NCBI GenBank assembly: GCA_947455215.1 | Contig: CANGNA010000001.1 | Coordinates: 52,800-116,799 of the forward strand | Direction of reading: 5' to 3' | DNA: 64,000 nucleotides | From: Chitinophagaceae bacterium | GTDB lineage: Bacteria > Bacteroidota > Bacteroidia > Chitinophagales > Chitinophagaceae | In this document: one piece after another, positions 1 through 64,000 of the stretch | How positions within the stretch are numbered: the stretch's first letter is position 1 | How the letters are laid out: each line of letters begins with the position of its first letter | Translations under genes and position numbers: made by a program | Notes under the pieces: model-generated | Database searches by the model: none | Seen by the model: only the letters and a program-made list of their open reading frames with translations | Told to the model about the DNA's origin: nothing

Positions 1-887
1 GCTATGGTAAGATTGAAGCTAACAAGCAGGGCAAGCATAACCTCAGCAAAGATGAGATCATCGTGTTAGGCAAGGCTGTAGTGAAGGAAAAGTACGGTAA
101 CCTCTTCGATATGTACGAGAAGATCACCGGCGAAAATCCTTACGAAACACCAATGCGTATATATCCTGCGGTACACTATACAATGGGTGGCCTGTGGGTA
201 GATTATGAGCTGATGACCACAGTTCCTGGTCTGTATGCTTTGGGTGAGGCTAACTTCAGCGATCACGGTGCTAACCGCCTGGGTGCATCTGCGCTCATGC
301 AGGGCCTGGCCGATGGTTACTTCGTTATCCCTTATACATTGGGTAATAACCTGGCCGATGATATCCGCACCAAGGCTATCCCTACTGATCATCCTGCATT
401 CGTAGCTGCTGAGAAAGAAGTAGCAGACCGCATCAATAAGCTGATGAGCATCAAGGGTACCGAAAGCGTGGAAAGCTTCCACAAGCGCCTGGGCAAGATC
501 ATGTGGGACAAGTGCGGTATGGGCCGTAACGCAGAGGGTCTGAAGCAGGCTATCGAAGAGATAAAAGCGCTGCGTAAAGAGTTCTGGAGCAATGTTCGTA
601 TCCCGGGCGATATAGATGGTTTCAATCCTGAGCTGGATAAGGCCGGCAGAGTTGCTGACTTTATTGAACTTGGTGAGCTGATGTGTATCGACGCGCTGAA
701 CCGTAACGAAAGCTGCGGTGGTCACTTCCGCGAGGAGTACCAGACAGAAGACGGCGAAGCACTGCGCGACGATGCTAACTATATGTTCGTATCGGCATGG
801 GAGTACAAGGGCGATAGCCAGTACGAACTGCACAAAGAGCCGCTGAACTACGAAGTGGTGCACCCAAGCTCAAGGTCTTATAAATAA
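1..887 (+). CDS. sdhA: Succinate dehydrogenase/fumarate reductase flavoprotein subunit, 5'-truncated by the window edge
   Basis: Frame open from base 3; motifs [34 protein letters not shown]; followed by sdhB. Confidence 0.97.
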
Positions 888-1001
888 TTAACTGATCGGC
901 TCGCAGGGTAGCCCTGCGGCTGATAAAGATATTTGATAACTAAAATAACAGCAACCAGCAAATCGACTCGCTCGACGAGTTGACAATGACCAGGATGGTA
1001 G

Positions 1002-1036
1002 ATTGCCGAATTGTCGAATTGCCGAATTGCCAAATT
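1002..1036 (+). repeat. 8-bp tandem array (ATTGCCGA-like, about 4 units) ending 10 nt before the sdhB ATG
   Basis: attgccga attgtcga attgccga attgccaa att. Confidence 0.8.
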
Positions 1037-1046
1037 TTTTACAGTT

Positions 1047-1829
1047 ATGCAACATTACAATATGAACCTCAACCTTAAGGTTTGGAGGCAGAAGAACAGC
1101 AAAACATCCGGTGCTTTCGAAACATTCAAGGTAAGCAACATCTCTTCGGAAATGTCGTTCCTCGAAATGTTTGATGTGCTTAACGAGCAGCTGGTGGCAG
1201 AAGGCAAAGAACCTGTTGCTTTCGATCACGACTGTCGCGAGGGTATCTGCGGTATGTGCTCTATGCACATCAATGGCCGTGCACATGGTCCTTGGTCAAA
1301 AAATACCACTTGCCAGTTGCACATGCGCGAATACAAGGACGGTGATACGATCGTTGTAGAGCCATGGCGTGCAGACGCTTTCCCGGTTATTAAAGACCTG
1401 GTGGTAGATCGTAGCAGCTTCGACCGCATCATACAGGCTGGTGGTTATATCTCTGTAAACACAGGTAATGCGCAGGACGCTAACGCGCTGCCAATAGAAA
1501 AGCAGCAGGCCGATGACGCATTTGCTGCAGCAGCCTGTATAGGTTGTGGTGCATGTGTGGCAGCTTGTCCTAATGCATCAGCTATGCTGTTCGTATCAGC
1601 TAAGGTGTCTCACCTGGCACTGTTGCCACAGGGCGATCCGGAGCGCAAAACACGTGCATTCAATATGGTGAACCAGATGGACGCTGAAGGTTTCGGTAGC
1701 TGTACCAATATTGGTGCCTGCGAGGCTGAATGCCCTAAGGGTATCTCTCTGGAGAACATCGCCCGCCTCAACCGCGAATATGTTGGCTCTATGTTGTCCG
1801 GCAGCGCTGTAGAAGGTTTGCAGCAATAA
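1047..1829 (+). CDS. sdhB: Succinate dehydrogenase/fumarate reductase iron-sulfur subunit
   Basis: [22 protein letters not shown] and [12 protein letters not shown] Fe-S motifs; ATG 1047 preferred over the TTG at 1011. Confidence 0.97.
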
Positions 1830-1850
1830 TTGTTCAGAATGATCTTATCG

Positions 1851-1892
1851 ACCACATAGGTATCCGGATCCCGGCGCTTATGTGGTTTTTTT
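1851..1892 (+). terminator. Probable intrinsic terminator after sdhB
   Basis: accacatagg...cttatgtggt stem followed by a T run. Confidence 0.6.
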
Positions 1893-2051
1893 GTGTCGTT
1901 TCTGCCACATTATTGGCCTTGTTTACGTAACTGTATCTCAAGCAATGAGTAAATAATTATTTTTCGTTTTATTATTGCAGTCCATTGTTAATTTAGCGCA
2001 CAATAGTGTACATTGTGCTATATTTAAATACCGACTAATTAAGAAAAGACC

Positions 2052-2459
2052 ATGAATGCTGTTGATGCTGGTATGCCCAAGGTTGTGGTTGTAGAAGATG
2101 ATCCTACTATACAGCTGATCGTAAAACGGTCGCTCGAAAAGCGCTTTGAAGTGCAGGCCTACACCAATGGCCTGGATGCACTGGCTTTCCTCCACGAGGG
2201 TAACAATGTAGATATCATCATAGCAGACCTTAACACCCCTGAAATGGGTGGGCTTGAATTGATAGAACAGTTGAAAGCAAGTGGTTTCTTCAGTGGTATC
2301 CCGGTACTGGTGCTTTCCGGCGAGGAGAGTACAGAAAGCCGTATCAAATGCCTGGACTCCGGTGCTGATGATTACGTGGTGAAGCCTTTCAATCCGCGTG
2401 AACTGGAAGCACGCATTAATGCCATACTGAGGCGCACAGGAAAAATCTTACTCAACTAA
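2052..2459 (+). CDS. Single-domain response regulator (receiver only)
   Basis: VVVEDD, IIIADLNTPEMGG, GADDYVVKPF; no output domain. Confidence 0.9.
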   Translation: MNAVDAGMPKVVVVEDDPTIQLIVKRSLEKRFEVQAYTNGLDALAFLHEGNNVDIIIADLNTPEMGGLELIEQLKASGFFSGIPVLVLSGEESTESRIKCLDSGADDYVVKPFNPRELEARINAILRRTGKILLN

Positions 2460-2478
2460 AAGTATCTGTAGGTAGCAT

Positions 2479-3669
2479 ATGCCCGCAAACGAAAATGGTA
2501 TAATAGCATTAATAAATGTTGATGCTGCAACTTACGATATCATCAGCCAATGTAACCTTGGTGGTGCAGAGCTGATGATGTTCAAATCGGGGCTCGAGTT
2601 AAGCCAGAGGTGGGAAAAGCAAGGTCTTCAGCTTAAAGCCATTGTTTCGCAGAGCGAGGTGGTGGCGCCAATGGGCATTTACCTGCTGGAAACACTCCGC
2701 AAGCAGCACAACTTCCCCGATGTTCCTTTTGTACTGCTGGTCAACAACGTTACAGAAAATACCATAAGGCTATGCCTGCAAACAGGTGTTGCCGATATTT
2801 TCAGGTTCCCGCTGAAAAAGAATCGTTTCGAAAAAAGGATGAGCTTCCTGATTGCTAACTGGAACCTGCTGCGCAAGCGCAAGGCAAAGGAGGCAATAAA
2901 AGAATACCAGATACCACTGGCCAAGCGCTTGTTCGATATCTTTTTCTCGGGTCTTGTTTTGCTGTGTTTATCGCCATTCCTGCTCATTCTCATCATTATC
3001 ATGAAGCTGGAATCGAAGGGGCCAATTTTCTATTACTCGCTTCGAGTGGGTACCGGTTATAAGGTCTTCAAATTTTACAAGATCAGGTCTATGTATGTAA
3101 ATGCAGACCAGCGCCTGAAGGAGCTGAAGCACCTGAACCAGTATGCAGCCAGCGATAAGGTAGCCCCCGCACAGGAAATAGAACTGAACAGCCTTTGCGA
3201 TGAATGTGTGAAGAACGGTACCAAGTGCCAGCAACTGATGTACGCCGATGATAAATCGTGGTGCGAAAGGAATTATATAAAAACACGTAAAGCCCTGGCT
3301 GAAAATGCGTTTATTAAGCTGAAGAATGACCCACGTATCACCAGGGTGGGCAAGATCATCCGAAATACCAGTATCGATGAGTTGCCGCAATTGTGGAACG
3401 TGTTCATTGGCGATATGAGCATTGTGGGCAACAGGCCGCTGCCATTATATGAGGCCGAGAAGCTGACCACCGATAAATATGCTCTACGCTTTATGGCCCC
3501 CGCCGGCATCACCGGCCTGTGGCAGGTAGAGAAGCGCGGCAAGGGCGAGATGTCGTCTGAAGAGCGCATGATGCTCGACAATTCCTATGCACTCAATCAT
3601 AGCTTTGTCTACGATATCAAGTTGATATTAAAGACCATCCCCGCGCTATTCCAGAAAGAGAATGTATAA
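2479..3669 (+). CDS. Bacterial sugar transferase (priming phosphoglycosyl transferase) with an N-terminal receiver-like domain
   Basis: C-terminal KRLFDI..., DPRITRVGKIIRNTSIDELPQLWNV.GDMSIVGNRP, GITGLWQV; N-terminal ~130 aa with a REC-like pattern (PFVLL, GVADIFRFP). Confidence 0.88.
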   Translation: MPANENGIIALINVDAATYDIISQCNLGGAELMMFKSGLELSQRWEKQGLQLKAIVSQSEVVAPMGIYLLETLRKQHNFPDVPFVLLVNNVTENTIRLCLQTGVADIFRFPLKKNRFEKRMSFLIANWNLLRKRKAKEAIKEYQIPLAKRLFDIFFSGLVLLCLSPFLLILIIIMKLESKGPIFYYSLRVGTGYKVFKFYKIRSMYVNADQRLKELKHLNQYAASDKVAPAQEIELNSLCDECVKNGTKCQQLMYADDKSWCERNYIKTRKALAENAFIKLKNDPRITRVGKIIRNTSIDELPQLWNVFIGDMSIVGNRPLPLYEAEKLTTDKYALRFMAPAGITGLWQVEKRGKGEMSSEERMMLDNSYALNHSFVYDIKLILKTIPALFQKENV

Positions 3670-3674
3670 GTGTC

Positions 3675-4505
3675 ATGAGACCAGCAAGTACACCCGCATA
3701 CGTTAAGGAGATACTCGGCTATGCCAATGCAGATAAGGTGCAACTGGCTAAGTGTGCCTACGCTCAAACTGATCATACCGCTCCGCTGGTCTCTATAGTG
3801 ATACCGGCGTATAATGAGGAGGAGCATATCCTCAATCCCATTTTATCTATCAGCCGCAACACCACCAATTTTCCGTTCGAGATCATTGTTGTGAATAACA
3901 ATTCTACCGATAAAACCGGCGAACTGGCAGCATCCACAGGTATCACCTGCATACTGGAAACAAAGAAGGGTGTTACAGCAGCCCGCACTGCCGGATTAAT
4001 GGCAGCTAAGGGCAAATACGTCATCAATGCCGATGCAGATTCTATCTACCCCAAAGAATGGATCAATGAATTGATCAGCCCTATGGAGCAGGATGATAAA
4101 GTAGCGCTTGCTTATGGCAGGTTTGCCTTTATGCCCGATAAGATGACCGGCCGCTTCAGCTACTTTCTCTACGAGAACCTGGCAGATTTGCTCCGTTTAT
4201 ACAAGCGTACAATGAAGGATGAAGCCATGAATGTGTATGGCTGTAGCTCTGCATTCCGTAAAGCCGATTGTCTGAAGGTAGATCTGTATGAACATCCGCC
4301 CGGCACAGGCGAAGATGGCTGGCTGGCATTAAAGCTGCGCGACAAAGGTTTTGGCCGCCTGCATTATGTAAGCACCATGAAGGCATTGGTATGGACCATA
4401 GACCGCCACCTGCAGCAGGATGGCGGCTTATGGAAAGCACTTGCCATGCGCGTAAAAGGTGTGTTCTTCGGCTCCGATCCCGATAAGTATCATGTCAAGG
4501 GGTAG
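3675..4505 (+). CDS. Glycosyltransferase family 2
   Basis: SIVIPAYNEE, IVVNNNSTD, DAD motif. Confidence 0.92.
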   Translation: MRPASTPAYVKEILGYANADKVQLAKCAYAQTDHTAPLVSIVIPAYNEEEHILNPILSISRNTTNFPFEIIVVNNNSTDKTGELAASTGITCILETKKGVTAARTAGLMAAKGKYVINADADSIYPKEWINELISPMEQDDKVALAYGRFAFMPDKMTGRFSYFLYENLADLLRLYKRTMKDEAMNVYGCSSAFRKADCLKVDLYEHPPGTGEDGWLALKLRDKGFGRLHYVSTMKALVWTIDRHLQQDGGLWKALAMRVKGVFFGSDPDKYHVKG

Positions 4506-6782
4506 TTACCTCAGCACCGTCAGCTTACTATAATACTTCCTCGCACCGCTGTTCACCACTACCACATACATGCCGTCGGGCAGTGTAGTAATGTCTATTA
4601 TTCCCTTGCTGTCCGTGGTAGCATAGGTATGTTCATTGAGCATCCTGCCCTGCACATCATACAGCAACACCTGCACATTGGTGCCCCCTATGCCGCTCCA
4701 GGCAACGTTCACTGTACTGTTGGCGGGGTTGGGGTATAGGTGCATGATGCCATCCTCCACAACATTGTTCACTGCCAGGTGCTCATCTACTTTATACTTA
4801 TAAAAGTTCAATCCCCCGGCCACGGTGCCTACCACCATTTCCAGGTTGCCGTCGCCGGCTATATCGGCTACAGCTGGCGCACTGCGCAGGTTCCCATATA
4901 CGCCAAGCGGACTGCTGGGATGGTTATATATCAGGAACGTGGAATCAATGAAGGAATACTGCGCATCCAGCAGCGGGTAGTCTATTGTCGTATCGCCGCA
5001 GGCAATGCTGTCATACCGGTATATATTGCCGCTGTTGCTGCCCATCAGCAGGTAGTCCCTGCCCGTACTGTCTATCCTGCCTATAAAGGGCACACTGTAG
5101 CAGCCAAATATCTGGTTGGCATCTGCCTTTACATTGCCCAGCTTCTGGTTCACCAGTTGCAGTTTTATGCTGCCGGGTGTGATGCTGATGTTCTGGTAGT
5201 ATTGCAGGGTGCCATACAGGCTGCCAATTACCAGGTCTTTACGGCCATCCTTATCTATGTCGTAGATAAATGGCGTGGCGCGGCCACCCACGGTTATGGT
5301 GGCGCCTGTGTAGTCTTTAAGGGTCAGCTGCTGCACCTGCCAGTCGGGCTGCACGGTGTCGTAGGCTGCCTGGTTCTTGTAGTAGCTCAGTGTACCATCA
5401 ACATGTCCCAATACCAGGTCGGCTTTACCGTCGTTGTCTATATCGCCGAATGCTACAGCCGTACCGCGGAAATTGGCTGTATCTATACGCATAAAGTCTT
5501 TGCTCTGCAGGGTGAACGATGGATTGCCTGCCGTGCTGGTGTTCTGGTAATAGCTGATGCGGCTCCTGAATGTACCGCCCGGCTGTAGATATCCTTCTGA
5601 ACCTACAAACAGGTCGGGCTTGCCATCTTTGTTGTAATCAAAGAAGGCAGGGTAGGCTGCTGTACCCACGTCTATCGTCTTGTCTATTAAAAACGTGTCT
5701 GACGTAAATTGCCAGTTGGGTGCCCCCGCGGTCGAGTTGTTCTTATAATGCCAGATGCATTTATAATTTTCCGATCCGCTGGCGTTAGGCGATATCAGCA
5801 GGTCCTTTTTGCCATCCTGGTCTATATCTACGTTAAATGCAGCCGGCCATGTGGGCATAGATAGGGTTGTACCGCCCGTCTGCCACATCGTGTCCTGCCA
5901 TATCATGCTGTCTACGCTACCATTCTCTATTCTACCGTTCTTCATAAACGTCATTTCGTTGAAGGATACGCTGCCGTCTAAATAGTCATAGTCGCCGTCC
6001 ATGTCCCAGTCAAACAGGCAGGGCGTATTGCCGGAGTGTGTTGGTTTCTGTGCTTCCCTGTGCAGGCCCGAGTTATCGCAGGTTTGCGCCAGCTGGTGCG
6101 TGCGGTAAAAGCCCTGGTAGGCTTTGCCCCAGCACCTGTCCCATAGTTCCATTCGTAGTGTGTCACATGGTAGCCCCTGTTCTACGCGCATGTTTCGGTA
6201 CCAGTTCAGGTAGCCACCATTTATGTCGTAAGAAACAAAGTCCAGGTCCCCGTCATTGTCTACATCTACTATGGCCGGTATGTCCTGCGGGTTGTTGAAG
6301 GCATTTACCGGCCCGCCCGAGTGAATATCATTGTTGTAGTACACATCCTTGTAAAAGGTAAAGCATAACCTGTTGCTACTGTTGTAAAATCCTTTATAAA
6401 CAGAAAAGCCGGTGCCTCCTTCATGAAACAGGTCGGGTATATTGTCGCAGTTATAATCGGCCAGCACCAGGTAATTATATATTGGTGGAAAGTTGAGCGC
6501 ATATTCAGGCGCATATGTATAAACAGGGGCACCGGCAACGCCCGTATTGATGAATGTCTTTACTCCTTTGAACGGCTCATACACTACCAGGTCTTGCTTG
6601 CCATCGTTATTCAGGTCGCCCATCGTGAACTGCGGATTGTTAAAACCGCCACACCATGCCAGCGTTTGCTCCGTACTACCCACATACACTTTTACCGAAT
6701 TATCGGGGTAATACATTTTTTGTTGGGCAGGGCAATATATTTTAATTAATATTAAATAGATTAAAATAATTATCTTTTTCAT
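4506..6782 (-). CDS. Secreted FG-GAP/VCBS-repeat beta-propeller protein with a T9SS type A C-terminal sorting domain
   Basis: Repeated DxNxDGKxD motifs; C-terminal LYPNPAN...LPDGMYVVVV...KLTVLR; signal peptide from ATG 6782. Confidence 0.88.
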   Translation of the reverse strand: MKKIIILIYLILIKIYCPAQQKMYYPDNSVKVYVGSTEQTLAWCGGFNNPQFTMGDLNNDGKQDLVVYEPFKGVKTFINTGVAGAPVYTYAPEYALNFPPIYNYLVLADYNCDNIPDLFHEGGTGFSVYKGFYNSSNRLCFTFYKDVYYNNDIHSGGPVNAFNNPQDIPAIVDVDNDGDLDFVSYDINGGYLNWYRNMRVEQGLPCDTLRMELWDRCWGKAYQGFYRTHQLAQTCDNSGLHREAQKPTHSGNTPCLFDWDMDGDYDYLDGSVSFNEMTFMKNGRIENGSVDSMIWQDTMWQTGGTTLSMPTWPAAFNVDIDQDGKKDLLISPNASGSENYKCIWHYKNNSTAGAPNWQFTSDTFLIDKTIDVGTAAYPAFFDYNKDGKPDLFVGSEGYLQPGGTFRSRISYYQNTSTAGNPSFTLQSKDFMRIDTANFRGTAVAFGDIDNDGKADLVLGHVDGTLSYYKNQAAYDTVQPDWQVQQLTLKDYTGATITVGGRATPFIYDIDKDGRKDLVIGSLYGTLQYYQNISITPGSIKLQLVNQKLGNVKADANQIFGCYSVPFIGRIDSTGRDYLLMGSNSGNIYRYDSIACGDTTIDYPLLDAQYSFIDSTFLIYNHPSSPLGVYGNLRSAPAVADIAGDGNLEMVVGTVAGGLNFYKYKVDEHLAVNNVVEDGIMHLYPNPANSTVNVAWSGIGGTNVQVLLYDVQGRMLNEHTYATTDSKGIIDITTLPDGMYVVVVNSGARKYYSKLTVLR

Positions 6783-7033
6783 TGTTAGGTACTTATTAAT
6801 TGGCAGCCTATTTATCAACTGTTGCCATTGTATAACGGTAATGTAATATAGTATATTTTTCATTAAATCGCCAAAATGCTTGTACCTACATCTATTTGTG
6901 GGGGTTTTAACGTATTTTATTCGCATTTTCACGTCATCATTTAATCATTTTAAAAGCAAATAATTGTACATTTACAAAAATTATTCATTATTGCATTTGT
7001 TTTTTGTTTGTTATAAAATCATATCTTTACTTA

Positions 7034-8125
7034 ATGATTGACATATCTGATATTTCATCTCTTTTCCCGGCAGCTTCTCTGCAAAACATAAAGAACGACA
7101 TCGCACAAGCTGAAAAACAAGGAAAACTCACCAATAAACAAATACAAACAATTCAGGAGCACGGGCTGCTCAAAGCAATGGTGCCCGGCCAATATGGCGG
7201 AAAACAAATGTCCCTGCCCGAATTGTTGAAGATAGAAGAAGCATTAGCTTATATAGATGGCAGCCTTGGCTGGACGGTCACCTTGTGCAGCGGTGCCGGT
7301 TGGTTCGGCGGATTTCTGAATGAGGAAATTGCTGCGGAATTTCTGTCTGCGAGCAATACCTGCATAGCAGGTAGCGGTTTTATGGGTGGTACTGCCGAGA
7401 TGACCGCTAATGGCTACGTTATTAATGGCAAGTGGTCTTATGCCTCGGGCGCCAATATGGCTACAGCTTTTACGGCCAACTGCCTGGTTACAAAAAATAA
7501 GGTTGCGGTAAAGAACGAGGATGGTACCGATAAAATACTGTCTTTCATTTTTCATAGCAACGAAGTGACGTTGTTAGACGATTGGAATGCATTTGGTATG
7601 GTAGCTACGGCCAGCCATTCGTTCGAGGCAAAAGAGCTGGAGGTGTCCGCTAACAGGTCATTTTCTATGAATGCGCAGCCGGTTGTCAATGCTGCTTTAT
7701 ATCATTTCCCTTTCATGCAGCTGGCAGAATGTACACTCAGCGTCAACATTATTGGTATGGCACTCCATTTTATGGAGCTGTGCAGCACTATGATCGATGG
7801 TAAGAAGCTCACCAATTCGGTAACAGAGCTGCAGGATAAATATAATGGTATGCTCAATAAGCTGCAGACGTCCCGGCAGAAACTGTTCTATGCTGTAGAT
7901 ATGGCGTGGCAGGTTTGCCAGGCCAATAAAGAGATCAGCCCTTCCCTTTTATACAAGGTAACTGCTGCATCAGCTATAGCCGTGTCGGTGGCTAAAGATT
8001 GCGTCAACACATTATACCCGCATTGTGGACTGAAAGCTGCCGATAAAAGATCGGAGATCAACCGCGTGTGGAGAGACATACAAACAGCCGGGCAGCACGG
8101 TATGATCGTATCGCTTGCCGACTAG
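7034..8125 (+). CDS. Acyl-CoA dehydrogenase-fold flavin-dependent oxidoreductase/hydroxylase
   Basis: VPGQYGG, DGSLGWTV, GYVINGKWSYASG, W.AFGMVATASH, RVWRDIQTAGQH. Confidence 0.82.
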   Translation: MIDISDISSLFPAASLQNIKNDIAQAEKQGKLTNKQIQTIQEHGLLKAMVPGQYGGKQMSLPELLKIEEALAYIDGSLGWTVTLCSGAGWFGGFLNEEIAAEFLSASNTCIAGSGFMGGTAEMTANGYVINGKWSYASGANMATAFTANCLVTKNKVAVKNEDGTDKILSFIFHSNEVTLLDDWNAFGMVATASHSFEAKELEVSANRSFSMNAQPVVNAALYHFPFMQLAECTLSVNIIGMALHFMELCSTMIDGKKLTNSVTELQDKYNGMLNKLQTSRQKLFYAVDMAWQVCQANKEISPSLLYKVTAASAIAVSVAKDCVNTLYPHCGLKAADKRSEINRVWRDIQTAGQHGMIVSLAD

Positions 8126-8194
8126 TAGCAGAGATGGCTGTTTATTGGCTATTTTGTGCTACATCCTTGTATTTAGCTACTTTTACAGCCTGTT

Positions 8195-8740
8195 ATGAAA
8201 CTGAAAGGTCTGTTACTGCTCCTCGTGCCCGCTCTGCTGCTACAGTCGTGCATGGAAGACGATATTACCGGCACTGTTAAAGATTGTAAAGCTATTGATG
8301 CTAAAATGGCCGGCTACAAACTGAAGAAGATAGAGATGCCGTATACCAAAGACGAAGGTGGCTCCGTATCTATTTTCACTAACGATGGTAAGCTGGTGCT
8401 CACTACCGATACTGCCTACACCTCATCCGGCACCAGTTCTGCCCGCTACTATTTCGACGCTGGCGACCTGATCTGCGTGATACAGAACGAATATGCCTAC
8501 AACCAGCCTAATTACATGACCCGTGAGCGCGCCGATAGCGCCCACCCTGAATATTTCGATCCATCTAAAACAGTGTTGAAGACCAACAGCTTCTACTTCT
8601 ACAATGGCCACATGGTAAAGTGGATCAATGAGAAGAACGAGACCGTAAACCCCGAGAACAAACGCTTCGACCTGCAACAAGCCATCCTGCAAAAAGACGC
8701 GGAAAAAATAAAGAAAATGGCCCGCGAAGACAGGCAATAA
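8195..8740 (+). CDS. Hypothetical lipoprotein
   Basis: Lipobox LLLQSC; host-like codon usage. Confidence 0.75.
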   Translation: MKLKGLLLLLVPALLLQSCMEDDITGTVKDCKAIDAKMAGYKLKKIEMPYTKDEGGSVSIFTNDGKLVLTTDTAYTSSGTSSARYYFDAGDLICVIQNEYAYNQPNYMTRERADSAHPEYFDPSKTVLKTNSFYFYNGHMVKWINEKNETVNPENKRFDLQQAILQKDAEKIKKMAREDRQ

Positions 8741-8796
8741 GCTACTATAGTGCACACGGTCAGTTCAGCGAAATTTCAGTTTCGTATAGGATTCGA

Positions 8797-8916
8797 CCAC
8801 TTTCCGCCATTGTTGTCGTTCCCGCCAACAATCAGCCCACGGGGCGCTAAACACATGTAGTATCAATCGGTCTGAAAGACCGAAAGATAACAGCCCGGGA
8901 TGCAGTCCCGGAAAAG
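8797..8916. repeat. Composite REP-like element, copy 1 (REP2 hairpin + GGTCTGAAAGACC hairpin + CCCGGGATGCAGTCCCGG hairpin)
   Basis: Direct repeat of 10531-10652; three internal palindromes. Confidence 0.85.
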
Positions 8917-8944
8917 CTCGGTATTTCACTCATAAAGTGGGAGC

Positions 8945-9019
8945 TCCCCTCTTTTATAGCCTATGTGCGTAGCCCAAAGAGGGGACGATATTCGACCAGC
9001 CGCAGGCGTGTTGTCGAAT
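8945..9019. repeat. Further REP-like hairpins (tcccctcttt...aaagagggga; attcgac...gtcgaat)
   Basis: Inverted repeats visible in the sequence. Confidence 0.55.
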
Positions 9020-9130
9020 GTCGGGGGTGATTGGCGCTATGCAAACAATCATTTAAAATATACACAGCAAGTCCTTTTTCATCGCATTGTTTTTACTTAT
9101 CTTTATTAGCGCTTTGGTTTGGGTAATGTT

Positions 9131-9535
9131 ATGCGGTGGTATATAAAAAAGATAGTTTTAATGCTGTTGCTCATCACACCCGGAATAGTAGAAGCCGGCC
9201 CCACATTTGTGTTCAGCGTAGATGATACAAGTAAAATACAATTTGTTCAAACCGACTCTATAATAGTACATACTGTTAAAGGTGACGTGGTACGCACCAT
9301 GAGCCAGGTAATAAAGGATAGTACCTTAGATGCTACACAACCACAGCAAATACTATTAATAAAACGGATACCAATGCGTGCCGGCAGATACATCATTACA
9401 TCTACTGCAGCACACAGGTACAAAGTGCTCGAATTTGTAGTAGATAAAAAGAAGCAGGTAAGTATATTGTCGTCCCTACCCTTCGGAGAGTTCGTAATTG
9501 ATAAACCGGCTCAGATCATATTCAAGGCCAATTGA
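9131..9535 (+). CDS. Hypothetical secreted protein
   Basis: Signal peptide (IVLMLLLITPGIVEA); AT-rich ORF. Confidence 0.6.
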   Translation: MRWYIKKIVLMLLLITPGIVEAGPTFVFSVDDTSKIQFVQTDSIIVHTVKGDVVRTMSQVIKDSTLDATQPQQILLIKRIPMRAGRYIITSTAAHRYKVLEFVVDKKKQVSILSSLPFGEFVIDKPAQIIFKAN

Positions 9536-9563
9536 TAGAATATAAAAAGCAAAATAACTTACT

Positions 9564-10043
9564 ATGAAGATCAGATCACTATTGCTCGCTTTTTTCATTT
9601 TTTGCTCACGGCATACCTGGGCTCAGTATGGAGACAAGTGGGAGGAACGAAAATGTAATTGTGATTCTATACTAAGGGTAATAAAGCAAAAACCTTGTTT
9701 AGGTCTGTCACTCATATCGGATTCAAATTTCATCTATACCATTAATACCTTTTGTCTGGAAGATATTTGTCACTTCTACGCTACTAAGACAAAAATCAGA
9801 CATCTTTACGTGGCACCTATTTGTTACAGCGACGGTTTGAACTATAGTAACATATCCTTTGGCAAGTCATTTTATAAAATGGATATGCTTTTGTGGATGC
9901 GAAAACTAGGCTGCGGCGACTCGACAAAACTACAAAAGAAACATTACGGTGATTTTGACGTAATGGAGCGGAGAGAAATAGATAGAATGTATAACAGCAA
10001 CATGCCAGTAAAGAACTTTGATACAACCATATTATGGAAGTAA
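9564..10043 (+). CDS. Hypothetical secreted Cys-containing protein, paralog A
   Basis: Signal peptide; homologous to the next ORF. Confidence 0.75.
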   Translation: MKIRSLLLAFFIFCSRHTWAQYGDKWEERKCNCDSILRVIKQKPCLGLSLISDSNFIYTINTFCLEDICHFYATKTKIRHLYVAPICYSDGLNYSNISFGKSFYKMDMLLWMRKLGCGDSTKLQKKHYGDFDVMERREIDRMYNSNMPVKNFDTTILWK

Positions 10044-10513
10044 GGGTAGCCACTATACTATGCATTTTCTTTTTCTCATTTGCCTCCGCGCAAACGAAGA
10101 GCAAACAACAGTATCATAAAAAGCTGTGGGATTGCGATTCTCTTATTAAGTCAATTAGAACGAGTCCATGCAATGGTTTGAAGTTATTATCTGACTCAGC
10201 TATTTTTAGCTCACATGTCGATTATATCTGCGCAAGTAATATATGGCAATTTTACGGTCATAGAACCGCTGTTCATCATTATTTTAATTGTGATCCTGTG
10301 CCTGTGGTTTCGTACGAAAGTCTTAATATCGGAAAGTCATTATACAAGATGGATTTGCTGTTTTGGATGCGCCACTACGGTTGTCCTGACTCTGTGGCGC
10401 TGCAAAGCAGACACTATGGTAGCTTTAATAAATATGAATACGAGGATATTATGCAATACTACGATCGTGGTTTCAATATTATCCCAATGGATACAACCAT
10501 CTTATGGCGATAA
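10034..10513 (+). CDS. Hypothetical secreted Cys-containing protein, paralog B
   Basis: Shares CDS, PCxGL, GKSxYKMD, WMRxxGCxDS, HYGxF and DTTILW with paralog A; 10-nt overlap. Confidence 0.75.
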   Translation: MEVRVATILCIFFFSFASAQTKSKQQYHKKLWDCDSLIKSIRTSPCNGLKLLSDSAIFSSHVDYICASNIWQFYGHRTAVHHYFNCDPVPVVSYESLNIGKSLYKMDLLFWMRHYGCPDSVALQSRHYGSFNKYEYEDIMQYYDRGFNIIPMDTTILWR

Positions 10514-10530
10514 AGATATTAATGATCTAG

Positions 10531-10751
10531 CCACTTTCCGCCATTGTTGGCGTCCCCGCCAACAATCAACACACGGGCCACTAAGTAGCTGTAGTATCAA
10601 ATCGGTCTGAAAGACCGAAAGACAATAGCCCGGGATGCAGTCCCGGGAAAGCCCACAAAAACCGGTAAGCTCTGAAAGAGCGAAAGATACACTATGCTTC
10701 TTTGGTCGCCATTGTTGGCGTCCCCGCCAACAATCAGCACGCGGGGCGCTA
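10531..10751. repeat. Composite REP-like element, copy 2, plus a GCTCTGAAAGAGC hairpin and a further REP2 copy (10708-10751)
   Basis: attgttggcg-tccc-cgccaacaat perfect 10-bp stem occurs twice. Confidence 0.88.
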
Positions 10752-10770
10752 TAAACAACTAACGCACTGT

Positions 10771-12951
10771 CTATTTTCTGCCTGCCGGCAATTTATCCCA
10801 GTACTTTTTGCCCCATAATGAATAATAGCCTACCGATTCTCTATCAGGCCTCGGCTGCTTGCCTTGCAACATGTTTAGCGGGTTATCATCGCTTACAGAT
10901 TCCTTGTGCCATTTTTCTGTACCACCCTTTATCTCCACCACTTCCATTGGCTGCCCCTTTGCCGTTGCTATCTTTTCAGGGTAAATGAACATAAAATCAT
11001 ACTTGCCAAAGGGAACGACCACCCCGAAGTTATCTACATTCAGCATGCCCAGCTGCCGTTTTTCATTCACGCATTGCACCAGCACGGCCTTACCAAAGCA
11101 TAGTTCAACACCACCCGCAGGGTAGGGGCATTTTTTCAAGCTGCCGTTCAGCTTATCCATTACAAATACACCCTCGGCGCGCTCATCATCGCCTGTGGGG
11201 TATTTTACAATTTTGCCGGTGCCGGAGAAAGCATATTTGTACTCGCGCTCGTCATTTACCACCATGCTATCGCTGATCGCTCCGTCATCGTTAGCAGTAA
11301 AAACGGCCTGCACCCTTCTATACTGGGCATAGTGGCGCCGTTCATCTACTGGGAAATACCTCAAAGCTATATGTTTACCATTAAGGCCTTCGGGATCAAA
11401 ATAGCTATACCGGTCCAGGTCTATTACCTTAAATGTCTTCAGGTCTATGCGTTTCTTCACTTTGTTCAGCGATGCTACTGCAAACGTTCGATTATCATAT
11501 ATCACGGTGTCATAGATCGGAGGAACTATTTCCTTAAACATATAATTCAATAAACCCCATTTACCGTTCTTCCTGAACGATGCGGTCCTCGCTTCATGCA
11601 TGTTATATAACTCTTCATAGTCAGTATTGATGCTGTTCAGATGCTCGTCATAGATCGTATAGTGTTCGTTACTCTTAGCCCTGATAGCAATATAGGTGTG
11701 TTTGGATATGCCTGTTGCACGATACGCTGAATCATAGTCGTAGATATTCAGGGTCTGCACCAATTGCGGGGCACGGTAGCGGTGCATTGCAGAATCGGCA
11801 ATAGTAGCTATTACATTAAAGTGATTGTCGTAAAAGCTATGTATACCGTCCTTTTTAATATCCAGCAGGCTATTGCTTTCGCCTATCGTTTGTGTGCCTG
11901 TACTATCTGTATACACTATCTGCGATCGCGCTATACTATATATGTATTGTTTCCTTTTACCCGGGCCTATATCTGTAACCTTCAGAAATGAATCACCTAT
12001 CATGGCAGCTTCCTGCATACTGGGCAACATCGGCTGGCCATTAATATCCGCTATCTGGAAGCCACTCTGCCCATATACTAATTGAGCCTTTGGCTTTCTT
12101 AATATGATATGCATAGGCTTGGCAGTATGCTCCTGGTAGTCCCAGCTACGCTCCGGGCTTATCAGTTCCTTACCTTCTTTGTTCCACAACTTGTGCCCCG
12201 AATAGGCAAAATTATTATCATTGGTTGGCTTCAGTTTTTCCAGCGTTATATAGTTGCCATTACGCTTGTCTATATAAATAGCATTGGCAGGTGGCGTAAA
12301 TGGGTACGATTGACCAAAAACATCGAACAGCGAGCTGGTGCCGTCTTTATACGCCAAAAGCATATCTGGCTTTATGAATCTCATACTGTCGTATACTGCC
12401 GGGATGGCAAACGAATCTTCAAGCCATTGCATACCGCATTTGTCGCCCAGCTCTATTGCTGCAAGCGTAGTGCCGCTTACCATAGCATACACCGTTCCGT
12501 CAACTTTCCGCGCCTTTCCGTTTGCTGCACGTAAGTGTACGTTTTGTGGGGCAAAAGTTTGCCAGTACACGGTGGCAGGCGGCTCCTTGGGGGCATTCAT
12601 GCCACGTGGCGGCTCTTTAAAAGTAAATAGCAGGTCGTTGGCCACCTTTGCGCTTCTGTTAAGAACCAGCAGCGTATCACTGTTAATAGGCACAATACCG
12701 CCGGTGCAGCTATCAATAATGTGGCCCGAAAGATCCATTATTATAGCGGTTGGCCCCGGCTGAACCGGCGTAGCAACAATAAACTCCGAAACACGGGCCA
12801 CAGAAACATATTTGCACGGAACCACCATTATCCCGTTCTCATCGCTCATACCCCAGTAGTTGCCCTGCCGGTAGGGGATAAGATATTTGCCTTTAGCAGA
12901 CAACTGGCCAAAACAAAAAAGAAATACTATAGCGACAAGCAGTTTATTCAT
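10771..12951 (-). CDS. Secreted WG-repeat-containing protein
   Basis: YWGMSDENGIMVVPCKY and KWGLLNYMFKEIVPPIYD WG-type repeats; signal peptide. Confidence 0.75.
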   Translation of the reverse strand: MNKLLVAIVFLFCFGQLSAKGKYLIPYRQGNYWGMSDENGIMVVPCKYVSVARVSEFIVATPVQPGPTAIIMDLSGHIIDSCTGGIVPINSDTLLVLNRSAKVANDLLFTFKEPPRGMNAPKEPPATVYWQTFAPQNVHLRAANGKARKVDGTVYAMVSGTTLAAIELGDKCGMQWLEDSFAIPAVYDSMRFIKPDMLLAYKDGTSSLFDVFGQSYPFTPPANAIYIDKRNGNYITLEKLKPTNDNNFAYSGHKLWNKEGKELISPERSWDYQEHTAKPMHIILRKPKAQLVYGQSGFQIADINGQPMLPSMQEAAMIGDSFLKVTDIGPGKRKQYIYSIARSQIVYTDSTGTQTIGESNSLLDIKKDGIHSFYDNHFNVIATIADSAMHRYRAPQLVQTLNIYDYDSAYRATGISKHTYIAIRAKSNEHYTIYDEHLNSINTDYEELYNMHEARTASFRKNGKWGLLNYMFKEIVPPIYDTVIYDNRTFAVASLNKVKKRIDLKTFKVIDLDRYSYFDPEGLNGKHIALRYFPVDERRHYAQYRRVQAVFTANDDGAISDSMVVNDEREYKYAFSGTGKIVKYPTGDDERAEGVFVMDKLNGSLKKCPYPAGGVELCFGKAVLVQCVNEKRQLGMLNVDNFGVVVPFGKYDFMFIYPEKIATAKGQPMEVVEIKGGTEKWHKESVSDDNPLNMLQGKQPRPDRESVGYYSLWGKKYWDKLPAGRK

Positions 12952-12999
12952 AATGTAAAAATATGCATTTGGATGTTATCGGTAGTTCGTGATGTTTCT

Positions 13000-13026
13000 G
13001 CCGTTGTTGGCGTCCCCGCCAACAAT
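13000..13026. repeat. REP2 hairpin
   Basis: gccgttgttggcgtccccgccaacaat. Confidence 0.85.
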
Positions 13027-13224
13027 ATCGAAACTAGGCTCGTTGTTCCGCCGCAGTCCTGTCTTCACGCTGACAGTTATAGCATTTTTATTACTCCTGC
13101 CAATTATGTACGTTTACTTTTGTAATTATCACTCATCTTGGGTAGATGAATCTATGTCTGAAAATGATTTAACTCTTTAGTTGATGGCGCTAGTCTCCAC
13201 GATAGATGAAAATTATTTAAAATA

Positions 13225-13644
13225 ATGCCAGTAGGTAGTTTAAAGCGAGATGTAATACCATTTTATCTTTTAGCAGTTTTTATAATTGCTATTGATTATG
13301 CTTTATTTAAAACTCAAATGAGTTTTACGCTACTATTTTCCGCAAATATTATTTCTATCTTTTTCATGCAGAGGTATTATATGCACAGCCATACTCGTTT
13401 AGAGATATTTGAAGATCGGCTTATCATAATATATCCTTTTACTGGCAAAAGAACGATAATCCTATTTTCAGAAATTGAATCAATAAGAATAAAGCATGTT
13501 TATAATATTGGTATGCAGGCCATATTTTTAATAGAACAAGTGCAAGGAAAAATTATTAAAATACAATTTGACTTTGCATATAAATCTGATAGCAAAATTG
13601 TGGAACTATTTAAAATGCAAGGGGTAAAAATTGACTTTGAATGA
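13225..13644 (+). CDS. Hypothetical membrane protein (two N-terminal TM helices), very AT-rich
   Basis: 139-aa ORF with two hydrophobic segments. Confidence 0.65.
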   Translation: MPVGSLKRDVIPFYLLAVFIIAIDYALFKTQMSFTLLFSANIISIFFMQRYYMHSHTRLEIFEDRLIIIYPFTGKRTIILFSEIESIRIKHVYNIGMQAIFLIEQVQGKIIKIQFDFAYKSDSKIVELFKMQGVKIDFE

Positions 13645-13673
13645 TTGCTGCTATGCATATTTGCCCAACACTG

Positions 13674-13874
13674 GTCCTCGTTTGTAACGAGGATCCTCCG
13701 GTCTGGCGTTTGTAACGCCCGTCAGATATCTTTATTACGGGAGTTCGGCAAAGCCCAGTTGGGCGCGATTTGCAATCGCGTCCTTGCGTGTGGGCGATCT
13801 CCAGATCGCCGTAGTTGGCCGGTACCTGTCTGCTGATATGCGATCTTACTTCGCCGATGTTGGGATTGCCAACA
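13674..13874. repeat. Cluster of REP-like hairpin doublets
   Basis: gtcctcg-tttgtaa-cgaggat, ggcg-tttgtaa-cgcc, gcgatt-tgc-aatcgc, ggcgatct-cc-agatcgcc. Confidence 0.75.
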
Positions 13875-13955
13875 CTTACAATTGTATTATAAATACTGCC
13901 TGACTGGTGAAACCCTATCCACTCATAGCCCCACTAAATATGTGCATATCTTTAT

Positions 13956-14198
13956 TTGGAAACCGACCCCGCCAAACCGTACCTTTACCCCCCAATAACC
14001 GTACTAAAAAATGAGATCCTTCTTATCCCTAAATCCTGCAAATCCTGATCCGGAAAAATTGCACAAAATTGCAGACACTGCAAATAGAAAGAAAAGTATC
14101 ATATTAGCAACACCTTACAAAACAGCACAATAGGCCCCTGCATCTAAAGTAAAATTGCCGGCAACTGTCATTTTTTTTCATCGGCAGAAAACTGCAAT
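13956..14198 (+). repeat. Dispersed ~240-bp non-coding element; inverted copy at 44951-45277
   Basis: Exact shared blocks aaatcctgcaaatcctgatccggaaa, aattgcagacactgcaaatagaaagaaaa, ttacaaaacagcacaata. Confidence 0.85.
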
Positions 14199-14203
14199 TT
14201 CCA

Positions 14204-14266
14204 GAATTGAGCCATTCAGCTACCCGGCTTGTCACCCTGAGCTTGTCGAAGGGCATTGAGCCATTA
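14204..14266. repeat. GAGCCATT octamers flanking a GTCACCCTGAGCTTGTCGAAGGG repeat, directly after the birA stop
   Basis: gaattgagccattcagc ... gtcaccctgagcttgtcgaagggcattgagccatta. Confidence 0.7.
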
Positions 14267-14998
14267 ATAAGCCCATACCGCCTGCCCATGCACGTAGTTC
14301 TTTATAGTGCCGTCTTCCAGCTGCACCGCCAGCGTGCCATCCGCATTAGCATGTAGTATGGTGGTATTTACCGGCTGGTCGTCCTCCAGCAGCACCTGCT
14401 GTTGCCCCCGGCGGAAGAGTAGGGCATTATAATCTTTCAGCAGGGTAGCAGCATCTTTAGGAAAGCTGGTGGCGTAGAAGATCGCCTCACGCAGCGCATT
14501 CAATATGGTTCGCCTGTCAAAGTCCTTACCCGATGCTGCCTTAAGAGATGTGGCATGTGGCAGCTCTGCAGGAAACGATGGCTGCAATATGTTAAGGCCC
14601 AGGCCTATCACCGCGTAACTCCAGTTACTGCCACGTAGCACATTTTCTATCAGTATGCCGCCTGCCTTTTTGTCATTAATAATAATGTCATTGGGCCATT
14701 TCACCTGCACCTGCCAGGTGTCGTGCAGTTGTTGCAGTTCGTTAACAATGGCCGTAGCCACGGCGGCGTTGAACAGGAATTGCTCGGCCAGCGTGTGTTT
14801 AGGGGCTATTATCATGCTCATCAGCAGGCTCTGGCCGGGTATGTCTACCCACGTGCGGCCGCGTTGCCCCTTGCCTGCCGTTTGCTGGTTGGCCACTATT
14901 GTCAGGCCCGGGTGTGCCTTATTGCCATCTATCAGTTGCATGGCATAGTTATTGGTGCTATCTGTTAAATCCAGCTCAATAATATGGGCATCGGGCAT
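14264..14998 (-). CDS. birA: Biotin-[acetyl-CoA-carboxylase] ligase (no N-terminal HTH)
   Basis: DSTNNYA, QTAGKGQRGRTW, KWPNDI, KAGGILIEN. Confidence 0.95.
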   Translation of the reverse strand: MPDAHIIELDLTDSTNNYAMQLIDGNKAHPGLTIVANQQTAGKGQRGRTWVDIPGQSLLMSMIIAPKHTLAEQFLFNAAVATAIVNELQQLHDTWQVQVKWPNDIIINDKKAGGILIENVLRGSNWSYAVIGLGLNILQPSFPAELPHATSLKAASGKDFDRRTILNALREAIFYATSFPKDAATLLKDYNALLFRRGQQQVLLEDDQPVNTTILHANADGTLAVQLEDGTIKNYVHGQAVWAY

Positions 14999-15089
14999 TT
15001 CAATATGGTTTAGTACAAAAAGTTCTATAATTTTGAAAGTAGAAGACCATAAAGATAATTATCAATCAACAAAACCGGAACATTAAAGT

Positions 15090-15482
15090 TTGGAGCATAT
15101 TTTAAGCACGTTGCAGGAAAGGAAAAAGCCGGTGGCCCGGCTTGCTAAGAATAGCAAGTTATTCAAAACGATCATCAGTAGCATTCAGGATAAAAAAGGC
15201 GAGAACATTGTAGTGCTCGACCTCAGAAAGATCGACGAGGCAGTGGCCGACTTCTTTGTGCTGTGCGATGGCAGGTCTAATACCCAGGTAAAAGCCATTG
15301 CGGACAATATAGACGAAACCGTGAAGAAGGAGTGCGACGACAGTCCCTACCATATAGAGCATGGCGACAAATGGACGCTGGTAGATTACGTGAACGTAGT
15401 GGTACACGTATTTCAGCACGATATGCGCGAATTCTATAGCCTGGAAAGCCTGTGGGCCGATGCCGAAAGAACAGAATACTAA
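15090..15482 (+). CDS. rsfS: Ribosome silencing factor
   Basis: IQDKKGENIVVLDLR, DFFVLC, WTLVDYVNVVVHVF, YSLESLWAD; TTG start. Confidence 0.95.
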   Translation: MEHILSTLQERKKPVARLAKNSKLFKTIISSIQDKKGENIVVLDLRKIDEAVADFFVLCDGRSNTQVKAIADNIDETVKKECDDSPYHIEHGDKWTLVDYVNVVVHVFQHDMREFYSLESLWADAERTEY

Positions 15483-15518
15483 TTCATCAATTCTATAAAT
15501 AAGCATTAAGCATACTCA

Positions 15519-17519
15519 ATGGAAGATAATAATAAACAAATACCTGGCGGCGGCCTTAAACCCGGCAGCAACGACCCCAACCAGAAGAAAGGTCCCCGGT
15601 TCAATATTTATTGGGTTTACGGTATTATCCTGCTCATCATTTTCGGCGTTCAGTTCTTTGGTGGCAACATCACTTCGTTCAACAACGAATACAGCTTCCA
15701 GGATTTCAAGGCATACAACGATAAGGGCCAGGTAGCTAAGATAAAGGTGGTTAACAGCGACCATGTAGAGGTATACCTGAAAAAAGATGTACCATTACCG
15801 CCTGCTACCGTACAGGGCAAAAAGGTATCTCCCGGCCTTAGTAATGAAAGAAACGCAGCCTTCGAATTCAAGATCGGCTCAGTAGAGCAGTTTGGTAAAG
15901 ATCTGGCAGAAGCTGAAAAGAACCTTCCGGAGCCTGCGCACGTAGCAGTGCTATATGAATCTCAGCAAGACTACACCAAAATATTATTCAATATAATATT
16001 GCCGATACTGGTAATGGTGGCCCTGTGGTTCATGATCTTCCGTAAAATGGGTAATGGCGGCGGTGCCGGTGGCGCCGGTGGCATCTTCAACATTGGTAAG
16101 TCTAAGGCTCAGCTGTTCGAAAAGGGCACAAGGGTGAACATCACGTTCAACGATGTTGCCGGTCTGGACGAAGCTAAAGTGGAGGTGATGGAGATCGTCG
16201 ACTTCCTGAAAAATCCTAAGAAATACACGGCACTGGGTGGTAAGATACCTAAGGGTGCATTGCTGGTAGGCCCTCCGGGCACCGGTAAAACCCTGCTGGC
16301 CAAGGCTATGGCCGGCGAGGCGCAGGTGCCGTTCTTCTCTATGTCCGGTTCCGATTTCGTAGAACTGTTCGTAGGTGTGGGTGCCAGCCGCGTACGCGAT
16401 CTGTTCAAGCAGGCAAGGGAAAAATCACCATGTATCGTGTTCATAGATGAGATCGATGCTATTGGTCGTGCCCGTGGCAAGAATGCAGTGATGAGCAACG
16501 ACGAGCGCGAGAACACCCTGAACCAGTTGCTGGTAGAAATGGATGGCTTTAGCGGCGATAGCGGTATCATAGTACTGGCGGCTACCAACCGTCCTGATGT
16601 ACTGGATACAGCCCTGCTGCGCCCGGGTCGTTTCGACAGGCAGATATCTATAGATATACCGGACGTTAAGGGTCGCGAAAAGATATTTGATGTGCATCTG
16701 AAGCCTATCAAGCGCTCTAAAGACCTGAACATTAAGAAGCTGGCCGTACAAACACCTGGTTTTGCCGGTGCCGATATAGCTAACATCTGTAATGAAGCTG
16801 CCCTGATAGCTGCCCGTAAAGGCAAGCCGGAAGTGGACATGAGCGACTTTAATGATGCGATAGATCGCGTAATAGGTGGCCTGGAGAAAAAGAACAAGAT
16901 CATACTGCCGGAGGAAAAGCGCATCATTGCATATCACGAAGCGGGCCATGCGGTATCAGGTTGGTTCCTGGAGCATGCGCATCCGCTGGTAAAGGTGACC
17001 ATCGTGCCTCGTGGTGTTGCTGCCCTTGGTTACGCACAGTACCTGCCTAAGGAAATGTACATCCGTACTACCGATCACCTGATGGACGACATGTGTATGT
17101 CACTCGGTGGCAGGGCAGTGGAAGAGCTGGTATTTGGTAAAATATCTACAGGTGCCCTCAGCGATTTGCAGCACGTAACCCGCGCAGCATATGCTATGGT
17201 ATCTATGTACGGTATGAGCGATAAGATAGGCAATATCTCTTTCTACGATCCGCAGAGCGAAGGCAGCTTCTCCAAGCCATACTCCGAAGAGACCGGCAAG
17301 ATGATAGACGAAGAGGTGCGTGTAGTGGTGCAGAAAGCTTACGATAAAGTGAAGGAACTGCTGACCGACAAGATGGAATACGTGAAGATCATTGCCGAAG
17401 AACTGCTGAAGAAGGAAGTACTCTTTAAAGACGACCTGGAACGCCTGATAGGTAAAAGAACCTTCGAAGACCAGATAGCTGCTGAAGAAGCACCGATAGA
17501 TCCACAGGGATTAGTGTAA
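15519..17519 (+). CDS. ftsH: ATP-dependent zinc metalloprotease FtsH
   Basis: Two TM helices, Walker [24 protein letters not shown]. Confidence 0.98.
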
Positions 17520-17539
17520 AAAAATATAATGCATACTAT

Positions 17540-17578
17540 AAGGCCTTCAGACACAAGTTTGAAGGCTTTATTATTTTT
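17540..17578 (+). terminator. Probable terminator after ftsH
   Basis: aggccttca...tgaaggctt stem then a T-rich tail. Confidence 0.6.
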
Positions 17579-17652
17579 TGACCTTACTCCATTTTTGGCA
17601 GGCTTATTGCACCTTACCTTATCTGTCGAAAATACACACATACATACACGCC

Positions 17653-20211
17653 ATGACAAAGCATATCTGCTGTTTGTTATTATCTATATTGCTCACCACC
17701 GGTGCAATGGCACAGAGTGGTCCGTTTGAGCCATCATTCAAGCGGGGCTGGCACTACATAAATGCCAGCCAGTCCGACAGTGCATTGCACCTGGCCGATT
17801 CATTGTTACTGGTAATAGACAAGAGCAATAATGATGGGCGCATAAAGGCAATGAACATAAAGGCAAAGGCACTCTTTCAGAAATTGCAGTATAAAGAGTC
17901 GCTGGCGCTGCTGTTTGATGCCCTGCGCCTATGCCGGCAGCCGGCCGACAATAAGCAGGTGGCTTACATATATGGCGAGATAGGCTACCTGTACTATGCA
18001 CAAAAGCAGTTCCCGCAGTCTAAAAGCTACTACTACCGCCAGATAGACATCCTGCGAACGATACACGGCATAGATAGCCTGGCCGATCCGCTCATCAACC
18101 TGGCCACCATGCACGAGGCGCTGGGGGAGTATGATAGTGCTCTGCGATGCCTGAACCAGGTAGGGGCCATAGTGGCACACAACAACAATATGCGCCAGCA
18201 TGGCTACTATTACCTGAACAGGGGCGTGCTGATGCAATACCTGAACAAGCTGGATAGTGCCGCGTACTATTATAATGCCGCTTACGATGCCTGGAATGCG
18301 ATAGGCTACGAATCGCAGATATTCAAAGCTACATTCAACCTGGGGTATATAGCCGACCAGCAAAAGGACCACAGAAAGGCTATTGAATATTACAAGCGCA
18401 CAGAGCAGGCGGTACGCAAGTTTGGCCTGCAACGAGAGATAGCACAGGTATACGGTACCATGGCCGAAGCCTATGCGGCAATGAACCAGTTTGACAGTGC
18501 TTATAAATACCTGCTGCAATACGTGGTGATCAATGATTCTGTAACCCAGAGCGACTTTAATACCAACCTGGCAAAGCTGGACAAGCAATACCATGCGGAG
18601 AAAAGCCAGCAAACCATAAAGGAGCAACAATTACAGCTGGATAAGCAGCATAACAGGATATTACTGACGGTTGCTGCCTTGCTGATAGTGGTATTGGTGA
18701 GTGTCCTGATACTGGGTTACCTGTCGTTTGGGCGGCGTGTGCAGCAGCAGGTAGATGAGGCTAAATCGCGCTTCTTTGCCAATGTGGCGCACGAGATACG
18801 CACACCATTGAGCATGATACAGGGGCCGGTGAAGGTACTGAAGACGCAGACCACCGACCCGGATATGCTCTATCAACTGGATATGGCCGACCGTAATACC
18901 GCCCGCCTGAACGAGCTGATGAACCAGATGCTGGCTATTGCCAAAATAGATGCAGCTAAGTATGTGTTGAACGAAACCCTGGGCGATCCCGGTGCATTTG
19001 TAGGCGCCATAGCGGCAGGCTTTACTGTGCAGGCCCGGGAAAAGGGCCTATCTGTGGTGGTGAACATACCACCGGATGCGGATAATGTATTGTTCGATAA
19101 GGATGCCCTCGAAAAGGTAGCAGCCAACCTCATCAGCAACGCAATAAAGTACACACCGCCGGGCGGCAACATAGGTGTAGATCTTACTAACAGTGGTGAT
19201 ACATATATGCTATCGGTATGGGATACCGGTACCGGTATTGCCAAAGAAGAGCAGGAGAAGATATTCAGTCGTTTTTACCGCACGGCCCAGCACCAGGCCG
19301 ATGGCTCCAAAGGCACAGGTATAGGCCTGTCTCTGGTAAAGGAGTTGGTGCAGCTGATGGGTGGGACAATAACTGTAGATAGTGAACCGGGTAAAGGAGC
19401 AGTGTTCACGGTTACGCTGTCATTCAAGCCGCCGGTACCGGTCACACTTGCGGCAGCATCAGGTGACGCGCCTGTTGTTCTGCTGGTCGAGGACGATAAG
19501 GATATACTGGATTTTAATAAGACCTTGTTGCAGGGTAGTGGCTACAATGTGCATACAGCCACAAATGGCAAAGAGGCATTGACCATATTGCAGGCAGAAC
19601 TGCCGGATATTATTGTTACAGATATGATGATGCCGGAAATGGATGGCCTGGCGCTGCTGAAAGAAGTGCAGGGTAGTGTGGCTACAGATCATATACCGGT
19701 AATTATACTCAGCGCCAAAACCAGCACAAAAACCGAGGGCATAACCAACGGTGCGCAAGCCTACCTGGAAAAACCATTTGTGCCGGCAGAACTGGTGGCC
19801 GTGGTCAGGAATCAGTTGCAATTGTTGCAGAAGCAAAAAAGCAACCTGCAGCCCCAACCCGCTGAAGGTATCCAAACCCTGGAAGAGCGTTTTGCCGAAG
19901 CCGACCCTTTCAGCCGGCAGTGCTTCGAGTTCATCAAACAACATATAGACGATGCGCAACTATCGGTGGAGCTGCTGGCCAACGAGATGCACATCAACCG
20001 CAGCCACTTTCAGCGAAAGATAAAGACCCTTACCGGCTACTCACCATCCGAACTCATCAAGACAGTGCGCCTGGAAAGAGCGCTGGAACTACTCCGCAGG
20101 AGAGAAGGTAATATAACAGAGATCGCCTATGCGACTGGGTTTACATCGCAGTCGTATTTTACCAAATGCTTTTCAGAGCACTTCGGGTATCCTCCGAGCC
20201 ATGTAAATTAG
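17653..20211 (+). CDS. Hybrid sensor kinase/response regulator: TPR sensor-TM-HisKA-HATPase-REC-AraC HTH
   Basis: FFANVAHEIRTPL, NLISNAIKY, GTGIGL, VTDMMMPEMDG, GFTSQSYFTKCF. Confidence 0.93.
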   Translation: MTKHICCLLLSILLTTGAMAQSGPFEPSFKRGWHYINASQSDSALHLADSLLLVIDKSNNDGRIKAMNIKAKALFQKLQYKESLALLFDALRLCRQPADNKQVAYIYGEIGYLYYAQKQFPQSKSYYYRQIDILRTIHGIDSLADPLINLATMHEALGEYDSALRCLNQVGAIVAHNNNMRQHGYYYLNRGVLMQYLNKLDSAAYYYNAAYDAWNAIGYESQIFKATFNLGYIADQQKDHRKAIEYYKRTEQAVRKFGLQREIAQVYGTMAEAYAAMNQFDSAYKYLLQYVVINDSVTQSDFNTNLAKLDKQYHAEKSQQTIKEQQLQLDKQHNRILLTVAALLIVVLVSVLILGYLSFGRRVQQQVDEAKSRFFANVAHEIRTPLSMIQGPVKVLKTQTTDPDMLYQLDMADRNTARLNELMNQMLAIAKIDAAKYVLNETLGDPGAFVGAIAAGFTVQAREKGLSVVVNIPPDADNVLFDKDALEKVAANLISNAIKYTPPGGNIGVDLTNSGDTYMLSVWDTGTGIAKEEQEKIFSRFYRTAQHQADGSKGTGIGLSLVKELVQLMGGTITVDSEPGKGAVFTVTLSFKPPVPVTLAAASGDAPVVLLVEDDKDILDFNKTLLQGSGYNVHTATNGKEALTILQAELPDIIVTDMMMPEMDGLALLKEVQGSVATDHIPVIILSAKTSTKTEGITNGAQAYLEKPFVPAELVAVVRNQLQLLQKQKSNLQPQPAEGIQTLEERFAEADPFSRQCFEFIKQHIDDAQLSVELLANEMHINRSHFQRKIKTLTGYSPSELIKTVRLERALELLRRREGNITEIAYATGFTSQSYFTKCFSEHFGYPPSHVN

Positions 20212-20256
20212 TATTTGATAATAGTTAAACTATAAAGCATTGATAGAATGATGTGA

Positions 20257-20323
20257 TGCAACAAAATTGATAGTTTTCGCAACATAGTTTAATGACTCCC
20301 CGGGAGTTGTGGAGGTAAATTTG
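20257..20323 (+). promoter_or_regulatory. Putative AraC-type operator (GCAACA direct repeat, 21-bp period) and TAnnTTTG -7 box for the Ig-like gene
   Basis: tgcaaca 20257, cgcaaca 20278; TAAATTTG 20316-20323. Confidence 0.4.
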
Positions 20324-20401
20324 CAGCATAAAGATCACTTTAAAGTCTTTAGAAAGCCGGCATTATTTCACACTAAACAACAAATCAAAACCACGGAGAA
20401 A

Positions 20402-21871
20402 ATGAGAAAACAGATCATCGCAGCACTATTGGTGCTCACCACCATCGCAGGATTTTTATGGCAGGGCTGTAAGAAATCCGACAACAATTCCAATTCGTCG
20501 TCCGACGCCGTTCTGTCTATTACTACCGGTGCCCAAACAGTTGCCCCGGGCAATACCATCAGCTACCAGGCCGTTGTTATCGACTCGAAAGGCAATGTAA
20601 CACCAGCTACTGGTGTCAGCTGGAGCGTCACCAATTCACTGGGTAGCTTTTCCGGCAATGTGTTTACTCCGAGTAATTCGGGTAGCGGAACCATTACGGC
20701 GTCGGCTACTGTAAATGGCAAAACACTTACTGCCAAGGTAGCTGTGGGTGTATACCTGCCTGCCGTGTTCACTGTGCTGCCATCGGCTATAGCATGGACC
20801 ACCAATGCAGGTACTATTCCGCTGTTGCCGGTTTACCTGGGTACGGGTTCTGTTACAAGCTACACTTATTCATCAAGCAATAGTTCTGTAGCATCGGTTG
20901 ACGCCAGTGGTAATGTAAGCTTTAATGCTACGGGTGAATGTGTGATCACAGTAACTGCCAATGGCCTGAGCGACAACAACAAGGTATACATACCGGTACT
21001 GGTTACCGGCCTTCCGCCGGTGTCGCTGCCTGTAGTGCGTGTGTCGGTAACACCATCGGGCAAAGAACTGTTCCGCGGCGAGACCTTTACATTCTCGGCT
21101 GCTGCGTTCAATAGTTCCAATACGCAGGTAAGCGGTACCACCTTTACATGGGCATCGCAGGATGCAGGTGTGGCGTCTGTTGATGCTACTGGTAAGGTTA
21201 CAGCAGTAGGCATTGGTCAGACCATCATCACGGCAACAGCCAACGGTATCACCGGCCAGGCAGAAGTGGATGTATTACCTGATTCGCTGATACTGGTAAC
21301 ACCTATTATGGCCAACATTGGCGCCGGTGCTACCAAGCAGTTTACCGCACAGGCCTATAGCGTGAACCATACCAGCCATGCGCTCACCGCCATAACTATG
21401 CCAGCCGGCCTTACCTGGGAAATACCCACAACAGGTATCCCGATCTTTGATATAGCTACAGTGAATGGCACCGGCCTGGTGACCATGAACTCTTCTGCAA
21501 CCGTTGGCCTGTCGAGCGTAGTGCTGGCGCACGTAAGCTCGCCGACCATAGAGCCGGGTTCTGCACTGATCATGGTTAGCGATTGCAATTGCGGCACTAC
21601 TACCGCAGGTGTAGACCATATCAACCTGCCGGGTGGTAATACTATGAATGCCTCTATTACCGGCGGCCCTGTTACGGTAAATGCAGTGGCGGTAGATGCC
21701 GGCAACAACCCTGTATCGGGTGCTACCATACACCTGTGTACCGATAATATGGCAGTATGTAATGTGGACAATTCTACCGGTCAGATCATACCTTCCAGCC
21801 CCGGCACAGCCGTGATCACAGTATGTAATGGCGGTGTATCTACCACTATTACGGTTACCGTTACGTTTTAA
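20402..21871 (+). CDS. Lipoprotein with several bacterial Ig-like (Big_2) domains
   Basis: Lipobox LWQGC; repeated SSNSSVASVDASG and SQDAGVASVDATGKVTAVGIG motifs. Confidence 0.88.
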   Translation: MRKQIIAALLVLTTIAGFLWQGCKKSDNNSNSSSDAVLSITTGAQTVAPGNTISYQAVVIDSKGNVTPATGVSWSVTNSLGSFSGNVFTPSNSGSGTITASATVNGKTLTAKVAVGVYLPAVFTVLPSAIAWTTNAGTIPLLPVYLGTGSVTSYTYSSSNSSVASVDASGNVSFNATGECVITVTANGLSDNNKVYIPVLVTGLPPVSLPVVRVSVTPSGKELFRGETFTFSAAAFNSSNTQVSGTTFTWASQDAGVASVDATGKVTAVGIGQTIITATANGITGQAEVDVLPDSLILVTPIMANIGAGATKQFTAQAYSVNHTSHALTAITMPAGLTWEIPTTGIPIFDIATVNGTGLVTMNSSATVGLSSVVLAHVSSPTIEPGSALIMVSDCNCGTTTAGVDHINLPGGNTMNASITGGPVTVNAVAVDAGNNPVSGATIHLCTDNMAVCNVDNSTGQIIPSSPGTAVITVCNGGVSTTITVTVTF

Positions 21872-21892
21872 TTGAAACTCTTTATTACAGAT

Positions 21893-21924
21893 ACCTCCTG
21901 CAGCTACCTGCAGGAGGTTTTCTT
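21893..21924 (+). terminator. Intrinsic terminator
   Basis: acctcctgcag-ctac-ctgcaggaggt plus T tail. Confidence 0.8.
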
Positions 21925-21950
21925 TGTATATTTGTTATATAAACTTTATT

Positions 21951-23384
21951 ATGAGATCATTCCTATACATCCTGTTATTCTTTTCTTCCTCGCTCTGTTT
22001 TGCCCAAAACTACCAATGCCTGCAGCCAGGTGTGCAGCATTACTTTATTAATAGCGACCACTATCTGAGAGGTGTACGCGTAGATTCTGTAAGCTTAAGT
22101 GGCGATACTACTGTTTACCACCTGTATCGCACCGAACGCGGCTCTTGTTTTGGCACAATGTATCTTGGTCCGTGCGATACCAATGGGGGTAGCTGGCTGG
22201 GGCATAGGGTATTGCAACAGGCTGACGGCACATTTATTTTCGATAACCGCTGGGGCAATAATGTTATTATAAAGCCGCAGGCAGCCGTTGGCGATAGCTG
22301 GGTAATGTACGCCGACGGTAGCAGCCTGCGTTACGATGCACAGGTAACAGGTATTGATACAATAACCGTTTTAGGTGTCTTGGACTCTGTAAAGCGGCTA
22401 CGCATTACGGCTAACGATACTGCCGGAGTGGTGACGACGGATTCCCTTACAGGTGTTGAGCTATTGCTGAGCAAGAACCATGGTTTTGTGCAGGTTTGTG
22501 ACCTGTACACATTCCCGTACCATAGAGCCGACTCTGCCTATCGTGCGGGATTAGATTTTTATTTAGATGTATGTACGAAAAATATGTATGGTACGTCTGT
22601 TTATAGGCCAGGCACAAGCAATGCTATTTTTAAAATAGTATCGCTTACACCACCCAACGATGTTGCCTTACATAATTGGAGTATTGGTGACGTTTTTGAG
22701 CGTAGCTACAGCGCCGGTTTATGGCCGAACTTTTATTCCGGCGGCAATATACTGGATAGCATTGTTTCTAAAAATGTAACCGGGCATAAAACAGTTTACG
22801 GTACATCTGGCTGGAGACGCGAAAGCGGTATGCAAATAATCCGGAGCGGAAGTGTGGTATATTACGATACTGTGTTCAGTATAGTGGACAGTATTAAAAT
22901 GCCGGAAGAACTTTACCTTAATAAGCCTATAGTGTACTTTTATCCTAAAGATACGTTTAACTGTATTACAGCCGATGAGTTTAAGCTATATGGCGATGGT
23001 CGGCATACAGAGGTTTATAAATGCCCGATAGGAATAATATCTTACTGGGATATGGATGATATGGGATATTTTTCTGACACCTCACTAATTGCCTATAAAA
23101 TGGGCTCCCGCATTTGCGGCAATTTACCTCCCGGGCTATCTGTTGCGCAGATATCAGCAGGTTTGCCACGCATAATTTTACACCCTAACCCTGTTACCGA
23201 TAATATCCTGATAGATGCTGACCTACCGATGAACAAGGTAGAAATGGTAGACATGACGAGCAGAGTCTTATTATATACGGAATGTAATACCACGAGTCTG
23301 CAGTTAGATGTCTCCCGATTCCCGCCCGGCCTATACTTAGTGCGTGTCAACAACAGCGTAGTGCAGCGTTTTGTAAAGCAATAG
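21951..23384 (+). CDS. Secreted protein with a T9SS type A sorting domain
   Basis: Signal peptide; LHPNPVTD...PPGLYLVRV...RFVKQ. Confidence 0.85.
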   Translation: MRSFLYILLFFSSSLCFAQNYQCLQPGVQHYFINSDHYLRGVRVDSVSLSGDTTVYHLYRTERGSCFGTMYLGPCDTNGGSWLGHRVLQQADGTFIFDNRWGNNVIIKPQAAVGDSWVMYADGSSLRYDAQVTGIDTITVLGVLDSVKRLRITANDTAGVVTTDSLTGVELLLSKNHGFVQVCDLYTFPYHRADSAYRAGLDFYLDVCTKNMYGTSVYRPGTSNAIFKIVSLTPPNDVALHNWSIGDVFERSYSAGLWPNFYSGGNILDSIVSKNVTGHKTVYGTSGWRRESGMQIIRSGSVVYYDTVFSIVDSIKMPEELYLNKPIVYFYPKDTFNCITADEFKLYGDGRHTEVYKCPIGIISYWDMDDMGYFSDTSLIAYKMGSRICGNLPPGLSVAQISAGLPRIILHPNPVTDNILIDADLPMNKVEMVDMTSRVLLYTECNTTSLQLDVSRFPPGLYLVRVNNSVVQRFVKQ

Positions 23385-23460
23385 TGGATTGCATGTGAAT
23401 GCCCACGGGCTTTTTACATTAATTAACCGCTCAGAGTGCATAACTCTTTGAGCCTTTGTT

Positions 23461-23468
23461 TATATTTG
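23461..23468 (+). promoter_or_regulatory. Bacteroidota -7 promoter box 4 nt before the rfbF ATG
   Basis: TATATTTG matches TAnnTTTG. Confidence 0.5.
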
Positions 23469-23472
23469 TTGT

Positions 23473-24246
23473 ATGAAGGTAGTCATATTCGCCGGCGGGC
23501 GCGGTACCCGTATATCCGAAGAATCCTCTTTAAGGCCTAAACCAATGATAGAAATAGGTGGTAAGCCTATCCTGTGGCATATCATGAAAATATATGCTGC
23601 CTATGGCCATACCGAATTCATCATTTGCCTGGGCTATAAGGCCTGGGTGGCTAAGGAATATTTTGCCAACTATTTCCTGCACAATGCCGACATTACCGTA
23701 GACCTGGCCACTAACAGCCTGGAAGTACATAAGAACTCTGCGGAGCCATTCAAAATATCGCTGATAGATACTGGGTTGGATACCATGACAGCAGGCCGGC
23801 TGAAGCGTGTGCTGCCTTACGTAGGTAACGAACCGTTCCTGCTGACCTACGGCGATGGTGTAAGCAATGTGAACATAGACGAGCTGGTTGCCTTCCACAA
23901 GAAGAGCGGCAAGATATGTACCATGACCGCCATACAGGCCACCAGCCGTTTTGGTGTGCTGAAGATGGAGGATGACGGCCTGATAGATAGCTTTGAAGAA
24001 AAGCCGGCTGACTCGGGTACGTGGATCAATGGTGGTTTCTTTGTGATAGAGCCGGAGATAGCCAAGTATCTGCACGATGATGCCGATGATATCATGTGGG
24101 AACGCCAGCCTATGATGGACCTGGCCCGCGACAAGCAGATAACAGCCTACAAGCATAATGACTTCTGGAAGTGTATGGACACTTTGAGAGATAAAGAAGA
24201 ATTAGAAAACCTCTGGCAAACAGACCCTATATGGAAAAAGTGGTAA
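23473..24246 (+). CDS. rfbF: Glucose-1-phosphate cytidylyltransferase
   Basis: AGGRGTRISEES, PKPMIEIGGKPILWHIMK, TMTAGRL, FWKCMDTLRDK. Confidence 0.95.
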   Translation: MKVVIFAGGRGTRISEESSLRPKPMIEIGGKPILWHIMKIYAAYGHTEFIICLGYKAWVAKEYFANYFLHNADITVDLATNSLEVHKNSAEPFKISLIDTGLDTMTAGRLKRVLPYVGNEPFLLTYGDGVSNVNIDELVAFHKKSGKICTMTAIQATSRFGVLKMEDDGLIDSFEEKPADSGTWINGGFFVIEPEIAKYLHDDADDIMWERQPMMDLARDKQITAYKHNDFWKCMDTLRDKEELENLWQTDPIWKKW

Positions 24247-25319
24247 GTATGGAGTACCTGCGGTCTGTATTCCGCGGCAAGCGTGTGTTTCTTACAGGGC
24301 ATACCGGTTTTAAGGGTTCGTGGATGCTGCAGATACTGCACGCTGCGGGTGCCCAGGTAAAGGGTTATGCTCTGGCGCCTGAAAAAACAGGCGACCTGTA
24401 TAATATAATAGATGGTGATAGCCTGTGCTATTCTTCGGTTATCGGCGATATATGCGATCACCAAAAGCTGAAGACGGAGCTGGTGCGTTTTGAGCCACAT
24501 TTCGTATTCCACCTGGCAGCACAGCCCCTGGTAAGGCGTGGTTATGCACAACCGCTGGAAACATTCCTCACCAATGTGCAGGGCACTGCGCATGTGCTGG
24601 ATGCCATCCGCCACTTACCGCCATCATGCGTGGGTGTGATGATCACTACAGATAAGGTATATGATAACCCCGAGCGCGGACTGCCTTTTAAGGAAGACGA
24701 CAAGCTGGGTGGCTACGATCCTTATTCTGCCAGTAAAGCGGCTGCGGAGATCATCATAGATTCTTACAGGCGTTCGTTCTTTAATCCCGATGATTTTTCT
24801 AATCACGAAAAGAGCATTGCAGCGGCACGTGCCGGCAATGTGATAGGCGGCGGCGATTATTCTGATGATCGCATCATACCGGATATTGTACGTTCCATCA
24901 GCTTTGGTGAGACAGTAGGCCTGCGTAATCCTAATTCTGTGCGCCCATGGCAGCATGTGCTGGAGCCGCTTGCCGGCTACCTGATGCTGGCTGCTAAGAT
25001 GAGCGAACAGCCTACCCAATACTGCACTGCCTATAATATGGGCCCCAACCCCGGCGATATGCTGACGGTAGAGGAGCTGACCAAGATATTTATAGAGCAA
25101 TACGGCCATGGCAGCTATAGATCGTTTGCCGAGGAAGGCGCACCACATGAGGCCAAACTGCTGCTGCTGGACAGCAACAAGATAACCGCCGACATAGGCT
25201 GGAAGCCTGTAATGGACGCCCGCACAGCGATAGAATGGACCGCTGCATGGTATGCCGACAAGCAACATACGCCCTACGATAAGTGCATGAAGCAGATTAA
25301 CACCTATTTTGGAGAGTAG
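24231..25319 (+). CDS. rfbG: CDP-glucose 4,6-dehydratase
   Basis: LTGHTGFKGSW, HLAAQPLV, YSASK, RAGNVIGGGD, RPWQHVLEPL; start could be 24249. Confidence 0.95.
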   Translation: MEKVVSMEYLRSVFRGKRVFLTGHTGFKGSWMLQILHAAGAQVKGYALAPEKTGDLYNIIDGDSLCYSSVIGDICDHQKLKTELVRFEPHFVFHLAAQPLVRRGYAQPLETFLTNVQGTAHVLDAIRHLPPSCVGVMITTDKVYDNPERGLPFKEDDKLGGYDPYSASKAAAEIIIDSYRRSFFNPDDFSNHEKSIAAARAGNVIGGGDYSDDRIIPDIVRSISFGETVGLRNPNSVRPWQHVLEPLAGYLMLAAKMSEQPTQYCTAYNMGPNPGDMLTVEELTKIFIEQYGHGSYRSFAEEGAPHEAKLLLLDSNKITADIGWKPVMDARTAIEWTAAWYADKQHTPYDKCMKQINTYFGE

Positions 25320-25340
25320 TGGCTTACTAATTTAGTTGGA

Positions 25341-25877
25341 ATGACATTTGAACCAACCCCGCTTGCGGGCGCATTAATTATAACATTACCGGCACCTAAA
25401 GATAGCCGTGGCCTGTTTGTCAAAACATTTCACGAGACCACTTTAAAGGCTGCCGGTATAGAGTTCACACTCAGGGAAAGTTATTTTTCCATCTCTAAAA
25501 AGGATGTGATCCGCGGTATGCATTTCCAGACACCGCCGCACCAGCACAGCAAAATAGTGTTCTGTCCGCAGGGGAGCATACTGGATGTGATAGTAGACCT
25601 GCGTAAAGCATCGCCTACATATGGCCAGTATTTTGCGCACGAACTGTCGGCAGACAACCATAAGGCGCTTTATATACCTGAAGGGTTTGCGCATGGTTTT
25701 AAAGCGGTAAGCGATGACGCCATGACCTACTACCTGGTAACGTCTGAACACAACAAGGCACACGATGCAGGTATCCGCTACGATAGCATTGGCCTCGACT
25801 GGGGGCTGGAGCATCCGATCATATCCGACCGTGATCTGTCGTTTGTAGCGCTGAAGGATTACGATAGTCCATTTTAG
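25341..25877 (+). CDS. rfbC: dTDP-4-dehydrorhamnose 3,5-epimerase family (RmlC/RfbC-like) protein
   Basis: DSRGLFVK, RGMHFQ, DLRKASPTYG, IPEGFAHGF. Confidence 0.88.
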   Translation: MTFEPTPLAGALIITLPAPKDSRGLFVKTFHETTLKAAGIEFTLRESYFSISKKDVIRGMHFQTPPHQHSKIVFCPQGSILDVIVDLRKASPTYGQYFAHELSADNHKALYIPEGFAHGFKAVSDDAMTYYLVTSEHNKAHDAGIRYDSIGLDWGLEHPIISDRDLSFVALKDYDSPF

Positions 25878-26023
25878 CAGGAGTTGATCCCGGCCATCGG
25901 GAGATGGCCTACAATGAAATTGAAAATTTCGCATAACTGGGTTCATTTGGGTTATCCGAAAACGAATACGCCCCGATGGTTGTTGGTGCGAACACCAACA
26001 ACTGCGCTAATAATGTGTATATA

Positions 26024-26329
26024 TCATTCTGCCATCTTTCTTATTGTCCATTCTTCAGCTACAGAGCCTCTTTCCGCTTCTTCACCATTCGCTATATGGA
26101 GAATATCCAGTATCGATTTGTCGGAATCCACCATATGCCCTAAACCAACAATTCTGGGTCGTTCATCACCATAGTGTAATCCGGCACAAAGAAATTGAAA
26201 CTCATCATCATCTTTACAGACGTATAAAATAGGACTTGTTTTTTCAAATACATGCGAGCATATGAAAACAGCAATATGGTATTCTTTTTCAGTTAGTTCA
26301 TGTCGTTTTTCGTTGTCAGGCGTGTTCAT
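26024..26329 (-). CDS. Hypothetical protein, AT-rich
   Basis: 101-aa ORF; CSHV...ILYV...FQFLC pattern. Confidence 0.65.
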   Translation of the reverse strand: MNTPDNEKRHELTEKEYHIAVFICSHVFEKTSPILYVCKDDDEFQFLCAGLHYGDERPRIVGLGHMVDSDKSILDILHIANGEEAERGSVAEEWTIRKMAE

Positions 26330-26379
26330 AGATATAAAAGTATGCAAGTTTGAACTTGTAAATTTGCTTGTTGATTGAC

Positions 26380-26407
26380 AAAGCCGCTCCCAACAGGAAG
26401 CGGCTTT
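26380..26407 (-). terminator. lepA terminator
   Basis: aaagccgct...agcggcttt hairpin. Confidence 0.75.
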
Positions 26408-26430
26408 ATCAATTCTATTTTAAACACTAA

Positions 26431-28227
26431 TTATTCGTCCAGTTTCAACACTGCGAGGAAGGCTTCCTGTGGTACGTCTACGTTGCCGAACTGGCGCATA
26501 CGTTTTTTGCCTTCTTTCTGTTTTTCCAGGAGCTTGCGCTTACGGGAGATGTCACCACCATAACACTTGGCGGTAACGTCTTTGCGCATAGCCGAAATGG
26601 TTTCGCGGGCCACTATCTTAGCACCTATGGCTGCCTGTATGGCTATTACGAACTGTTGTTTAGGTAAGAGGTCTTTCAGCTTGTTACACAGCTTGCGGCC
26701 AAAGTCTTGTGCGCGGCTGCGGTGTATGAGTGCGCTAAGGGCATCCAAAGGCTCACCATTCAGTAGTATATCCATCTTGCAGATATCGCTCTCACGGTAA
26801 TCTATAGGATGGTAGTCGAACGATGCATAACCACGGGTGCATGATTTAAGACGATCATAGAAGTCGAACACGATCTCTGTCAGCGGCATATCGAACAATA
26901 TCTCTACACGGGTAGGGGTGAGGTAGTTCTGGTTAATGAGCACGCCACGCTTATTAAGGCACAGGCTCATGATGTTACCTATATAGTCGGGCAGGGTGAT
27001 GATCTGCGCACGGATGAACGGCTCTTCGATACGATCGAGTCCGCTTGGTTCCGGCATTTCGCTCGGGTTATTCACTATCAGGCGCTTTTCTTTATCGCGC
27101 GTTTTGTAGGCGTAGAAGCTAACGTTGGGTACAGTGGTGATCACCGTCTGGTTGAACTCGCGCTCCAGGCGTTCCTGTATGATCTCCATATGGAGCATGC
27201 CGAGGAAGCCGCAACGGAAACCGAAGCCCAGCGCCTGCGATGTTTCGGGCTCAAAGGTGAGCGAGGCATCGTTGAGCTGGAGTTTTTCCATGCAATCGCG
27301 CAGGTCTTCGAAGTCGTCGGTCTCTACAGGGAAGATGCCTGCAAATACCATTGGCTTTACTTCCTGGAAACCCTTTACAGCCTCTATGCCGGCATTGGCC
27401 ACGGTGGTGATGGTATCGCCCACCTTTACATCGCGGGCATTCTTTATGCCGGTGATGATGTAGCCCACATTGCCCGCCGACATCTCTGTCTTAGGCGTTA
27501 GCGTGAGTTTCATTACACCGATCTCATCGGCAATGTATTCTGCATCGGTATGTATGAAGCGGATCTTATCGTTCTTCTTCATAGTACCGTTAAATATCCT
27601 GAAGTAAGCTATGATGCCACGGAACGGATTGAACACGCTATCGAAGATAACCGCCTGCAGGGGAGCGTTAGGGTCGCCCTTTGGTGCCGGTATACGTTCT
27701 ACAACCGCTTCAAGAATGCCTTCTATGCCTATGCCCGACTTGCCACTGGCCAGCAGTATCTCTTCAGGCTTGCAGCCTATCAGTTCTACTATCTGGTCGG
27801 TAACTTCCGGTATCATGGCACCATCCATGTCTATCTTATTGATGACAGGGATGATCTCGAGGTCGTTATCCAGCGCCAGGTACAGGTTAGATATGGTTTG
27901 TGCCTGTATGCCCTGCGATGCATCTACCAGCAACAGTGCGCCTTCGCAGGCAGCCAGTGCGCGGGATACTTCGTAAGAGAAGTCTACGTGGCCGGGTGTA
28001 TCGATGAGGTTGAAGATATATTTCTGCCCCTTCAGCTCATACTCCATCTGTATGGCGTGGCTTTTGATGGTGATACCCTTTTCGCGTTCAAGGTCCATGT
28101 CGTCGAGCACCTGGGCCTGCATGTCGCGTTGAGAGATGGTCTTGGTATGCTCTAAAAGACGGTCTGCCAGGGTACTTTTACCGTGGTCGATATGGGCAAT
28201 AATACAGAAATTCCTAATGTTTTGCAT
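26431..28227 (-). CDS. lepA: Translation elongation factor 4
   Basis: [43 protein letters not shown]. Confidence 0.99.
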
Positions 28228-28238
28228 AATAAGAGGGG

Positions 28239-28246
28239 CAAAGATA
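28239..28246 (-). promoter_or_regulatory. -7 box (TATCTTTG) of the lepA promoter
   Basis: Matches TAnnTTTG, 11 nt before the ATG. Confidence 0.6.
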
Positions 28247-28254
28247 CATCATTT

Positions 28255-28405
28255 AATGGCTCAATGGCTGAATGGCTCAATGGCTGAATGAATTTGATAA
28301 TTGAGGGTAATGTGGTGGAATGTAGCAATGTGATAGAATGTGATGGAATGTGTTGGAATGTGTGAGAGTTTCTGGTATTTGAAATTTGGAACTTGGGATT
28401 TGGTT
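28255..28405. repeat. Three stacked short tandem arrays: 8-mer AATGGCTS x4, 10-mer AATGTGnTRG x5-6, 7-mer GGnATTT-like x4-5
   Basis: Read directly at 28255-28290, 28309-28363 and 28374-28405. Confidence 0.85.
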
Positions 28406-28559
28406 TCAGTTTTTGTCTGCAATGCAGTGTTAATATAGGGCACCAATCACTATGAGAACCAATATTTTGTTTTTACTTTGCGTTGCCAGCCCCGAGGGGT
28501 TAAATAGCATTATTATTTTTATCAATCAAAAAAATGCGTGTAGCTACATATATTTGCCC

Positions 28560-29015
28560 ATGAGATTGGAGGAAGCATTGAAGACGACGAATTTTGCCAA
28601 CGAGACGCATAAGGCCACGCTGAACCTGATATATACCACTTATTGGTTGCGCAGCCATTTTACCGGTGCTATGAAGGACCATGGCATCACTATGGAGCAA
28701 TTTAATGTATTGAGGATATTGAAAGGTAAGCACCCGGAGCAAATGTGCGTAAAGGACATAGGCAGCAGGATGATAGAGAAAAGCTCGAACGTGCCACGTA
28801 TCATTGATAAGTTGATATTAAAGGAACTGGTGGAGCGTGGTCAATCGGCAGAGGATAAACGGGAGACCCTGGTAAGGCTTACAGATAAAGGCGTAGCGCT
28901 GTTGCAGGAAGCCAATGCTGCGCTTGAGGTATCTACAAAAGGGATATTAGGGCTCACCGAAGATGACGCAACCCAGCTGAATATGCTGCTGGAAAAGATG
29001 CGTAAGGTGGATTGA
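28560..29015 (+). CDS. MarR-family transcriptional regulator
   Basis: ITMEQFNVLRILKG, NVPRIIDKL, DKRETLVRLT; TATATTTG 3 nt upstream of the ATG. Confidence 0.93.
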   Translation: MRLEEALKTTNFANETHKATLNLIYTTYWLRSHFTGAMKDHGITMEQFNVLRILKGKHPEQMCVKDIGSRMIEKSSNVPRIIDKLILKELVERGQSAEDKRETLVRLTDKGVALLQEANAALEVSTKGILGLTEDDATQLNMLLEKMRKVD

Positions 29016-29021
29016 TGTTTG

Positions 29022-29165
29022 AAGTAGAAAGTAGAAAGCTGTTTTGTAAGAAGTATCGATAGCAATAGAAAATAAATAACATAAATAGAAATGGCCCGAA
29101 GCATATGTTTCGGGCCATTTCTATTTATGACTGTAGAAAAGCTTAAGACTTTCTACTTTCTACTT
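29022..29165. repeat. 17-bp perfect inverted pair of AAGTAGA heptamer repeats (29022-29038 / 29149-29165)
   Basis: aagtagaaagtagaaag ... ctttctactttctactt. Confidence 0.85.
29081..29128. terminator. Bidirectional terminator between marR and accC
   Basis: Perfect 20-bp stem ataaatagaaatggcccgaa / ttcgggccatttctatttat. Confidence 0.9.
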
Positions 29166-29173
29166 ACGACTAA

Positions 29174-30511
29174 TTACAACAGCTTGAAGCTTTCGATGAA
29201 TTTGGTAGTGAAGTTGCCTGCGCGGAAGTCGGGGTCGCGCATCAGCTGCATGTGGAAAGGTATGGTTGTTTTCACACCTTCTATCACATATTCGCTAAGG
29301 GCGCGCTCCATTGTATTGATGGCTTCTTCGCGGGTCTGGGCTACTGCGATCACCTTAGCGATCATAGAATCGTAATAAGGCGGGATGGTATAGCCTGCGT
29401 AGATATGCGAGTCGACACGCACACCGTGGCCACCCGGCGTGTGCAGGGTAGTGATCTTGCCAGGGCACGGACGGAAATCGTTGTACGGATCTTCGGCATT
29501 GATACGGCACTCGATAGCGTGGATCTTTGGTTCGTAGTTCTTACCGCTGATAGGTATGCCTGCTGCGATCTTGATCTGTTCTTTGATCAGATCGTAACTG
29601 ATCACTTCTTCAGTAACACCGTGCTCTACCTGGATACGCGTGTTCATTTCCATGAAGTAGAAATTGCGGTGCTTGTCTACCAGGAACTCTATGGTACCAA
29701 CACTTTCGTAGTTGATAGCAGAGGCTGCCTTGATAGCTGCTTCACCCATCTTCTGGCGCAGTTCCGGCGTCATGAACGGAGAAGGTGACTCTTCTACCAG
29801 CTTCTGGTGACGACGCTGTATAGAGCAGTCGCGCTCAGACAGGTGACAAACGGTACCAAACTGGTCGCCGGCAACCTGTATCTCTATATGGCGGGGTTCT
29901 TCAACGAACTTCTCCATATAGATACCATCGTTCTTGAAAGAAGCTGCTGCTTCTATCTTGGCGGTATTATAGGCATATTCCAGTTCGCTTTCTTCCCATA
30001 CCACGCGCATACCCTTACCACCACCACCTGCAGTGGCCTTAATGATAACCGGATAGCCCATGGCTTTAGCAATACCCTTGGCTTCGTCCACGCTCTGCAA
30101 CAGACCGTCGGAGCCAGGTATCACGGGTACGTTGGCCTTTATCATGGTTTCCTTCGCAGTGATCTTGTCTCCCATAGAGTTGATCATCTCCGGCGTAGGG
30201 CCAATGAATTTGATATTGTATTTGGCACATATCTCGGCAAACTTGGCATTTTCTGCCAGGAAGCCATAGCCCGGGTGAATGGCGTCGGCATTGGTAATTT
30301 CTGCCGCTGCCATTATATGCTGTATGTTCAGGTAAGAGTCGCTGCTCTGTGCCTTGCCTATGCATACTGCCTCGTCGGCAAAGCGCACGTGCAGGCTCTC
30401 CTTATCGGCAGTAGAGTATACTGCAACGGTACGGATGCCCATCTCGCGGCAGGTACGAATGATACGCAGTGCGATCTCACCCCTGTTGGCAATCAGTATT
30501 TTTTTAAACAT
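29174..30511 (-). CDS. accC: Acetyl-CoA carboxylase biotin carboxylase subunit
   Basis: [43 protein letters not shown]; the TTG at 30529 lies in the repeat and is not the start. Confidence 0.98.
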
Positions 30512-30519
30512 CTTTTTCA

Positions 30520-30557
30520 AATGGCTCAATGGCTTAATGGCTCAATGGCTTAATGCT
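30520..30557. repeat. AATGGCTY x4 octamer array just upstream of the accC start
   Basis: aatggctc aatggctt aatggctc aatggctt aatgct. Confidence 0.9.
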
Positions 30558-30635
30558 TTTGCCTTCGGCAACAAATGGAGCAATACCTTAATTATTTACT
30601 CCATTGTCATTAGCTTTTGTGCCGCCGTTGATATT

Positions 30636-31004
30636 TTATTGTTTAACCAAATTTTTTCTCGCAGTGTTTATTATGGAGCCAACTACTTTGTTGACCTCTT
30701 CCAGCTTTTTTATCAGTACTGAGCAATCGGGGTATGTTTCACTGTAATCGCAAATCCATAACCAGTATTGCGTTTCTTCAGCTTCCTTACCTGCTATCCT
30801 CATTTTATGAAGGAAGTCGGCCTTGCTTTCTGCATTCTGAGCTTCCATTGCATTTGCACCTATCGAAGTTCCGGAACGTAATAGCTGCCTTGCTACAATA
30901 AACTTTTTATTTGCTTCCAGCACCTCGCAATATTCAATGATCATCAGAGAAAAGTCGAAAGATATTTTAAGAACAGGATTCTTATCGAACACTTCTTTTC
31001 TCAT
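30636..31004 (-). CDS. Four-helix-bundle protein (TIGR02436 / 23S rRNA IVS protein / Avd-like family)
   Basis: QLLRSGTSIGAN..EAQ.AESKADF.HK..IA.KEA.ET.YWL signature. Confidence 0.93.
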   Translation of the reverse strand: MRKEVFDKNPVLKISFDFSLMIIEYCEVLEANKKFIVARQLLRSGTSIGANAMEAQNAESKADFLHKMRIAGKEAEETQYWLWICDYSETYPDCSVLIKKLEEVNKVVGSIINTARKNLVKQ

Positions 31005-31034
31005 GTTGTTTCATTGGATAGTGTAAAGATCCGG

Positions 31035-31074
31035 AATTGAGCCATTGAGCAATTCAGCCATTGAGCAATTAAGC
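31035..31074. repeat. ATTGAGCC-type octamer array, inverted relative to 30520-30557, overlapping the accB stop
   Basis: aattgagcc attgagca attcagcc attgagca attaagc. Confidence 0.9.
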
Positions 31075-31560
31075 AGGTTCAACAAGGAACAGTGGCTGAT
31101 CGTACTCAACAGGAGAAGAGTCGTCTACCAGTACCTTTACCACGCGGCCGCTCACTTCGCACTCGATCTCGTTGAAGAGCTTCATGGCTTCGATGATGCA
31201 TACTACCTGGCCTGCTTTCACTTCATCGCCTACGTTCACGAACACCGGCTTGTCAGGGCCAGGGCTGCGGTAGAAAGTACCGATCATTGGAGACTTGACA
31301 GTTACAGCTTTTGATGAGCCGGCATCAGCAGCAGGAGCAGCCGGTGCAGGAGCAGCAGCGGCAGGCGCTGCCGGTGCAGGTGCCGCCATTTGTGGCATAG
31401 CCATAGGCATGGCAGGTGCTGCAGGCATAGCATAAGTAACCTGGCCGGCAGAGAATTCCTGTTTGATGGTGATCTTGAAATCGCCGTCTTCAATGCTCAG
31501 TTCGCTGATGCTTGATTTATTGATCGTTTTTATCAGCTCCTGTATTTGCTTATATTCCAT
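31069..31560 (-). CDS. accB: Acetyl-CoA carboxylase biotin carboxyl carrier protein
   Basis: Ala/Pro linker, SPMIGTFY, EAMKLFNEIE. Confidence 0.98.
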   Translation of the reverse strand: MEYKQIQELIKTINKSSISELSIEDGDFKITIKQEFSAGQVTYAMPAAPAMPMAMPQMAAPAPAAPAAAAPAPAAPAADAGSSKAVTVKSPMIGTFYRSPGPDKPVFVNVGDEVKAGQVVCIIEAMKLFNEIECEVSGRVVKVLVDDSSPVEYDQPLFLVEPA

Positions 31561-31713
31561 GAATATTCAATTTTAGGAAAAGTAGTTATTTAATTCGGGT
31601 TGAAAATTATGTCAAAAAAAGCGAAAGACAATAATACTAATAAATTGCTACCTGATGTGAACCAAACTTCAACTTATTAACCTTATTGCCTTTCAGACTG
31701 GCTGTATACACCC

Positions 31714-31750
31714 AATTGAGCCATTAAGCTATTGAGCCATTAAGCCATTG
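31714..31750. repeat. Orphan GAGCCATT octamer array just after the efp stop
   Basis: aattgagccattaagctattgagccattaagccattg. Confidence 0.9.
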
Positions 31751-31756
31751 CAAAAA

Positions 31757-32323
31757 CTATTCTTTCACGCGTTCTACGTATGCTGCTGTTTTTGCATCTA
31801 CCTTGATCAGGTCGCCTTCGTTCACGAACAATGGCACCTGTACGGTTGCACCTGTTTCCAGCGTTGCAGCTTTCATTGCACGGGTGGCAGTATCGCCCTT
31901 CAGGCCCGGCTCAGAGTAGGTAACACGCAGGTTAACGCTCGATGGCAGTTCTACGCTCATTGGCATTTCTGAATCTGTATTGAAGATAACGAAGCACTCC
32001 TGGCCGTCTTTGTACAGTTCCGGATGTTCTACCATGCTTTCAGCAATGATGATCTGCTCGAAAGAGGTATTGTCCATCAGGTTGAAACCGCTATCGTCTT
32101 TGTACAGGAACTGGTAGTTGCGCTTTTCTACGCGAACGGGGAAAATGTTATCACCAGAGTTCCATGTGTGCTCTATTGTACGGGTATTATCAACACCTTT
32201 CAGTTTGGCCCACACCTTAGCTGCAGCGCGTGCAGTTTTGTTCTGGCCAAATTCTACCACTGAATAAAGATTGTTGTCAAGCTTGATGATCAAGCCTGTA
32301 CGCATGTCTGCTGTTGTAGCCAT
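31757..32323 (-). CDS. efp: Elongation factor P
   Basis: MATTADMRTG, EPGLKGDTAT, VQVPLFVNEGDLIKVD; TACATTTG box at 32352-32359 (-). Confidence 0.96.
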   Translation of the reverse strand: MATTADMRTGLIIKLDNNLYSVVEFGQNKTARAAAKVWAKLKGVDNTRTIEHTWNSGDNIFPVRVEKRNYQFLYKDDSGFNLMDNTSFEQIIIAESMVEHPELYKDGQECFVIFNTDSEMPMSVELPSSVNLRVTYSEPGLKGDTATRAMKAATLETGATVQVPLFVNEGDLIKVDAKTAAYVERVKE

Positions 32324-32697
32324 GAAATTATTTATTTTTTTATACGGACTGCAAATGTAAGGAATGATGTTGAAATAAAGTATATCGGGTTGAGCAGTTA
32401 TTTGTCTTTTATGCAAGGCGCAAAATCTGCGAATAATGAATTATTTAAAGACTTTTGCAACGCTGCAAAAATGATAAATAGCAATTAAACGGGTGTACTT
32501 TATTTCAACATCGTTACGCAACATAAAAAGGATAAAGAAAAATCGGAAGGCGGCGGCAGGGTGGTGTTGTGGAAAAATACATGCCTGCCTGGCGCAATAG
32601 CTTGTGCTTCCTGACGCAGATGGACCACTTTTTGACGTTTTTCTCCCTTACGGTGTAGTGGCTGCACAGTACATTTGATCCATAAAACACACAACAT

Positions 32698-33120
32698 ATG
32701 GCCATCATCAATCCGCACATCAACTTTAATGGTAACGTAGAAGAAGCATTTAATTTTTACCGCGCAGTATTCGGCGGCGAGTTCTCTAAGATCATCAGGC
32801 TGAAAGACCTGGCGAGCTCCGAATTCCCTGTGGCCGAAAAAGACGAGAACAACATATTGCACATAGCTTTGCCTATAGGCACGGGCAGTGTACTGATGGG
32901 TAACGATGTGCCGGAATTTTTGGGCAAAGTAAATGAACGCGAGAACAGGAGTAAGATAACTATAACTGCAGAAAGCAAGGATGAAGCCGATAAATTATAT
33001 AATGGCCTGAGCGCAGGCGGTGAGGTGGAAATGCCCATAGCCGACAGCCCATGGGGCACTTACTTTGCCATGTTCCGCGATAAGTATGGGATAGAGTGGG
33101 TGGTGGAGTATGAGGGGTAA
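32698..33120 (+). CDS. VOC/PhnB-like (glyoxalase superfamily) protein
   Basis: PHINFNGNVEEAFNFY, ILHIAL, SPWGTYFAMFRDKYGIEW; terminator at 33143-33166. Confidence 0.92.
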   Translation: MAIINPHINFNGNVEEAFNFYRAVFGGEFSKIIRLKDLASSEFPVAEKDENNILHIALPIGTGSVLMGNDVPEFLGKVNERENRSKITITAESKDEADKLYNGLSAGGEVEMPIADSPWGTYFAMFRDKYGIEWVVEYEG

Positions 33121-33245
33121 ATGATATTGAAATTTCTAGCAAAGGCCGCTATTTGGCGGCTTTTGTTGTTTTTGTAGGTTCGACGCTTTTTGAGGAGGGA
33201 AATGTTTGGTAATTTTAAAAGTAATATCGAACTATTAACTACAAT

Positions 33246-33827
33246 ATGGAATTTCAGCATGATGAGTCGTGGGAGGCTATGGCTTCAATTCTCGAGTCAA
33301 AGATCGCAATAAGGGATGCATGGAATAAGTTCATAGATTTTCATGAAAAACAGGCTGCTAAGCCCTACTGGTTGCAATTGCGGAGAATGGATATAGAAGC
33401 AGAACAATCTGATATAGTAGAATGGCTTCGACATCTGTTGACTAATTATCCTCTACCTGAATCAGTCATAGCCTTGTGGATCGGCATTTTTAGAACAGCC
33501 GAAGGAGCAATTCCAACTATTTATCTTTCGGGTGCTGAAGACTATAGTGCAGGGGATAGTGAATGGGCGTGTGACCCTCTTTACGCTCCTAATGGAAGTT
33601 ACGCACAGCCCAAGGTGCTTCGAGATATGGATGCTATTTTTAGAACAGACCAGGAGAATTACGTTTTTTTTGATTGGATATTTCCTCTTGCCTATTGTGC
33701 ATTTACATTCGATGACGTTTTCAGAACAAAAATTGATAAAAAATTTCTACTGAAAAGCAAGTCTGAAATGTTTGTTACTGTAGGGCATGATAGTGGCGAC
33801 TATATTGAGCTTTCGGCAGTAAAATGA
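33246..33827 (+). CDS. Hypothetical protein
   Basis: 193-aa AT-rich ORF, no recognised motif. Confidence 0.7.
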   Translation: MEFQHDESWEAMASILESKIAIRDAWNKFIDFHEKQAAKPYWLQLRRMDIEAEQSDIVEWLRHLLTNYPLPESVIALWIGIFRTAEGAIPTIYLSGAEDYSAGDSEWACDPLYAPNGSYAQPKVLRDMDAIFRTDQENYVFFDWIFPLAYCAFTFDDVFRTKIDKKFLLKSKSEMFVTVGHDSGDYIELSAVK

Positions 33828-33997
33828 AGTCATATGTCCAGTTGCCTATCGCCGAGTCCCTGCCTGCGCACATAGCTTGGCTGGTAGAGATGCGGTGAGG
33901 GCGGGAATGTTTGTTACCGGATTCTGTGATTATACTAGTTTGTACTCACTTTTATCTCCCCAAAAGGAAAGGCTAATGCTTAACATAATTAATTTAT

Positions 33998-35071
33998 ATG
34001 GTATTCTTTGATGAAGCTGGAAATACTGGCGATAATTTATTAGATGCGGACCAACCTGTGTTTACATTAGCCTCTCATGATTTTGATTTAGAGGAAACAC
34101 ATCAATTATTAGACCCGTTATATTCCATTGTCAACTCCCGAGAATTACATTTTAAAAGTTTATCTAAGCGCCCTAGATATCAGAAAGAAATAATAAATCT
34201 TCTGAATAATAAAGCATTAAGTGGAGAAAGAGTATTCAAATTTACGGTACACAAAGAATATGCGATAATTGCGCATATTGTAGATCGGCTTATAGAGTAT
34301 GTAATGTATCTCAACGGCATTGATTTATATAAAGAAGGTCAAAATCTTGCAATGGCTAATATGATTTACGTTTTGTATAAAAGCGTATGGAAATCACATT
34401 TCACTTTGATATGCAACCTTTTTGTTAATTGGGTTCGAAATAAAACCGCCGAATCATGTGAAGCATTTTATAATGCAGTTTCTATTTTTTTTGATAAAAT
34501 GCAAAGAGAAAATATTTTAGGCGAGGAGTTTATCGGCTTTATTAAAATGAGTTACAAATACTGGAAAGAAATACAACAAGGCTTTGATCAAACATACACG
34601 CTGGATTCAACTTTATCTACTTTTAGAGCAAGCTGCATTTTCTGGAGCAAAAAATATACAAACCCAACAATCGTCATTGACGAGTCAAAGCCAATTGCTC
34701 ACTTCAAACCTATTATTGATATGCTAAAATCTTCGGATGAACAAATTGTTGGGTATGGAAACAGAAAATACCAGTTCAAGCTAAAAATAGGCGATGTAGT
34801 ACAAGCCAGTAGTGATGAATATTCTCAAATACAGCTATCAGATATATTAGCATCTGCATTTAATTTTTGTGCTAAAAATTTGACATTAGGAGACGAACTA
34901 TCCGGCTTTGCTCGAGAGATTTTTAATTCATTTTCATTTCAAAATGTGTCAGGAGATAATATCTGGCCAACAACTAAGGTTACGGCAGAAAATATAGGCA
35001 TGAAAGGTGCAACGACTGGAAGAAATCCATTAGACCATTTTGCAAACGAGATGATCAAAACCAAGTTATAG
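33998..35071 (+). CDS. DUF3800-family protein
   Basis: N-terminal FDEAGNTG and late IQLSDILA motifs; AT-rich. Confidence 0.8.
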   Translation: MVFFDEAGNTGDNLLDADQPVFTLASHDFDLEETHQLLDPLYSIVNSRELHFKSLSKRPRYQKEIINLLNNKALSGERVFKFTVHKEYAIIAHIVDRLIEYVMYLNGIDLYKEGQNLAMANMIYVLYKSVWKSHFTLICNLFVNWVRNKTAESCEAFYNAVSIFFDKMQRENILGEEFIGFIKMSYKYWKEIQQGFDQTYTLDSTLSTFRASCIFWSKKYTNPTIVIDESKPIAHFKPIIDMLKSSDEQIVGYGNRKYQFKLKIGDVVQASSDEYSQIQLSDILASAFNFCAKNLTLGDELSGFAREIFNSFSFQNVSGDNIWPTTKVTAENIGMKGATTGRNPLDHFANEMIKTKL

Positions 35072-35160
35072 CAGAAAATAAGCAGGTACTAGCAGTCTTG
35101 AAGGGTCTATAATAATAGCATCCAATCAATAATTAACGATAATAATATAATTATGGCCCA

Positions 35161-35577
35161 TCACCCCCGCTGCTCCTTAACCCTGTTCAATATCCCGGTT
35201 ATCATGTTGGCATGTATCGGCTTAATGATGTAGTCGTGGATCTCTTTGTCGGATTTGGCTTTGGCGATGTCGTCGTTGGAGATAGATGAGCTGGCCACGT
35301 AGATGATGGTGCTCATGTCCTTATCTGCTTTCAGCAGTTTGTATTCCTCCATAAATTCCCAGCCGTCCATTATCGACATATTGATGTCGAGGAAGATCAG
35401 CTCGGGCAGCGCCTCGTTTGCTGCTACGATCGCTTTCAATGCTTCAATGGCCGCCTGGCCATTGTTGTAGGTTGATATCTGCTTACTTGCCTCCAGTTTA
35501 TTCAGCGTTTTGGTGAGCAGCAGTGTATACAGTTTGTCGTCGTCAACTATCCAGATATGATTCAGTGGTGTACTCAT
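35161..35577 (-). CDS. Single-domain response regulator
   Basis: IVDDD, LIFLDINMSIMDGWEF, YIIKP. Confidence 0.92.
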   Translation of the reverse strand: MSTPLNHIWIVDDDKLYTLLLTKTLNKLEASKQISTYNNGQAAIEALKAIVAANEALPELIFLDINMSIMDGWEFMEEYKLLKADKDMSTIIYVASSSISNDDIAKAKSDKEIHDYIIKPIHANMITGILNRVKEQRG

Positions 35578-37841
35578 TTAAAGAATATTTTGAATGTTGT
35601 TCCTTCTCCTAATTTACTTTCTACTTCTATTTTTCCGCCCATATATTCTACCTGGTTCTTGCATATAAATAATCCAAGGCCGCGGGCGTCGCTATTGCCA
35701 TTGAACGTTTTATAGAAGCCAAATAGTTTATCTCCGTTCTTTTCCAGGTCTATACCTATACCATTATCTGCAATAGTAAGGACAAATTGGCCATTATCCA
35801 TATAGGAGTCCAGGGTAATTATCGGCCGGCGTTCGGGGTGGCTGTATTTTATGGTATTGGACAGGAAATTGAGCATAATGCTTTCCAGGAATGCCGGGTT
35901 GAAGTTGACCGTGGCATCTATCATCAGCTTATTCTCTATGATTACCTGCTTCTGTATGATCTGTTCTTTGAGCAGATCGGTGGCCTTACTGATGAACTCG
36001 ATAAGGAACAGCGGGGTGAATACCAGGTTCACGCTATTGTTGATAGACACCACATCGTTGAGGTTGTGGATGGTCTCATCGAGGTTGTTGGACACCGTTT
36101 TCAGGTATTCCATCATCTCCTTCTGTTCATCGGGCGTTTCGGCCTCTTCCAGGAAGGATACGATAGATTTGATATTGCTGGTATGCGACCGCAGGTTGTG
36201 GGATGTGATATAAGAGAAGTTGAGCAGCCGCTTGTTCTGCTCGTTCAACAGGTTGAAGGACCGCTCCAGTTCCAGGGCGCTCTTTTTCCGATCTGTTATA
36301 TTCTCAATCTCCATAATTATACCCAGCGCCTGGTCCTGCTCGCCATATACGGGGTGGAAGATGATGTTGTACCATTTGCCGTTTTTGCCATCGTCGGATA
36401 CGAAACGCTCATATTCCACCTTATCGCCCCGCAATACCTTGTCTCTTATTTGTTTCAGCGATCTTCCGCGTTCATCGTTGAAGCCCCTTACCAGCAGGTC
36501 GTTCTCTTTTAAGAGCTTTTGACGTTTGCTGACGATATAATCCTGCGCAGGCTTATTAAAAGAAATGATGCGGAGGTCGTCGGTAAGCAGTACATAGCCT
36601 ATCTCTGTGTTGTCGAATACGGTTTTCAGATTGGCCTCAGACTGTTCTACCAATACCCGTGAGGCCACCTGCTCCGATATGTCTTTGGCTATCACGTAAA
36701 TGGCCACTACCGCTCCATTGACGGTGATAGGCATATTGGTGAGATGTACCTCGCGGCGATGGCCGGCTGCGGTGATGAAGCCACAATCGTAGCTGACGGA
36801 GCGGCCAAGTTTGGCTTGCAGAAAATGTTTGAGTGCGGTGTTCCTGTCCTCCGGGAGGAAGAAACGGGTGAAATGCTGGCCGGTGAGGTGCGTTATATCT
36901 GTATCGGCCAATACGGCCATTTGTTTATTGGCACTGGATATTTTTTCGTCCAGGTCGAGGGCGAAAACAGCATCGGGGTTGTTCTCGAAAAGCGACCTGT
37001 AGTATTGCTGGCTCAGCGACAGTTCTTCGTACACCCTTTTTGTTTCGGTAATATCCTGCATGGTGCCGAACAGCCGGTATAGCTTGCCGTTGCGAAACTC
37101 TGCCTCGCCCATGGCCTTTATCCAGATGCGGTTCTTTCTTTTAGTGATGAGCTCAAAATCGAGGTCGAACACACTGCCTTTGGCAATTGTTTCTGCAACA
37201 GCTTGCTTTATCCTTGCCTGGTCTTTCGCGCTACAAAAGTTAATGGATGATTCCAGCGTCAGCTCAAAATCCTCGGGCACCTCAAATAGTTCCCGGAGCA
37301 CGGGGCTGCACAGGTTGGTGCCGCTAACGTAGTTCATTTCCCAGGCGCCTACTTTAGATACATTCCCCATCTGTCGGCTCAGGTGTTTTAACCGCTCGGC
37401 AGTGGTGGTGTTTTTTATGGTTATGCTTACCGCTGCAACTGTGTTGCCCTGGGTAATGGGGGCATAAGCTACTTCCCACCACTGGTCGCATTCGTCGGTG
37501 TTGGTTTGTGCAGTGGTAACAATGCGTTCACCTTTCATGCAGCGGGAAAAAAGCAGTGAGAATCCGTCTGCCAGTTCCGGTTCTACATACAGCAGCGCAT
37601 CATCGCCGGGCCGGGCTGCTCTTCCAAAGCGTTCTTGCGTATATGTTTTGGCGCTGTTGCTGAGACAAACGATATGTTGCCGGCCATCCAGCATGTAAGC
37701 AATATCTTCTATTGTTTCGAAGTATGCCTGGCACAGAGCTGCAGGGGATAGTACAGATGAAATACTACCGGCGGTAGTAGCAGTACTGCCGGAGTCATGA
37801 GACAGTGGTGTGCCGTCCCGTTTTTCATGCTCGATCGTCAT
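35574..37841 (-). CDS. Multi-PAS sensor histidine kinase
   Basis: PAS/PAC repeats, ITSHNLRSH, NFLSNTIKY, DNGIG, GLGL. Confidence 0.92.
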   Translation of the reverse strand: MTIEHEKRDGTPLSHDSGSTATTAGSISSVLSPAALCQAYFETIEDIAYMLDGRQHIVCLSNSAKTYTQERFGRAARPGDDALLYVEPELADGFSLLFSRCMKGERIVTTAQTNTDECDQWWEVAYAPITQGNTVAAVSITIKNTTTAERLKHLSRQMGNVSKVGAWEMNYVSGTNLCSPVLRELFEVPEDFELTLESSINFCSAKDQARIKQAVAETIAKGSVFDLDFELITKRKNRIWIKAMGEAEFRNGKLYRLFGTMQDITETKRVYEELSLSQQYYRSLFENNPDAVFALDLDEKISSANKQMAVLADTDITHLTGQHFTRFFLPEDRNTALKHFLQAKLGRSVSYDCGFITAAGHRREVHLTNMPITVNGAVVAIYVIAKDISEQVASRVLVEQSEANLKTVFDNTEIGYVLLTDDLRIISFNKPAQDYIVSKRQKLLKENDLLVRGFNDERGRSLKQIRDKVLRGDKVEYERFVSDDGKNGKWYNIIFHPVYGEQDQALGIIMEIENITDRKKSALELERSFNLLNEQNKRLLNFSYITSHNLRSHTSNIKSIVSFLEEAETPDEQKEMMEYLKTVSNNLDETIHNLNDVVSINNSVNLVFTPLFLIEFISKATDLLKEQIIQKQVIIENKLMIDATVNFNPAFLESIMLNFLSNTIKYSHPERRPIITLDSYMDNGQFVLTIADNGIGIDLEKNGDKLFGFYKTFNGNSDARGLGLFICKNQVEYMGGKIEVESKLGEGTTFKIFFK

Positions 37842-37978
37842 AAAGGTGACCTATTGGTTAAGTTTTCTTGTTAACCGGGTGCAGTCAGGTTTCCTCAAAG
37901 CCCATCTGTAAAAAGAAGGATACCTTGGTGTAATAGCTTTAAAATTAAGGGCTTATAATGTTATCTCCAAATGTATAT

Positions 37979-39934
37979 TTATAAGTGGGTGGCCAGGTCT
38001 ATGAGCATGGCCTTGGCTTGTTCGTTGTCCGGGTGTTTTTTCAACAGGTGACGCAGGCATTTGTCGGCATCGGCATCGCGCTTATTGGTATGATACCATA
38101 CGGCCAGGTTGATGAGGTTCTGCTCGTAGTCGGGATCCAGTTGCTGGGCTTTCAGCAGATAGCTGTAGGCCATAGTGCCGTTGCCCTGCTGCATGTATAT
38201 ATAGCCCAGGTTGGTGTTGGCGCTTACATGATTGGCGTTTTGGCCTACTATGAATTGAAACACTTTTTGTGCTTCTGGCATGTTCTTAAGGCTGAGCAAA
38301 CAAACGCCGTATTTGTTCTGGAAATCGAGCGAATAAGGCCATATCTCGGTAGCTCTTTTATACCATGGCAGCGCCTTATCCGGCAGGCCTGTACGATAGT
38401 AAGCATCGGCAGAGCGGTAGGCGGTCCAGGCGTCTTTTATATCTGCAGGTTTCAGTTTTTCGGCATACTCCACCACTTTGTTCAGGTTGTTGAGCAGGGA
38501 ATGGGCGCGGATATAGTCGCGGTTTTGTTTTTGTGTTGCCTCCTGTCCTGCCGACCTGTCCAGGTAAAGCAATGCTGAATCCAGCAGTCCTTTAGAAGGG
38601 GCGTAGCGCTCGTAGAACTCCATAAAGCTGCGGGCGGTAGTTATGGCATCGGGGTGGTCGTTATTAAAGCACTTCATACCCAGGAAAGCCGTGATCTGTT
38701 TTTGCAGCGTATCGGAGAGCGGGCGCTTGCGGATGTAGTGGTCGGTTACGGCCACGTGGGGTATATCTATGCTGCCGTTGTGCGGCATGTGGCAGGTAAT
38801 ACAGTCGTTATTTTTTGTGGCACGCACCTGCATGGTCTCTGAGCATTGTTTTTGCCCGGCGGCATTGCCATGGCAGCTCTGGCAGGCATTAAGGTATTGT
38901 ATGCGTGGTGTGAACTTAACACTTACGTGCGGGTTGTGGCAGTTGATACAACTCATCTTGCCGGAGGATACATAACACTGGCTCTTCTTCATGCGCTCTA
39001 CATGTGATGCCATGATCATTTTGTCCTGCGCACCTTCGTACTGCGGCATAAAGACATTCATTACCTCAGACAGCTTCATGCCGGGGTGGAAATCGTAAAA
39101 CGTCTTACCATCGTTAAGTACTGCAATACCCTGCAGGTGGCAGCGCTGGCAAACATTGTTCTGCAACTCAGTAGACAGCCTGCGCGGGTTAACTATACTG
39201 TAGTCGGGTCCTTTTGATGTGTCTACAGGCTTGCTGTTGCCCCTTTCGGCCACATGCAGGCTGCCCGGGCCGTGGCAACGCTCACAGTCTATACCGGTTT
39301 TGATGACATTGTATTTATTCTCGCTATTGGCTATAAAGTCGGGGTAGCCGTTGTGGCAACTCATACACTCCAGCTGTATCAGGCGCTGGAAGCGGGTGTT
39401 GGCCCCTTTCTCAAAGCCCGGAGCCAGGTCCCAGCGGTGCTTTTGCGTATAGAAGGTAATGGGTGCCTGGTACAGGTAGCCATTCACATCAAAAATGTGC
39501 GAGTTGGTATGCTGGCCTGAGCCCACCACATAATCTACTCGTTGTATTCTCTTATGCACAGTATCCTTGCCATCGAGCCTGAACTCCATTATGAAAAAGG
39601 AATCGCGGTCCCAGTAAGGCTTATAATAGTAGTCGAGCGCTGTGTCGTAAACCAGTGCATGTGCGGGGGAGAAGTCGGCTGCTGACTTCTCTTTTGTGGC
39701 GAATCCGAACGACTGGCCCATGCCCGTCTGGATAAAAGTTTTGTACACCTCCTCGTGGCAGGTGCGGCATGTTTGCATGCCTACATAGTGTGCAGAAGTA
39801 TCGTATACATTGCGCCACGGCGAGGTAGGGTGGTCTTCGGCCACCTCTTTGGGTGTATTGCAAAAGAATGCCGGCAGTGTGACCACCAGCAGCGCCATGC
39901 TCAAAAGAATCCTGCGTAAAATACGGGGCGACAT
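37979..39934 (-). CDS. Multiheme c-type cytochrome with C-terminal TPR repeats, probable lipoprotein
   Basis: Seven CxxCH motifs (CRTCH, CMSCH, CERCH, CQRCH, CINCH, CQSCH, CITCH). Confidence 0.88.
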   Translation of the reverse strand: MSPRILRRILLSMALLVVTLPAFFCNTPKEVAEDHPTSPWRNVYDTSAHYVGMQTCRTCHEEVYKTFIQTGMGQSFGFATKEKSAADFSPAHALVYDTALDYYYKPYWDRDSFFIMEFRLDGKDTVHKRIQRVDYVVGSGQHTNSHIFDVNGYLYQAPITFYTQKHRWDLAPGFEKGANTRFQRLIQLECMSCHNGYPDFIANSENKYNVIKTGIDCERCHGPGSLHVAERGNSKPVDTSKGPDYSIVNPRRLSTELQNNVCQRCHLQGIAVLNDGKTFYDFHPGMKLSEVMNVFMPQYEGAQDKMIMASHVERMKKSQCYVSSGKMSCINCHNPHVSVKFTPRIQYLNACQSCHGNAAGQKQCSETMQVRATKNNDCITCHMPHNGSIDIPHVAVTDHYIRKRPLSDTLQKQITAFLGMKCFNNDHPDAITTARSFMEFYERYAPSKGLLDSALLYLDRSAGQEATQKQNRDYIRAHSLLNNLNKVVEYAEKLKPADIKDAWTAYRSADAYYRTGLPDKALPWYKRATEIWPYSLDFQNKYGVCLLSLKNMPEAQKVFQFIVGQNANHVSANTNLGYIYMQQGNGTMAYSYLLKAQQLDPDYEQNLINLAVWYHTNKRDADADKCLRHLLKKHPDNEQAKAMLIDLATHL

Positions 39935-40059
39935 CAGACTTCAAATTTAAGGGTATAGCCGGAACAGCACCTAATAAAAATGTGAAAAGTGTATAGCCAC
40001 GTCTCATTTTAAAAACTGGCACGCTAATTGGATTATCCTGATCAAAAAAGGAAAAGGTT

Positions 40060-40332
40060 ATGAAAACATCGATCATCACAACGTTACTGGTAGCGGTTTT
40101 GCTAACCCTGGCCGCCGGTAATGCATCTGCACAAGGAGGTTATTACCGTTACCACCACCATCACGGGTATAACAGGGGATATTATGGACCAAGGGTAGCC
40201 GTGCGTTACTGCCCGCCGGTGCAGGTATATGCCGGCCCGGCGTATTATAATGGCCCTGCGTATTGTCCGCCACCGCCACCACCGCCGCCCAGGTATTACA
40301 GGCGCTATTACAGGCATCATCGTTGTTATTAA
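40060..40332 (+). CDS. Small secreted Tyr/His/Pro/Arg-rich low-complexity protein
   Basis: Signal peptide ending NASA; followed by a hairpin at 40340-40370. Confidence 0.75.
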   Translation: MKTSIITTLLVAVLLTLAAGNASAQGGYYRYHHHHGYNRGYYGPRVAVRYCPPVQVYAGPAYYNGPAYCPPPPPPPPRYYRRYYRHHRCY

Positions 40333-40511
40333 TAGAATAAGGAAGAGTGGTCTACAAGGCCACTCTTACTATTTACTGGCATTGTATATTAAACGGTAAC
40401 TCAGCTAATATTTTTTGGATAAAAGACCTATTATAATTATTTCTAAAAAATACTTGATATAGTTAGGATTTTAAGGACAGTTTATGCATATTTGTATACT
40501 AATCCCGGCTT

Positions 40512-41360
40512 ATGTCTTACCTCATTGTTGATAGCGGTTCCACCAAAACAGACTGGTGCTTACTCAGGAAAAATAAGAAGCCTGTACAGTTCACTACACA
40601 GGGCATCAACCCTTTTCTGCAAAGCCCGGAGTCTATAGCCAGCATGCTCAATGATGAGTTGCCTGCCGATAAGTTTGGCGCCAAGCCGGAAGCTATCTTT
40701 TATTACGGTGCAGGAACTGCCAGCAAGCCCAAGCAAGTGCTGATGCAGGACATACTGAAGAAACATTTCGGGCTTAAAAAAGTGACCGTTCAGAGCGATA
40801 TGATGGCTGCGGCCCACTCGCTTTGCGGCGATAAAAAGGGAATAGTGTGCGTTTTAGGTACCGGCAGTTCTTCGTGCTACTACGATGGAGATAAGATAAA
40901 GGAACGCAGGCCATCGCTGGGGTATATTGCCGGCGATGAGGGCAGCGGCAATCACATGGGCAAGCGGGTGTTGCAGTACTACTCTTACAGCACCTTTGAT
41001 GCGCAGCTGATGATGGACTTTGAGATGCGATTTGGTAAGGATATTTCAGAGATCGTTAATAAGTTGTACCATCAACCATACCCCAACCGTTACCTGGCAT
41101 CGTTCGTAGCGTTGCTGAAGGAGAATCGTGGCCACTATATGGCAGAGAATATTATAGAAGACTGCCTGAATGACTTTTTCCAGACCAACATATTGAAATA
41201 CAGGCAAAGCTGGAAGAACCCGCTTTATTTTTCGGGCTCTGTAGCATTTTTGTTCAGCGATGTGATCAATAATCTATGCGATCAGTACGAACTGGAGTGC
41301 GGCAAAATAGTGCAAAGCCCTATGGAAGGGCTGCTGTCTTACTACAAAAAACAATTGTAA
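40512..41360 (+). CDS. BadF/BadG/BcrA/BcrD-type ATPase, putative N-acetylglucosamine kinase
   Basis: LIVDSGSTKTDW, VLGTGSSSC, LGYIAGDEGSG. Confidence 0.88.
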   Translation: MSYLIVDSGSTKTDWCLLRKNKKPVQFTTQGINPFLQSPESIASMLNDELPADKFGAKPEAIFYYGAGTASKPKQVLMQDILKKHFGLKKVTVQSDMMAAAHSLCGDKKGIVCVLGTGSSSCYYDGDKIKERRPSLGYIAGDEGSGNHMGKRVLQYYSYSTFDAQLMMDFEMRFGKDISEIVNKLYHQPYPNRYLASFVALLKENRGHYMAENIIEDCLNDFFQTNILKYRQSWKNPLYFSGSVAFLFSDVINNLCDQYELECGKIVQSPMEGLLSYYKKQL

Positions 41361-41570
41361 TTACTTTTTTCTACCGGCAAATGTGAGTGCTATCCCTGCA
41401 ATAAGGATAACGCCACCTGCATAGGTAGGCCAGCCTACATGCTTTGTTTCCTGTTTATTTACCTCCAGCGGGCCTATCTTGGCTACATTTTTCTCCTGGG
41501 TAAAATTGAACCCGGAAAAGACGATCATTAATATACCTACTACTATCAGCATTATTCCAGCTACGCGCAT
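41361..41570 (-). CDS. Small two-TM membrane protein
   Basis: MRVAGIMLIVVGI...AKIGPLEVNK...WPTYAGGVILIAG. Confidence 0.8.
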   Translation of the reverse strand: MRVAGIMLIVVGILMIVFSGFNFTQEKNVAKIGPLEVNKQETKHVGWPTYAGGVILIAGIALTFAGRKK

Positions 41571-41700
41571 ATTCTTATGTTTTACAAATGGTGTATAAAA
41601 ACCGTGCACCTATCGTTTTGAGCTATAGCTATATAGTATTGGCTATTTTGCATGTAGGTACATACAATTGTACCTTTGCATTGTAAAAAGGACATAAAAA

Positions 41701-42270
41701 ATGATCAAGATAGCTAAGACAGAAGGACCGGTGATAGACCTGATAAAAGGCAGGTGGAGCGCAAGGTCGTTTGCAGAAAGGGCGGTGAGCGAACAAGATA
41801 TACACACTATGCTGGAGGCCGCTACGTGGGCTGCAAGTGCCAATAACGAACAGCCATGGGAATACTACTATGCGTTGAAGGGTACAGAAGGATTTGCCAG
41901 GCTGGCTGAAAGCCTGATGCCGGGTAATAAGCCATGGGCCGCTAATGCTGCTGCACTTATAGTTTCGGTGGCGAGGAAGACCTTTGCAGCTAATGGTAAT
42001 GAGAACAAAATGGCGTTTCATGATGCCGGTATGGCCAATGCACAGCTGATGCTGCAGGCAAAGGCTATGGATGTGTACACTCATCCTATGGGCGGGTTTG
42101 ATCGAAACATGGTAACAGAGCAGCTGCAATTGAATGATGACAAACAGATAGTATGTATGATTGCCGTAGGCTACCTGGACCATGCCAATAAACTGGAAGA
42201 ACCATTTAAAACAAGAGAAATAACTGAAAGAAGCCGCAAACCTATTGCGGAAATAGCGAGGGAAATATGA
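41701..42270 (+). CDS. Nitroreductase family protein
   Basis: RWSARSF, AASANNEQPW, HPMGGFD; TACCTTTG box at 41671. Confidence 0.92.
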   Translation: MIKIAKTEGPVIDLIKGRWSARSFAERAVSEQDIHTMLEAATWAASANNEQPWEYYYALKGTEGFARLAESLMPGNKPWAANAAALIVSVARKTFAANGNENKMAFHDAGMANAQLMLQAKAMDVYTHPMGGFDRNMVTEQLQLNDDKQIVCMIAVGYLDHANKLEEPFKTREITERSRKPIAEIAREI

Positions 42271-42605
42271 ATGAACTGAATATACTGGTATATGCGCCCG
42301 ACCCTATGTTGCTGGAGCGTATGCTGCAGATCATATCGGACGAGCAAGGCTGGTGCGCAGAAGGTACAACCGATGATGAGCGCGCTATAGAGATGTTCCA
42401 TCGCCGGAAGAATGAACTGGTGATAATAGGTGGTAACGTAGATAGCGTGACCGATGTGAAGCTGAAGAAACTTTTTACACGATTAGACAGACATGTAAGC
42501 ATACTGAATTTTTATGGTGGAGACGATTGGTACCTGCGCGTGCAGATACGCACCATAATGAAGCTGGATGAGGATGCGCCGGTGGTAATGGACTCACCTT
42601 TTTAA
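42267..42605 (+). CDS. Hypothetical protein, degenerate receiver-like
   Basis: Overlaps the nitroreductase stop (ATGA); REC-like alpha/beta pattern. Confidence 0.65.
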   Translation: MNELNILVYAPDPMLLERMLQIISDEQGWCAEGTTDDERAIEMFHRRKNELVIIGGNVDSVTDVKLKKLFTRLDRHVSILNFYGGDDWYLRVQIRTIMKLDEDAPVVMDSPF

Positions 42606-42681
42606 AGTGATGCAAGCAATAATAAAGTAGCGGCAGTTTATAAATATTCTTTATAAATTGCCGCTATTCATTTTACGTCCT

Positions 42682-43464
42682 ATGAAAGAGTTCAAAATAA
42701 GGCCGGGAGGGTTTGATGATCTGCAAAAGATAGCAATGAAGCGGGTTCGGATCATCACGGCCAGCCTGCCGATAGTTGTGCTTGTTATTGCATCAACAGC
42801 AAGCGGCACCCCTATCTGGGAAGATACAACGGTGTTGCTTGTTATAGCGTTATGCGTTTTATCAGGCACGGTCATTAGTTTTTTTATTGCGAAGAAGGGG
42901 ATAGAGCTGCACCGCAGTATACTAGAGAGTTATACGCTGACATTTGAAGGCAGTCTTATTACACGTGAACAGGACAGAACACCGCCTATTGCCCTTTATG
43001 AAGGCGATATTACCAGCATAGCAAAGACCTCAAAAGGTGCATATGTTATCAAAGGCAAGGAGGGGCGAGATATGATACTGGTTCCGAATGTTATCGACAA
43101 CGTTGCCGAACTGGAGCAGGAGTTGTTACGCATAGCGCCAATAGAACGGTACAAGAGTTCAACCGACCGGGTAAGGGCAATTGCTCTTATAGTGTTGCTG
43201 CCCTCCGCTATGATCGGGCTTTATTTCTCAGATGAGGCGGTGATAGTAGTGCCCGCGGCGATAACATTAATGTCGGTAATGGCATGGCTGTTATTTGCGA
43301 TGAACAAGCACAAGCGAAACATAGATGAAACTGCGAGGAAACGTATGTGGATTTTGTACCTGATATACCCTTCCTTTTTATTCCTGTCAGTTGTTAAGGT
43401 AGTTAAAGCTGTTCCTTACTTGTCTGAAAAATTTCCGGTCATAGCTAATATGAAGCAACGATAG
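42682..43464 (+). CDS. Hypothetical multi-pass membrane protein
   Basis: About five hydrophobic segments. Confidence 0.7.
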   Translation: MKEFKIRPGGFDDLQKIAMKRVRIITASLPIVVLVIASTASGTPIWEDTTVLLVIALCVLSGTVISFFIAKKGIELHRSILESYTLTFEGSLITREQDRTPPIALYEGDITSIAKTSKGAYVIKGKEGRDMILVPNVIDNVAELEQELLRIAPIERYKSSTDRVRAIALIVLLPSAMIGLYFSDEAVIVVPAAITLMSVMAWLLFAMNKHKRNIDETARKRMWILYLIYPSFLFLSVVKVVKAVPYLSEKFPVIANMKQR

Positions 43465-43484
43465 ATGATGAGCTTTACCACGAT

Positions 43485-43517
43485 AATAAAGCCAACTTTT
43501 ATCAAGTTGGCTTTATT
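43485..43517. terminator. Bidirectional terminator
   Basis: aataaagccaactt-ttatc-aagttggctttatt. Confidence 0.85.
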
Positions 43518-43518
43518 G

Positions 43519-44814
43519 TTAATGTGCAAAATCTGTATCAAAGTTCAGCATCCTTTCTTTTGGCGGGTTAAAGTAGCCAAATTTCAGGTTGGGGAACTCC
43601 TCGTGTATCAGGTCGATCATTTGCTTTATGCCCATGCATTCGCCGGTGTCGGCAACGCCCATTTTGCCCAGGTACCAGTCGGGGTCTATGTTGAAGTTGC
43701 GCCACTGTATCATGCTGATATCTGTTTCGCGGATGAATGCGCATAGGGCATCAAACTCGGCAATGCTATCCGTCATGCCCGGGAACACGAAGTAGTTGAT
43801 AGACGACCAGCCGCCGTATTTGCGAACGATCTTCAGGCTTTCCTTCAGGTCGTCGAATTGGTAGTTATTGGGCTGGTAGTATTTGGTATAAATGTCGGGG
43901 CGGGCAGAGTTCATGCTCACGCGTATGCTATCCAGGCCGGCCTGCATCAGCTGCTCTACTGCAGCCGGTTTGCTGCCATTGGTGTTGATGTTGATGCTGC
44001 CTTTTGGTGTGTGTTTACGTATCTCTATAATGGATTGTTTGATGGTCTCCCACATCAGCAAAGGTTCGCCTTCGCAGCCCTGCCCAAAGCTTACGATGGG
44101 GTAGGGTGCTGTCTCCAGGTGAGGTACGGTATACTCGGCTATCTCCTCGGCTGTAGGTTTGAAGGTAAGCCTGTCTTGTGTAGATACAATGGTCTCGTCT
44201 TCGGGCTGGAACGATATACAACCTATACAGTTGGCATTACATGCCGGGGAAGTTGGTATCGGGCATTCCCAGCGACCCATAAAGTAGTTGCGCGATGCCG
44301 GGCAGCTGTAGGTAAGTGTGCATTTTTCGGCCAGGTGTTTTACCAGCCTGTTGTGGGGGTAGGCAGCCACAAATTTGTCTACGCCTTCCCTTATCGTGCG
44401 GTCGTCGTAGCCGGCGCATTCCTGGCGGATATCCCGCTCTATACGTACGGCAGGTACATAAAATTTATTGTTGAGCCAGCCTGCCGCGGTGTAGGAGAAC
44501 AGGGGCAGGGTGGGTGCATCTGGCATGGTCTCGAAGGCCGCCAGGTACAGGCCGGTATGTGCCGGTGGTATAAAGGCTGCTACAGCCCATCCTTTTTCGC
44601 ATAGGCGCATTTCGCCGGTATTCACGTCAATACCTATGCCGCGCCTGCCGGGCAGTTCGTATAAGGTGCCGCCATCGGGCAATTCTATCCATTCATCTTC
44701 GGGTATCTCTCCGGCATCCCAGCCACTGCGGCCGGCCACGTATAGGGTGGTATCTTCGAAAATATTGCCTTTACCGTCGGAAAATAATATATAAGGACTT
44801 GTCATTTGTTGCAT
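43519..44814 (-). CDS. Radical SAM protein of unknown function
   Basis: CNANCIGC (CX3CX2C), SFGQGCEGEP; TATCTTTG box at 44826-44833 (-). Confidence 0.92.
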   Translation of the reverse strand: MQQMTSPYILFSDGKGNIFEDTTLYVAGRSGWDAGEIPEDEWIELPDGGTLYELPGRRGIGIDVNTGEMRLCEKGWAVAAFIPPAHTGLYLAAFETMPDAPTLPLFSYTAAGWLNNKFYVPAVRIERDIRQECAGYDDRTIREGVDKFVAAYPHNRLVKHLAEKCTLTYSCPASRNYFMGRWECPIPTSPACNANCIGCISFQPEDETIVSTQDRLTFKPTAEEIAEYTVPHLETAPYPIVSFGQGCEGEPLLMWETIKQSIIEIRKHTPKGSININTNGSKPAAVEQLMQAGLDSIRVSMNSARPDIYTKYYQPNNYQFDDLKESLKIVRKYGGWSSINYFVFPGMTDSIAEFDALCAFIRETDISMIQWRNFNIDPDWYLGKMGVADTGECMGIKQMIDLIHEEFPNLKFGYFNPPKERMLNFDTDFAH

Positions 44815-44950
44815 TGCTGAAACGGCAAAGATACCTGCTATTTTCCGTTTTCGGTGCATCGGCGATGGCCTGATCGTTACGCCGGCATTATAAATGCCTG
44901 CGAACTGTGATGACATCCGGTGGTTACAACAAGTTTTTGCCAGGTGATCT

Positions 44951-45277
44951 ATTGCAGTTTTTGCATAAAGAAATTTTTGATGGTTTTGTGCAATTCTACT
45001 TTAGGTACAAGGGGTATTGTGCTGTTTTGTAAAGGGTTGCTGATATGGTGTTTTTCTTTCTATTTGCAGTGTCTGCAATTTCCGGATCAGGATTTGCAGG
45101 ATTTTGGGACAAGGAGGATCTCATTTTTTGTGGGGTTTGGGAGGTTTAGAAAAGGGTTTATTGTGGGGTAATGGTACGATCTGCGAGGGGCGGTTTTCAA
45201 ATATTTTTTTGCACAAAGTAAAGTGGCCTCCCCATACGCATTTCTGCCGATGGAAATTTTTGATAGTTGCCGGCAAT
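44951..45277 (-). repeat. Inverted copy of the 13956-14198 element, with its terminal block present at both ends
   Basis: See the 13956-14198 feature; ttgccggcaa/ctgccgatg block at 45237-45277 and a diverged one at 44951-44998. Confidence 0.8.
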
Positions 45278-45497
45278 TCTGCTTGAGGTAATGTTTATAA
45301 GCTACTGAAATGTAGTGCAGGTATAAAAATGTTTGATATGGCGTTTTCTGCCGATGTGGCATTTTTGCCGGTGGCAAAAATGCCGACTGTTTTGTAGTGT
45401 GATAGTGTCATAGTGAAAGATCTTTTATGCCGGGAGAGGCATGCTCCGGCACCACAAATATACGCCGCGGGAGGGGGCTGTTCCAAATATTTTTTAG

Positions 45498-45622
45498 CCT
45501 CACCCCTGCCTACGGCAGGCAGGCCGGCCCTCTCCAAGGGGAGAGGGTGATGGCATCAGATAAGAAACAATCGCCCCGCGCCTCATTGGGTTGGTTGCCG
45601 GCGGGGACGCCAGCAACGGCGT
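45498..45622. repeat. Nested palindromic repeats plus a diverged REP2 copy
   Basis: cctcacc[cctgcctacggcaggcagg]ccggccctctccaaggggagagggtga; gttgccggcggggacgccagcaacggc. Confidence 0.7.
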
Positions 45623-45644
45623 GACGGTAAGGGCATGTGGCGAT

Positions 45645-45684
45645 AAACAATAAGGGCCGCCCGGCGGCGACCCTTATTGTTTTT
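45645..45684 (-). terminator. Terminator directly after the 72-aa ORF
   Basis: aaacaataaggg...cccttattgttt. Confidence 0.75.
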
Positions 45685-45903
45685 TTAGCCCTCTTGTACT
45701 GTGGGACTGTAGTAGTTAACCTGTACGGTGTACCATGGTTTGTTAGGATCGTTGGTGGGGGTGACGACCACGGGCTGTATGTGGAAGTTGCTCATGGTGC
45801 CGGCATCTATGCCTGCCCTGATAAATTGGTTGACTACATCGGTTACAGAGGCTATAGTGCCATGTACGCCTAATACTGAGAATACTGCTGTTTGGTTGGT
45901 CAT
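45685..45903 (-). CDS. Small hypothetical protein (72 aa)
   Basis: A/C-rich leader typical of Bacteroidota; own terminator. Confidence 0.6.
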   Translation of the reverse strand: MTNQTAVFSVLGVHGTIASVTDVVNQFIRAGIDAGTMSNFHIQPVVVTPTNDPNKPWYTVQVNYYSPTVQEG

Positions 45904-46263
45904 AGTTTATGTTTTTGGTTTGTGTTTATGTTTATGGTTTGGTTTTGATTTGTAGGGGCTGCCCTTAGACTATTTTTCCTCTGTAGCGAAGTCAAAAAAG
46001 ACATAGCAGAACTGTTTTTTGTTTCCTTTGCTTTTAGAACACTACGCTGAACAGGATACTGCTGTCTGGTTGGTCATAGTTTATGTTTTTTGGTTTGTGT
46101 TTGTGTTTGTGTTTGTGTTTGGTTTGTGATGGCAAAGACTATGCTTGTTTTAAGTGGAGTCTATGTTTGATGTTATTAAACTTTTACTTTTTGTCTTTCT
46201 CTTCTATTTACCCTATAGTCTGAGCTGAAATTGGTACAGTACAATACCATTATTTTATTGCCT

Positions 46264-46761
46264 TTAATGATAAAAAGTAGCAAGAATGACTTTTTTATTT
46301 TCCATATCAACTACATAACGTGGTCTTTGGTATATGTCAACTCTTCCACTAATTTCAAAATTATTAAATGGCGTATTTTTATCTTTCCCTGTAAAGACAT
46401 CATCGAATCTTTGAAAATATATTGGATACAATCTGCCACATATATTCATTTTCCTATTTGACACGTTAAATATTGAATCGGTAGGATAAGCGTGTTTATA
46501 GTAAATACCAATATTGTACAAGTAATTATTGCTTTTCAGCCCATCTCCACGTATATAGCGAAAATCTCCGGCAGGTTCGATAAGTATATAAACTGAATCT
46601 TTATTTAGGGAATCAATTCTATTGCATAACAAACCTTCTAAGGAATCAAATACACTGTAGACAATGACTTGCTCACTGTATTTAGTTTGAGCTGACACAT
46701 TAACCGACATCACCAGCATTATAGCCAGTAAAAGTTTATTTAGGCTGATTCGGGCTATCAT
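46264..46761 (-). CDS. Hypothetical secreted protein, AT-rich
   Basis: Signal peptide (LLLAIMLVMSVNVSA). Confidence 0.7.
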   Translation of the reverse strand: MIARISLNKLLLAIMLVMSVNVSAQTKYSEQVIVYSVFDSLEGLLCNRIDSLNKDSVYILIEPAGDFRYIRGDGLKSNNYLYNIGIYYKHAYPTDSIFNVSNRKMNICGRLYPIYFQRFDDVFTGKDKNTPFNNFEISGRVDIYQRPRYVVDMENKKVILATFYH

Positions 46762-46803
46762 AATATTGCTTAATTATTTTATTTAATAATACATCTTGTA
46801 ATG

Positions 46804-47092
46804 TTCCGTCCTCGGAGAGTTTCTCTCATAGGCTTTGCGCAGCCGAGGACTCGCCGATATCGGGCGGGCGTAAGTGTGTCCATATTGCTCGAACCAATAC
46901 TTTTCAATGCATTCGGTCATATGAATAACATGTAGAACCCTTGTTGGCCTGTCTTATAAAATCCTGCAGAACTATACGTGGGTTTGTTTATTGGTATATT
47001 ATAAAGATACGATATTTTCATGCCCATCCGATATCGCCGGGTCCTCGCTGCGCGCAATGCCAGCGCACTGAGAGACCCGGCGAGGACGGAAA
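46804..47092 (-). mobile_element. Non-autonomous, internally deleted RAYT derivative (both REP ends plus the gene termini)
   Basis: Left REP 46804-46868; copy of the RAYT 3' end 46871-46980 fused to a copy of the RAYT 5' end 46981-47022; right REP 47023-47089. Confidence 0.88.
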
Positions 47093-47122
47093 TATGTGCT
47101 AAGATATCAGGTAGGTACCGCA

Positions 47123-47566
47123 CTATAACCCCTTGATATGTTGTTGGCTAAACAGTTCGGTTTCGCCATCGTAAAAGGTGGCATCGTGAAACTTGCCGTT
47201 GATCCAGGCATATTTTGCTACCAACACTTTATTGTAGTCCCAATCAGTATAAGGGTAAATATTCATTCTTTCATTTACCCCTTTCTCGCCGCTTTTATCA
47301 TATTTGAAAAAGACAATGAGGCACAATGAGTGATCTTCTCGCTCTGAAGGAATGTGACCCTTCACATAATCAGTGATGGAATCAAAAACTTTAGTGTTTT
47401 TTATATCAAAATTCTCTATGCCATATATCATCTCACATGTAGCAGGCCAGCACAACTTATCTTTCCATTTAAGATCAATGAACTTTAACGGCAGATGCTG
47501 TCTATTATGTACACAGGAAAGTAACGAAACCAATAAGAGCAGATAAAGAACTTTAAATCCTGTCAT
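47123..47566 (-). CDS. Hypothetical lipoprotein lying between the mini-RAYT and the RAYT
   Basis: Lipobox SLLSC; AT-rich. Confidence 0.72.
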   Translation of the reverse strand: MTGFKVLYLLLLVSLLSCVHNRQHLPLKFIDLKWKDKLCWPATCEMIYGIENFDIKNTKVFDSITDYVKGHIPSEREDHSLCLIVFFKYDKSGEKGVNERMNIYPYTDWDYNKVLVAKYAWINGKFHDATFYDGETELFSQQHIKGL

Positions 47567-47592
47567 ATATATTAAATGTTATTCTTATAATG

Positions 47593-47658
47593 TTTCCGTC
47601 CTCGGCGAGTCTCTCGCATAGCCTTTGCGCAGCGGAGGACTCGCCGATATCGGGAGGG
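47593..47658. repeat. RAYT-flanking REP (3' side), inverted relative to the 5'-side copies
   Basis: tttccgtcctcggcgagtctctc...gaggactcgccgatatcggg. Confidence 0.88.
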
Positions 47659-47659
47659 T

Positions 47660-48256
47660 CTAAGTGCGCCTATATTGTTCGAACCAATACTTTTCAATGC
47701 ATTCGGTCACATGAATAACATTGTACACCCCGTGTCGGCCTGTCTCATAAAATCCTGCGGAACTATGTGTGTAGTCTCCCGGGAACTGTACGAGATCCCA
47801 TTTTTTGCTGACCGGGTTGTTATGAATATAGTTTAATTTTTGATTGATGAATGCATATGAGTGACACAATTTAGCATCGAATGATGGCTTAAACACTTCA
47901 TGCAACTTGCCGTTATTCTTGTCGGAGGTGGAAACGCCAGCCGAAAGTACAGATAGTATATCTGTACTTTTGTTCAACTTTAATCTATTTACAATATCAT
48001 ACGCCATGAAGCGCTTTGCGTTGCCGATCATAGTATTAATGCTTTGTGTGCCTGGAGTAAACCCTATCAATGCATGAATGTGATTAGGCATGATAACATA
48101 ACCGGTGACGTGGTGACCCTTTTGCTGCAAAATGTCGAACCATTTATAAACCAGGTCATACGCATTGGTCAGTTCAAATAACAGTAGCCATTTGAAGTTA
48201 GTAAATGTGATAAAATATATGCCCGGCTGGTAGAGGTGGGGTTTGTTTACTGGCAT
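47660..48256 (-). mobile_element. REP-associated tyrosine transposase (RAYT, IS200/IS605 TnpA-like HUH-Y1)
   Basis: YFITFTN..W, YVIMPNHIHAL (HUH), KLNYIHNNPV (catalytic Tyr region), HSSAGFY; flanked by inverted REPs. Confidence 0.92.
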
Positions 48257-48281
48257 AGGATGAAGATACGATTTTTTGCTG

Positions 48282-49088
48282 CCCACCCGATGTCGCCGGG
48301 TCCTCGCTGCGCGCAATGCCGGCTCACTGAGAGACCCGGCGAGGACGGGAATGTATGCCCGGCTGGAGGAGGTGGCGTTTTTTTATTGGCATAGGATGAT
48401 TTTTTGCTGCCCACCCGATGTCGCCGGGTCCTCGCTGCGCACAATGCCGGCGCACTGAGAGACCCGGCGAGGACGGAAATGTATGCCCGGCTGGAGGAGG
48501 TGGGGTTTGTTTACTGGCATAGGATGAAGATACGATTTTTTGCTGCCCACCCGATATCGCCGGGTCCTCGCTGCGCGCAATGCAGGCTCACTGAGAGACC
48601 CGGCGAGGACGGAGACGTGACCCGGCTTGGTGCCCCATGTGCTGATTGTTGGTGCCAACACCAACAATTGCGGGTATCCCACCCGATATCGCCGGGTCCT
48701 CGCTGCTGGGCAATGCCGGCGCACTGAGAGACCCGGCGAGGACGGAGACGGGTCGCACTTTACCTTGTCGCGGAAATACTCTACCGGGTGCGGGTCTACC
48801 GGGTCTAAAGGATCACCATCTTTTATCAGGTCTTTCAGCATATTGTCCAGGTTGTTGAGATCGACCATGGTAAAGCTTTCGGGGTAGCCGTTGCTGTTTC
48901 GCAAGCGGGACGCTTGCCATAGTGGAGGACGAAGCGGGACGCTTACGACCAGTGTGGGTACTAATACTGCTTAGCGCCCCGCGTGCTGATCGTTGGTGGG
49001 AACACCAACAATGGCGTGTATCCCACCCGATGTCGCCGGGTTCTCGCTACGCGCAATGCCGGCGCACTGAGCGACCCGGCGAGGACGG
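48282..49088. repeat. Array of five 67-68-bp REP units (48282, 48410, 48546, 48678, 49022) with two embedded REP2 copies (48627-48671, 48971-49015)
   Basis: cccacccgatRtcgccgggtcctcgct...agagacccggcgaggacgg repeated. Confidence 0.92.
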
Positions 49089-49157
49089 GAGAAAGCTGAA
49101 GGTGCGCAACAAGGAAGCACTGCTACATGAGCTATACGAGATAGGGCTGTGAGGGGG

Positions 49158-49664
49158 CTAATGTGTTTCCGATCTGCTGATGACCTTAGACTTTTGCCAG
49201 TCACCCAGGTATTTTGACGGGGTTATGACCATGCAGCCCATCACTATGAGCACCACGAATGTGCGGACCAGGATATTGCGGTAGAACTGCAGGTGCTTTG
49301 ATGATTGCAGTATGACGAGTATGATGGTGAACAGCAGGTTGATACTGCCTATGGCATACACCACTTTGGGACTATTGTAGCCGTAAACAAGAAAATACAG
49401 TATGCCTGCTATAGAGAGCGAGAGTATGCCGGAGGCGAGTATGGCAATGGCCACGCGGGCGAAGGTGACTTGTGCATAGCTGCTTTTTTTCAGGCAGTTG
49501 CGCAGGCGCACATCGTTGAACAATAGTATGCCCCCCAGCAGGTATAAAGCGGCCAGGCATATCAGCGCCAGCGCTATAACGGGCCTGCCGCCTGCTATGG
49601 TCAGCAGGTTCATCAGCACGCCGGTCAATGCCATCAGGGCAAGTACTTTTTCCAGGAATTTCAT
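49158..49664 (-). CDS. Hypothetical multi-pass membrane protein
   Basis: About five TM segments. Confidence 0.7.
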   Translation of the reverse strand: MKFLEKVLALMALTGVLMNLLTIAGGRPVIALALICLAALYLLGGILLFNDVRLRNCLKKSSYAQVTFARVAIAILASGILSLSIAGILYFLVYGYNSPKVVYAIGSINLLFTIILVILQSSKHLQFYRNILVRTFVVLIVMGCMVITPSKYLGDWQKSKVISRSETH

Positions 49665-49739
49665 GCGCTGTAAAGATAGGGTTATGCTACATTACTTGGC
49701 CATGGTTGCCACCCGGCACCTTTTTCGTTAGGAAAATAA

Positions 49740-50414
49740 TTACTGATCCTCATCTTTGTTCAGTACCACATTTATCCGACCGTGCTCTGATCTTACGGTA
49801 TAGCTCAGATATACCGCCTGACCATCAGCCAGCATGAATTCTACGTCGTAGTCGGCATATTTGGTAGACTGGTCGGTGATAGTAGACGATATGATCTTAG
49901 GTTTATTATCGGCGAAATATTTTGCACAGCCGTAGGCGTATAATACAGGGAATTTGTGTTCAATATCAGGCAGATTGATGATAGTGCCTTCGTATAAACC
50001 TTTGTTTTTCAGATCATTATTGCCGGTCAGAAATATAACTTTAGACGGATCGTCTTTGCTGATATCTTTATCGTGTATGCCATAGTAAGCCAAAGAATCG
50101 GTCTTGTCTTTAGAGAGTGTAAACCAATAGGTGGTCCGGATGCCATCGGTGGTCGATCTCTTATCTTTTTCGGTTATCCTGGCGATCTCTGACGCACACA
50201 GAGATCTGATATTAGCTGCGCTGTATATGATAAACGCTTTAAATGCTATTGAATCTTTGTTGTACCCTAATCCGTCTATTTGGTTAGCGTCGGCCGGTGA
50301 TTCTATTTTTTGAGTAGCACTCCCTTCATGTGCCTCGGGATCGTAATTGGCAGGTTCATCTCCGCAACTGGTCAACAGTCCTGTTAAAAGACAAGCAAAA
50401 AGGAAATTGCGCAT
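49740..50414 (-). CDS. Hypothetical lipoprotein
   Basis: Lipobox LLTSC; TATCTTTG box upstream. Confidence 0.78.
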   Translation of the reverse strand: MRNFLFACLLTGLLTSCGDEPANYDPEAHEGSATQKIESPADANQIDGLGYNKDSIAFKAFIIYSAANIRSLCASEIARITEKDKRSTTDGIRTTYWFTLSKDKTDSLAYYGIHDKDISKDDPSKVIFLTGNNDLKNKGLYEGTIINLPDIEHKFPVLYAYGCAKYFADNKPKIISSTITDQSTKYADYDVEFMLADGQAVYLSYTVRSEHGRINVVLNKDEDQ

Positions 50415-50611
50415 AATATTATTTCTTAAACCCAGCTCAAAGATATTGTGTTTTGGAGCATTTCAAATAGTGCATAATGCCGGCGAAAGTTAAATTTTAT
50501 TGCCGTTCATTAACTATTTCGACCGTTCGTGAACTTCTTAATGAAGCTGTTATGTATTGTTATTAACCTTGTATCGAAATTGATTATGTAACAAGATAAA
50601 AATGATCGGTT

Positions 50612-50707
50612 ATGAAGTACGTTACATTTACATTATCCGTGTTCCTGCTGCTGTTTTATGTTGCCGCGGCCTGCGCTGTGTTTTATTTCATTTTTAAGAG
50701 CATCTGA
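50612..50707 (+). CDS. Putative 31-aa single-TM small protein (below the ORF-track cutoff)
   Basis: MKYVTFTLSVFLLLFYVAAACAVFYFIFKSI; A-rich upstream region; hairpin at 50781-50810. Confidence 0.45.
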   Translation: MKYVTFTLSVFLLLFYVAAACAVFYFIFKSI

Positions 50708-50780
50708 CCTCCTTTTCGCCTTTTTATTTTTATTTAAATAATATTATTTATCAATAATATTGATGTCTGCGTTGGCTTTC

Positions 50781-50810
50781 AAAAGCACCAAATTAATCTT
50801 TGGTGCTTTT
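50781..50810. terminator. Bidirectional-type terminator hairpin
   Basis: aaaagcaccaaa-ttaatc-tttggtgctttt. Confidence 0.75.
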
Positions 50811-51042
50811 TGCACATGCTGTTAAAAACTAAAGCCCAATTCTTCTGTTTCTGCAATTACATTTGCTAAAGGTCGTCAGTAAAATTTACCAATTACGCAT
50901 CTGGCAGGCTGCTCATACCAAAAGCGGCCGCAACAAAGAGGTGATAAACTATCGGAAAGGCATCAGCAAAATGCCCGCAGGTTGTGGAAAGGGGTGAGTT
51001 GTCGGCGTAAGCCAGACCTTGAAAAAGAGCAACAGCAATTGT

Positions 51043-52011
51043 ATGAACGATAACGAAATACTGCTTAAGGACAATAAAGACAGGTTTGTTATACTGCCTA
51101 TTAACTATCCCAGGATATGGGAGATGTATAAGAAGCACGAGGCCAGTTTCTGGACCGCAGAGGAGATAGACCTTAGCGGCGATATGAAGGACTGGACCAA
51201 CCTCAACAACGGGGAGCGCCATTTCATTTCTCATGTATTGGCATTTTTTGCGGCCAGCGATGGTATTGTGAACGAGAACCTTGCGGTGAATTTTATGCGC
51301 GAGGTGCAGATACCTGAAGCGCGTTGTTTTTATGGTTTCCAGATAATGATGGAAAACATACACTCTGAGACCTACGCGTTGCTGATAGACACCTATATCA
51401 AAGATCCGATGGAAAAGGATCGCCTGTTCCATGCCATAGACACTGTGCCTGCGGTTAAGAAAAAAGCAGAGTGGGCACTGCGCTGGATAGAGCAGGGTTC
51501 TTTTGCGGAGCGCCTGGTGGCGTTTGCTGCGGTAGAGGGTATTTTCTTCAGTGGCAGTTTCTGTTCTATATTCTGGATGAAGAAGCGCGGTTTGTTGCCG
51601 GGCCTTACGTTCAGCAACGAATTGATCAGCCGCGATGAAGGTATGCACTGCGAGTTTGCCTGCTTGTTGTATAGTATGCTGAGCAATAAGCTGAGCCAGG
51701 AAGCTGTGTACAAAGTGATAGCTGACGCGGTAGCTATAGAAAAAGAGTTTATTTCTGAAGCATTGCCGGTAGACCTGATAGGTATGAATGCACGCCTGAT
51801 GCAACAGTACATAGAGTTTGTTGCGGACAGGTGGCTGGGTGAGCTGGGTTACCCTAAAATGTTCAATGCCAGTAATCCTTTCGATTTCATGGAAATGATA
51901 TCGCTGCAGGGTAAGACCAACTTCTTTGAGAAAAGGGTGGGTGATTACCAGAAGGCCGGTGTGTTGGGTAACAAAGACGAACAGACATTCTCCCTGGGAG
52001 AGGATTTCTAG
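51043..52011 (+). CDS. nrdB: Class Ia ribonucleotide reductase beta subunit
   Basis: [44 protein letters not shown]. Confidence 0.97.
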
Positions 52012-52013
52012 CT

Positions 52014-52038
52014 AAGTAAAAAGTGAAAAGTAAAAGTG
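52014..52038 (+). repeat. AAGTRAA heptamer array just after the nrdB stop
   Basis: aagtaaa aagtgaa aagtaaa agtg. Confidence 0.6.
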
Positions 52039-52104
52039 TGTAATGACTGACAGCAGCACACGATGAAAATATAATTATAGTAACCTTATTAAATAATTCG
52101 GAGC

Positions 52105-54501
52105 ATGTACGTTATTAAAAGAAATGGAAGGCAGGAGAGTGTAAAGTTTGACAAGATAACTGCACGTATTGAGAAGTTATCTTACAGCCTCAGTCCTTTT
52201 GTAAATAGTATCGACGTGGCCAAGAAGGTCATAGAAGGTATTTACGACGGTGTACGCACTACAGAACTGGATAACCTGGCGGCGGAAACTGCAGCATCGC
52301 TTACTACCAAGCACCCTGACTACGCCTTGCTGGCGAGCAGGATAGCGGTGAGCAACCTGCACAAGAACACCACCAAATCTTTTTCCGAGACCATGCGTAA
52401 GCTGTATGACTATACAGACCCTACAAATGGTAAGAAGCTGCCTATGATAGCCGACGATATCATGGAGATAGTAGAAGCCAATGCAGAACTGCTGGATAGC
52501 TCTATTATCTACGATCGTGATTTCGGTTTCGACTATTTTGGTTTCAAAACACTGGAAAAGTCTTACCTGCTGAAGATAAACGGTGTTATAGCCGAGCGCC
52601 CGCAGCACATGTACATGCGTGTGTCCATAGGCATTCATAAGCACGATATCGAGAGCGCCATCAAGACATATAACCTGATGAGCGAGCGTTGGTTCACACA
52701 TGCTACGCCTACATTGTTCAATGCCGGTACACCTAAGCCGCAGATGTCTTCGTGCTTCCTGCTGGCCATGAAGGATGACAGCATTGACGGCATATATGAT
52801 ACACTGAAACAAACTGCCAAGATATCGCAGAGCGCAGGTGGCATTGGTCTATCTGTAAGCAACGTACGCGCTACAGGTAGCTATATTGGCGGCACCAATG
52901 GCACCAGCAATGGCCTGGTACCTATGCTGCGCGTATTTAACGATACTGCCCGCTATGTAGACCAGGGAGGAGGCAAGCGCAAGGGTGCTTTCGCCATTTA
53001 CCTGGAGCCATGGCATGCTGATGTGTTTGAATTCCTGGACCTGCGTAAGAACCACGGTAAGGAAGAGGCACGTGCCCGCGATCTTTTCTACGCATTGTGG
53101 ATACCAGACCTGTTCATGAAAAGGGTAGAAGAGAATGGCAACTGGAGCCTGTTCTGCCCTAACGAAGCGCCTGACCTGCACGAGTGCCACGGTGCTAAAT
53201 TTGAAGCACTGTACGAGCAATATGAGCGCGAAGGCCGTGCCCGTAAAACAATAAAGGCGCAGGAACTGTGGTTTGCTATAGTTGATTCTCAGATAGAAAC
53301 CGGTACACCATACCTGTTGTATAAAGATGCCGCTAACGGTAAGAGCAACCAGCAGAACCTGGGTACTATAAAGAGCAGTAACCTGTGTACAGAGATAATA
53401 GAGTACACCAGCGCTGATGAGGTGGCTGTATGTAACCTGGCCTCTATAGCATTGCCACGCTTTGTGAACGAAGGCAAGTTTGACTTTGATAAGTTGTATG
53501 AAGTAACATACCAGGCGGCGCTGAACCTGAACAGGATAATAGACAATAACTATTACCCCGTAGTAGAGGCAGAGAACTCCAACCTGCGCCATCGCCCGAT
53601 AGGACTTGGTGTACAGGGCCTGGCTGATGCCTTCATATTGCTGCGCCTGCCGTTTGAAAGTGAACTGGCGAAAACGCTGAACAAGAACATATTCGAGACC
53701 ATATACTTTGCTGCCATGACGGCAAGTAAAGACCTGGCCAAGGCCGAAGGACATTATGAATCATTCCCTGGTTCACCGCTGTCTAAGGGTATCTTCCAGT
53801 TCGACATGTGGAATGTAAAGCCTACCGACCGCTACGATTGGGAAAGCCTGCGTGCTGATGTAATGAAGTATGGTACACGCAACTCATTGCTGGTAGCGCC
53901 GATGCCTACAGCATCTACATCGCAGATATTGGGTAACAATGAGTGCTTTGAGCCATATACATCCAACATCTATACACGCCGCGTGCTGAGTGGTGAGTTT
54001 GTGATCGTGAACAAGCACCTGTTGAAAGACCTGGTAAACCTGGGCCTGTGGAACAATGATATGAAGAATAAGATCATTGCAGCCAATGGTTCTATCCAGA
54101 ACATCAACGAGATACCTGCCGAGATCAAGGAATTGTACAAGACAGTTTGGGAAATAAAGCAACGTAGCATAGTAGATATGTCGGCCGACCGTGGTGCGTA
54201 TATCTGCCAGTCGCAATCGCTGAACCTGTTTGTGGATACACCAACAACAGCCAAGCTGACATCTATGCACTTCTATGCATGGAAGAAGGGCCTGAAGACA
54301 GGTATGTACTACCTGCGTACACAGGCAGCTTCACAGGCTGTACAGTTTACGGTAGAAAAGCAGGCTGCTAATGATATAACACCTGTAATTCCTCATACAG
54401 CGGCTGCTGAATCGCAGAATGATATTGACGGTATAGAAGCCGATAATTACACAGGCCCTACCTGTACGATGGAAGAAGGCTGTATCACTTGCAGCGGATA
54501 G
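52105..54501 (+). CDS. nrdA: Class Ia ribonucleotide reductase alpha subunit with ATP cone
   Basis: [42 protein letters not shown]-terminal CITCSG. Confidence 0.98.
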
Positions 54502-54528
54502 TTTTCGAGATTCAAGATAGTTTTGATA

Positions 54529-54564
54529 ACAATAAAGCCGGACGTAACAGTCCGGCTTTATTGT
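54529..54564. terminator. Bidirectional terminator
   Basis: acaataaagccggac-gtaaca-gtccggctttattgt. Confidence 0.88.
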
Positions 54565-54610
54565 TGTGTAGTCTGGTCAGGCTGCTGTTTTCGACGGGTT
54601 ATTAGTTTTT

Positions 54611-55810
54611 TCATTTAAAGGCTTTCTGCTTCCATGCTTTCCGGTAGTCTTTATAGTATTGCTCCATTTTTTCTGCGTACCGGGTGGCATAGGTCAATAC
54701 GCCTTCCTGCCAGCTGTCATCATTGCCGAATGTTATCAATTCGTCGGCTATAGCCGACCCTTGCCTGCCACTGCTGCGCAGCTGTGCCGACGCCGTTAAT
54801 ACAGCCATGTCGTAGACCACCTGGTATATGTCTCTATAGCGATCTTTAATAAGTCCGAAGTTGATGCTGTCCTTTACCGGCTGCATTTCCTGTATCAGAT
54901 AGGGCTCGTCTTCAAACACAGTATGGCTGAGCAACGCCGGGGGAATGTTCTGCATGCGCTGTTGTATGGCTACTATCCGTTCGGCTTCGTGTGCCCATTC
55001 CGGCTGTTGTACATTCACATATGGTGTCAGGCAAGAAGCGCGGGCTTGCTTCATTTCTACCAGCATATACTTACCCGCCAGTCGCTTGCTTTTTAACAAA
55101 AAGGCGTACCGTTTAAGGCCTACACTGCCTGTTCCTGCCAGGCGGAATGCAGCGTCGCATACTTCGTAATTGTAAGGGCCATCGCTGCTTTTATTGATCC
55201 AGTCTTGTATGTGGTCTGTCAATCGCCGTTTCAGTTCTTCATCTATACCTACATGCCTTGGGTGCTCCAGCATAATGGTGAGGTCGTTCTTTTTAATGTT
55301 GGTACGCTTATGCAACAGCCGTTTGCGCTTTTTACCGGCGGCGCGCTTCAGGAAGGTCTTTACAATGCCTGTAGCAGTTTTGGTTTCTATGTACAGGGCT
55401 TTGCCCTTGCTCAGTGTATTGGCGTATGTCTTCAGGAACAACTGTGCCATATTTGTGGCTATCTTTTCTTCAAGTTTCAGCTGCCGGAAGGCAATGAGGA
55501 TGCTACAGGTGATGCGCGCCAGTTCCCATGTACATGGTGCCAGTATAGCTTCGTCAAAATCGTTCAGGTCAAAGTGTACCAGGCGGTTGTCGGCCCTGTA
55601 GCTGCCAAAGTTTTCCAGGTGCAGATCGCCGCATATCCATGATTTTGGTGCTTGTGGGAGGTCGGCCTTTGCCAGGTCTTCATAAAACAAATGGCAGGTG
55701 CCACGGTAAAAGCGGAAGACATTTTCCGCCATTAGTTTGTATTTTATTTGCAACATTTCTGGCAGCAGGCCGGTATTATACTGCTTTAGTCGTTCGGTCA
55801 CAGAGCGCAT
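54611..55810 (-). CDS. DUF2252 family protein (kinase-like)
   Basis: FRFYRGT, WICGDLHLENFG, FDLNDFDEA, AGTGSVGLKRY. Confidence 0.9.
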   Translation of the reverse strand: MRSVTERLKQYNTGLLPEMLQIKYKLMAENVFRFYRGTCHLFYEDLAKADLPQAPKSWICGDLHLENFGSYRADNRLVHFDLNDFDEAILAPCTWELARITCSILIAFRQLKLEEKIATNMAQLFLKTYANTLSKGKALYIETKTATGIVKTFLKRAAGKKRKRLLHKRTNIKKNDLTIMLEHPRHVGIDEELKRRLTDHIQDWINKSSDGPYNYEVCDAAFRLAGTGSVGLKRYAFLLKSKRLAGKYMLVEMKQARASCLTPYVNVQQPEWAHEAERIVAIQQRMQNIPPALLSHTVFEDEPYLIQEMQPVKDSINFGLIKDRYRDIYQVVYDMAVLTASAQLRSSGRQGSAIADELITFGNDDSWQEGVLTYATRYAEKMEQYYKDYRKAWKQKAFK

Positions 55811-55909
55811 TTATAAGAGTGGTTTAGCTAAAGGCATGATGATCAAAACCATGCCAAAGCGTGTACAGCTGGTTTGTGATATGTTGCGGTTATCACCGAT
55901 ATTTACTCC

Positions 55910-56686
55910 ATGACAGCAGTACTTGTGGTGGCCATTGTGTTCATCGTGCTTACGGGCAGCTTTTTCTATTTCGCAGGCAGGAATAAGGGTAGCAATTACA
56001 TTGTGCCGTATGATACTGAGGCCCTGCTGCTGGCCAATGTAGCTTTCTACAAAGAGCTGGATGAGCAGCGACGGGTATTGTTTGCAGATCGGGTAAAAGA
56101 CTTTTTAAACACCGTTGCTATAAAGGGGGTCGAGGTTACCGTTACTCCTGCTGATCGTATATTGGTAGCCGCAGGCGCCATAATTCCTATTTTCGCATTC
56201 CCCGATTGGAAGTACCGGAATATTGCTGAGGTGTTGTTATACAAAGGCACCTTCAACAAACAATTCGAGACCGATGGCGAAGAGCGGAACGTGTTGGGTA
56301 TGGTAGGTGATGGTGCTATGCACAGGGTGATGATCATTTCTCAGCCATCTTTAAGGTCGTCTTTTGCCAACCCGACGGACGGGCATAATACTGCGATCCA
56401 CGAGTTCGTGCATTTGATAGATAAGGCTGATGGCGTTGTAGATGGCGTGCCGGAATATCTTTTATCCCGGCCGCATTTGTTGCCCTGGATAAAGGAAATG
56501 CATCGGGAGATAGCCATTTTGCGGCGGAAGAAGCGCCCCAACATTAATGTATATGGCGCTACTAATGATGCGGAGTTTTTTGCGGTGGTCGCTGAGTACT
56601 TTTTTGAGCGTCCGGAAAAGTTGCGCGAGACACATCCGGAACTGTATGAGATGTTGGAAGACATGTTTCATTCCCCAATTGCCTGA
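55910..56686 (+). CDS. MtfA/M90-family zinc-dependent peptidase
   Basis: HEFVHLID (HExxH), YGATNDAEFFAV. Confidence 0.9.
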   Translation: MTAVLVVAIVFIVLTGSFFYFAGRNKGSNYIVPYDTEALLLANVAFYKELDEQRRVLFADRVKDFLNTVAIKGVEVTVTPADRILVAAGAIIPIFAFPDWKYRNIAEVLLYKGTFNKQFETDGEERNVLGMVGDGAMHRVMIISQPSLRSSFANPTDGHNTAIHEFVHLIDKADGVVDGVPEYLLSRPHLLPWIKEMHREIAILRRKKRPNINVYGATNDAEFFAVVAEYFFERPEKLRETHPELYEMLEDMFHSPIA

Positions 56687-56836
56687 TTAATGGTATTCCC
56701 GTAATATGGCTGCTCCTTATATGTCTATTTTATTGACTAAGTGGAAACAGTTAAAGTGTTAAAATTATATTAGTGCGGGCTTCTTTTAGGCGATATTTTT
56801 ATCGACTGGCACAGTATTATTTGCCACGACTTAAAT

Positions 56837-57274
56837 ATGAATACCGACAATTTATATAATATCTTCTATGCGGACGATGACCAGGATGACCAGGAGGTTT
56901 TCCGGGAAGTGATGAACGAGATCAACGAAGATATTTTCATTTTCACGCAGAACAACGGCGACGAGTTGCTGCATTTGCTCAAGAACCCTCCACCACGTCC
57001 GCACGTAGTATTCCTCGATTTGAATATGCCGGTTAAAAACGGCTACGATGTATTAAAGGAAATAAGGCAGAGCGAGCGGTTCAGTCAGCTGCCCGTAATT
57101 ATTTTTTCTACTTCCGGCGATGATGAGGCTATCAGGCGGACCAGGCAGTTAGGTGCGACTCTTTTTGTGCAGAAGCCTGATGATTACAATGAGCTGAAGC
57201 AGATACTGAAGGAATTGCTGGCCATAGATTGGGCAACCTTTGCCCCGGGCGAGGAATATGTGTATAGTTATTAG
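56837..57274 (+). CDS. Single-domain response regulator of the phytochrome operon
   Basis: YADDD, VFLDLNMPVKNG, PVIIFSTS. Confidence 0.9.
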   Translation: MNTDNLYNIFYADDDQDDQEVFREVMNEINEDIFIFTQNNGDELLHLLKNPPPRPHVVFLDLNMPVKNGYDVLKEIRQSERFSQLPVIIFSTSGDDEAIRRTRQLGATLFVQKPDDYNELKQILKELLAIDWATFAPGEEYVYSY

Positions 57275-57280
57275 CATGTT

Positions 57281-57901
57281 ATGGTAACAGAGAAGATCAA
57301 TACTCCCGCTAATTTCATGGAGCGTTTACGGGCTGCGACCGGACCAATGCACCAGCGTCTTGAAGATACACCTTTGTCCAAAGCATTGATGCAGCCGGAA
57401 CTCACTGAAGCAACTTACCTCACCTACCTGGAGCATATGCGGCAGGTAATAGCATGGACCGAACAGCACATATTCCCCGCCGTAAGCAGCGTAATGCCGG
57501 ATATAGCGCAGAGGTACAAGTTGCGGGCGATAGATAATGATATTCTGTTCCTGCGTAGCAGAACACCGGCGGCTAATCCATCTGTATTCCCGGAGGTATC
57601 CGATCGGGTGTATCCGCTGGGCCGGGCACTCGGCCATATGTATGTTATGGAGGGCGCTACGTTGGGCGGGCGCATCATTTTGCAACATATTAAAGGCACA
57701 CTGGCACTTGATGAGACAACCGGTGGTGTAGCCTTTTTTACAGGGTATGGTGCTGATACGGGTGCCAGGTGGAGATCGTTCCTGGCCATATTGACGGAGC
57801 AGGCAGCGTTGCATGGCTTAGAAGACGCCATAGTAAGCGGAGCCAAAGAAGCATTTGAACATATTGAAAACTATTTTTCTGGCAGTACTATATGCAGATA
57901 A
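57281..57901 (+). CDS. bphO: Biliverdin-producing heme oxygenase
   Basis: LRAATGPMHQRLE, YVMEGATLGG; overlaps the phytochrome start. Confidence 0.88.
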   Translation: MVTEKINTPANFMERLRAATGPMHQRLEDTPLSKALMQPELTEATYLTYLEHMRQVIAWTEQHIFPAVSSVMPDIAQRYKLRAIDNDILFLRSRTPAANPSVFPEVSDRVYPLGRALGHMYVMEGATLGGRIILQHIKGTLALDETTGGVAFFTGYGADTGARWRSFLAILTEQAALHGLEDAIVSGAKEAFEHIENYFSGSTICR

Positions 57902-60153
57902 AAGACATTGTGAACAGAGACCTGGTAAACCTTACCAATTGTGATCAGGAACCCATACATATACCGGGCAGCATACAGCCACATGGTTTTCTGCTGGCTG
58001 TAAAAGAGGACACATTAGTTATTGACTACTGTAGTGGCAACATCAAAGATTTTACCGGAGTAGCTTACGAACAATGCCTGGCCCGCAAGTTTAGCGAGAT
58101 ATTTGGGCATGAATCATTGAGCAGGTTGCTGGCCCATCTACAATTGCCCGTCAATAAAATAAATCCTCCGCTGCTTATAGAGTTAAACGGGAAGGAATGG
58201 CTCTGCAGTCCGCATAAAGCTCCGGGCCTTTATATCTGTGAATTTGAGCCACAGGATACAGCCGTGGTCAATGCCAATGATATATATAACCAGACGATGC
58301 AGTTTGTTGGCTACATGGAGCAATCCGCTACGTTAAAAGAACTGTGCAGCAGGGTAGCAGATCAAACGCGTGCTATTACCGGCTACGATCGGGTAATGGT
58401 GTATAAGTTTGATAAGGACTATAACGGCGAGGTGTTTGCAGAAAGTAAGGTAGATCATATAGAGTCCTTTCTTGGCTTGCATTATCCGCATACTGATATA
58501 CCGGTGCAGGCCCGGCAATTATACCTCACTAACCTGATGCGTATCATTGTAGACATTGGCTATACCCCTGTACCAATATATACCATAGACGATGTGCCCG
58601 ATAAGAACCTGGACCTGAGCAAGTCTTACCTGCGCAGTGTATCGCCCATACATGTGGAATACCTGAGCAATATGGGGGTAGGGGGCACACTCACCATTTC
58701 CCTGCTGCACGAGGGGCGCTTATGGGGACTGATCACCTGCCATCATTATGCGCCTAAGTATGTGCCGCTTTATTCGCGAATTGCAGCGCAGATGCAAGGG
58801 CATTTTCTTACGTCGCAGATACAGGTAAGGCAGTTGAACGAAGAATATAAAATGGCTGCTGAGATCAATGCATCGCTGGAGCAGTTATTAGATAAAGCCC
58901 CTTTGCCGGATATAGATTCGTTCAGGACGATCATCACTAATCCTGCCTTACTTTCTCTTTGTAGTGCTGGTGGGGTAGCCGTGTTATTTGAAGGGGGTAT
59001 CTATAAAAACGGCCTTACCCCGCCTGATGATGAGGTAAGGGCCTTGATGTTGTGGTTAAAAAGGCACACCAGAGATGATAAGTTCCATACAACCCGGCTG
59101 GTCGATATTTATGAACCGGCCAGAGCTTTTTCAAACGTCGGTGCAGGTATTATCTACTATTCCTTAAGTGGCCTTCAGAATGATGGTATCATATGGTTTA
59201 CGCCGGAGACACTGGAAGAAGTGTTTTGGGCGGGAGACCCGGATAATGCAATTCTGAAGACCGAGAAGGGCCTTTCTCCACGTAACTCGTTCCGTTTATG
59301 GAAACAGCGCCTGCAATACCAGAGCAGGGAATGGTCTAACCCCGAACTGGTGGCAACCGAAACATATGTACATGCGTTGCAGAAACATATCACGCTCATC
59401 CTGATAACAGAAGAAGAGCGCAAGCAGCGGGAACTAACACGCCAGTTGCAGGAAGCTAATGCCGAACTGGAGAATATCAATTGGATCAGCTCTCACGATC
59501 TGAAGGAGCCGCTGAGGAAGATACAGCTGTTCTCCTCTAAGATATTGGATAAAGAGCAGCGGGCACTGTCGGAAACTGCTGTTAACTCGCTTAAGAAAGT
59601 AACGCGTTCTGCGCACAAGATGCAGCAATTGCTCACTGACATCACCATGTACAACAAAGTGCGCCATGCAAGTGCTATTTATGAACGGGTGGCGCTTGAT
59701 GGTATACTGCATGCGGTGGCCGATGATGTAAAGGATGATCTTACAGAGCGTGGTGCCTCATTGGTTATCGGCCGCCTGCCGGAGATAGAAGGTATCCCTA
59801 TACTCCTGAAACAGCTCTTTCTTAACCTGGTATATAATGCACTGAAATTCTCGCGTAAAGATGTACCCTCCGTCATCGACGTGCATTGCGAGGAGTTGCC
59901 TGTAAAACTGCCGGAACAGGGGGGACAATATTATAAGGTTGTGATCCGGGATAATGGGATCGGCTTTGATAATGCATACAATGAATCTATCTTTAAAGTG
60001 TTCTCCCGTTTGCATAGCCAATCCGATTACGAAGGGTCGGGCGTTGGGTTAGCTTTGTGTCGTAAGATCATGCAAAATCATAAGGGATTTATCATAGCAG
60101 AGGGGCAACATAACAAGGGGGCAACGTTCTCTTTGTATTTTCCGGCTGTTTGA
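57892..60153 (+). CDS. bphP: Bacteriophytochrome histidine kinase (PAS-GAF-PHY-HisKA-HATPase)
   Basis: NCDQEPIHIPGSIQPHG (biliverdin-binding Cys), HYPHTDIP, SPIH.EYL.NMG, LSPRNSF, SHDLKEPLRKI. Confidence 0.95.
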   Translation: MQIKDIVNRDLVNLTNCDQEPIHIPGSIQPHGFLLAVKEDTLVIDYCSGNIKDFTGVAYEQCLARKFSEIFGHESLSRLLAHLQLPVNKINPPLLIELNGKEWLCSPHKAPGLYICEFEPQDTAVVNANDIYNQTMQFVGYMEQSATLKELCSRVADQTRAITGYDRVMVYKFDKDYNGEVFAESKVDHIESFLGLHYPHTDIPVQARQLYLTNLMRIIVDIGYTPVPIYTIDDVPDKNLDLSKSYLRSVSPIHVEYLSNMGVGGTLTISLLHEGRLWGLITCHHYAPKYVPLYSRIAAQMQGHFLTSQIQVRQLNEEYKMAAEINASLEQLLDKAPLPDIDSFRTIITNPALLSLCSAGGVAVLFEGGIYKNGLTPPDDEVRALMLWLKRHTRDDKFHTTRLVDIYEPARAFSNVGAGIIYYSLSGLQNDGIIWFTPETLEEVFWAGDPDNAILKTEKGLSPRNSFRLWKQRLQYQSREWSNPELVATETYVHALQKHITLILITEEERKQRELTRQLQEANAELENINWISSHDLKEPLRKIQLFSSKILDKEQRALSETAVNSLKKVTRSAHKMQQLLTDITMYNKVRHASAIYERVALDGILHAVADDVKDDLTERGASLVIGRLPEIEGIPILLKQLFLNLVYNALKFSRKDVPSVIDVHCEELPVKLPEQGGQYYKVVIRDNGIGFDNAYNESIFKVFSRLHSQSDYEGSGVGLALCRKIMQNHKGFIIAEGQHNKGATFSLYFPAV

Positions 60154-60220
60154 GCGGATGATATTTATTTTCCATAGTTGTATAAATGGCCGATTGTGGT
60201 TTTTTAACTAAATTACAGCT

Positions 60221-62464
60221 ATGATCAACATTGTATCATCGGAATATAATCTGACAGGTGAAGAGGAAAATAAACTCATTCTCAGGGAATATCGCGCACT
60301 GTTGCGCGCGCTAAAAGAACGTATAAAAAAGGGGGATAAACAGCGGTTGCGCCAGGCATTCGAAATGGCGGTAGAGGCCCACAGGCACACCCGTCGTAAA
60401 TCGGGAGAGCCTTATATATTTCACCCGCTGGCAGTAGCACGCATAGTGGTAGAAGAAATTGGGCTTGGTGTTACGTCTGCTATTTGTGCGCTGCTGCATG
60501 ACACTGTTGAGGATACCGAAATAACGCTGGAAGATGTAGAACGCGAGTTTGGCAAGACCATTGCCAAGATCATAGACGGGCTCACCAAGATATCGAACGT
60601 TGTTGACATAAAGGGTGATTCCACCCTACAGGCCGAGAACTTCAGGAAGATATTGCTGACCCTTGTGGAGGACCCCAGGGTGATATTGATAAAGCTGGCC
60701 GACAGGTTGCACAACATGCGTACCCTGGAAAGCATGAACAGGGAAAAGCAACTGAAAATAGCTTCTGAAACTACGTATATCTATTCTCCACTCGCTCACA
60801 GGCTCGGTCTTTACGAGATCAAGTCGGAGATGGAGGACCTGGCGATGAAATATACGCAGCCGGAGATATACACCGAGATAGCCCGGAACCTGAAGGAGAC
60901 CCGGAGAGACCGTACCCGCTACATCAACGAGTTCATTAAGCCGATACGCGACCTGCTTGTAGCGCAGGGGCTGGACTTTGAGATATACGGGCGGCCCAAG
61001 GCCATCAACTCCATTTACAACAAGATGCGCACCAAGCACGTGTCGTTCGATGAGGTGTATGATCTGTTTGCGATTCGCATCATACTCAATTCGCCTATTG
61101 AGAAGGAGAAGGACGATTGCTGGAAGGCTTACTCGGTTGTTACCAACATTTACCATCCAAGTACTGAACGCCTGCGCGACTGGATAAGCGTACCCAAGGG
61201 TAATGGCTACGAAGCGCTGCACACTACCGTTATGGGCCCAGGTGGCCGATGGGTGGAGGTGCAGATACGATCGGCACGCATGAACGAGATAGCCGAGAAG
61301 GGCCTTGCTGCGCACTGGAAGTATAAAGAAGGAGCACCTACCCAACAGGAAAGCAAGCTCGATAGCTTCCTGGTTCACCTGAGCGAAATATTGAGCAACC
61401 CCGATACAGATACCATCGACTTCCTACAGGACTTTAAGCTTGACCTGTTTACCGAAGAGATATACATTTATACCCCTAAGGGTGATATGCGTGTGTTGCC
61501 AAAGGGGGCTACCGCGCTCGACTTTGCTTTCGATATCCACTCTGAACTGGGTATGAAGTCTATCGGGGCAAAGGTTAACTACAAGCTGGTGCCACTTAGT
61601 CATAAGATCAACAGCGGCGACCAGGTAGAGGTCATTACCTCGTCCAAGCAAAAACCATCGGAAGATTGGTTGTCGTTCCTGGTAACGGCCAAGGCCAAGT
61701 CTAAGATCAAGAGTTATTTTAAGGAACAACGCCGCAAGGTAGCCGAGGAGGGCAAGATCATTCTCCGCAAAAAGCTGGAGCAGATCGGTGTACCTATGTC
61801 TCACTACAACCTGAATGAATTGTGCGCGCACTTCAAGCGCATTACCCAGTTCGATCTGTTTTATGCTGTGGCCGTTGGCTCTATTGACCTGAGCGAGTTG
61901 AAATCGTTCACGAAAAATGGAGAGAAGCTACAGCAGCCAAAAGAGCAAAAGGGCGATATGGGCCTGATGACCGAGGGTGATCTTAAAAAGGCGTTGCCGG
62001 GTAAGGGTGAAGTAGTGATATTTGGCGATAGCTCTGATAAGATACAATACAAACTGGCCAGTTGCTGCCAGCCTATACCGGGCGATAATGTATTCGGCTT
62101 TATGTCGGGCGATGGGATGACCATACACCGTACTGATTGTCCCAATGCTGCTAAGCTACTGGCCAACTATGGGCATCGCATCATTAAAACCAAGTGGGCC
62201 AAGAATAAGGAGATATCCTTCCTTACAGGTGTACGCATAGTAGGACTGGACGATGTGGGTGTGATACAGAAGATCACCAACGTGATATCAGGAGAACTGA
62301 AGGTGAACATGCGCTCACTGAGCATCGATTCGAATGACGGAATATTTGAAGGGACCATTACCGTTTATGTGCACGACAGGGAAGAGTTTACCAAGCTCTG
62401 CAATGCCCTGGCCGCACTGGATGGTATCAATAAAGTAGAACGATTAGAACTGATCACTGCATAA
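60221..62464 (+). CDS. relA: Bifunctional (p)ppGpp synthetase/hydrolase (long RSH)
   Basis: HD hydrolase motif LLHDTVED, EVQIRS, TGS, C-terminal ACT. Confidence 0.96.
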   Translation: MINIVSSEYNLTGEEENKLILREYRALLRALKERIKKGDKQRLRQAFEMAVEAHRHTRRKSGEPYIFHPLAVARIVVEEIGLGVTSAICALLHDTVEDTEITLEDVEREFGKTIAKIIDGLTKISNVVDIKGDSTLQAENFRKILLTLVEDPRVILIKLADRLHNMRTLESMNREKQLKIASETTYIYSPLAHRLGLYEIKSEMEDLAMKYTQPEIYTEIARNLKETRRDRTRYINEFIKPIRDLLVAQGLDFEIYGRPKAINSIYNKMRTKHVSFDEVYDLFAIRIILNSPIEKEKDDCWKAYSVVTNIYHPSTERLRDWISVPKGNGYEALHTTVMGPGGRWVEVQIRSARMNEIAEKGLAAHWKYKEGAPTQQESKLDSFLVHLSEILSNPDTDTIDFLQDFKLDLFTEEIYIYTPKGDMRVLPKGATALDFAFDIHSELGMKSIGAKVNYKLVPLSHKINSGDQVEVITSSKQKPSEDWLSFLVTAKAKSKIKSYFKEQRRKVAEEGKIILRKKLEQIGVPMSHYNLNELCAHFKRITQFDLFYAVAVGSIDLSELKSFTKNGEKLQQPKEQKGDMGLMTEGDLKKALPGKGEVVIFGDSSDKIQYKLASCCQPIPGDNVFGFMSGDGMTIHRTDCPNAAKLLANYGHRIIKTKWAKNKEISFLTGVRIVGLDDVGVIQKITNVISGELKVNMRSLSIDSNDGIFEGTITVYVHDREEFTKLCNALAALDGINKVERLELITA

Positions 62465-62510
62465 TTAAAAATGCTCCGCTCTGATGGCGGAGACAGTGAC
62501 GAATAACAAC

Positions 62511-64000
62511 ATGACCACACAACAATTATATACAACATACACCTCGCTGTTGCAGAAGGCAGCAGACCTACACAGTGCAGCCGCAGTGCTGGAATGGGAC
62601 CAGGAAACATACATGCCTCCCAAAGGAGCCGAAGCCCGTGGCAGGCAGTTGGCCACCCTGGCATCGCAGGCCCATGATATATTGACAAGCGAGCAGCTGG
62701 AGAACACGCTGAAGGAGTTAAGTACGCGTAGTGATCTTGATGAAACACAACAGGCAAATGTGCGCCTGAGCCTGAAGGACCTGGAGAAGAACAAGAAGCT
62801 GCCATCCGCTTTTGTAGAGGCTATGTCTAAGCAAACGAGCGAGTGTTTTAACGCGTGGATAGCAGCCCGTAAAAAGAATGATTACAGTTTGTTTGCTCCG
62901 TCGCTAAAAAAGATGATCGCGCTGAAGCAGGAGCAGGCCAGGCTTTATGGCTACACAGGACATCCTTACGATGCACTGCTGGACGATTACGAGCCGGGTG
63001 CTACCGTGGCTATGCTGGAAGGCGTATTTGCCAAGATAAAGAACGAATTGCCTGGCTTGCTGGCACGCATTAAAGCTGTGCCTCAGGTAAGCAATGATTG
63101 TTTTCATGCTAACTTCCCCAGGCAGCAGCAATGGGATTTTTCTATTGATGTGTTGAAGGCTATGGGGTACGATATGGAGGCAGGCCGCCAGGATTATGCC
63201 GAGCATCCGTTCACCACGTCTTTTTCCAGCAACGATGTACGGATAACCACGCGTGTAGATGAGCATAATTATGCGTCGCTGCTGTGGAGCACGATACACG
63301 AGGGTGGACATGCCTTGTATGAACAGGGCTTGCCGGAGGCACAATACGGCCTGCCATTGGGTGCAGCTGCATCTTTGGGTATACATGAATCACAGTCGCG
63401 CTTGTGGGAGAATTGTGTAGGGCGGGGCTACAGTATGTGGCAGCACTTTTACCCGGTGTTACAGCGTTATTTTCCTGAACAGCTGAACGAGGTATCGGTC
63501 GATACCTTCTTCAAGGCCATGAACAGGGTAGAGCCATCGCTCATTCGTACAGAAGCAGACGAGGTGACCTACCATTTTCATGTAATGATCCGTTATGAGA
63601 TAGAGAAGGGCTTGATGGAAGGTTCGGTAGATCCGGAAACGCTGCCGCAGGTATGGAACAGCATGTATGAAAAGTACCTGGGCGTAACGCCGCCAGATGA
63701 TGTGAAAGGCATTCTGCAGGATGTACACTGGAGCCATGGTAGCTTTGGGTATTTCCCAACCTACAGCCTGGGTAGCTTTTATGCGGCTCAGTTCTTCATG
63801 CAGGCGCATAAGGCAATACCGGGACTGGATGAGCTGCTGGCAATGGGCGATATGGCACCGCTGCTGCATTGGCTCAGGGAGCATATACATCGCTATGGCA
63901 GGCAATATACATCGGAGGAGTTATGCGAACGAGTAACCGGTGAACGCTTGAACACAGCATACTTTATGCAGTACATAGCCGATAAGCATACTAAAGTATA
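62511..64000 (+). CDS. Carboxypeptidase M32 (Taq-like), 3'-truncated by the window edge; absent from the ORF track
   Basis: LEWDQETYMPPKG, HPFT, TIHEGGHA (HExxH), HESQSRLWEN, GILQDVHWS.G.FGYFPTYSLG. Confidence 0.93.
   Translation, partial: MTTQQLYTTYTSLLQKAADLHSAAAVLEWDQETYMPPKGAEARGRQLATLASQAHDILTSEQLENTLKELSTRSDLDETQQANVRLSLKDLEKNKKLPSAFVEAMSKQTSECFNAWIAARKKNDYSLFAPSLKKMIALKQEQARLYGYTGHPYDALLDDYEPGATVAMLEGVFAKIKNELPGLLARIKAVPQVSNDCFHANFPRQQQWDFSIDVLKAMGYDMEAGRQDYAEHPFTTSFSSNDVRITTRVDEHNYASLLWSTIHEGGHALYEQGLPEAQYGLPLGAAASLGIHESQSRLWENCVGRGYSMWQHFYPVLQRYFPEQLNEVSVDTFFKAMNRVEPSLIRTEADEVTYHFHVMIRYEIEKGLMEGSVDPETLPQVWNSMYEKYLGVTPPDDVKGILQDVHWSHGSFGYFPTYSLGSFYAAQFFMQAHKAIPGLDELLAMGDMAPLLHWLREHIHRYGRQYTSEELCERVTGERLNTAYFMQYIADKHTKV

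Follow-up and report, generated by a model that had tools for sequence, protein, structure and literature searches.

Short tandem arrays at gene boundaries in Bacteroidota are oriented relative to the gene they abut

Do the short tandem arrays at gene ends in a Chitinophagaceae genome obey a rule of orientation and, if so, what does the orientation belong to? The question is raised by a 64,000-nucleotide stretch of DNA (hereafter the window; GCA_947455215.1 CANGNA010000001.1:52800-116799), whose relatives are Chitinophagaceae (Bacteroidota). A first-pass annotation described an octamer that reads AATGGCTY after the stops of birA, accB and efp and as its reverse complement, RAGCCATT, before the starts of accC and lepA, and proposed that the arrays are the ends of a directional cassette. 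We find that the arrays direct their ATG-bearing strand away from the abutted gene, that this holds phylum-wide in Bacteroidota, and that the orientation belongs to the individual array with respect to its gene and is not the scar of a directional cassette. From this single rule follow both readings, AATGGCTY downstream of stops and RAGCCATT upstream of starts.

Results

Arrays in the window

Arrays were called with Tandem Repeats Finder and by direct reading, and the identities of neighbouring genes were confirmed by NCBIfam profiles (Table 1). Both readings of the octamer are seen where the annotation had placed them; a further octamer array is present before sdhB, its AATTCGGC strand reading away from that gene, and heptamer arrays follow the stops of the MarR-type gene, accC and nrdB as described. 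These three are the only heptamer arrays in the window. The doubled octamer has 14 matches, compared to 0.19 expected. Although 86% of the window is coding, all arrays of three or more copies whose period is not a multiple of three are intergenic and lie 0–27 nucleotides from a start or stop codon, so that the annotated absence of arrays from coding regions, and their placement within approximately 30 nucleotides of gene ends, hold for this class; the intragenic tandem repeats have approximately two copies or are codon repeats. The GTTTRT(G) array at 45905–45945, which possibly belongs to a different repeat family, also has the ATG-bearing strand directed away from the adjoining small ORF.

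Table 1. Arrays and associated features of the window (positions counted from its first nucleotide)
Feature	Position	Strand	Context
Octamer array, ATTGCCGA x4.4 (minus strand AATTCGGC x4.4)	1002–1036	-	10–25 nt upstream of sdhB start (1047 or 1062)
AATGGCTC array, two half arrays separated by a 35-nt insert (14216–14250)	14205–14263	-	Directly after birA stop (14264–14266)
AATGGCTS x4.5, perfect 16-nt super-period, solo	28255–28290	+	27 nt upstream of lepA start (28227, minus strand), pointing away; RAGCCATT in lepA sense
AATGTGRNGG array, 8–10-mers x5.4	28309–28362	+	Same direction as preceding lepA octamer array
Weak 7-mer array	28373–28403		After AATGTGRNGG array
Heptamer array AAGTAGA x2.4, left arm of inverted pair	29022–29038	+	6 nt past stop of MarR-type gene (28452–29015)
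Terminator-like 20-bp hairpin, T-rich tails on both strands	29081–29128	.	In loop between the two AAGTAGA arms; genes convergent
Heptamer array AAGTAGA x2.6, right arm, exact inverted copy of 29022–29038	29148–29165	-	8 nt past accC stop (29174–29176)
AATGGCTY x4.5	30520–30555	+	8 nt upstream of accC start (30511); RAGCCATT in accC sense; arm after four-helix-bundle gene in operon direction
122-aa four-helix-bundle protein gene, TIGR02436/PF05635	30636–31004	-	Between octamer arms
AATKGCTS x5	31035–31075	-	Begins within accB stop codon (31069–31071); arm ahead of four-helix-bundle gene in operon direction
AATGGCTY x4.5, solo	31715–31750	-	6 nt past efp stop (31757–31759); 155 nt ahead of accB
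GTTTRT(G) array; second copy 46089–46128	45905–45945	+	Adjoins start of small minus-strand ORF
Heptamer array AAGTRAA x3.6	52014–52038	+	2 nt past nrdB stop (52009–52011); 66 nt before start of downstream ORF 52105–54501 (probably nrdA)

Polarity and placement across Bacteroidota

Five consistent octamer arrays are not significant by themselves (approximately 1 in 16), and the rule was therefore tested elsewhere. Beyond the window, orientation with respect to starts and stops is non-random: among AATGTGCT-type arrays from approximately 90 Bacteroidota loci, 137 follow the polarity vs. 22 that do not (n = 159; p = 1.7e-21), or 77 vs. 13 when one array is counted per locus. The polarity is kept in all four gene configurations, with splits from 13 vs. 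3 to 51 vs. 12. AATGGCTY arrays behave likewise in Chitinophagaceae-like genomes (34 vs. 7, p = 2.5e-5; 14 vs. 4 with one per locus) and show no bias in other phyla (31 vs. 28). A set of arrays assembled without regard to the unit gives ATG 81 times vs. CAT 10 times on the strand leading away from the neighbouring gene. Where two stops converge on one region, solo arrays follow the rule as well (23 vs. 3); the polarity is set by the gene boundary and not by gene direction. In the literature we searched, no earlier description of boundary-array polarity in Bacteroidota was found.

The arrays are also placed tightly. More than half of the stop-adjacent ones (41 of 73) begin 0–4 nucleotides past the stop; d5 is 10 nucleotides or less in a fraction of 0.41 (0.09 under random placement), and only 3 of 212 lie inside long ORFs. 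The modal array has four to five units and is approximately 35 nucleotides long, with a copy-number tail reaching approximately 20. Most have a period of 8 and are of the type AATG-N4, the AATG core being common to the units, and several unit families occur within one genome. The AATGTGCT-type arrays are common throughout Bacteroidota rather than lineage-specific; Flavobacterium, Chryseobacterium and Bacteroidales are among the sampled groups whose genomes bear arrays. Arrays are present in metatranscriptome contigs and are hypervariable between strains. In many other phyla, AATGGCTY arrays occur without polarity, sometimes inside ORFs.

Paired and solo arrays

Two arrays in one spacer are mostly convergent (18 and 34 “+-” pairs) and complementary, and most convergent pairs enclose only 23–111 nucleotides. 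Left and right units agree at 6.7 of 8 positions (5.2 in permutations) while units differ among 47 genomes; the arms co-vary as the unit sequence changes from one genome to another. Sense and antisense arm duplexes have equal stability and equal G-U counts, so that the sense RNA is not singled out and a cause at the DNA level is equally compatible. The only place in the window where an intrinsic-terminator consensus matched is the loop separating the two heptamer arms, and no array gave a match; at other loci, T runs follow some right arms (locus L340).

Approximately half of all arrays are solo. Hidden or degenerate partners were searched for at these arrays and not found, and hairpin formation therefore cannot be the function of this half. 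Comparison of the flanks of arrays revealed no similarity and no conserved non-array tail, apart from further arrays; no transposase was seen at the arrays and, short of a systematic search, no target duplication was noticed.

The accB/accC locus

Two of the octamer arrays form the inverted flanks of a 568-nucleotide insert between accB and accC that contains a single ORF. Its product scores 83.7 bits against TIGR02436 (cut-off 24; E = 9e-24) and 70.3 bits against PF05635 (cut-off 33.8), and phmmer matches residues 5–118 of its 122 to chain A of PDB entry 2RLD (E = 7.8e-21), which was deposited with five chains. Judged by these profile scores, the ORF is a member of TIGR02436/PF05635, the 23S rRNA intervening-sequence protein family. 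The gene is not in a 23S rRNA intervening sequence, a context that membership does not require, and Rfam models, those for rRNA included, match nothing in the window. Neither the insert nor its neighbours hold a reverse transcriptase or template and variable repeats. In the window and loci L001–L080, L208, L225 and L340, PF05635 is the only array-flanked gene, and no cognate RAYT gene stands between arrays. The arms are predicted to form a 27-bp stem (z = -4.2) that encloses the ORF.

Vertical descent has retained the gene at this junction in 75 of 80 Chitinophagaceae loci. Among the Bacteroidota accB–accC spacers sampled, 77 of 79 are without it, and most spacers of at least 80 nucleotides have complementary arms; z falls below -2 in 37 of 55 gene-less spacers. 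The arm duplex reaches -15 kcal/mol or stronger in 99 of 119 spacers. Counted over 119 accB/accC spacers, there are 240 ATG and 39 CAT after the stop, and 14 ATG and 265 CAT before the start. A relative of approximately 91% identity has accB joined directly to accC, the whole 568-nucleotide unit being absent, and a close relative (L096) keeps the arm before accC without the gene and the other arm. The array–gene–array unit recurs at other sites in other genomes (L066, pssA-like/rsmI; L340; L053). The association of arrays with four-helix-bundle or GxxExxY genes that the annotation had suggested is not borne out: the 314 loci gathered by an accB query and two pattern scans (L081–L394) contain only six four-helix-bundle genes, and no GxxExxY gene was noticed in the loci fetched.

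Discussion

We tentatively favour the reading, at a probability of roughly 0.45, that the arrays are a fast-evolving, REP/STRR-like family of intergenic boundary repeats found throughout Bacteroidota. They take the outermost intergenic nucleotides, against the stop or slightly upstream of the start, and would be transcribed in the 3' and 5' untranslated regions of the adjoining genes. By analogy, paired arrays may behave like REP/BIME hairpins, which would delimit or stabilise messages between or after cistrons, and the start-side orientation may be imposed by counter-selection of upstream AUGs. Such AUG avoidance fits translation that begins without Shine-Dalgarno pairing, as on the ribosomes of Bacteroidota. 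A depletion of AUG near starts in Bacteroidetes has been published and is modest, with a ratio of approximately 0.6 (PMC6847099), compared to the more than 15-fold AUG asymmetry at accB/accC. Since solo stop/stop arrays keep the polarity, AUG avoidance is not the cause there; it fits the orientation of arrays before starts, and the polarity after stops lies outside that account.

Among known repeats, the REP/BIME/REPIN elements of Proteobacteria, with their RAYT genes, are comparable to the arrays in several respects. Both are dispersed short repeats, specific to their genome and restricted to intergenic DNA, where they often lie right after stops and between genes within an operon; both form frequent inverted doublets that can give hairpins, have one conserved gene between inverted copies, and vary in sequence between genomes while the architecture stays constant. 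However, each arm here consists of 7–10-mers in tandem instead of a single imperfect palindrome of 20–40 nucleotides, a hairpin requires two distinct arrays (the solo half being unable to self-fold), polarity is strict with respect to the gene that an array abuts, the phylum is Bacteroidota, and the flanked gene encodes a PF05635 four-helix bundle and not an IS200/IS605-type tyrosine transposase. The STRR repeats of heterocystous cyanobacteria share tandem 7-nucleotide units (compare the window heptamers AAGTAGA and AAGTRAA), intergenic location and several unit families per genome, but belong to another phylum and have other units, while the arrays here are mostly octamers with an AATG core. 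To our knowledge, neither gene-boundary polarity nor stop-codon abutment nor convergent complementary pairing has been described for STRR.

Several other explanations have to be weighed against this boundary-repeat family. The arrays could be the terminal inverted repeats of small mobile elements carrying four-helix-bundle or GxxExxY genes, with solo and gene-less arrays as scars or miniature derivatives. Parts of the annotated cassette do stand: inverted arrays flank the accB/accC insert, the array–gene–array unit is found at no fewer than three unrelated genomic sites, one relative lacks the entire unit and another the gene and one arm, and arrays that share a spacer are mostly convergent. 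The gene-less pairs 23–111 nucleotides apart resemble MITEs, which are likewise small, dispersed intergenic elements bounded by inverted repeats, except that they have here no conserved internal sequence and no partner transposase, and that their arms also occur singly and are periodic arrays of variable copy number. Solo arrays that lack a hidden partner, a conserved tail and a transposase leave the cassette ends only partly supported, and we consider the mobile explanation unlikely, given also the scarcity of four-helix-bundle genes, the gene-less arms at accB/accC throughout the phylum, and the lack of any known insertion mechanism that would place ends 0–4 nucleotides from stops. A relation of repeat and keeper, as in REPIN/RAYT, would have the PF05635 protein recognise, spread, homogenise or use the octamer arrays in trans, probably as an oligomeric, nucleic-acid-binding relative of Avd. 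Avd, of the diversity-generating retroelements, is a basic, pentameric protein that binds nucleic acid and the reverse transcriptase; the window gene has neither a reverse transcriptase nor template and variable repeats next to it. Avd resembles PF05635 in sequence and structure and is grouped with the 23S intervening-sequence proteins in CDD family cd16375 (PMC10053308). Inverted copies of the genome's own array stand on either side of the vertically kept gene, as REPs do with RAYT genes; the flanking unit is also the dispersed unit in four of the five genomes shared by both data sets (CAISOH01, CAIRZD01, NZ_PPSL01 and JABDBX01), in Longitalea the flanks are of GCTAATGT and the dispersed arrays of AATGTGCT, and the unit changes between genomes with its arms co-varying. 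The modal four to five units recall the five chains of the 2RLD homologue, a numerical coincidence until binding is demonstrated. Such a keeper seems rather improbable to us: AATGTGCT-type arrays are common to the phylum, several unit families coexist per genome, no reverse transcriptase or nuclease is adjacent, and we know of no catalytic activity for the PF05635 four-helix-bundle fold.

The arrays might also be oriented insulators at gene boundaries, acting on DNA or RNA, that suppress translation and favour termination of read-through or antisense RNA entering genes: RNA entering a gene would carry the AUG-free, stop-rich strand and RNA leaving it the AUG-rich strand, or else the arrays would serve, at gene ends, as binding sites for an oriented protein. 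The tight abutment, a polarity that follows the boundary in each of the four gene configurations, solo stop/stop arrays among them, and the equal pairing of both strands, as a DNA-level property would allow, agree with this, and on the gene-entering strand AGCACATT and RAGCCATT lack AUG and have a stop in every frame. We nevertheless judge insulation improbable, since no Rho-loading composition is common to all units (G equals C in AATGGCTC, and AGCACAUU has no YC dinucleotides), no binding protein is known, and terminators inside the efp–accB–accC operon and that of nrdB with its downstream ORF would require new promoters. Neutral microsatellites, made anywhere by slippage and cleared from coding DNA by selection, would account for the hypervariability between strains, the long copy-number tail, and the AATGGCTY arrays without polarity in other phyla. 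This explanation is disfavoured and very improbable, as it predicts neither the polarity (137 vs. 22) nor the boundary abutment (0.41 vs. 0.09), the modal length, the complementary co-varying arms or the common AATG core.

It is a long shot, but the oriented octamer arrays might constitute a functional gene-edge system of Bacteroidota, made of either PF05635-kept repeats or translation-boundary signals. Possibly the Avd-like protein maintains the repeat population, a new counterpart of REPIN/RAYT. The other version, also possible, is that oriented signals decide which RNAs entering or leaving genes are translated without Shine-Dalgarno recognition, and it would take in chains of two-codon mini-ORFs linked by UAAUG.

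The 23S rRNA intervening sequences of Leptospira, Coxiella and others offer a further parallel, in that a PF05635 gene lies in the loop of a long stem within a longer transcript of essential genes. The host transcript here is the protein-coding accB–accC operon and not rRNA, and the arms of the predicted stem are tandem octamer arrays. By analogy, the 27-bp stem enclosing the PF05635 gene would mirror the setting of such genes in 23S rRNA intervening sequences processed by RNase III.

Short tandem arrays at gene boundaries

The window is a segment of a Bacteroidota chromosome whose genes have their closest relatives in Chitinophagaceae, e.g., Flavipsychrobacter, and its DNA is present in lake and freshwater metagenomes. 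Gene names were checked with NCBIfam, which confirmed those of the first-pass annotation, and arrays were located with Tandem Repeats Finder and by direct reading; every array place listed in that annotation is present as stated. The doubled octamer occurs 14 times in the window against 0.19 expected, and Tandem Repeats Finder reports a perfect 16-nt super-period in two arrays. It had also been claimed that no array lies inside a coding region. All arrays with at least three copies and a period not divisible by three are indeed intergenic, though 86% of the window is coding. Rfam and tRNA scans of the window gave no matches.

Genes, arrays and other repeats in the window
Feature	Position	Strand	Basis or location
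sdhA (C-terminal part)	63-887		NCBIfam
Octamer array ATTGCCGA	1002-1036		before sdhB
sdhB	start 1047 or 1062		NCBIfam
Octamer array, split copy of AATGGCTY type	14205-14263		after birA
35-nt insert CCCTTCGACAAGCTCAGGGTGACAAGCCGGGTAGC	14216-14250		in array after birA
birA	14264-14998	-	NCBIfam
lepA	26431-28227	-	NCBIfam
Octamer array AATGGCTY	28255-28290
MarR-type gene	28452-29015		NCBIfam
Heptamer array AAGTAGA			after MarR-type stop
Bidirectional terminator-like hairpin	29081-29128		between heptamer arms
Heptamer array, exact inverted AAGTAGA copy			after accC stop
accC	29174-30511	-	NCBIfam
Octamer array AATGGCTY (arm)	30520-30555
Four-helix-bundle gene, 122 aa	30636-31004	-	TIGR02436/PF05635
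Octamer array, AATGGCTY reverse complement (arm)	31035-31075
accB	31069-31560	-	NCBIfam
GCAGCA / 30-nt imperfect repeat	31322-31380		inside accB
Octamer array, AATGGCTY reverse complement	31715-31750
efp	31757-32323	-	NCBIfam
GTTTRT(G) arrays	45905-45945, 46089-46128		upstream of ~68-aa ORF
~68-aa ORF	region 45700-46130	-
Truncated second copy of its 5' end	~46040-46078
~128-nt repeat family	48213-48609, 46980-47086, 48678-48742, 49022-49085
Called ORF	47660-48316	-	overlaps ~128-nt repeats
Called ORF	48383-48904	-	overlaps ~128-nt repeats
nrdB	51043-52011		NCBIfam
Heptamer array AAGTRAA			after nrdB stop

The first-pass annotation described the octamer as reading in the sense strand after a stop and as its reverse complement before a start. 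These are one rule: whatever the direction of the gene, the abutted gene lies 5' of the array when the array is read as AATGGCTY. All arrays in the window fit the rule. Replication direction was rejected as the source of the polarity, since GC skew is positive window-wide, yet the direction of each array depends on its gene and both directions occur. A 35-nt insert breaks up the AATGGCTC array after birA; this insert has a single copy in the window and is absent from all 394 fetched loci.

Polarity beyond the window

Because five octamer arrays alone prove little, the rule was tested outside the window. Greedy long-ORF calls supplied the gene boundaries, with exact stop and approximate start positions; pattern scans sample genomes unevenly, and orthologous loci make the counts non-independent. 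Three copies of AATGGCTY were sought in 185,579 species genomes, which gave at least 114 loci. Among the Chitinophagaceae-like arrays listed, the nearer gene is on the 5' side in 34 cases and on the 3' side in 7 (p = 2.5e-5), and the gap is at most 30 nt on the 5' side for 28 of the 41 arrays and on the 3' side for only 4; one of 55 arrays lies inside a long ORF.

Among the matches listed from other phyla (Proteobacteria, Acidobacteriota, Chloroflexota, Bacillota and others) there is no such bias (31 versus 28), the arrays sometimes lie within ORFs, and no recognisable genes stand beside them. Exact arrays of three or more copies occur in Burkholderiales, Vibrio, Shewanella, Acidobacteriota, Chloroflexota, Planctomycetota, Bacillota and a Methanomicrobia archaeon; these non-Bacteroidota arrays are often long (up to 18 units) and lie beside the variant units AATGACTC, AATGGCCC and AACGGCTC.

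A second, independent scan used AATGTGCT, a unit seen in other genomes (AATGTGCTRATGTGCTRATGTG), and returned at least 120 loci, nearly all from Bacteroidota and from many orders. Of the 212 oriented arrays in the matches listed, 3 lie inside long ORFs; the polarity holds by 137 to 22 (p = 1.7e-21), with a median distance of 22 nt versus 149 nt, and by 77 to 13 when one array per locus is counted. In these matches it is kept in all four neighbour configurations, including convergent stop/stop spacers (38 versus 4; solo arrays therein, i.e., arrays that lack a partner in the spacer, 23 versus 3). Forty-one of the 73 stop-adjacent arrays listed start 0-4 nt past the stop codon, and abutment within 10 nt has a frequency of 0.41, against 0.09 under random placement.

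The polarity also appears when no unit is specified. For arrays of period 7, 8 or 10 in loci fetched by accB or by the four-helix-bundle gene, excluding the accB-accC spacer, the strand pointing away from the adjacent gene has 81 ATG and 10 CAT, with ATG exceeding CAT in 31 arrays versus 6 (p = 4e-5). The octamer consensus is A-ATG-(T/G)-G-(A/C)-(T/A), and array size has its mode at 4-5 units (34-37 nt), the longest arrays reaching about 20 units. The earlier observation is thus confirmed and generalises strongly; we give the descriptive claims a probability of about 90%.

Paired arrays and the four-helix-bundle gene

Arrays that share a spacer are mostly convergent in both data sets, among the matches listed: 18 '+-', 6 '-+', 7 '--' and 1 '++' in the first, and 34, 9, 11 and 6, respectively, in the second. 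The '-+' pairs are brackets around ordinary genes, e.g., at 4654-5511 of one fetched locus (L154). In the window, the two arms between accB and accC flank a 122-aa gene that is, by sequence similarity, a clear member of PF05635/TIGR02436 (PDB 2RLD, E = 8e-21). In the accB-to-accC transcript the arms are predicted to form a 27-bp stem around the whole ORF (z = -4.2). Among the 80 best relatives, 75 have the gene at accB|accC, with a period-8 array on the accB side in 53 and on the accC side in 61. The arm units vary among genomes (AATGGCTC, AATTACTC, AATGTGAA, AATGTGAT, GCTAATGT, AATGTGCA, TAATTAGC), and the two arms co-vary: the left unit and the reverse complement of the right unit are identical at 6.7 of 8 positions, against a permutation mean of 5.2 (n = 2,000, none above 5.85).

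When loci were sampled through accB and not through the four-helix-bundle gene, 79 Bacteroidota accB-accC junctions were obtained, of which only 2 contain the gene. Of the 119 accB-accC spacers of at least 80 nt, pooled from both data sets whether or not they hold the gene, 99 have arms pairing at -15 kcal/mol or stronger, and of the 55 spacers that lack the gene, 37 fold with a z-score below -2. In many of these (Niastella, Flavobacterium, Chryseobacterium and others) inverted arrays of 7- or 8-mers can be seen. Across the 119 spacers, ATG outnumbers CAT by 240 to 39 in the first 45 nt past the accB stop, and CAT outnumbers ATG by 265 to 14 in the 45 nt that lead up to the accC start. Since arms are common where the gene is missing, the array hairpin is phylum-wide and the gene an occasional lodger in its loop.

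These results bear on the suggestion that the arrays are the left and right ends of a directional cassette, which is partly supported. Arms do flank the four-helix-bundle gene, and the same array-gene-array unit recurs elsewhere: Longitalea (L066) has it between rsmI and a pssA-like gene, and it also occurs in Carboxylicivirga (L340) and in a Chitinophagaceae chromosome (L053, OZ257130.1). A close relative (L096) has a sole arm before accC and lacks the gene, and in a metatranscriptome contig (run X13) from a lake relative about 91% identical, accB is joined directly to accC, with the entire 568-nt array-gene-array unit absent (30510/31079). Against cassette ends stand the rarity of the gene in accB-sampled junctions, where arms are nonetheless common, and the solo arrays, which make up about half of all arrays. 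The latter are truly solo, because they have no degenerate partner and their 3' side is no more complementary than shuffled sequence. A single element of array plus conserved tail was rejected, as no conserved tail was found; regions adjacent to arrays have nothing in common except further arrays. The proposed association with four-helix-bundle or GxxExxY genes did not hold outside accB|accC: four-helix-bundle genes occur there at five fetched loci only (L340, L066, L053, L208, L225), and the 314 loci L081-L394, which came from the accB query and from both pattern scans, contain only six. Neither a GxxExxY gene nor a transposase or reverse transcriptase was seen beside arrays in the fetched loci, and the window gaps hold no further four-helix-bundle or GxxExxY gene.

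Array density differs greatly between genomes, given that in the Chitinophagaceae chromosome (L053, 2790-5460) AATGTGCA-type arrays stand at almost every gene boundary; a 3-kb stretch there has nine arrays around five genes, one of them the four-helix-bundle gene.

Turnover and presence in RNA

The arrays are strain-variable, turn over fast and are present in RNA libraries. At one locus (L295, 6083-6228), a rumen metatranscriptome contig (run X16) has 83 other nucleotides in place of 146 nt of arrays, while the flanks are 95-97% identical. Many RNA contigs match the array only, where DNA carry-over is possible. Only one metatranscriptome contains words of the window (5-8% of them), and these stem from a relative with about 91% identity. 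The heptamer pair has a stop on either side and a bidirectional terminator-like hairpin between its arms, and therefore probably belongs to the 3' untranslated regions of both genes. In Logan DNA, contigs of the window organism (runs X1 and X2 against 28000-32500) are broken or wrongly joined precisely at the octamer arrays, so the arrays fragment short-read assemblies.

Possible functions

The functional reading is tentative, and we hold it slightly less probable than an even chance. The arrays would be transcribed as untranslated ends of their genes, and paired arrays probably work like REP/BIME hairpins. By analogy, the accB-accC arms would play the part that stems play in 23S rRNA intervening sequences, where PF05635-family proteins are encoded (PMC10053308). 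The AUG-free strand before starts would be consistent with the depletion of AUG around Bacteroidetes start codons, where ribosomes ignore Shine-Dalgarno sequences (PMC6847099). However, AUG avoidance gives no account of solo arrays after stops in convergent spacers. Selection on the arms specific to the sense RNA was rejected: duplex energies and G-U counts are equal on both strands, so nothing points to sense RNA.

With these facts left unexplained by AUG avoidance and sense-RNA pairing, the arrays may serve a boundary-oriented function, e.g., as a DNA-level orientation signal, or may have a trans-acting keeper, e.g., the four-helix-bundle protein. In favour of a keeper, the gene is flanked by its genome's own unit, as RAYT genes are by REPs. 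Growth of arrays towards genes was rejected on logic, since internal expansion leaves the distance to the flanks unchanged; the 0-4-nt abutment must therefore reflect either birthplace or function. Units of the AATGNNNT type form two-codon mini-ORFs chained by UAAUG stop-start overlaps, with a frame shift at each unit (AUG GCU UAA UG; AUG UGC UAA UG). Such chains occur in the arrays at 28255-28290 and 30520-30555 and in fetched loci with AATGTGCT units; as a common feature they were rejected, because T precedes AATG in only about 40% of units.

Relation to known repeats

Among known systems, the nearest are REP/BIME/REPIN elements, the STRR heptamers of cyanobacteria, PF05635 ORFs within 23S intervening sequences, and MITEs. 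In their way of life the arrays resemble REPs and STRRs, but the defining tests separate them from all four: their units are non-palindromic and they have no RAYT, they are not cyanobacterial heptamers, they lie outside rRNA, and they have no conserved interior. The four-helix-bundle gene, placed in an array-hairpin loop, parallels the ORFs in 23S intervening sequences; its protein is not a DGR Avd, since reverse transcriptase and repeats of that kind are absent beside it. We found no description of the arrays or their polarity in the literature searched, which included few subscription journals, so that a prior description is possible. The finding is a kind of intergenic repeat with an unusually strict, so far unexplained polarity.

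If the rule is as general as our samples indicate, many gene boundaries in a large phylum, with lineages from gut, rumen, soil and freshwater, bear a simple mark that a machine can read. Such a mark would help, at no cost, to place starts and stops in Bacteroidota genomes, and would be a source of strain-level variation and assembly breaks. It would also provide a handle on how cistrons are bounded and expressed where Shine-Dalgarno sequences are lacking, and on the role of the widespread 'orphan' PF05635 four-helix-bundle proteins.

Other repeats

The accB repeat codes for the biotin carrier protein's Ala/Gly-rich linker and is an ordinary coding repeat, with no relation to the intergenic arrays; TGAAAG hexamer repeats upstream of the four-helix-bundle gene in relatives likewise lie within accB. 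The ~128-nt family comprises three tandem copies and partial dispersed copies (88-96% identity). Two mechanically called ORFs may be spurious or repeat-derived, because they overlap it. The GTTTRT(G) arrays lie directly upstream of a ~68-aa ORF, in whose sense strand they form a CA-rich leader, and a truncated second copy of the ORF's 5' end lies nearby; the region may represent a distinct family of repeats or a small-peptide gene that was duplicated.

Follow-up and report, generated by a model that had tools for sequence, protein, structure and literature searches.

We analyzed a 64-kb window from a freshwater Chitinophagaceae bacterium, in which an islet of ~4.8 kb (8848-13658) with five genes lies in a REP-rich slot between a lipoprotein gene and birA. 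The left flank (8195-8740, plus strand) encodes a 181-aa lipoprotein with the lipobox LLQS/C, and is conserved beside the slot in the window, in the sister species L001 and in L293, a contig of the GROS21 strain. The right flank, birA (14264-14998, minus strand; TIGR00121, 143 bits), is also conserved. The birA-side end of the slot is occupied by a conserved non-coding element of ~270 nt (13932-14197, plus strand), copies of which were found at 44990-45217 in inverted orientation as well as in L293, L285 and L001.

The open reading frames of the islet confirmed the three gene blocks drawn in the initial annotation (9131-10513, 10771-12951 and 13225-13644). The first block contains p134 (9131-9535, plus strand, G+C 0.40), a secreted ORFan of 134 aa, followed by p159a (9564-10043, plus strand, G+C 0.37), a secreted, Cys-containing, all-alpha protein of 159 aa, and its paralogue p159b (10034-10513, plus strand, G+C 0.38; 36% identity). 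A single distant homologue was found for p159a, and its AF2 model (pLDDT 60) had no fold match in PDB. The second block is WG726 (10771-12951, minus strand), encoding a secreted protein of 726 aa with faint WG repeats that scored 25.4 bits against Pfam PF14903, for which the cutoff is 25.6; a homology search returned no real homologues. The third block, mem139 (13225-13644, plus strand, G+C 0.28), encodes 139 aa with two predicted TM helices; a search of 1.84 billion representatives gave ~10 distant relatives. The orientation of the genes is thus mixed, with mem139 diverging from WG726 across a 273-nt spacer. Signal peptides and transmembrane helices were assigned by reading the N-termini, and these readings bore out the annotation of all products as secreted or membrane proteins. 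Most of the genes had also been called AT-richer, and four of the five are indeed 7-19 points below the G+C of the window (0.465), while WG726 is native at 0.46. None of the islet proteins matched mobility, phage or defence families, and all are orphan or nearly so. In agreement with the initial annotation, profile matches identified no transposase, integrase or recombinase domain in the islet proteins, nor in those of the flanking genes.

The blocks had been described as bounded on both sides by palindromic REP clusters. Repeated palindromes are present in all spacers, but the spacer 12952-13224 has only a single REP-A (copy 4; 12995-13026, plus strand) and no cluster. The spacer 8741-9130 contains REP-A copy 1 (8801-8848, plus strand), an extended unit with a degenerate stem, then the first B-C double hairpin (8867-8912, plus strand) and imperfect, multi-copy palindromes seen in the fold (8930-9022; CCCCTCTTT..AAAGAGGGG and ATTCGAC..GTCGAAT), where Logan depth rises to 400-630x at 9003-9005 against a baseline of ~12x. 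In the spacer 10514-10770 the order is REP-A, B-C, D, REP-A. The first two of these, with the unique spacer between them, make up the second copy of a 128-nt unit (10524-10652, plus strand) that is a direct repeat of 8790-8917; they are followed by hairpin D (GCTCTGAAAGAGC; 10669-10681, plus strand) and by REP-A copy 3 (10703-10750, plus strand), which has a perfect 10-bp stem. The two copies of the 128-nt repeat are 86-94% identical and bracket block 1. Because its spacer part is at the baseline, single-copy depth in the metagenome, the composite is a local rather than a dispersed unit. The spacer 13645-13931 lacks REP-A and holds the E-F double hairpin with TTTGTAA loops (13659-13719, plus strand), 14 nt past the mem139 stop, and hairpins G, H and I (13764-13874, plus strand). 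Against mononucleotide shuffles, the folding z-scores of the four spacers in order were -3.3, -5.8, -0.8 and -2.8. The islet does not fit a classical genomic island or integrative element: its sole direct repeat is the 128-nt REP composite around block 1, no integrase was found, and there is no tRNA gene in the 64-kb window.

A search with a REP-A 24-mer, allowing up to 3 mismatches, gave four matches, all within the islet, where shuffles expect 0. All four copies (4/4) are co-oriented singlets, placed so as to bracket blocks 1 and 2. Changes in the stem are compensated (GGCG/CGCC vs GGTG/CACC). REP-A is a Bacteroidota-wide REP, the exact REP being common to several Bacteroidota families, and variants occur elsewhere in the window at 25977, 45592, 48643 and 48987. 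In the metagenome, REP-A was found at 2-18x the baseline depth and B-C at ~150x, corresponding to roughly 150 copies. REP-type hairpins were observed at only three places in the window (the islet, 25.9-26.0 kb and 45.3-49.1 kb), and therefore the pattern is not general to spacers. Every spacer that carries REPs lies next to low-GC genes (6/0 vs 12/20, Fisher p=0.007, a post hoc test).

We also compared B-C with the Acido-Lenti-1 RNA motif (RF01687), which is described from Acidobacteria and Lentisphaerae as likely an RNA and not cis-regulatory (Weinberg 2010, PMC2864571). Read on the minus strand, B-C matches the whole 46-nt model, with two hairpins and a conserved linker. Membership was rejected as a near miss, the full-length matches scoring 29.8 bits in the first B-C copy and 36.0 bits in the second, both below the gathering score of 37. 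Unlike Acido-Lenti-1, B-C behaves as a dispersed repeat.

In three runs, read depth stayed even across the islet and its flanks, at 10-12x. Independent ENA and Logan assemblies bridge the joins; among the ENA contigs, which come from different samples, L004 extends from sdh to p159a and L002 from p159a to beyond ftsH. Logan unitigs and several contigs end exactly at REP clusters (8898-9010, ~10633-10658 and 13785-14171), a point in favor of a metagenome chimera at repeats, in which islet and flanks would not be truly joined. However, the spanning contigs, the uniform depth and the fact that the repeats are far shorter than a read pair make such an assembly artefact very improbable.

The gene content of the interval was not conserved among relatives. 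In L001 (lipoprotein 81% aa, BirA 88% aa and ~80% nt identity to the window) the lipoprotein gene is followed by a 1.6-kb gene-free spacer, in which B-C-D comes directly after the gene and which also contains REP-A and other hairpins, and then by birA. Since this spacer is equally full of the same REPs, the REPs persist without the islet genes. The islet was also absent from the GROS21 strain, which is 94-96% identical at the nucleotide level and has other DNA in the slot. Slot content thus differed among all genomes compared (n=3), and on sequence comparison the lipoprotein-birA interval is accessory. Among the three genomes the islet was found all or none, with no partial state of one block without the others. 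With only three genomes and no intermediate state to draw on, we used parsimony to infer how many events took place and in which direction.

In a spacer so full of REPs, chance alone should place a breakpoint at a REP edge fairly often. The initial annotation had tied gene gain and loss to REP positions, and the breakpoints against the GROS21 strain do fall on REP units, REP-A on the left and E-F on the right. On the left, unique homology to L293 continues until ~8800 and ends at REP-A (~8808-8848), where L293 has a different REP-A subfamily member, followed by unrelated DNA, with one copy of the ~270-nt element and the gene of a 990-aa sensor kinase. The right-hand homology starts again with the E-F unit at 13659; L285 has 2-3 copies of this unit at the matching position. 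A second, small indel against the same strain (26010-26379) begins no more than 3 nt from a REP-A variant. A rough, post hoc joint estimate of the chance of three breakpoints at REP edges was ~0.004. In the GROS21 strain the flanks of the slot lie on two different long contigs, and therefore a rearrangement was involved there, not a simple replacement.

One explanation for this distribution is differential loss, by which the islet genes would be ancestral to a genus-level clade and deleted in the relatives compared, with the REPs as bystanders filling non-coding DNA. The native G+C of WG726, which could possibly be ancestral, fits this explanation, and block 1 would be removed cleanly if the two 128-nt direct repeats recombined. 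A deletion without REPs also occurred at 17520-23365, an interval that L001 and L290 have and the GROS21 strain lacks. However, four of the five genes have a G+C well under that of the window, the proteins have nearly no homologues anywhere, and a search of the L001 and L285 spacers for remnants of islet genes gave none, also with permissive thresholds. Moreover, L001 and the GROS21 lineage would each have had to lose the genes independently. We consider loss of an ancestral islet rather unlikely.

The initial annotation proposed an integron-like array of REP-bounded blocks, assembled in trans by a HUH enzyme such as the RAYT at 47660. In such a model the REPs would serve as recombination sites, and a HUH/Y1 enzyme acting on their single-stranded hairpins would excise and insert the blocks, as integrons do with attC. 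The RAYT open reading frame (47660-48316) looks intact and has NHIH and YIHNNP motifs, although it fell short of the cutoffs for NCBIfam REP_Tyr_transpos (64 bits; cutoff 80) and Pfam Y1_Tnp (21; cutoff 23), and a PDB sequence search gave no match. Several features agree with such a model. The co-oriented REP-A copies bracketing blocks 1 and 2 have a geometry compatible with the left-end and right-end hairpin arrangement of IS200/IS605, the edges of REP units coincide with the breakpoints against the close strain, and the direct repeat of block 1 includes REP-A. Likewise p147, which adjoins the RAYT, is bracketed by a 177-nt direct repeat consisting of the RAYT 3' end and its REP.

The assignment of this RAYT as the cognate enzyme of the islet REPs was not borne out. 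It is bracketed by inverted copies of its own ~65-nt hairpin, which is confined to 47.0-49.1 kb and absent from the islet. In other Bacteroidota, inverted copies of REP-A bracket RAYTs (14/116 loci, including L053 and L077), and these are only ~33% identical to the RAYT at 47660. REP-A variants lie 330-700 nt upstream of it, and cross-activity may occur. Further points against a cassette array are the right side of block 3, which has no REP-A, the variable number of hairpins per junction (1 to 5, from at least 5 unrelated families), the mixed orientation with a divergent promoter spacer, the gene-free yet REP-filled spacer of L001 and the p159 homologues on L007, which lie in a tandem array free of REPs. 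No movement of a lone block was seen. The contigs contained no excised circle or deletion junction; where joints were found, dispersed REPs had cross-matched, with sides of 20-31 nt. No report of RAYTs moving genes was found in the literature searched. These results did not sustain the proposed array, and we regard it as quite unlikely.

We instead favor as probable, with some reserve, that the slot is a hypervariable spacer of the flexible genome, a recombination hotspot colonised by REPs. Several non-autonomous REP-type families (REP-A, B-C, D and E-F) have colonised this long spacer, in which the lineage of the window carries genes restricted to it. The REPs would be residents of a permissive spacer rather than being brought by each gene. 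Genes may have entered or been replaced via ordinary recombination, with the REPs providing short dispersed homology or break-prone hairpins, and dedicated integron-like machinery would be unnecessary. Blocks 1 and 3 look foreign because of their G+C; block 1 would fit the insertion of a circular or tandem intermediate by one crossover. Hairpins at gene 3' ends probably also act as putative terminators or transcript stabilisers. The 128-nt direct repeat and the REP-edge breakpoints leave room for REP-mediated insertion. If the REP edges were the actual joints of gene gain and loss, made through single-strand cleavage and rejoining by one of the RAYTs of the genome or through REP-REP single crossovers of excised circles, small foreign genes would be inserted beside REPs. 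This would explain the low-GC variable neighbours, the REP-edge breakpoints and the direct repeats at block 1 and p147; we hold this to be unlikely.

The slot resembles several known systems in part. Work by Nunvar in 2010 and by Ton-Hoang in 2012 reportedly covers REP/BIME clusters and the REP-RAYT (REPIN) system. As in that system (Bertels & Rainey 2011, PMC3116915; Quentin 2018, PMC6006769), the islet has short, GC-rich extragenic palindromes that recur in many copies and gather in spacers, frequently at the 3' ends of genes, and a RAYT is bracketed by its own inverted REP, both in the window and, with REP-A, in L053 and L077. In its motifs, and in the REP copies that overlap the ends of the gene, the RAYT at 47660 agrees with the Bacteroidetes/Cyanobacteria subclasses 2.4/2.6 (PMC6006769). 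Unlike REPINs, the REP-A copies of the islet are direct-orientation singlets with no inverted doublets, and unlike in the REP-RAYT system, hairpins of several unrelated families occur together in one spacer. REPs have also been described as targets of mobile DNA and as recombination sites (Tobes & Pareja 2006, PMC1525189). Variable DNA likewise abuts REPs here, with breakpoints at REP edges; those cases are insertion sequences with their own transposase, whereas neither a mobility gene nor terminal repeats of its own could be recognised in the islet.

The islet is also similar to the minimal mobile elements described from Neisseria (Saunders & Snyder 2002; Snyder 2007), by the definition that PMC3082526 quotes. 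The window and L001 share two flanking genes with differing content between them and no mobility gene, and exchange would presumably be by host recombination. However, the islet breakpoints lie on REP units of the spacer and not inside conserved flanking genes, and the flanks are not adjacent in the closest strain. In minimal mobile elements, exchange follows DNA uptake by natural transformation and proceeds through homologous recombination in the flanking genes; for the islet, such a route would be hypothetical.

Like an integron or CALIN, the islet has small genes, mostly of unknown function, between imperfect palindromes, with no transposase inside. It differs in having no intI or attI. CALINs may lack IntI. 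Whereas integrons have one attC per cassette and co-oriented, mostly promoterless cassettes, the palindromes here are REPs dispersed genome-wide with 1-5 per junction, the gene orientation is mixed, and the palindromes also fill the gene-free spacer of L001.

On the favored reading, the islet belongs to the ordinary biology of flexible genomes, in a phylum that has been little studied and in which REPs and RAYTs have hardly been described. If the conservative reading, a REP-colonised recombination hotspot, is true, the slot would be a clean, base-level case of a REP-filled spacer as a hotspot of gene turnover in freshwater Bacteroidota. The pattern is opposite to that in Pseudomonas, where REPs are a sign of old, stable regions and DNA acquired recently makes up 'REP deserts' (PMC3390384), as REPs in the window lie only beside low-GC, strain-variable genes. 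If the REP edges were instead enzyme-made joints, the domesticated RAYT/REP system would be given a part in gene flux, a question as old as the discovery of RAYTs.

The lipoprotein gene (8195-8740) and birA (14264-14998) of this freshwater or lake metagenome bacterium, a member of the Chitinophagaceae, are separated by an islet of five genes, all located where the initial annotation had placed them. Block 1 comprises p134 (9131-9535; G+C 0.40), p159a (9564-10043; 0.37) and p159b (10034-10513; 0.38), the latter two being paralogues with 36% identity. Block 2 consists of WG726 (10771-12951, minus strand; 0.46) and block 3 of mem139 (13225-13644; 0.28). As judged by reading the sequences, mem139 has two hydrophobic helices and the other four proteins have typical signal peptides, in agreement with their earlier description as secreted or membrane products. 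It also holds that most of the genes are AT-rich: four of the five have a G+C of 0.28-0.40, against 0.465 for the whole window. The absence of a transposase or integrase was borne out, as none of the five islet proteins matched transposase, integrase, phage or defence families (PHROGs and PADLOC included). The 64-kb window has no tRNA gene. WG726 and mem139 were virtually without relatives in homology searches. The sole homologue found for any islet gene was P0002, 41% identical to p159a; it lies on a contig from another lake sample (L007, 2500-5000), where small genes next to atpDC form a 1.27-kb tandem duplication that lacks REPs. The p159 family seems prone to tandem amplification. The predicted structure of p159a was of low confidence and gave no fold match, and the islet was absent from all RNA runs searched.

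We compared the slot between the lipoprotein gene and birA across relatives. In the species-level genome collection the nearest relative was L001, an uncultured Flavipsychrobacter MAG representing a sister species (BirA 88% identical in amino acids, core DNA about 80% in nucleotides). Contigs near-identical to the window were found in several lake metagenomes, and the GROS21 samples contained a second lineage with DNA 94-96% identical to it. BirA-anchored scans of genome contigs (with peptide patterns that were overly strict, even with an alignment) yielded one relative only, and the relatives from the metagenome contig scan, all at 59% identity or less, were too distant for breakpoint mapping. 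In the low-coverage runs X5-X8 the sequence was identical but patchy, and no modular variation of the islet was seen.

The islet is missing in both L001 and the GROS21 strain, confirming that this stretch is accessory and that, as had been proposed, its gene content is not conserved in relatives. The slot of L001 consists of the lipoprotein gene, 1.6 kb without an ORF, a conserved non-coding element of ~270 nt and birA. In the GROS21 strain, the left flank is collinear through the lipoprotein gene and unique homology stops at ~8800, followed by a copy of the hairpin element REP-A from another subfamily, a paralogous ~270-nt element and a gene for a 990-aa sensor kinase. Its right flank lies on a separate 236-kb contig, which carries glutamate dehydrogenase and other genes, two to three units of the hairpins E-F, the ~270-nt element and birA. 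Relative to GROS21, the islet extends from ~8848 to 13658. The expected coincidence of breakpoints with REP units was observed at both ends, the left one falling on REP-A and the right one on the edge of E-F, 14 nt beyond the mem139 stop codon. Remnants of the islet genes were sought in the spacers of L001 and L285 (GROS21 right flank), with chance-level matches only. The adjacency of the lipoprotein gene and birA is probably ancestral, since the outgroup L001 has the same adjacency, and the window lineage probably acquired the islet genes; both statements are parsimony on three genomes and not proof.

The ~270-nt element closes the slot beside birA (13932-14197). Further copies are located at 44990-45217 (inverted), on the GROS21 left-flank contig L293 (17814-18093), and by birA in both L285 (reverse strand) and L001. 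The copies are 82-94% identical among themselves and have no match in Rfam. In all three informative cases the element borders a strain-variable segment: on the birA side of the islet, at the left edge of the region around the RAYT (REP-associated tyrosine transposase) gene that is absent in the sister-species locus L211, and in GROS21, right after REP-A.

We then analyzed the hairpins of the islet spacers. REP-A, which has the form ATTGTTGGCG-TCCC-CGCCAACAAT and is embedded in an extended ~45-nt unit, occurs at 8809, 10543, 10711 and 13003, in the same orientation in all four cases and against a chance expectation of zero. The double hairpin B-C is found at 8867-8912 and 10602-10647, hairpin D at 10669, and hairpins E, F, G, H and I within 13659-13874. 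The claim that REP clusters bound every block stood for spacers 1, 2 and 4 (8741-9130, 10514-10770 and 13645-13931), which hold several hairpins each and fold more stably than mononucleotide shuffles (z of -3.3, -5.8 and -2.8). It failed for spacer 3 (12952-13224), which separates block 2 from block 3 and is not a REP cluster because it holds a single REP-A; its folding is no better than that of shuffles (z of -0.8). Across the 64 kb, REP-type hairpins are confined to the islet, 25.9-26.0 kb and 45.3-49.1 kb, and a low-GC gene adjoins every REP-bearing spacer (Fisher p=0.007, post hoc).

The exact REP-A 22-mer was identified in more than 116 loci spread over many families of Bacteroidota, including Saprospiraceae, Lewinellaceae, several Chitinophagaceae genera, Pedobacter and one Flavobacteriaceae isolate. 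A RAYT gene adjoins the REP-A core in 14 out of 116 loci (L008-L123), often with inverted bracketing, as in L053 (2621-4024; REP-A at 2621 on the plus strand, RAYT at 2677-3189, REP-A at 3205 on the minus strand) and L077 (1429-2970), which identifies REP-A as a true RAYT-associated REP. Some of the loci have RAYT and REP units in tandem repeats. By comparison with the literature (PMC3116915, PMC6006769), the elements are REPs and RAYTs of the ordinary kind. The REP-A following the lipoprotein gene differs in subfamily between the ~95% identical strains (8801-8848 versus 17750-17800 on L293, ~76% identical, with the flank at ~95%), and the GROS21 copy matches a window copy 37 kb distant (45587-45621) at 97% identity. 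These relationships suggest that the REP at this fixed site has been turned over or gene-converted.

The initial annotation had proposed that a HUH enzyme such as the RAYT at 47660 assembled the islet in trans as an integron-like cassette array. This RAYT (47660-48316) has the motifs NHIH and YIHNNP, scores under the curated family cutoffs and had no sequence match in PDB. It is only ~33% identical to the RAYTs flanked by REP-A elsewhere, placing it in a different clade, and is bracketed by inverted copies of another hairpin of ~65 nt, with seven copies within 47.0-49.1 kb and none in the islet. These features fit the RAYT subclasses of Bacteroidetes and Cyanobacteria (Quentin et al., PMC6006769).

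Some features have a cassette-like appearance. Block 1 is enclosed by a 128-nt direct repeat (8790-8917 and 10524-10652), with 92-94% identity in the hairpins and ~74% in the intervening spacer. Since its non-REP portion is single-copy in the metagenome, the repeat represents a local duplication rather than a dispersed composite. B-C-D directly follows the lipoprotein gene in L001 and block 1 in the window. This arrangement fits an insertion of REP-A, B-C and block 1 in front of a pre-existing B-C-D, which may have proceeded, for example, through a circular intermediate and a single crossover. The 147-aa gene p147 beside the RAYT is likewise bracketed, by a 177-nt repeat of the RAYT 3' end and its hairpin (46804-46980 and 47594-47771, 84-90% identical).

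Integron recombination sites travel together with their cassettes. In the islet, one site per cassette is absent: the junctions contain one to five hairpins of unrelated families, and REP-A is missing from the last junction. The ORF-free spacer of L001 is filled by hairpins of the islet's kinds (B-C-D and REP-A) together with at least six others, no block was found alone, gene orientation is mixed, and the p159a homologue lies in a REP-free duplication. Together with the lack of an integrase and the different cognate repeat of the RAYT, these observations leave the integron/RAYT mechanism unsupported and make REP/RAYT-mediated cassette movement of the islet genes very improbable.

B-C is a full-length match, on the minus strand, to the Rfam Acido-Lenti-1 model (8868-8912 and 10603-10647; 29.8 and 36.0 bits, respectively, both just under the gathering score of 37). 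Its summed contig depth was 1500-2100x compared with 10-11x for unique DNA, corresponding to roughly 150 copies in the metagenome; for REP-A, 2-18 copies were found. This abundance suggests that the Acido-Lenti-1 motif, known from other phyla as a candidate small RNA, behaves here like a dispersed repeat. Logan contig joints that seem to skip parts of the islet (such as 8911 to 10668 or 8911 to 13937) were rejected as deletions or circles because their sides are only 20-31 nt and are cross-matches from other dispersed REP loci.

Three further indels distinguish the window from the GROS21 strain. The segment 17520-23365, encoding a hybrid sensor kinase/response regulator, an Ig-like protein and a T9SS-tailed protein, is absent from GROS21 with breakpoints that lack REPs, the right one cutting six codons off the end of the T9SS-tailed gene. 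Both L001 and L290, which are more distant, have this segment, so it was deleted in GROS21. At 26010-26379, GROS21 has 33 unrelated bases in place of a low-GC ORF of 107 aa; on the left, the break falls no more than 3 nt from a REP-A variant retained in both strains (25977-26009), and on the right it is at the lepA terminator hairpin. At 30511-31075, GROS21 lacks a 23S_rRNA_IVP four-helix-bundle gene (30636-31004), which is bracketed by inverted octamer arrays of AATGGCTC, and its site carries a different short-repeat array. Tandem octamer arrays of AATGGCTC/T are located at 28239-28312, 30512-30569, 31019-31086 and 31706-31757. The filler DNA of L285 at the 26-kb and 30.5-kb indels showed no relation to window sequence. 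L211 has 25 nt in place of the whole 4.3-kb RAYT region (44860-49157), which contains the RAYT, REP arrays, tandem 136-nt repeats including the RAYT 5' end, and two low-GC secreted-protein genes (46264-46761 and 47123-47566). These three indels and the RAYT-region replacement indicate that gene turnover is frequent and that repeats often, not always, adjoin it. Separately, two low-GC genes within 33172-35160 (33246-33827, 0.40; 33998-35071, 0.33) had no DNA match in L211, where the flanks align, and REPs were not found next to either gene.

Insertion sequences are known to target REPs (PMC1525189), and in Pseudomonas acquired DNA forms REP deserts (PMC3390384). In contrast to the latter, the REPs of this window are restricted to variable, low-GC neighbourhoods. 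The slot behaves like a minimal mobile element of Neisseria (as defined in PMC3082526), and its most likely reading, which we consider somewhat favoured overall, is that of a REP-colonised spacer acting as a recombination hotspot.

Follow-up and report, generated by a model that had tools for sequence, protein, structure and literature searches.

What is the non-coding block of about 240 bp at positions 13,956-14,198 of the analysed DNA (hereafter the window, 64,000 nucleotides of a Flavipsychrobacter MAG from a freshwater lake), and why does an inverted copy of it stand near 45 kb with the same end again turned towards a conserved gene? The answer that we prefer, while holding it with real doubt, is that the block belongs to a non-autonomous repeat spread by recombination which, judging from its sequence features, would combine a promoter and a translated leader in one cassette, placed where variable islets border core genes. 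The evidence is presented below together with the alternatives against which this reading has to be weighed.

Three copies of the repeat in the window

The preliminary description of the block had reported the inverted copy, and the alignment bore this out: positions 14006-14190 match 44958-45287 in inverted orientation through three long gap-free arms of 67 nt (91% identity), 51 nt (94%) and 47 nt (81%). The window contains three copies of the family, A (plus strand), B and B2 (both minus strand). Copy A (13900-14200, +) belongs to sub1, a recent subfamily; nhmmer delimits it at 13932-14197 (C1:66731-66996) and the covariance model at 14047-14192, and its sub1 5' extension begins with CTGACTGGTGAAAC in the alignment. 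Its 3' end is directed towards the stop codon, at 14264, of birA (ORF 14264-14998, minus strand), so that it faces the 3' end of this gene. Copy B (44955-45222, −), also of sub1 and with a degenerate -7 box TACCATTA, is located about 95 nt upstream of the conserved promoter region of a radical SAM gene (PF04055), the start of which was reassigned to the ATG at 44805 on the minus strand. The native -7 box of this gene, TATCTTTG (44825-44832, −), is kept in the sister species, which has no element there. As first described, the same end of both copies faces a conserved gene, namely the 3' end of birA for copy A and the radical SAM gene for copy B.

Copy B2 (45237-45492, −), a member of an older and more diverged subfamily, is placed head-to-tail upstream of B with its 3' module abutting B, and it includes a perfect 13-bp hairpin (45357-45385, −). 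Since B2 stands in tandem upstream of B, a terminal block appears at both ends of the 45-kb copy; this earlier observation was accurate, with the diverged tandem copy as its cause, and the partial match near 45343 corresponds to internal GGCAG/TGCC words of B2.

Other short repeats are found around copy A. A 25-nt word, TGTCACCCTGAGCTTGTCGAAGGGC (14230-14254), located between copy A and the birA stop codon, represents a separate short repeat family with about 40 occurrences in the genome at 96-100% identity. Octamer words of the TTGAGCCATT type are present on both sides of the element (14206-14222 and 14256-14266) and upstream of many copies, and in older subfamilies a related word is the outermost component of the 5' module. 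In metagenome runs X1 and X2, the summed contig depth over 13923-14223 is about 105, versus about 10-11 for the single-copy flanks. This excess fits about ten near-identical sub1 copies collapsed in the assembly graph; the metagenome contigs aligned to the region end at the repeat and give paralogue joints only.

Size and distribution of the family

Throughout the 4.2-Mb assembly, the unit of about 270-300 bp gave 47 nhmmer hits, and 38 copies were recovered by a covariance model, R1, built on the conserved 3' half of the repeat (BLAST was also used). With R1, 21 copies were detected in one congeneric sister species (G003), and none in 12 other genomes of the genus or in 120 other genera of the family, each represented by one genome. 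An exact-pattern scan of 185,579 species genomes matched only an "uncultured Flavipsychrobacter sp." MAG, which is this same sister genome, and pattern and similarity searches gave no match among JGI metagenome contigs, plasmids and phages. Rfam yielded no hit at the gathering threshold in the whole window and, at E<=10 on 13850-14280, chance-level hits only (at most 17 bits). The runs that contain the repeat sequence are all DNA metagenomes, and no RNA run was among them. We tentatively regard the family as a young, lineage-specific, non-autonomous interspersed repeat, a view that stands jointly with the promoter-leader cassette reading and at the same level of confidence.

A putative promoter module

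A promoter-like module is conserved among the copies. In copy A, it spans 13955-13987 (+) and comprises a -33 TTTG at 13955-13958, a 21-nt spacer and the -7 box TACCTTTA at 13980-13987; many copies carry the perfect -7 box TATCTTTG. The consensus of the 5' module, TTGTGCATATCTTTATTTGGAAACCGCCCC...CGTAyCTTTrC, reads as TTTG-N21-TAnnTTTG, to be compared with the Bacteroidota -33 TTTG / -7 TAnnTTTG promoter consensus cited in PMC7641319. The Bacteroidota sigma-A motif and its spacing (about 17-23 nt) are present in most copies. Furthermore, upstream of the ORFs of this genome TAnnTTTG shows a twofold excess on the sense strand, with a peak 20-40 nt before the start codon, indicating that the organism uses this type of promoter. 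By motif, the repeat holds a putative Bacteroidota sigma-A type promoter. On the other side of the balance, the -7 box of copy A and of several others has TTTA for TTTG, which counts against the cassette reading.

A sigma-54 reading of GGCAG-N-TGCA was rejected on inspection, as the spacing is right in some copies only and the downstream part is not conserved. Several copies show a strong terminator-like hairpin directly ahead of the -33 region (GCATGATACTAC..GTAGTATCATGC, then a T run); loci of this hairpin repeat are C66:13640-13830, C2:46810-46990, C19:22200-22250 and C8:~34030.

A leader frame kept open

In 37/39 copies from both species, an ATG occurs 31-59 nt past the -7 box. Its frame runs on for 35 codons or more in 34/37 copies (92%), as compared to 23/74 for the other two frames, with a typical open length of about 45 codons (range about 40-58). 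After de-replication to 24 representatives of less than 78% identity, the frame is open in 23/24 versus 17/48 (Wilcoxon p=9e-5). In copy A, this leader ORF occupies 14011-14133 (+; ATG, 40 codons, TAG). The stop of the frame is usually found at or just before a conserved word, CTAAAGTAAAA (14144-14154 in copy A, +), which holds stop codons in two frames and precedes hairpin P3 on its immediate 5' side.

The leader peptide is not conserved: the subfamilies read the conserved nucleotide words in all three frames, and the variable columns of sub1 are distributed over the codon positions as 18:16:17, with no third-position excess. Since the frame is kept open while the peptide is free to vary, selection seems to act on openness and not on the peptide sequence. 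The same frame differences and flat codon-position counts rule out a conserved small protein. The initial statement that the block has no convincing ORF is right in that no coding signature is present, but it does not hold for the frame as such, given the 40-codon ORF of copy A and its equivalents in the 34 copies mentioned above. As an alternative, the maintained frame could belong to a true small protein, a point that counts against the leader-cassette reading.

Two covarying hairpins

Two family-wide hairpins were predicted by RNAalifold: P2, within the leader frame (YTGCM, a loop of 3-5 nt, KGCAR), and P3, just past the usual stop (YTGCCGG, an A/U-rich loop of about 20 nt, TCGGCAG). In copy A, P2 is located at 14069-14083 (+; TTGCAG-ACA-CTGCAA) and P3 at 14155-14187 (+; TTGCCGG, a 19-nt U-rich loop, TCGGCAG). 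In copy B, P2 is found at 45064-45078 and P3 at 44961-44993 (both −), the latter with a double compensatory change, TTGCA...TGCAA for TTGCC...GGCAG. The covariation analysis that the preliminary description had called for revealed that both hairpins covary across 47 copies: the closing pairs of P2 are AU 22 / CG 19 and UA 19 / UG 18 / CG 4, and P3 is 94% paired, with UG 28 / CG 10 / UA 8 and GU 26 / AU 15. The observed covariation score was reached by no shuffle. Read on the opposite strand, the numerous G·U pairs would become C·A mismatches, which assigns the structure to the promoter strand. The structured RNA that had been envisaged is supported in part, by this covariation and by the fit of the G·U pairs to the promoter strand. 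The fold of a single copy is not unusually stable (z = -1.0), which counts against the cassette reading.

The 3' half consists of reiterated GGCAG / YTGCC words permitting alternative pairings. For instance, the terminal CTGCAATTT of copy A (14192-14200, +) is an alternative partner of the 5' arm of P2 (14066-14074), with 9/9 complementary positions. Two candidates for further structure were rejected: helices beyond P2 and P3 amount only to alternative 4-bp pairings among the repeated words, and a pairing of the start codon with the P3 loop (AAAAAATGA with TCATTTTTT) shows inconsistent compensation outside sub1.

A promoter of its own, covarying hairpins and, in each copy, a conserved ATG with an open frame would also be expected if the family consisted of about 40 independent trans-acting small genes, the product being a structured small RNA some 230 nt long or else a fast-evolving protein of about 45 aa, with gene adjacency being incidental. 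In the small-RNA version, P2, P3 and the repeated GGCAGAAA words would be putative protein- or RNA-binding sites. We find such genes rather unlikely: the peptide is unconserved, being read in three frames with no third-position excess, an identity of 60-80% between orthologues would be weak constraint for a trans-acting RNA, and the family is missing from all other genus members examined.

Orientation and neighbouring genes

The arrangement of the copies relative to genes bears on the same choice. In tandem intergenic spaces, 21 copies are in sense and 2 in antisense orientation (p=7e-5), a strong bias that argues against trans-acting genes. A further 13 copies lie in divergent and 7 in convergent spaces; the latter proportion (7/43) is about the background rate and, like the lack of any function common to the downstream genes, would suit trans-acting genes. 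Indeed, the downstream neighbours are unrelated housekeeping genes, such as prfC (RF3), ffh (SRP54), tgt (TGT), atpB (ATP synthase a) and def (peptide deformylase), and further ones are an ABC-F gene, a parE-like gene (GyrB/ParE-like) and those for homogentisate dioxygenase and the radical SAM enzyme. The median distance is 138 nt to the downstream ORF versus 314 nt to the upstream ORF. A canonical terminator-like site follows only 4/26 co-oriented copies in a scan for the canonical hairpin-plus-U type, which Bacteroidota terminators may escape. The scarcity of terminators again disfavours independent small genes, and it suggests that transcription would read on into the neighbour. A replication-linked orientation was discarded, with agreement between copy orientation and local GC skew at only 14/38.

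According to the preferred cassette reading, transcription would start at the element's own putative promoter and run towards the adjacent gene, and translation of the leader frame would protect the transcript from early ending. At most copies, with no canonical terminator to stop it, transcription would continue into the promoter region of the neighbour and its gene. The outcome would be a portable upstream promoter and leader added at the edge of variable islets.

Our confidence in this scheme is limited because of the imperfect -7 boxes and of the convergent copies. Seven copies, copy A included, face the 3' end of a convergent gene and count against the cassette, since a promoter role for such a neighbour makes no sense. 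In addition, prfC and the radical SAM gene possess a native promoter box 3' of the element, conserved in relatives without the element there; that these neighbours retain their own promoters counts against the cassette.

Variable DNA behind the element

The two sides of the repeat differ in composition. The median GC over 2 kb is 45.2% behind the copies versus 49.2% in front (Wilcoxon p=4e-6), and GC is lower upstream in 30/37 copies of this genome; at control pseudo-sites in 196 long element-free spacers, the difference is 0.1 points (Mann-Whitney p=3e-8). The averaged profile shows low GC over about 2.5 kb behind the element, from which this tract is separated by about 250 nt of GC-richer sequence in which REP-type hairpins are present at several copies. 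The sister genome shows 44.5% behind versus 49.3% in front, with GC lower upstream in 13/19 copies (p=0.02). The statistics clearly show a polar placement with respect to variable DNA, and this second species repeats it. At least eight sites are common to both species. Among eight shared sites, the downstream DNA is collinear at 8/8, synteny breaks right behind the element at 5/8, and both flanks are conserved at 3/8. The ORFs behind sub1 copies are orphans with no Pfam matches.

Four lipoprotein-like orphan paralogues of 136-148 aa with 34-54% identity were noticed (C19:599-1045, C24:25265-25684, C88:14607-15017 and C3:100279-100698). Those on C19, C24 and C88 lie in the 3.2 kb behind a copy, and the fourth, on C3, behind a short, weak fragment of the 5' module.

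The block had at first been described as marking the junction between island and core with one end facing the core. A search of the genome and a relative for copies bordering variable regions established that the placement is non-random, and the GC step and synteny breaks make the junction a family-wide tendency, the 3' end being the one turned towards the conserved gene. The role initially proposed, that of an anchor, attachment site or element end tied to island formation, fared worse: both flanks are kept at three of the eight sites, copies persist while the DNA behind them changes, and no terminal inverted repeats, recombinase or clean empty site were found. A match to the end of a known IS, which had been named as evidence against that role, was not encountered in the collections searched (ISfinder not among them).

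Two further explanations take the variable DNA as their starting point. The repeat might be a DNA-level attachment or landing site, or the conserved end of low-GC islets, with its hairpins acting as single-stranded DNA for a HUH/RAYT-type or other recombinase. The low GC that extends for about 2.5 kb behind the element in both genomes and the synteny broken on the upstream side only agree with such a site, but the conservation of both flanks at 3/8 shared sites does not, and a site of this kind gives no role to the promoter, the ATG and the maintained frame; we consider it improbable. A boundary device, to which we likewise assign a low probability, would combine both functions: a transcribed cassette would be fixed to the core gene, with accessory DNA exchanged at its 5' edge, and would serve as the favoured site of islet landing or recombination and as translation-coupled promoter/insulator. 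The accessory DNA, i.e. REP arrays, RAYT genes and orphan exported-protein genes, would be repeatedly inserted, and the core gene would be kept expressed regardless of upstream arrivals.

Spread of the copies and their association with REP and RAYT

The identities between copies suggest how the family multiplied. The sub1 copies are 79-90% identical over 150-320 nt, and orthologous copies of the two species are 60-82% identical. At shared sites, a copy of this genome is 89% identical to its paralogues and 61-64% to its orthologue. Moreover, sub1 copies occupy sites where the sister species has its own subfamily, including one with both flanks conserved. Such sub1-like identity at orthologous sites is explained better by gene conversion or by overwriting through recombination than by independent insertions. 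Multiplication and homogenisation would probably have occurred via recombination or gene conversion between copies.

An inverted-repeat scan of 13880-14230 gave no terminal inverted repeats, only internal pairs; in the alignment, the ends of sub1 are CCGACTGGCGAAAC and CTGCAAT(T)T. A MITE is ruled out by the missing terminal inverted repeats. No common direct repeat, as expected from target duplication, stands beside the aligned copies, and no long ORF-enclosing version that could be a parent element exists in the genome. Upstream of prfC and of the radical SAM gene, where an empty site was sought, unrelated DNA is present in the sister species and in other members of the genus, and exact ends of the unit were not recovered either. 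A further reading would make the family a miniature mobile element that is purely selfish and does nothing for the host, its polarity and neighbours reflecting where insertion is tolerated. Such an element could account for the recent burst of one subfamily (80-90% identity), the confinement to two species and the co-occurrence with other repeat families in long spacers, but neither terminal inverted repeats nor target duplication nor a parent element is seen in the genome, copies are kept at a minimum of eight orthologous sites, and in both species even diverged subfamilies keep the promoter, the ATG, the open frame and the paired hairpins. Pure selfishness is in our opinion quite unlikely.

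The association with REP and RAYT sequences is strong in this genome. REP doublet hairpins occupy 13755-13830, directly behind copy A; hairpins of this same type border RAYT genes at other loci of the genome. A RAYT-like Y1 transposase gene lies at 47663-48256 (−; tblastn hit C1:100462-101055) in the islet behind B/B2. The other RAYT-like genes are C63:19596-20144, C3:99496-100038, C14:3725-4274 (a pseudogene) and C53:9523-10071. Each of the five genes of this one clade has a copy of the element within 2.2 kb, and four of the genes lie behind that copy; apart from RAYT-like genes, no recombinase family recurs in the 3.2 kb behind copies. Four copies have RAYT-type REP hairpins within 400 nt on the upstream side, while no copy has them downstream, and in several copies REP sequence replaces the outer portion of the 5' module. 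These REP and RAYT associations would favour the DNA-level attachment site. Against it, 0/4 RAYT genes of the sister genome are near a copy, genomes throughout the genus have RAYTs but no element, and the RAYT-flanking REPs (GGCGATC..GATCGCC, GCGAAGTC..GACTTCGC) differ from P2 and P3. Given the 0/4 in the sister genome and the genus-wide RAYTs, RAYT as the mobilising enzyme was rejected, and the link is taken as co-accumulation in hot spots and not as proof of mobilisation.

Comparison with known systems

Most of the interspersed repeats known to carry promoters come from Proteobacteria and Firmicutes, and BOX elements among them are modular, with a 5' module, a variable middle and a 3' module, an organization that the repeat shares. 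Correia elements of Neisseria are promoter-bearing interspersed repeats as well (PMC3024310, as cited in PMC3575422). Correia, ERIC and BOX elements are small, abundant intergenic repeats with promoters, RNA structure and co-transcription with neighbours, traits in which the repeat would resemble them. It differs in that neither terminal inverted repeats nor a TA-type target duplication was found, and in its Bacteroidota-type promoter, conserved start codon, open frame and strong orientation bias.

In trpL-type attenuators and Rho-dependent leaders, a promoter is followed by a short translated frame, hairpins with alternative pairings and the gene. The layout of the repeat matches that of such leader-peptide (uORF) regions, in which the leader sequence can matter little. 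Unlike them, it has no U-tract terminator or regulatory codon runs, its frame extends over 40-58 codons, and it sits upstream of the gene's own promoter and recurs before unrelated genes. On this analysis, the likeness concerns a possible mode of action, not membership.

Putative mobile promoters (PMPs; Matus-Garcia, Nijveen & van Passel 2012; PMC3575422) are comparable in that highly similar non-coding sequence precedes unrelated genes in one genome, with no tie to a known transposon. Their definition asks for an identity of 80% or more over a minimum of 50 nt in front of genes with non-homologous coding sequences (PMC3575422); the sub1 copies, with the identities and lengths given above and unrelated downstream genes, come under this definition, the -150 to -50 window not being applied literally. 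In contrast to PMPs, the repeat is defined from end to end (promoter, leader frame, two hairpins), exists in about 40 copies rather than pairs, occurs in two species only and is associated in a polar manner with variable low-GC DNA. REP/REPIN-RAYT systems (Bertels & Rainey 2011, PMC3116915) are also hairpin-containing intergenic repeats, and many copies of the element in this genome have REP doublets and RAYT genes immediately behind them. REP and REPIN sequences are palindromes of about 20-40 nt, often in inverted pairs and flanking a cognate RAYT, whereas the element, at 270-300 bp, is 10 times longer, has other hairpins and forms no inverted pairs around RAYT genes, which occur genus-wide without it. 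To judge by its sequence, the repeat is neither a MITE nor a REP nor an Rfam family and would be a variant of promoter-bearing repeats.

The repeat represents a compact, well-delimited Bacteroidota case that bears on transposon-free promoter movement. If the cassette is active, it would show a lineage rewiring or buffering dozens of housekeeping genes in a short evolutionary time, and it could provide a portable expression module for Chitinophagaceae. If the repeat is only selfish, it would still be a useful marker for hot spots of accessory-gene turnover in lake bacteria.

The 5' leader of prfC

One of the neighbouring genes, prfC, has a long 5' leader that is conserved in the genus (9 genomes; C35:41432-41600 in this genome) behind a CGACCTTTGC promoter box. 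AGTA-rich repeat blocks of this leader (e.g. GTAGTAAGTATA) stand opposite complementary ACTTACGACT repeats close to the start codon, and from species to species both sides seem to vary in concert. By these features, the leader resembles a structured region that regulates release factor 3.

Follow-up and report, generated by a model that had tools for sequence, protein, structure and literature searches.

A four-helix-bundle gene between inverted tandem arrays at the accB-accC junction follows a cassette design general in sampled Bacteroidota

'Four helix bundle protein' is among the commonest unexplained annotations in Bacteroidota genomes. One such gene lies between accB and accC in a 64,000-nt stretch of Chitinophagaceae DNA, hereafter called the window, and raises the question of what a four-helix-bundle (4HB) gene and the repeats around it are doing at an operon junction. 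The earlier note had placed the gene between inverted arrays, and this anatomy, including the pairing and the short gap before accC, was reproduced, as listed here in the order of the mRNA with the Tandem Repeats Finder (TRF) calls:

31757-32326, minus strand: efp
31069-31560, minus strand: accB, biotin carboxyl carrier protein (TIGR00531, 176 bits)
31035-31075, minus strand: 5' (F) arm, about five tandem octamers, AATTGCTC/AATGGCTG/AATGGCTC on the mRNA strand (TRF period 8, 5.1 copies)
31005-31034, minus strand: leader of 30 nt from the 5' arm to the 4HB ATG, no promoter-like site called
30636-31004, minus strand: intact 4HB gene, 122 aa, PF05635/TIGR02436
30556-30635, minus strand: 3' spacer of 80 nt from the 4HB stop to the 3' arm, with a small local hairpin at 30574-30605
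30520-30555, minus strand: 3' (R) arm, 4.5 octamers, GAGCCATT/AAGCCATT on the mRNA strand (TRF period 8, 4.5 copies)
29174-30511, minus strand: accC, biotin carboxylase, ATG at 30511-30509 (TIGR00514, 728.6 bits, aligned from residue 1)

The cassette spans exactly the interval from the accB stop codon to the accC start codon. accB ends inside the 5' array, whose first unit takes in its last codon and TAA stop; the accB product ends in ...EPA* in the window versus ...EPM* in relatives. On the minus strand AATTGCTCAATGGCTGAATTGCTCAATGGCTCAAT runs from 31070 to 31036 and overlaps the accB TAA (31071-31069) by two bases, while at the other end exactly 8 nt, TGAAAAAG, separate the 3' arm from the accC ATG. 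The inverted pair 31036-31070/30520-30554 is 35 nt long and complementary at 31 of 35 positions (89%). A 16-nt super-period was detected by Tandem Repeats Finder in the period-8 arrays of both arms, the super-repeat of the 3' arm giving a 100% match. In the minimum-free-energy fold of a 591-nt transcript both arms are paired (-160 kcal/mol, z = -3.7), and the two arms joined via a short artificial loop fold with -40.8 kcal/mol (z = -4.8).

Two readings of these repeats were rejected, a transcription-factor operator array and an intrinsic terminator, the latter because what follows the R arm is rich in A and not a U-tract. Scanning for promoters and terminators gave no call inside the element, the only strong terminator-like hairpin lying after accC. 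The wider neighbourhood of the 4HB gene comprises efp, accB, accC, MarR, lepA, a glyoxalase and a two-component system; the genes within ~5 kb include, as first reported, no transposase, integrase or reverse transcriptase, the Pfam list of the syntenic locus L168 has none either, and no second 4HB gene was found in the window. Rfam scans returned no family and no rRNA for the locus (E-value mode) and the whole window (gathering), and tRNAs only for ten related loci; PADLOC and PHROGs gave no match.

The encoded protein belongs to PF05635/TIGR02436, as had been claimed, since it passes both profile cut-offs (70.3 bits against PF05635, cut-off 33.8; 83.7 bits against TIGR02436, cut-off 24). Its AlphaFold2 model (pLDDT 89.9) shows four long helices in an up-down bundle like that of solved members, with Foldseek TM scores of 0.79-0.89 to 2RLD and 0.80 to 2GSC, and phmmer relates it to 2RLD with E = 7.8e-21. 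All residues invariant in the family alignment are kept. The conserved family motif GxxRxxxSxxxNxxE (PMC3936711) is matched in part: R43, S47, N51 and E54 are in place, and Q40 stands where the motif has G; S47, N51 and E54 are invariant in the alignment of homologues. The entries of its relatives 2RLD and 2GSC hold five chains each, and Xcc0516 has been described as a homopentamer (PMC4990558). By analogy, the window protein may form a homopentameric ring.

Arrays are not confined to the junction. The 15-mer AATGGCTCAATGGCT occurs 13 times in the window with at most 2 mismatches, versus 0.18 expected from shuffles, and further arrays, overlooked in the earlier note, lie around the operon:

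31715-31750, minus strand: solo F-type array of the accB-junction octamer, AATGGCTT/C x4.4, 7 nt past the efp stop
29022-29165, minus strand: inverted AAGTAGA heptamer arrays (29148-29165 and 29022-29038) flanking the accC terminator hairpin (29081-29128)
28255-28290, minus strand: solo R-type array of the accB-junction octamer, x4.5, 27 nt 5' of the lepA ATG

In the close relative L168, the site after efp carries a complete hairpin of another unit type, and about two units are left of the array upstream of lepA. The AAGTAGA arrays around the accC terminator and the L168 hairpin that stands in place of the 4HB element belong to one repeat family. Solo arrays lacking a partner (31715-31750, 28255-28290 and 997-1040) show that an array can persist without a stem.

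The earlier note had asked whether homologues carry inverted flanking arrays, and such arrays are the rule in two clades of one phylum, sampled with crude (longest-ORF) gene calls: the 4HB clade of the window (set 1, 84 loci) and the BT_0352-like clade of Bacteroides (set 2, 72 loci). About 155 loci from the two clades have 4HB genes with inverted tandem flanking arrays. Upstream and downstream flanks give an inverted match well above shuffles in most of the 84 loci of set 1. With at least four AAT triplets in phase 8 counted as an array, both flanks were called in 44 of these 84 loci (upstream flank 51, downstream flank 58), and 93 more arrays were called elsewhere in the set 1 loci, versus a single call when all 550 kb were shuffled. 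Each protein clade has its own repeat period, 8 nt being found only in set 1 and 7 nt only in set 2, and the two flanks agree in period in 60 of 61 loci; the octamer, initially taken for the general unit, is therefore not general. Five is the commonest number of units in set 2, and the number of units is hypervariable between strains. Inside otherwise variable units the AAT triplet is invariant, while positions 4-5 vary freely, which results in ~86-91% complementarity between arms and not in strict covariation.

Cassettes follow the orientation of their host operons: the 4HB gene points the same way as both neighbours in 122 of 131 loci (78/81 plus 44/50), in line with the proposal that such elements lie between co-transcribed genes and share their direction. 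These neighbours are usually partner genes (leuC|leuD, sufB|sufC, pyrB|pyrI, pflB|pflA, araD|araA). The supposition that essential operons are the hosts holds in part, for they are not the sole ones: restriction-modification and arabinose utilisation loci are among the hosts as well. Arrays abut the stop and start codons of neighbouring genes. They are present in 58% of the spacers next to a 4HB gene; elsewhere the share is 14% for co-directional spacers and 3% for divergent or convergent ones, and 0/697 shuffled spacers have an array. Gene-less hairpins of matching unit type adjoin 4HB copies, and B. thetaiotaomicron RNA contigs from other loci carry arrays in common with the BT_0352 locus. 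Neither a transposase nor an integrase was found near 4HB copies in the contexts examined, and a protein catalysing DNA mobility was not found. A promoter-less PF05635 gene within inverted tandem short-unit arrays is a design general in the sampled Bacteroidota.

The accB-4HB-accC arrangement is orthologous and syntenic in 27 genomes from many Chitinophagaceae genera, and the protein is strongly conserved. The window copy, far from being a recent arrival as the earlier note implied, was acquired early in the Chitinophagaceae and then inherited vertically under purifying selection. Among the findings that had been named as speaking against a mobile element, one, stable synteny with accBC, is seen for the window copy; another, a general lack of arrays in homologues, is not seen. 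The two arms of a locus co-vary: over the 27 orthologous loci, arms score 19.6 with their own partner versus 11.6 across loci, and 0 of 2000 permutations reached the observed mean own-partner score.

That the cassette at accB|accC can be dispensed with and exchanged follows from a near-identical genome in which a gene-less array hairpin occupies this junction. In L168-L170, accB and accC are 97-98% identical to those of the window right up to the junction, which there holds an unrelated 128-nt array hairpin, the 4HB gene being absent; homology with L168-type alleles breaks at 31076 and 30510, the outer array ends. This pair of alleles, with and without the gene, bears out the cassette-like nature of the site. 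L172 has a third type, and more distant relatives have plain accB-accC spacers. The hairpin at the L168 junction and the hairpin that follows accC are paralogues. Loss of the 4HB gene in L168 means that the host operon does not need the cassette. Gradual change in place of one array type into another was rejected: AAGTAGA or AATTCGAC arrays cannot arise from AATGGCTC arrays by slippage when the flanks diverge by only 2-10%, so that replacement is needed. Beyond the arms at accB|accC, neither the window nor L168 or L172 shows an evident direct repeat of the kind a target-site duplication would leave; array slippage could hide one. DNA contigs of four lake metagenomes over this region are mixed with the accB and accC of other species.

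At the RNA level, B. thetaiotaomicron RNA-seq contigs contain araD-4HB-araA in one piece. Co-transcription is shown for this example only, from assembled RNA contigs and not from read ends, and contig breaks at the B. thetaiotaomicron arrays are confounded by repeat collapse. Of the window organism, a lake MAG, 5% of its words were present, in one metatranscriptome only. Since G.U pairs are tolerated in sense RNA, stem mismatches were also compared on the sense strand. G.U and A.C mismatches number 111 each overall (56 vs 73 in set 1; 55 vs 38 in set 2), which is no signal; as G.U is not commoner than A.C, selection for sense-transcript pairing is not demonstrated.

The explanation I favour, which I regard as evenly poised between right and wrong, is that 30520-31075 is a copy of a widespread Bacteroidota junction cassette with a coupling RNA stem and an array-binding 4HB protein. 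The cassette would be transcribed within the accB-accC mRNA, and its arms would form an imperfect stem of ~35 bp, as in 23S rRNA intervening sequences. This stem would place the accB stop beside the accC start, insulating or coupling the flanking cistrons. Translational coupling would be preserved, or the insert released by RNase III, so that the insertion is proposed not to be polar. The 4HB protein, whose relatives are pentameric in crystals, may bind the 4-5-unit arrays, as two features only suggest, the unit number and the clade-specific period; once bound, it may serve the maintenance or spread of the element. Turnover would occur at the DNA level, with array hairpins as the recombining ends.

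Replacement with exact boundaries within 2-3% flank divergence would also fit a DNA-only element of the MITE or REPIN kind, whose arrays are ends for a recombinase encoded elsewhere, whose gene-less hairpins are non-autonomous, whose 4HB gene is cargo or accessory and whose RNA stem is incidental. The resemblance of the L168 junction hairpin to the hairpin after accC suggests copy-and-paste, and the matching gene-less hairpins beside 4HB copies, the lack of G.U excess on the sense strand and the hypervariable unit number point in the same direction. I nevertheless consider this explanation rather unlikely: the copies examined have neither a transposase nor an integrase close by, a target-site duplication is not evident, and neither the 93% co-orientation nor the favouring of co-directional spacers over divergent or convergent ones (14% vs 3%) follows from a DNA-only model alone. 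It is in any case compatible with the junction cassette and not exclusive of it. A regulatory module acting in cis or in trans, in which a TRAP-like, RNA-binding 4HB pentamer binds the AAU-N5 repeats on either side of its own gene and tunes translation or stability of the neighbours while arrays change by slippage, would account for the invariant AAT triplet in variable units, for 4-5 units per array given the pentameric relatives in crystals, for the clade-specific period, for arrays abutting stop and start codons, for 16-nt super-repeats in each arm that show independent slippage, and for the strong conservation of the protein. It appears improbable, however, as slippage cannot convert array types at 2-10% flank divergence, without spread it is difficult to see how such a module came to lie in dozens of unrelated operons, and the host operon does without it in L168.

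Stable accB-accC synteny in 27 genomes and strong conservation could equally be read as the marks of a lineage-specific accessory subunit or regulator of acetyl-CoA carboxylase, the arrays serving as its operator or attenuator. Same-flank paralogues in leuCD, sufBC, pyrBI, pflBA, araDA, restriction-modification and other junctions contradict an ACC-specific subunit and led to its rejection; the gene is missing, moreover, from a genome 97-98% identical in accB and accC, and the spacers of more distant relatives are plain, which leaves this reading very little probability. AT-rich intergenic DNA is all that speaks for a meaningless low-complexity repeat arising by chance. That reading, to which I give practically no credence, is refuted by the shuffle comparisons (13 matches vs 0.18 expected; 1 array in 550 kb of shuffles vs hundreds observed; 0/697 periodic spacers) and by recurrence of the pattern in ~155 independent loci.

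The closest known things to the junction cassette are 23S rRNA intervening sequences (IVSs) and REP/REPIN elements. IVSs with an S23p/PF05635 ORF occur in Leptospira, Coxiella, Brucella and Xanthomonas, and in the Coxiella IVS an S23p ORF is combined with a terminal stem of 28 bp that RNase III cleaves (PMC4990558). IVSs and cassettes have in common a PF05635 family protein, a total size of ~430-560 nt, a long terminal stem whose loop contains the ORF (28 bp for the Coxiella stem, predicted ~35 bp at accB|accC), a tolerated position within a host transcript, and a sporadic distribution with vertical upkeep once acquired and no known mobility gene. By contrast, IVSs occupy a helix tip of 23S rRNA (helix 9, 25 or 45) and the cassette a place between protein-coding cistrons; cassettes are accompanied by gene-less array hairpins; cassette arms are arrays of tandem 7- or 8-nt units, as the stems of 23S IVSs may or may not be; and RNase III excision, shown for 23S IVSs, is predicted by analogy for the accB|accC cassette. 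REP/REPIN elements with RAYT, and Correia elements of Neisseria, are likewise short palindromic intergenic repeats, often intra-operonic and co-transcribed; in REP/REPIN-RAYT systems the protein gene is itself flanked by repeats in inverted orientation, and REP/REPIN elements, too, persist vertically over long times while turning over locally and differing in presence or absence from strain to strain. The differences are that RAYT is an HUH Y1 transposase, whereas the cassette protein is a small 4HB without recognisable nuclease or transposase fold; that REPINs have one genome-wide consensus, whereas the 7-8-nt units vary from locus to locus; and that a single RAYT contrasts with many 4HB copies in the phylum-wide sample.

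Avd is a pentameric, nucleic-acid-associated four-helix bundle (PMC10053308). The homology to Avd asserted in the earlier note reduces to a distant fold resemblance (Foldseek TM ~0.5-0.6): the Avd of diversity-generating retroelements (PDB 4DWL, 8UB7) is a distantly related four-helix bundle that matches the window protein weakly (TM 0.52-0.63, E > 0.2), and the window gene has neither a nearby reverse transcriptase or template/variable repeat pair nor a PADLOC match. Integron cassettes are similar in that they have a promoter-less ORF oriented with an external promoter, are bounded by imperfect inverted repeats with the potential to form hairpins, and are exchangeable at a fixed position. They differ in that the junction cassette has no integrase, attI or cassette array in the window region and related loci, that its 'cargo' is always a 4HB family gene or nothing, and that its sites are scattered operon junctions.

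Searches of the literature by family, gene and repeat terms found no published description of array-bracketed 4HB cassettes, which agrees with the claim that the element is undescribed. A bolder and quite tentative proposal, on balance doubtful, is that 4HB genes, 7/8-nt arrays and gene-less hairpins together make up an unrecognised class of mobile element that copies or exchanges itself at stop/start junctions, with an Avd-like pentamer reading ~5-unit arrays, and that this class is the source of ORF-bearing 23S intervening sequences. The cassettes link to a 30-year-old puzzle, the origin of ORF-bearing rRNA intervening sequences. They also make guilt-by-association calls risky for PF05635 genes, such as the one between cmr3 and cmr2 that was read as cas-associated (PMC3936711) or the 4HB gene between gmk and nadD in Flavobacterium columnare 'phage region' calls (PMC5524665). 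Operon junctions emerge as hot spots of cassette turnover, even where the flanking genes are 97-98% identical. BT_0352, at the araD/araA junction of Bacteroides thetaiotaomicron, offers a tractable model, with a crystal structure and an inducible operon, and if the stems keep coupling across a 0.5-kb insert, they would be natural insulator parts. Most broadly, this uniform architecture and genomic habit would explain the 'four helix bundle protein' genes of Bacteroidota.

The accB-accC junction lies among the following genes:

31757-32326, minus strand, efp, with EF-P domains
31069-31560, minus strand, accB (TIGR00531 BCCP, 176 bits)
30636-31004, minus strand, four-helix-bundle (4HB) reading frame of 122 aa (PF05635, 70 bits; TIGR02436, 84 bits)
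29174-30511, minus strand, accC (TIGR00514, 729 bits)

Since the TIGR00514 match begins at residue 1, the accC ATG is fixed at 30511. The earlier note had placed inverted octamer arrays (arms) around the 4HB gene at this junction, and this was confirmed. The 5' arm string, read on the mRNA strand, begins two bases within the accB TAA stop codon. A repeat search identified its partner as 35 nt at 30520-30554, 89% complementary (31/35), and the end of this 3' arm lies 8 nt from the accC ATG. Tandem Repeats Finder gives both arms a period of 8, at 4.5 and 5.1 copies, and a super-period of 16 nt, and the octamer motif occurs 13 times in the window for an expectation of 0.18. The arms are paired in the minimum-free-energy fold of the 591-nt transcript (z = -3.7); alone, they fold at -40.8 kcal/mol.

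This anatomy is general. Set 1 comprised 84 loci of the window's 4HB clade and its relatives down to 50% identity, from Flavobacteriia, Saprospiraceae, Bacteroidales, Sphingobacteriia and Cytophagia; in most of them the upstream and downstream flanks match each other inversely far above shuffles. When arrays were defined as at least four AAT triplets in phase 8, they were found in both flanks of 44 of the 84 loci (51 upstream, 58 downstream) and called 93 more times elsewhere in these loci, versus once in shuffles of all 550 kb. Set 2 (72 loci) was built by reconstructing the sequence of BT_0352 from the PDB alignment, retrieving its locus and scanning metagenome contigs. BT_0352 lies between araD and araA and is flanked by inverted AATTGAC heptamer arrays, five units being the commonest number in this set. 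The period is clade-specific: 8 and never 7 in set 1, 7 and never 8 in set 2 (59 upstream and 62 downstream flanks), and identical on either side of the 4HB gene at 60 of 61 loci. These figures describe two clades of one phylum, with script gene calls that are longest-ORF approximations and periodicity thresholds that are arbitrary and shuffle-controlled.

The 4HB gene is co-oriented with both neighbours at 78 of 81 loci in set 1 and 44 of 50 in set 2, and the gaps measure tens of nucleotides. As a rule it stands between partner genes: leuC/leuD, sufB/sufC, pyrB/pyrI, hmgA/hppD, pflB/pflA, HlyD/ABC, hsdM and hsdR neighbourhoods, PBP1/radA, araD/araA and, in the window, accB/accC. Two placements are on record, at gmk/nadD of Flavobacterium columnare, taken there as a phage association (PMC5524665), and at cmr3/cmr2 of a cyanobacterium, taken there as a cas association (PMC3936711). 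By a strict periodicity criterion, arrays are present in 58% of 4HB-adjacent spacers, compared with 14% of the other co-directional spacers of the same loci, 3% of divergent or convergent spacers and 0 of 697 shuffled spacers. Many of the extra arrays form complete hairpins that enclose no gene. At locus L033, such gene-less hairpins fill one junction after another in a row of co-directional genes, the spacer after leuD among them, and run from the stop codon of one gene to about a dozen bases short of the following ATG. The leuC/leuD junction is occupied by a 4HB copy. An exception to the usual co-directional protein-gene setting is seen at two metagenome loci (L135:1257-1330 and L160:4404-4476), where the cassette's 3' array adjoins an opposite-strand tRNA-Arg(CCU) gene.

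The window itself contains two more arrays of the arm octamer and a pair of heptamer arrays, all overlooked in the earlier note:

31715-31750, array of the arm octamer, beginning 7 nt past the efp stop
28255-28290, array of the arm octamer (GAGCCATT x4.5), ending 27 nt short of the lepA ATG
29148-29165 and 29022-29038, inverted AAGTAGA heptamer arrays bracketing the accC terminator
29081-29128, the strong terminator-like hairpin after accC enclosed by these heptamer arrays

The array near lepA opens about 150 nt of successive short tandem arrays in the divergent MarR-lepA spacer (28255-28403), followed by 5.6 units of a CACATT type (8-10 nt) and a 7-nt array; no inverted partner for these arrays was found, and the close relative L168 has other unit numbers. 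A nearly self-complementary octamer array of about five units, different in type (AATTCGGC/AATTCGAC), occupies 997-1040 between the succinate dehydrogenase/fumarate reductase flavoprotein gene (63-887) and the iron-sulfur subunit gene (about 1047/1059-1829), and stops about a dozen bases ahead of the latter's ATG. Elsewhere, C/A-rich hexamer arrays at 45690-46130, (CAAACA)n on the minus strand (Tandem Repeats Finder, 45905-45945 and 46089-46128), lie within a stretch of about 1.3 kb without a long ORF, immediately upstream of a small ORF's ATG and of a truncated duplicate of its 5' end. At 48213-48613, three tandem copies of a 128-nt unit (87% matches, score 669) overlap two minus-strand ORFs.

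Context look-ups, together with a scan in which each species was represented by one genome, found the order efp-accB-4HB-accC in 27 loci, in Flavipsychrobacter, Taibaiella, Ferruginibacter, Ginsengibacter, Hanamia, Terrimonas, Cnuella, Lacibacter, Phnomibacter and other Chitinophagaceae. The 4HB proteins of this site are more closely related to one another (57-89% identity) than to the copies in other contexts, all of which score lower; the gene was thus acquired a single time and passed on vertically. It has persisted under purifying selection: its close homologues are abundant and highly conserved, and 28 aligned sequences of 68-87% identity share 43 invariant columns. In all 27 loci an array begins 0-10 nt past the accB stop, and about 5-12 nt separate the end of the inverted array from the accC ATG. 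The unit type depends on the lineage (AATGGCTC; AATGTGCT/AATTAGCT; AATGTGCA; AATTTGAA) and is common to both arms of a locus. The arms co-vary, complementarity averaging 19.6 for own partners versus 11.6 across loci; the own-partner mean was reached in 0 of 2000 permutations. Many Chitinophagaceae genera (L009-L031, for example L017, L020 and L029) share a conserved motif, CCCTAYCTTAGC, 40-60 nt upstream of the accB ATG. The window and its nearest relatives lack this motif, which may serve the accBC operon as a promoter or regulatory site.

Close relatives of the window organism, obtained by an accB search, reveal that the cassette is dispensable and exchangeable. Three of them (L168-L170) are syntenic with the window (two-component genes, efp, accB, accC, MarR, lepA), with accB and accC 97-98% identical up to the junction, and are without the 4HB gene. 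Their homology with the window ends at 31076 and restarts at 30510, the intervening 565 nt being exchanged for a 128-nt hairpin of AAGTAGA-type heptamers. This hairpin resembles, and is paralogous to, the hairpin that follows accC in both genomes, and the likeness extends to non-repeat bases adjacent to the arrays. A third state is found in L172 (about 90-92% identical), a gene-less hairpin of AATTCGAC octamers, the unit family of the 997-1040 array; in relatives further removed the spacer is plain and 38-104 nt long. Drift at five of eight unit positions is incompatible with a flank divergence of 2-10%, so these changes are replacements, and they break where the arrays end on their outer sides. 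The efp/accB junction carries a solo array in the window and L172, a full hairpin of another type in L168, a hairpin of the locus's own 4HB unit type in L007, and none in most genera. Among B. thetaiotaomicron-like contigs (L085-L097, araD-4HB-araA), the 4HB protein is 98-100% identical and the 5' array varies in unit number and composition, and in some contigs additional inverted units make up a local hairpin. In L105 a deletion joins the araD 3' end to 4HB codon 30; the L100 reading frame continues for about 1.8 kb, so that this copy is disrupted.

By score and fold the 4HB protein is a PF05635/TIGR02436 member. Modelled with AlphaFold2 from an alignment (pLDDT 89.9), it folds as a four-helix bundle, and its best structural matches include BT_0352 of Bacteroides thetaiotaomicron (2RLD, TM 0.79-0.89) and Xcc0516 (2GSC, TM 0.80). 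Five chains are present in each of these entries, and Xcc0516 is described as a homopentamer (PMC4990558). Avd chains of diversity-generating retroelements (DGRs) match weakly (TM 0.52-0.63, E > 0.2), and searches of PADLOC and PHROGs gave no match.

How might such an element be tolerated within an operon? The arms would pair within the polycistronic RNA, so that the stop codon of the upstream gene would face the downstream start across the base of the stem; on terminating at the accB stop, a ribosome could then open this base and free the accC start. Alternatively, the insert might be released by RNase III, as are the homologous ORF-bearing 23S rRNA intervening sequences (PMC4990558). The protein, as a pentamer, may read arrays of about five units. 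B. thetaiotaomicron RNA-seq contigs, which cannot show ends and may include DNA, cover araD-4HB-araA in one piece, compatible with co-transcription. Several other RNA contigs of this species (runs X19, X20, X24) match only the AATTGAC arrays (L089:3955-3987, 4392-4422), one having forward and reverse arrays 51 nt apart; coming from elsewhere, they indicate that the array family is transcribed at other loci, at least one of them a gene-less hairpin.

Two observations count against a purely RNA-level view: in a sense-strand test of stem mismatches, G.U was not commoner than A.C (111 versus 111 overall), and solo arrays persist. I therefore favour, at about an even chance, a dual picture, in which a cassette exchangeable at the DNA level yields a transcript that folds so as to be tolerated inside operons. 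A purely DNA-level element of the REPIN/MITE kind is rather unlikely. A TRAP-like regulatory module is improbable. That the protein, with relatives at so many other junctions, should be an ACC-specific subunit is very improbable, and chance, considered beside the shuffled controls, is scarcely credible.

Among known systems, the element would work in the manner of a 23S rRNA intervening sequence but is not one, because it is located between two mRNA cistrons. With REPIN-RAYT systems it shares the placing of inverted copies of a dispersed palindromic repeat on either side of the protein gene, but the 4HB protein is not a transposase. A DGR was rejected, there being no reverse transcriptase or template repeat, as was identity with an integron cassette. 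The earlier note knew of no described mechanism. In the literature searchable without a subscription, terms for family, gene, repeat and repeat element retrieved no account of these arrays or of their preference for gene junctions. The 4HB junction element has a substantial chance of marking a new class of mobile element.
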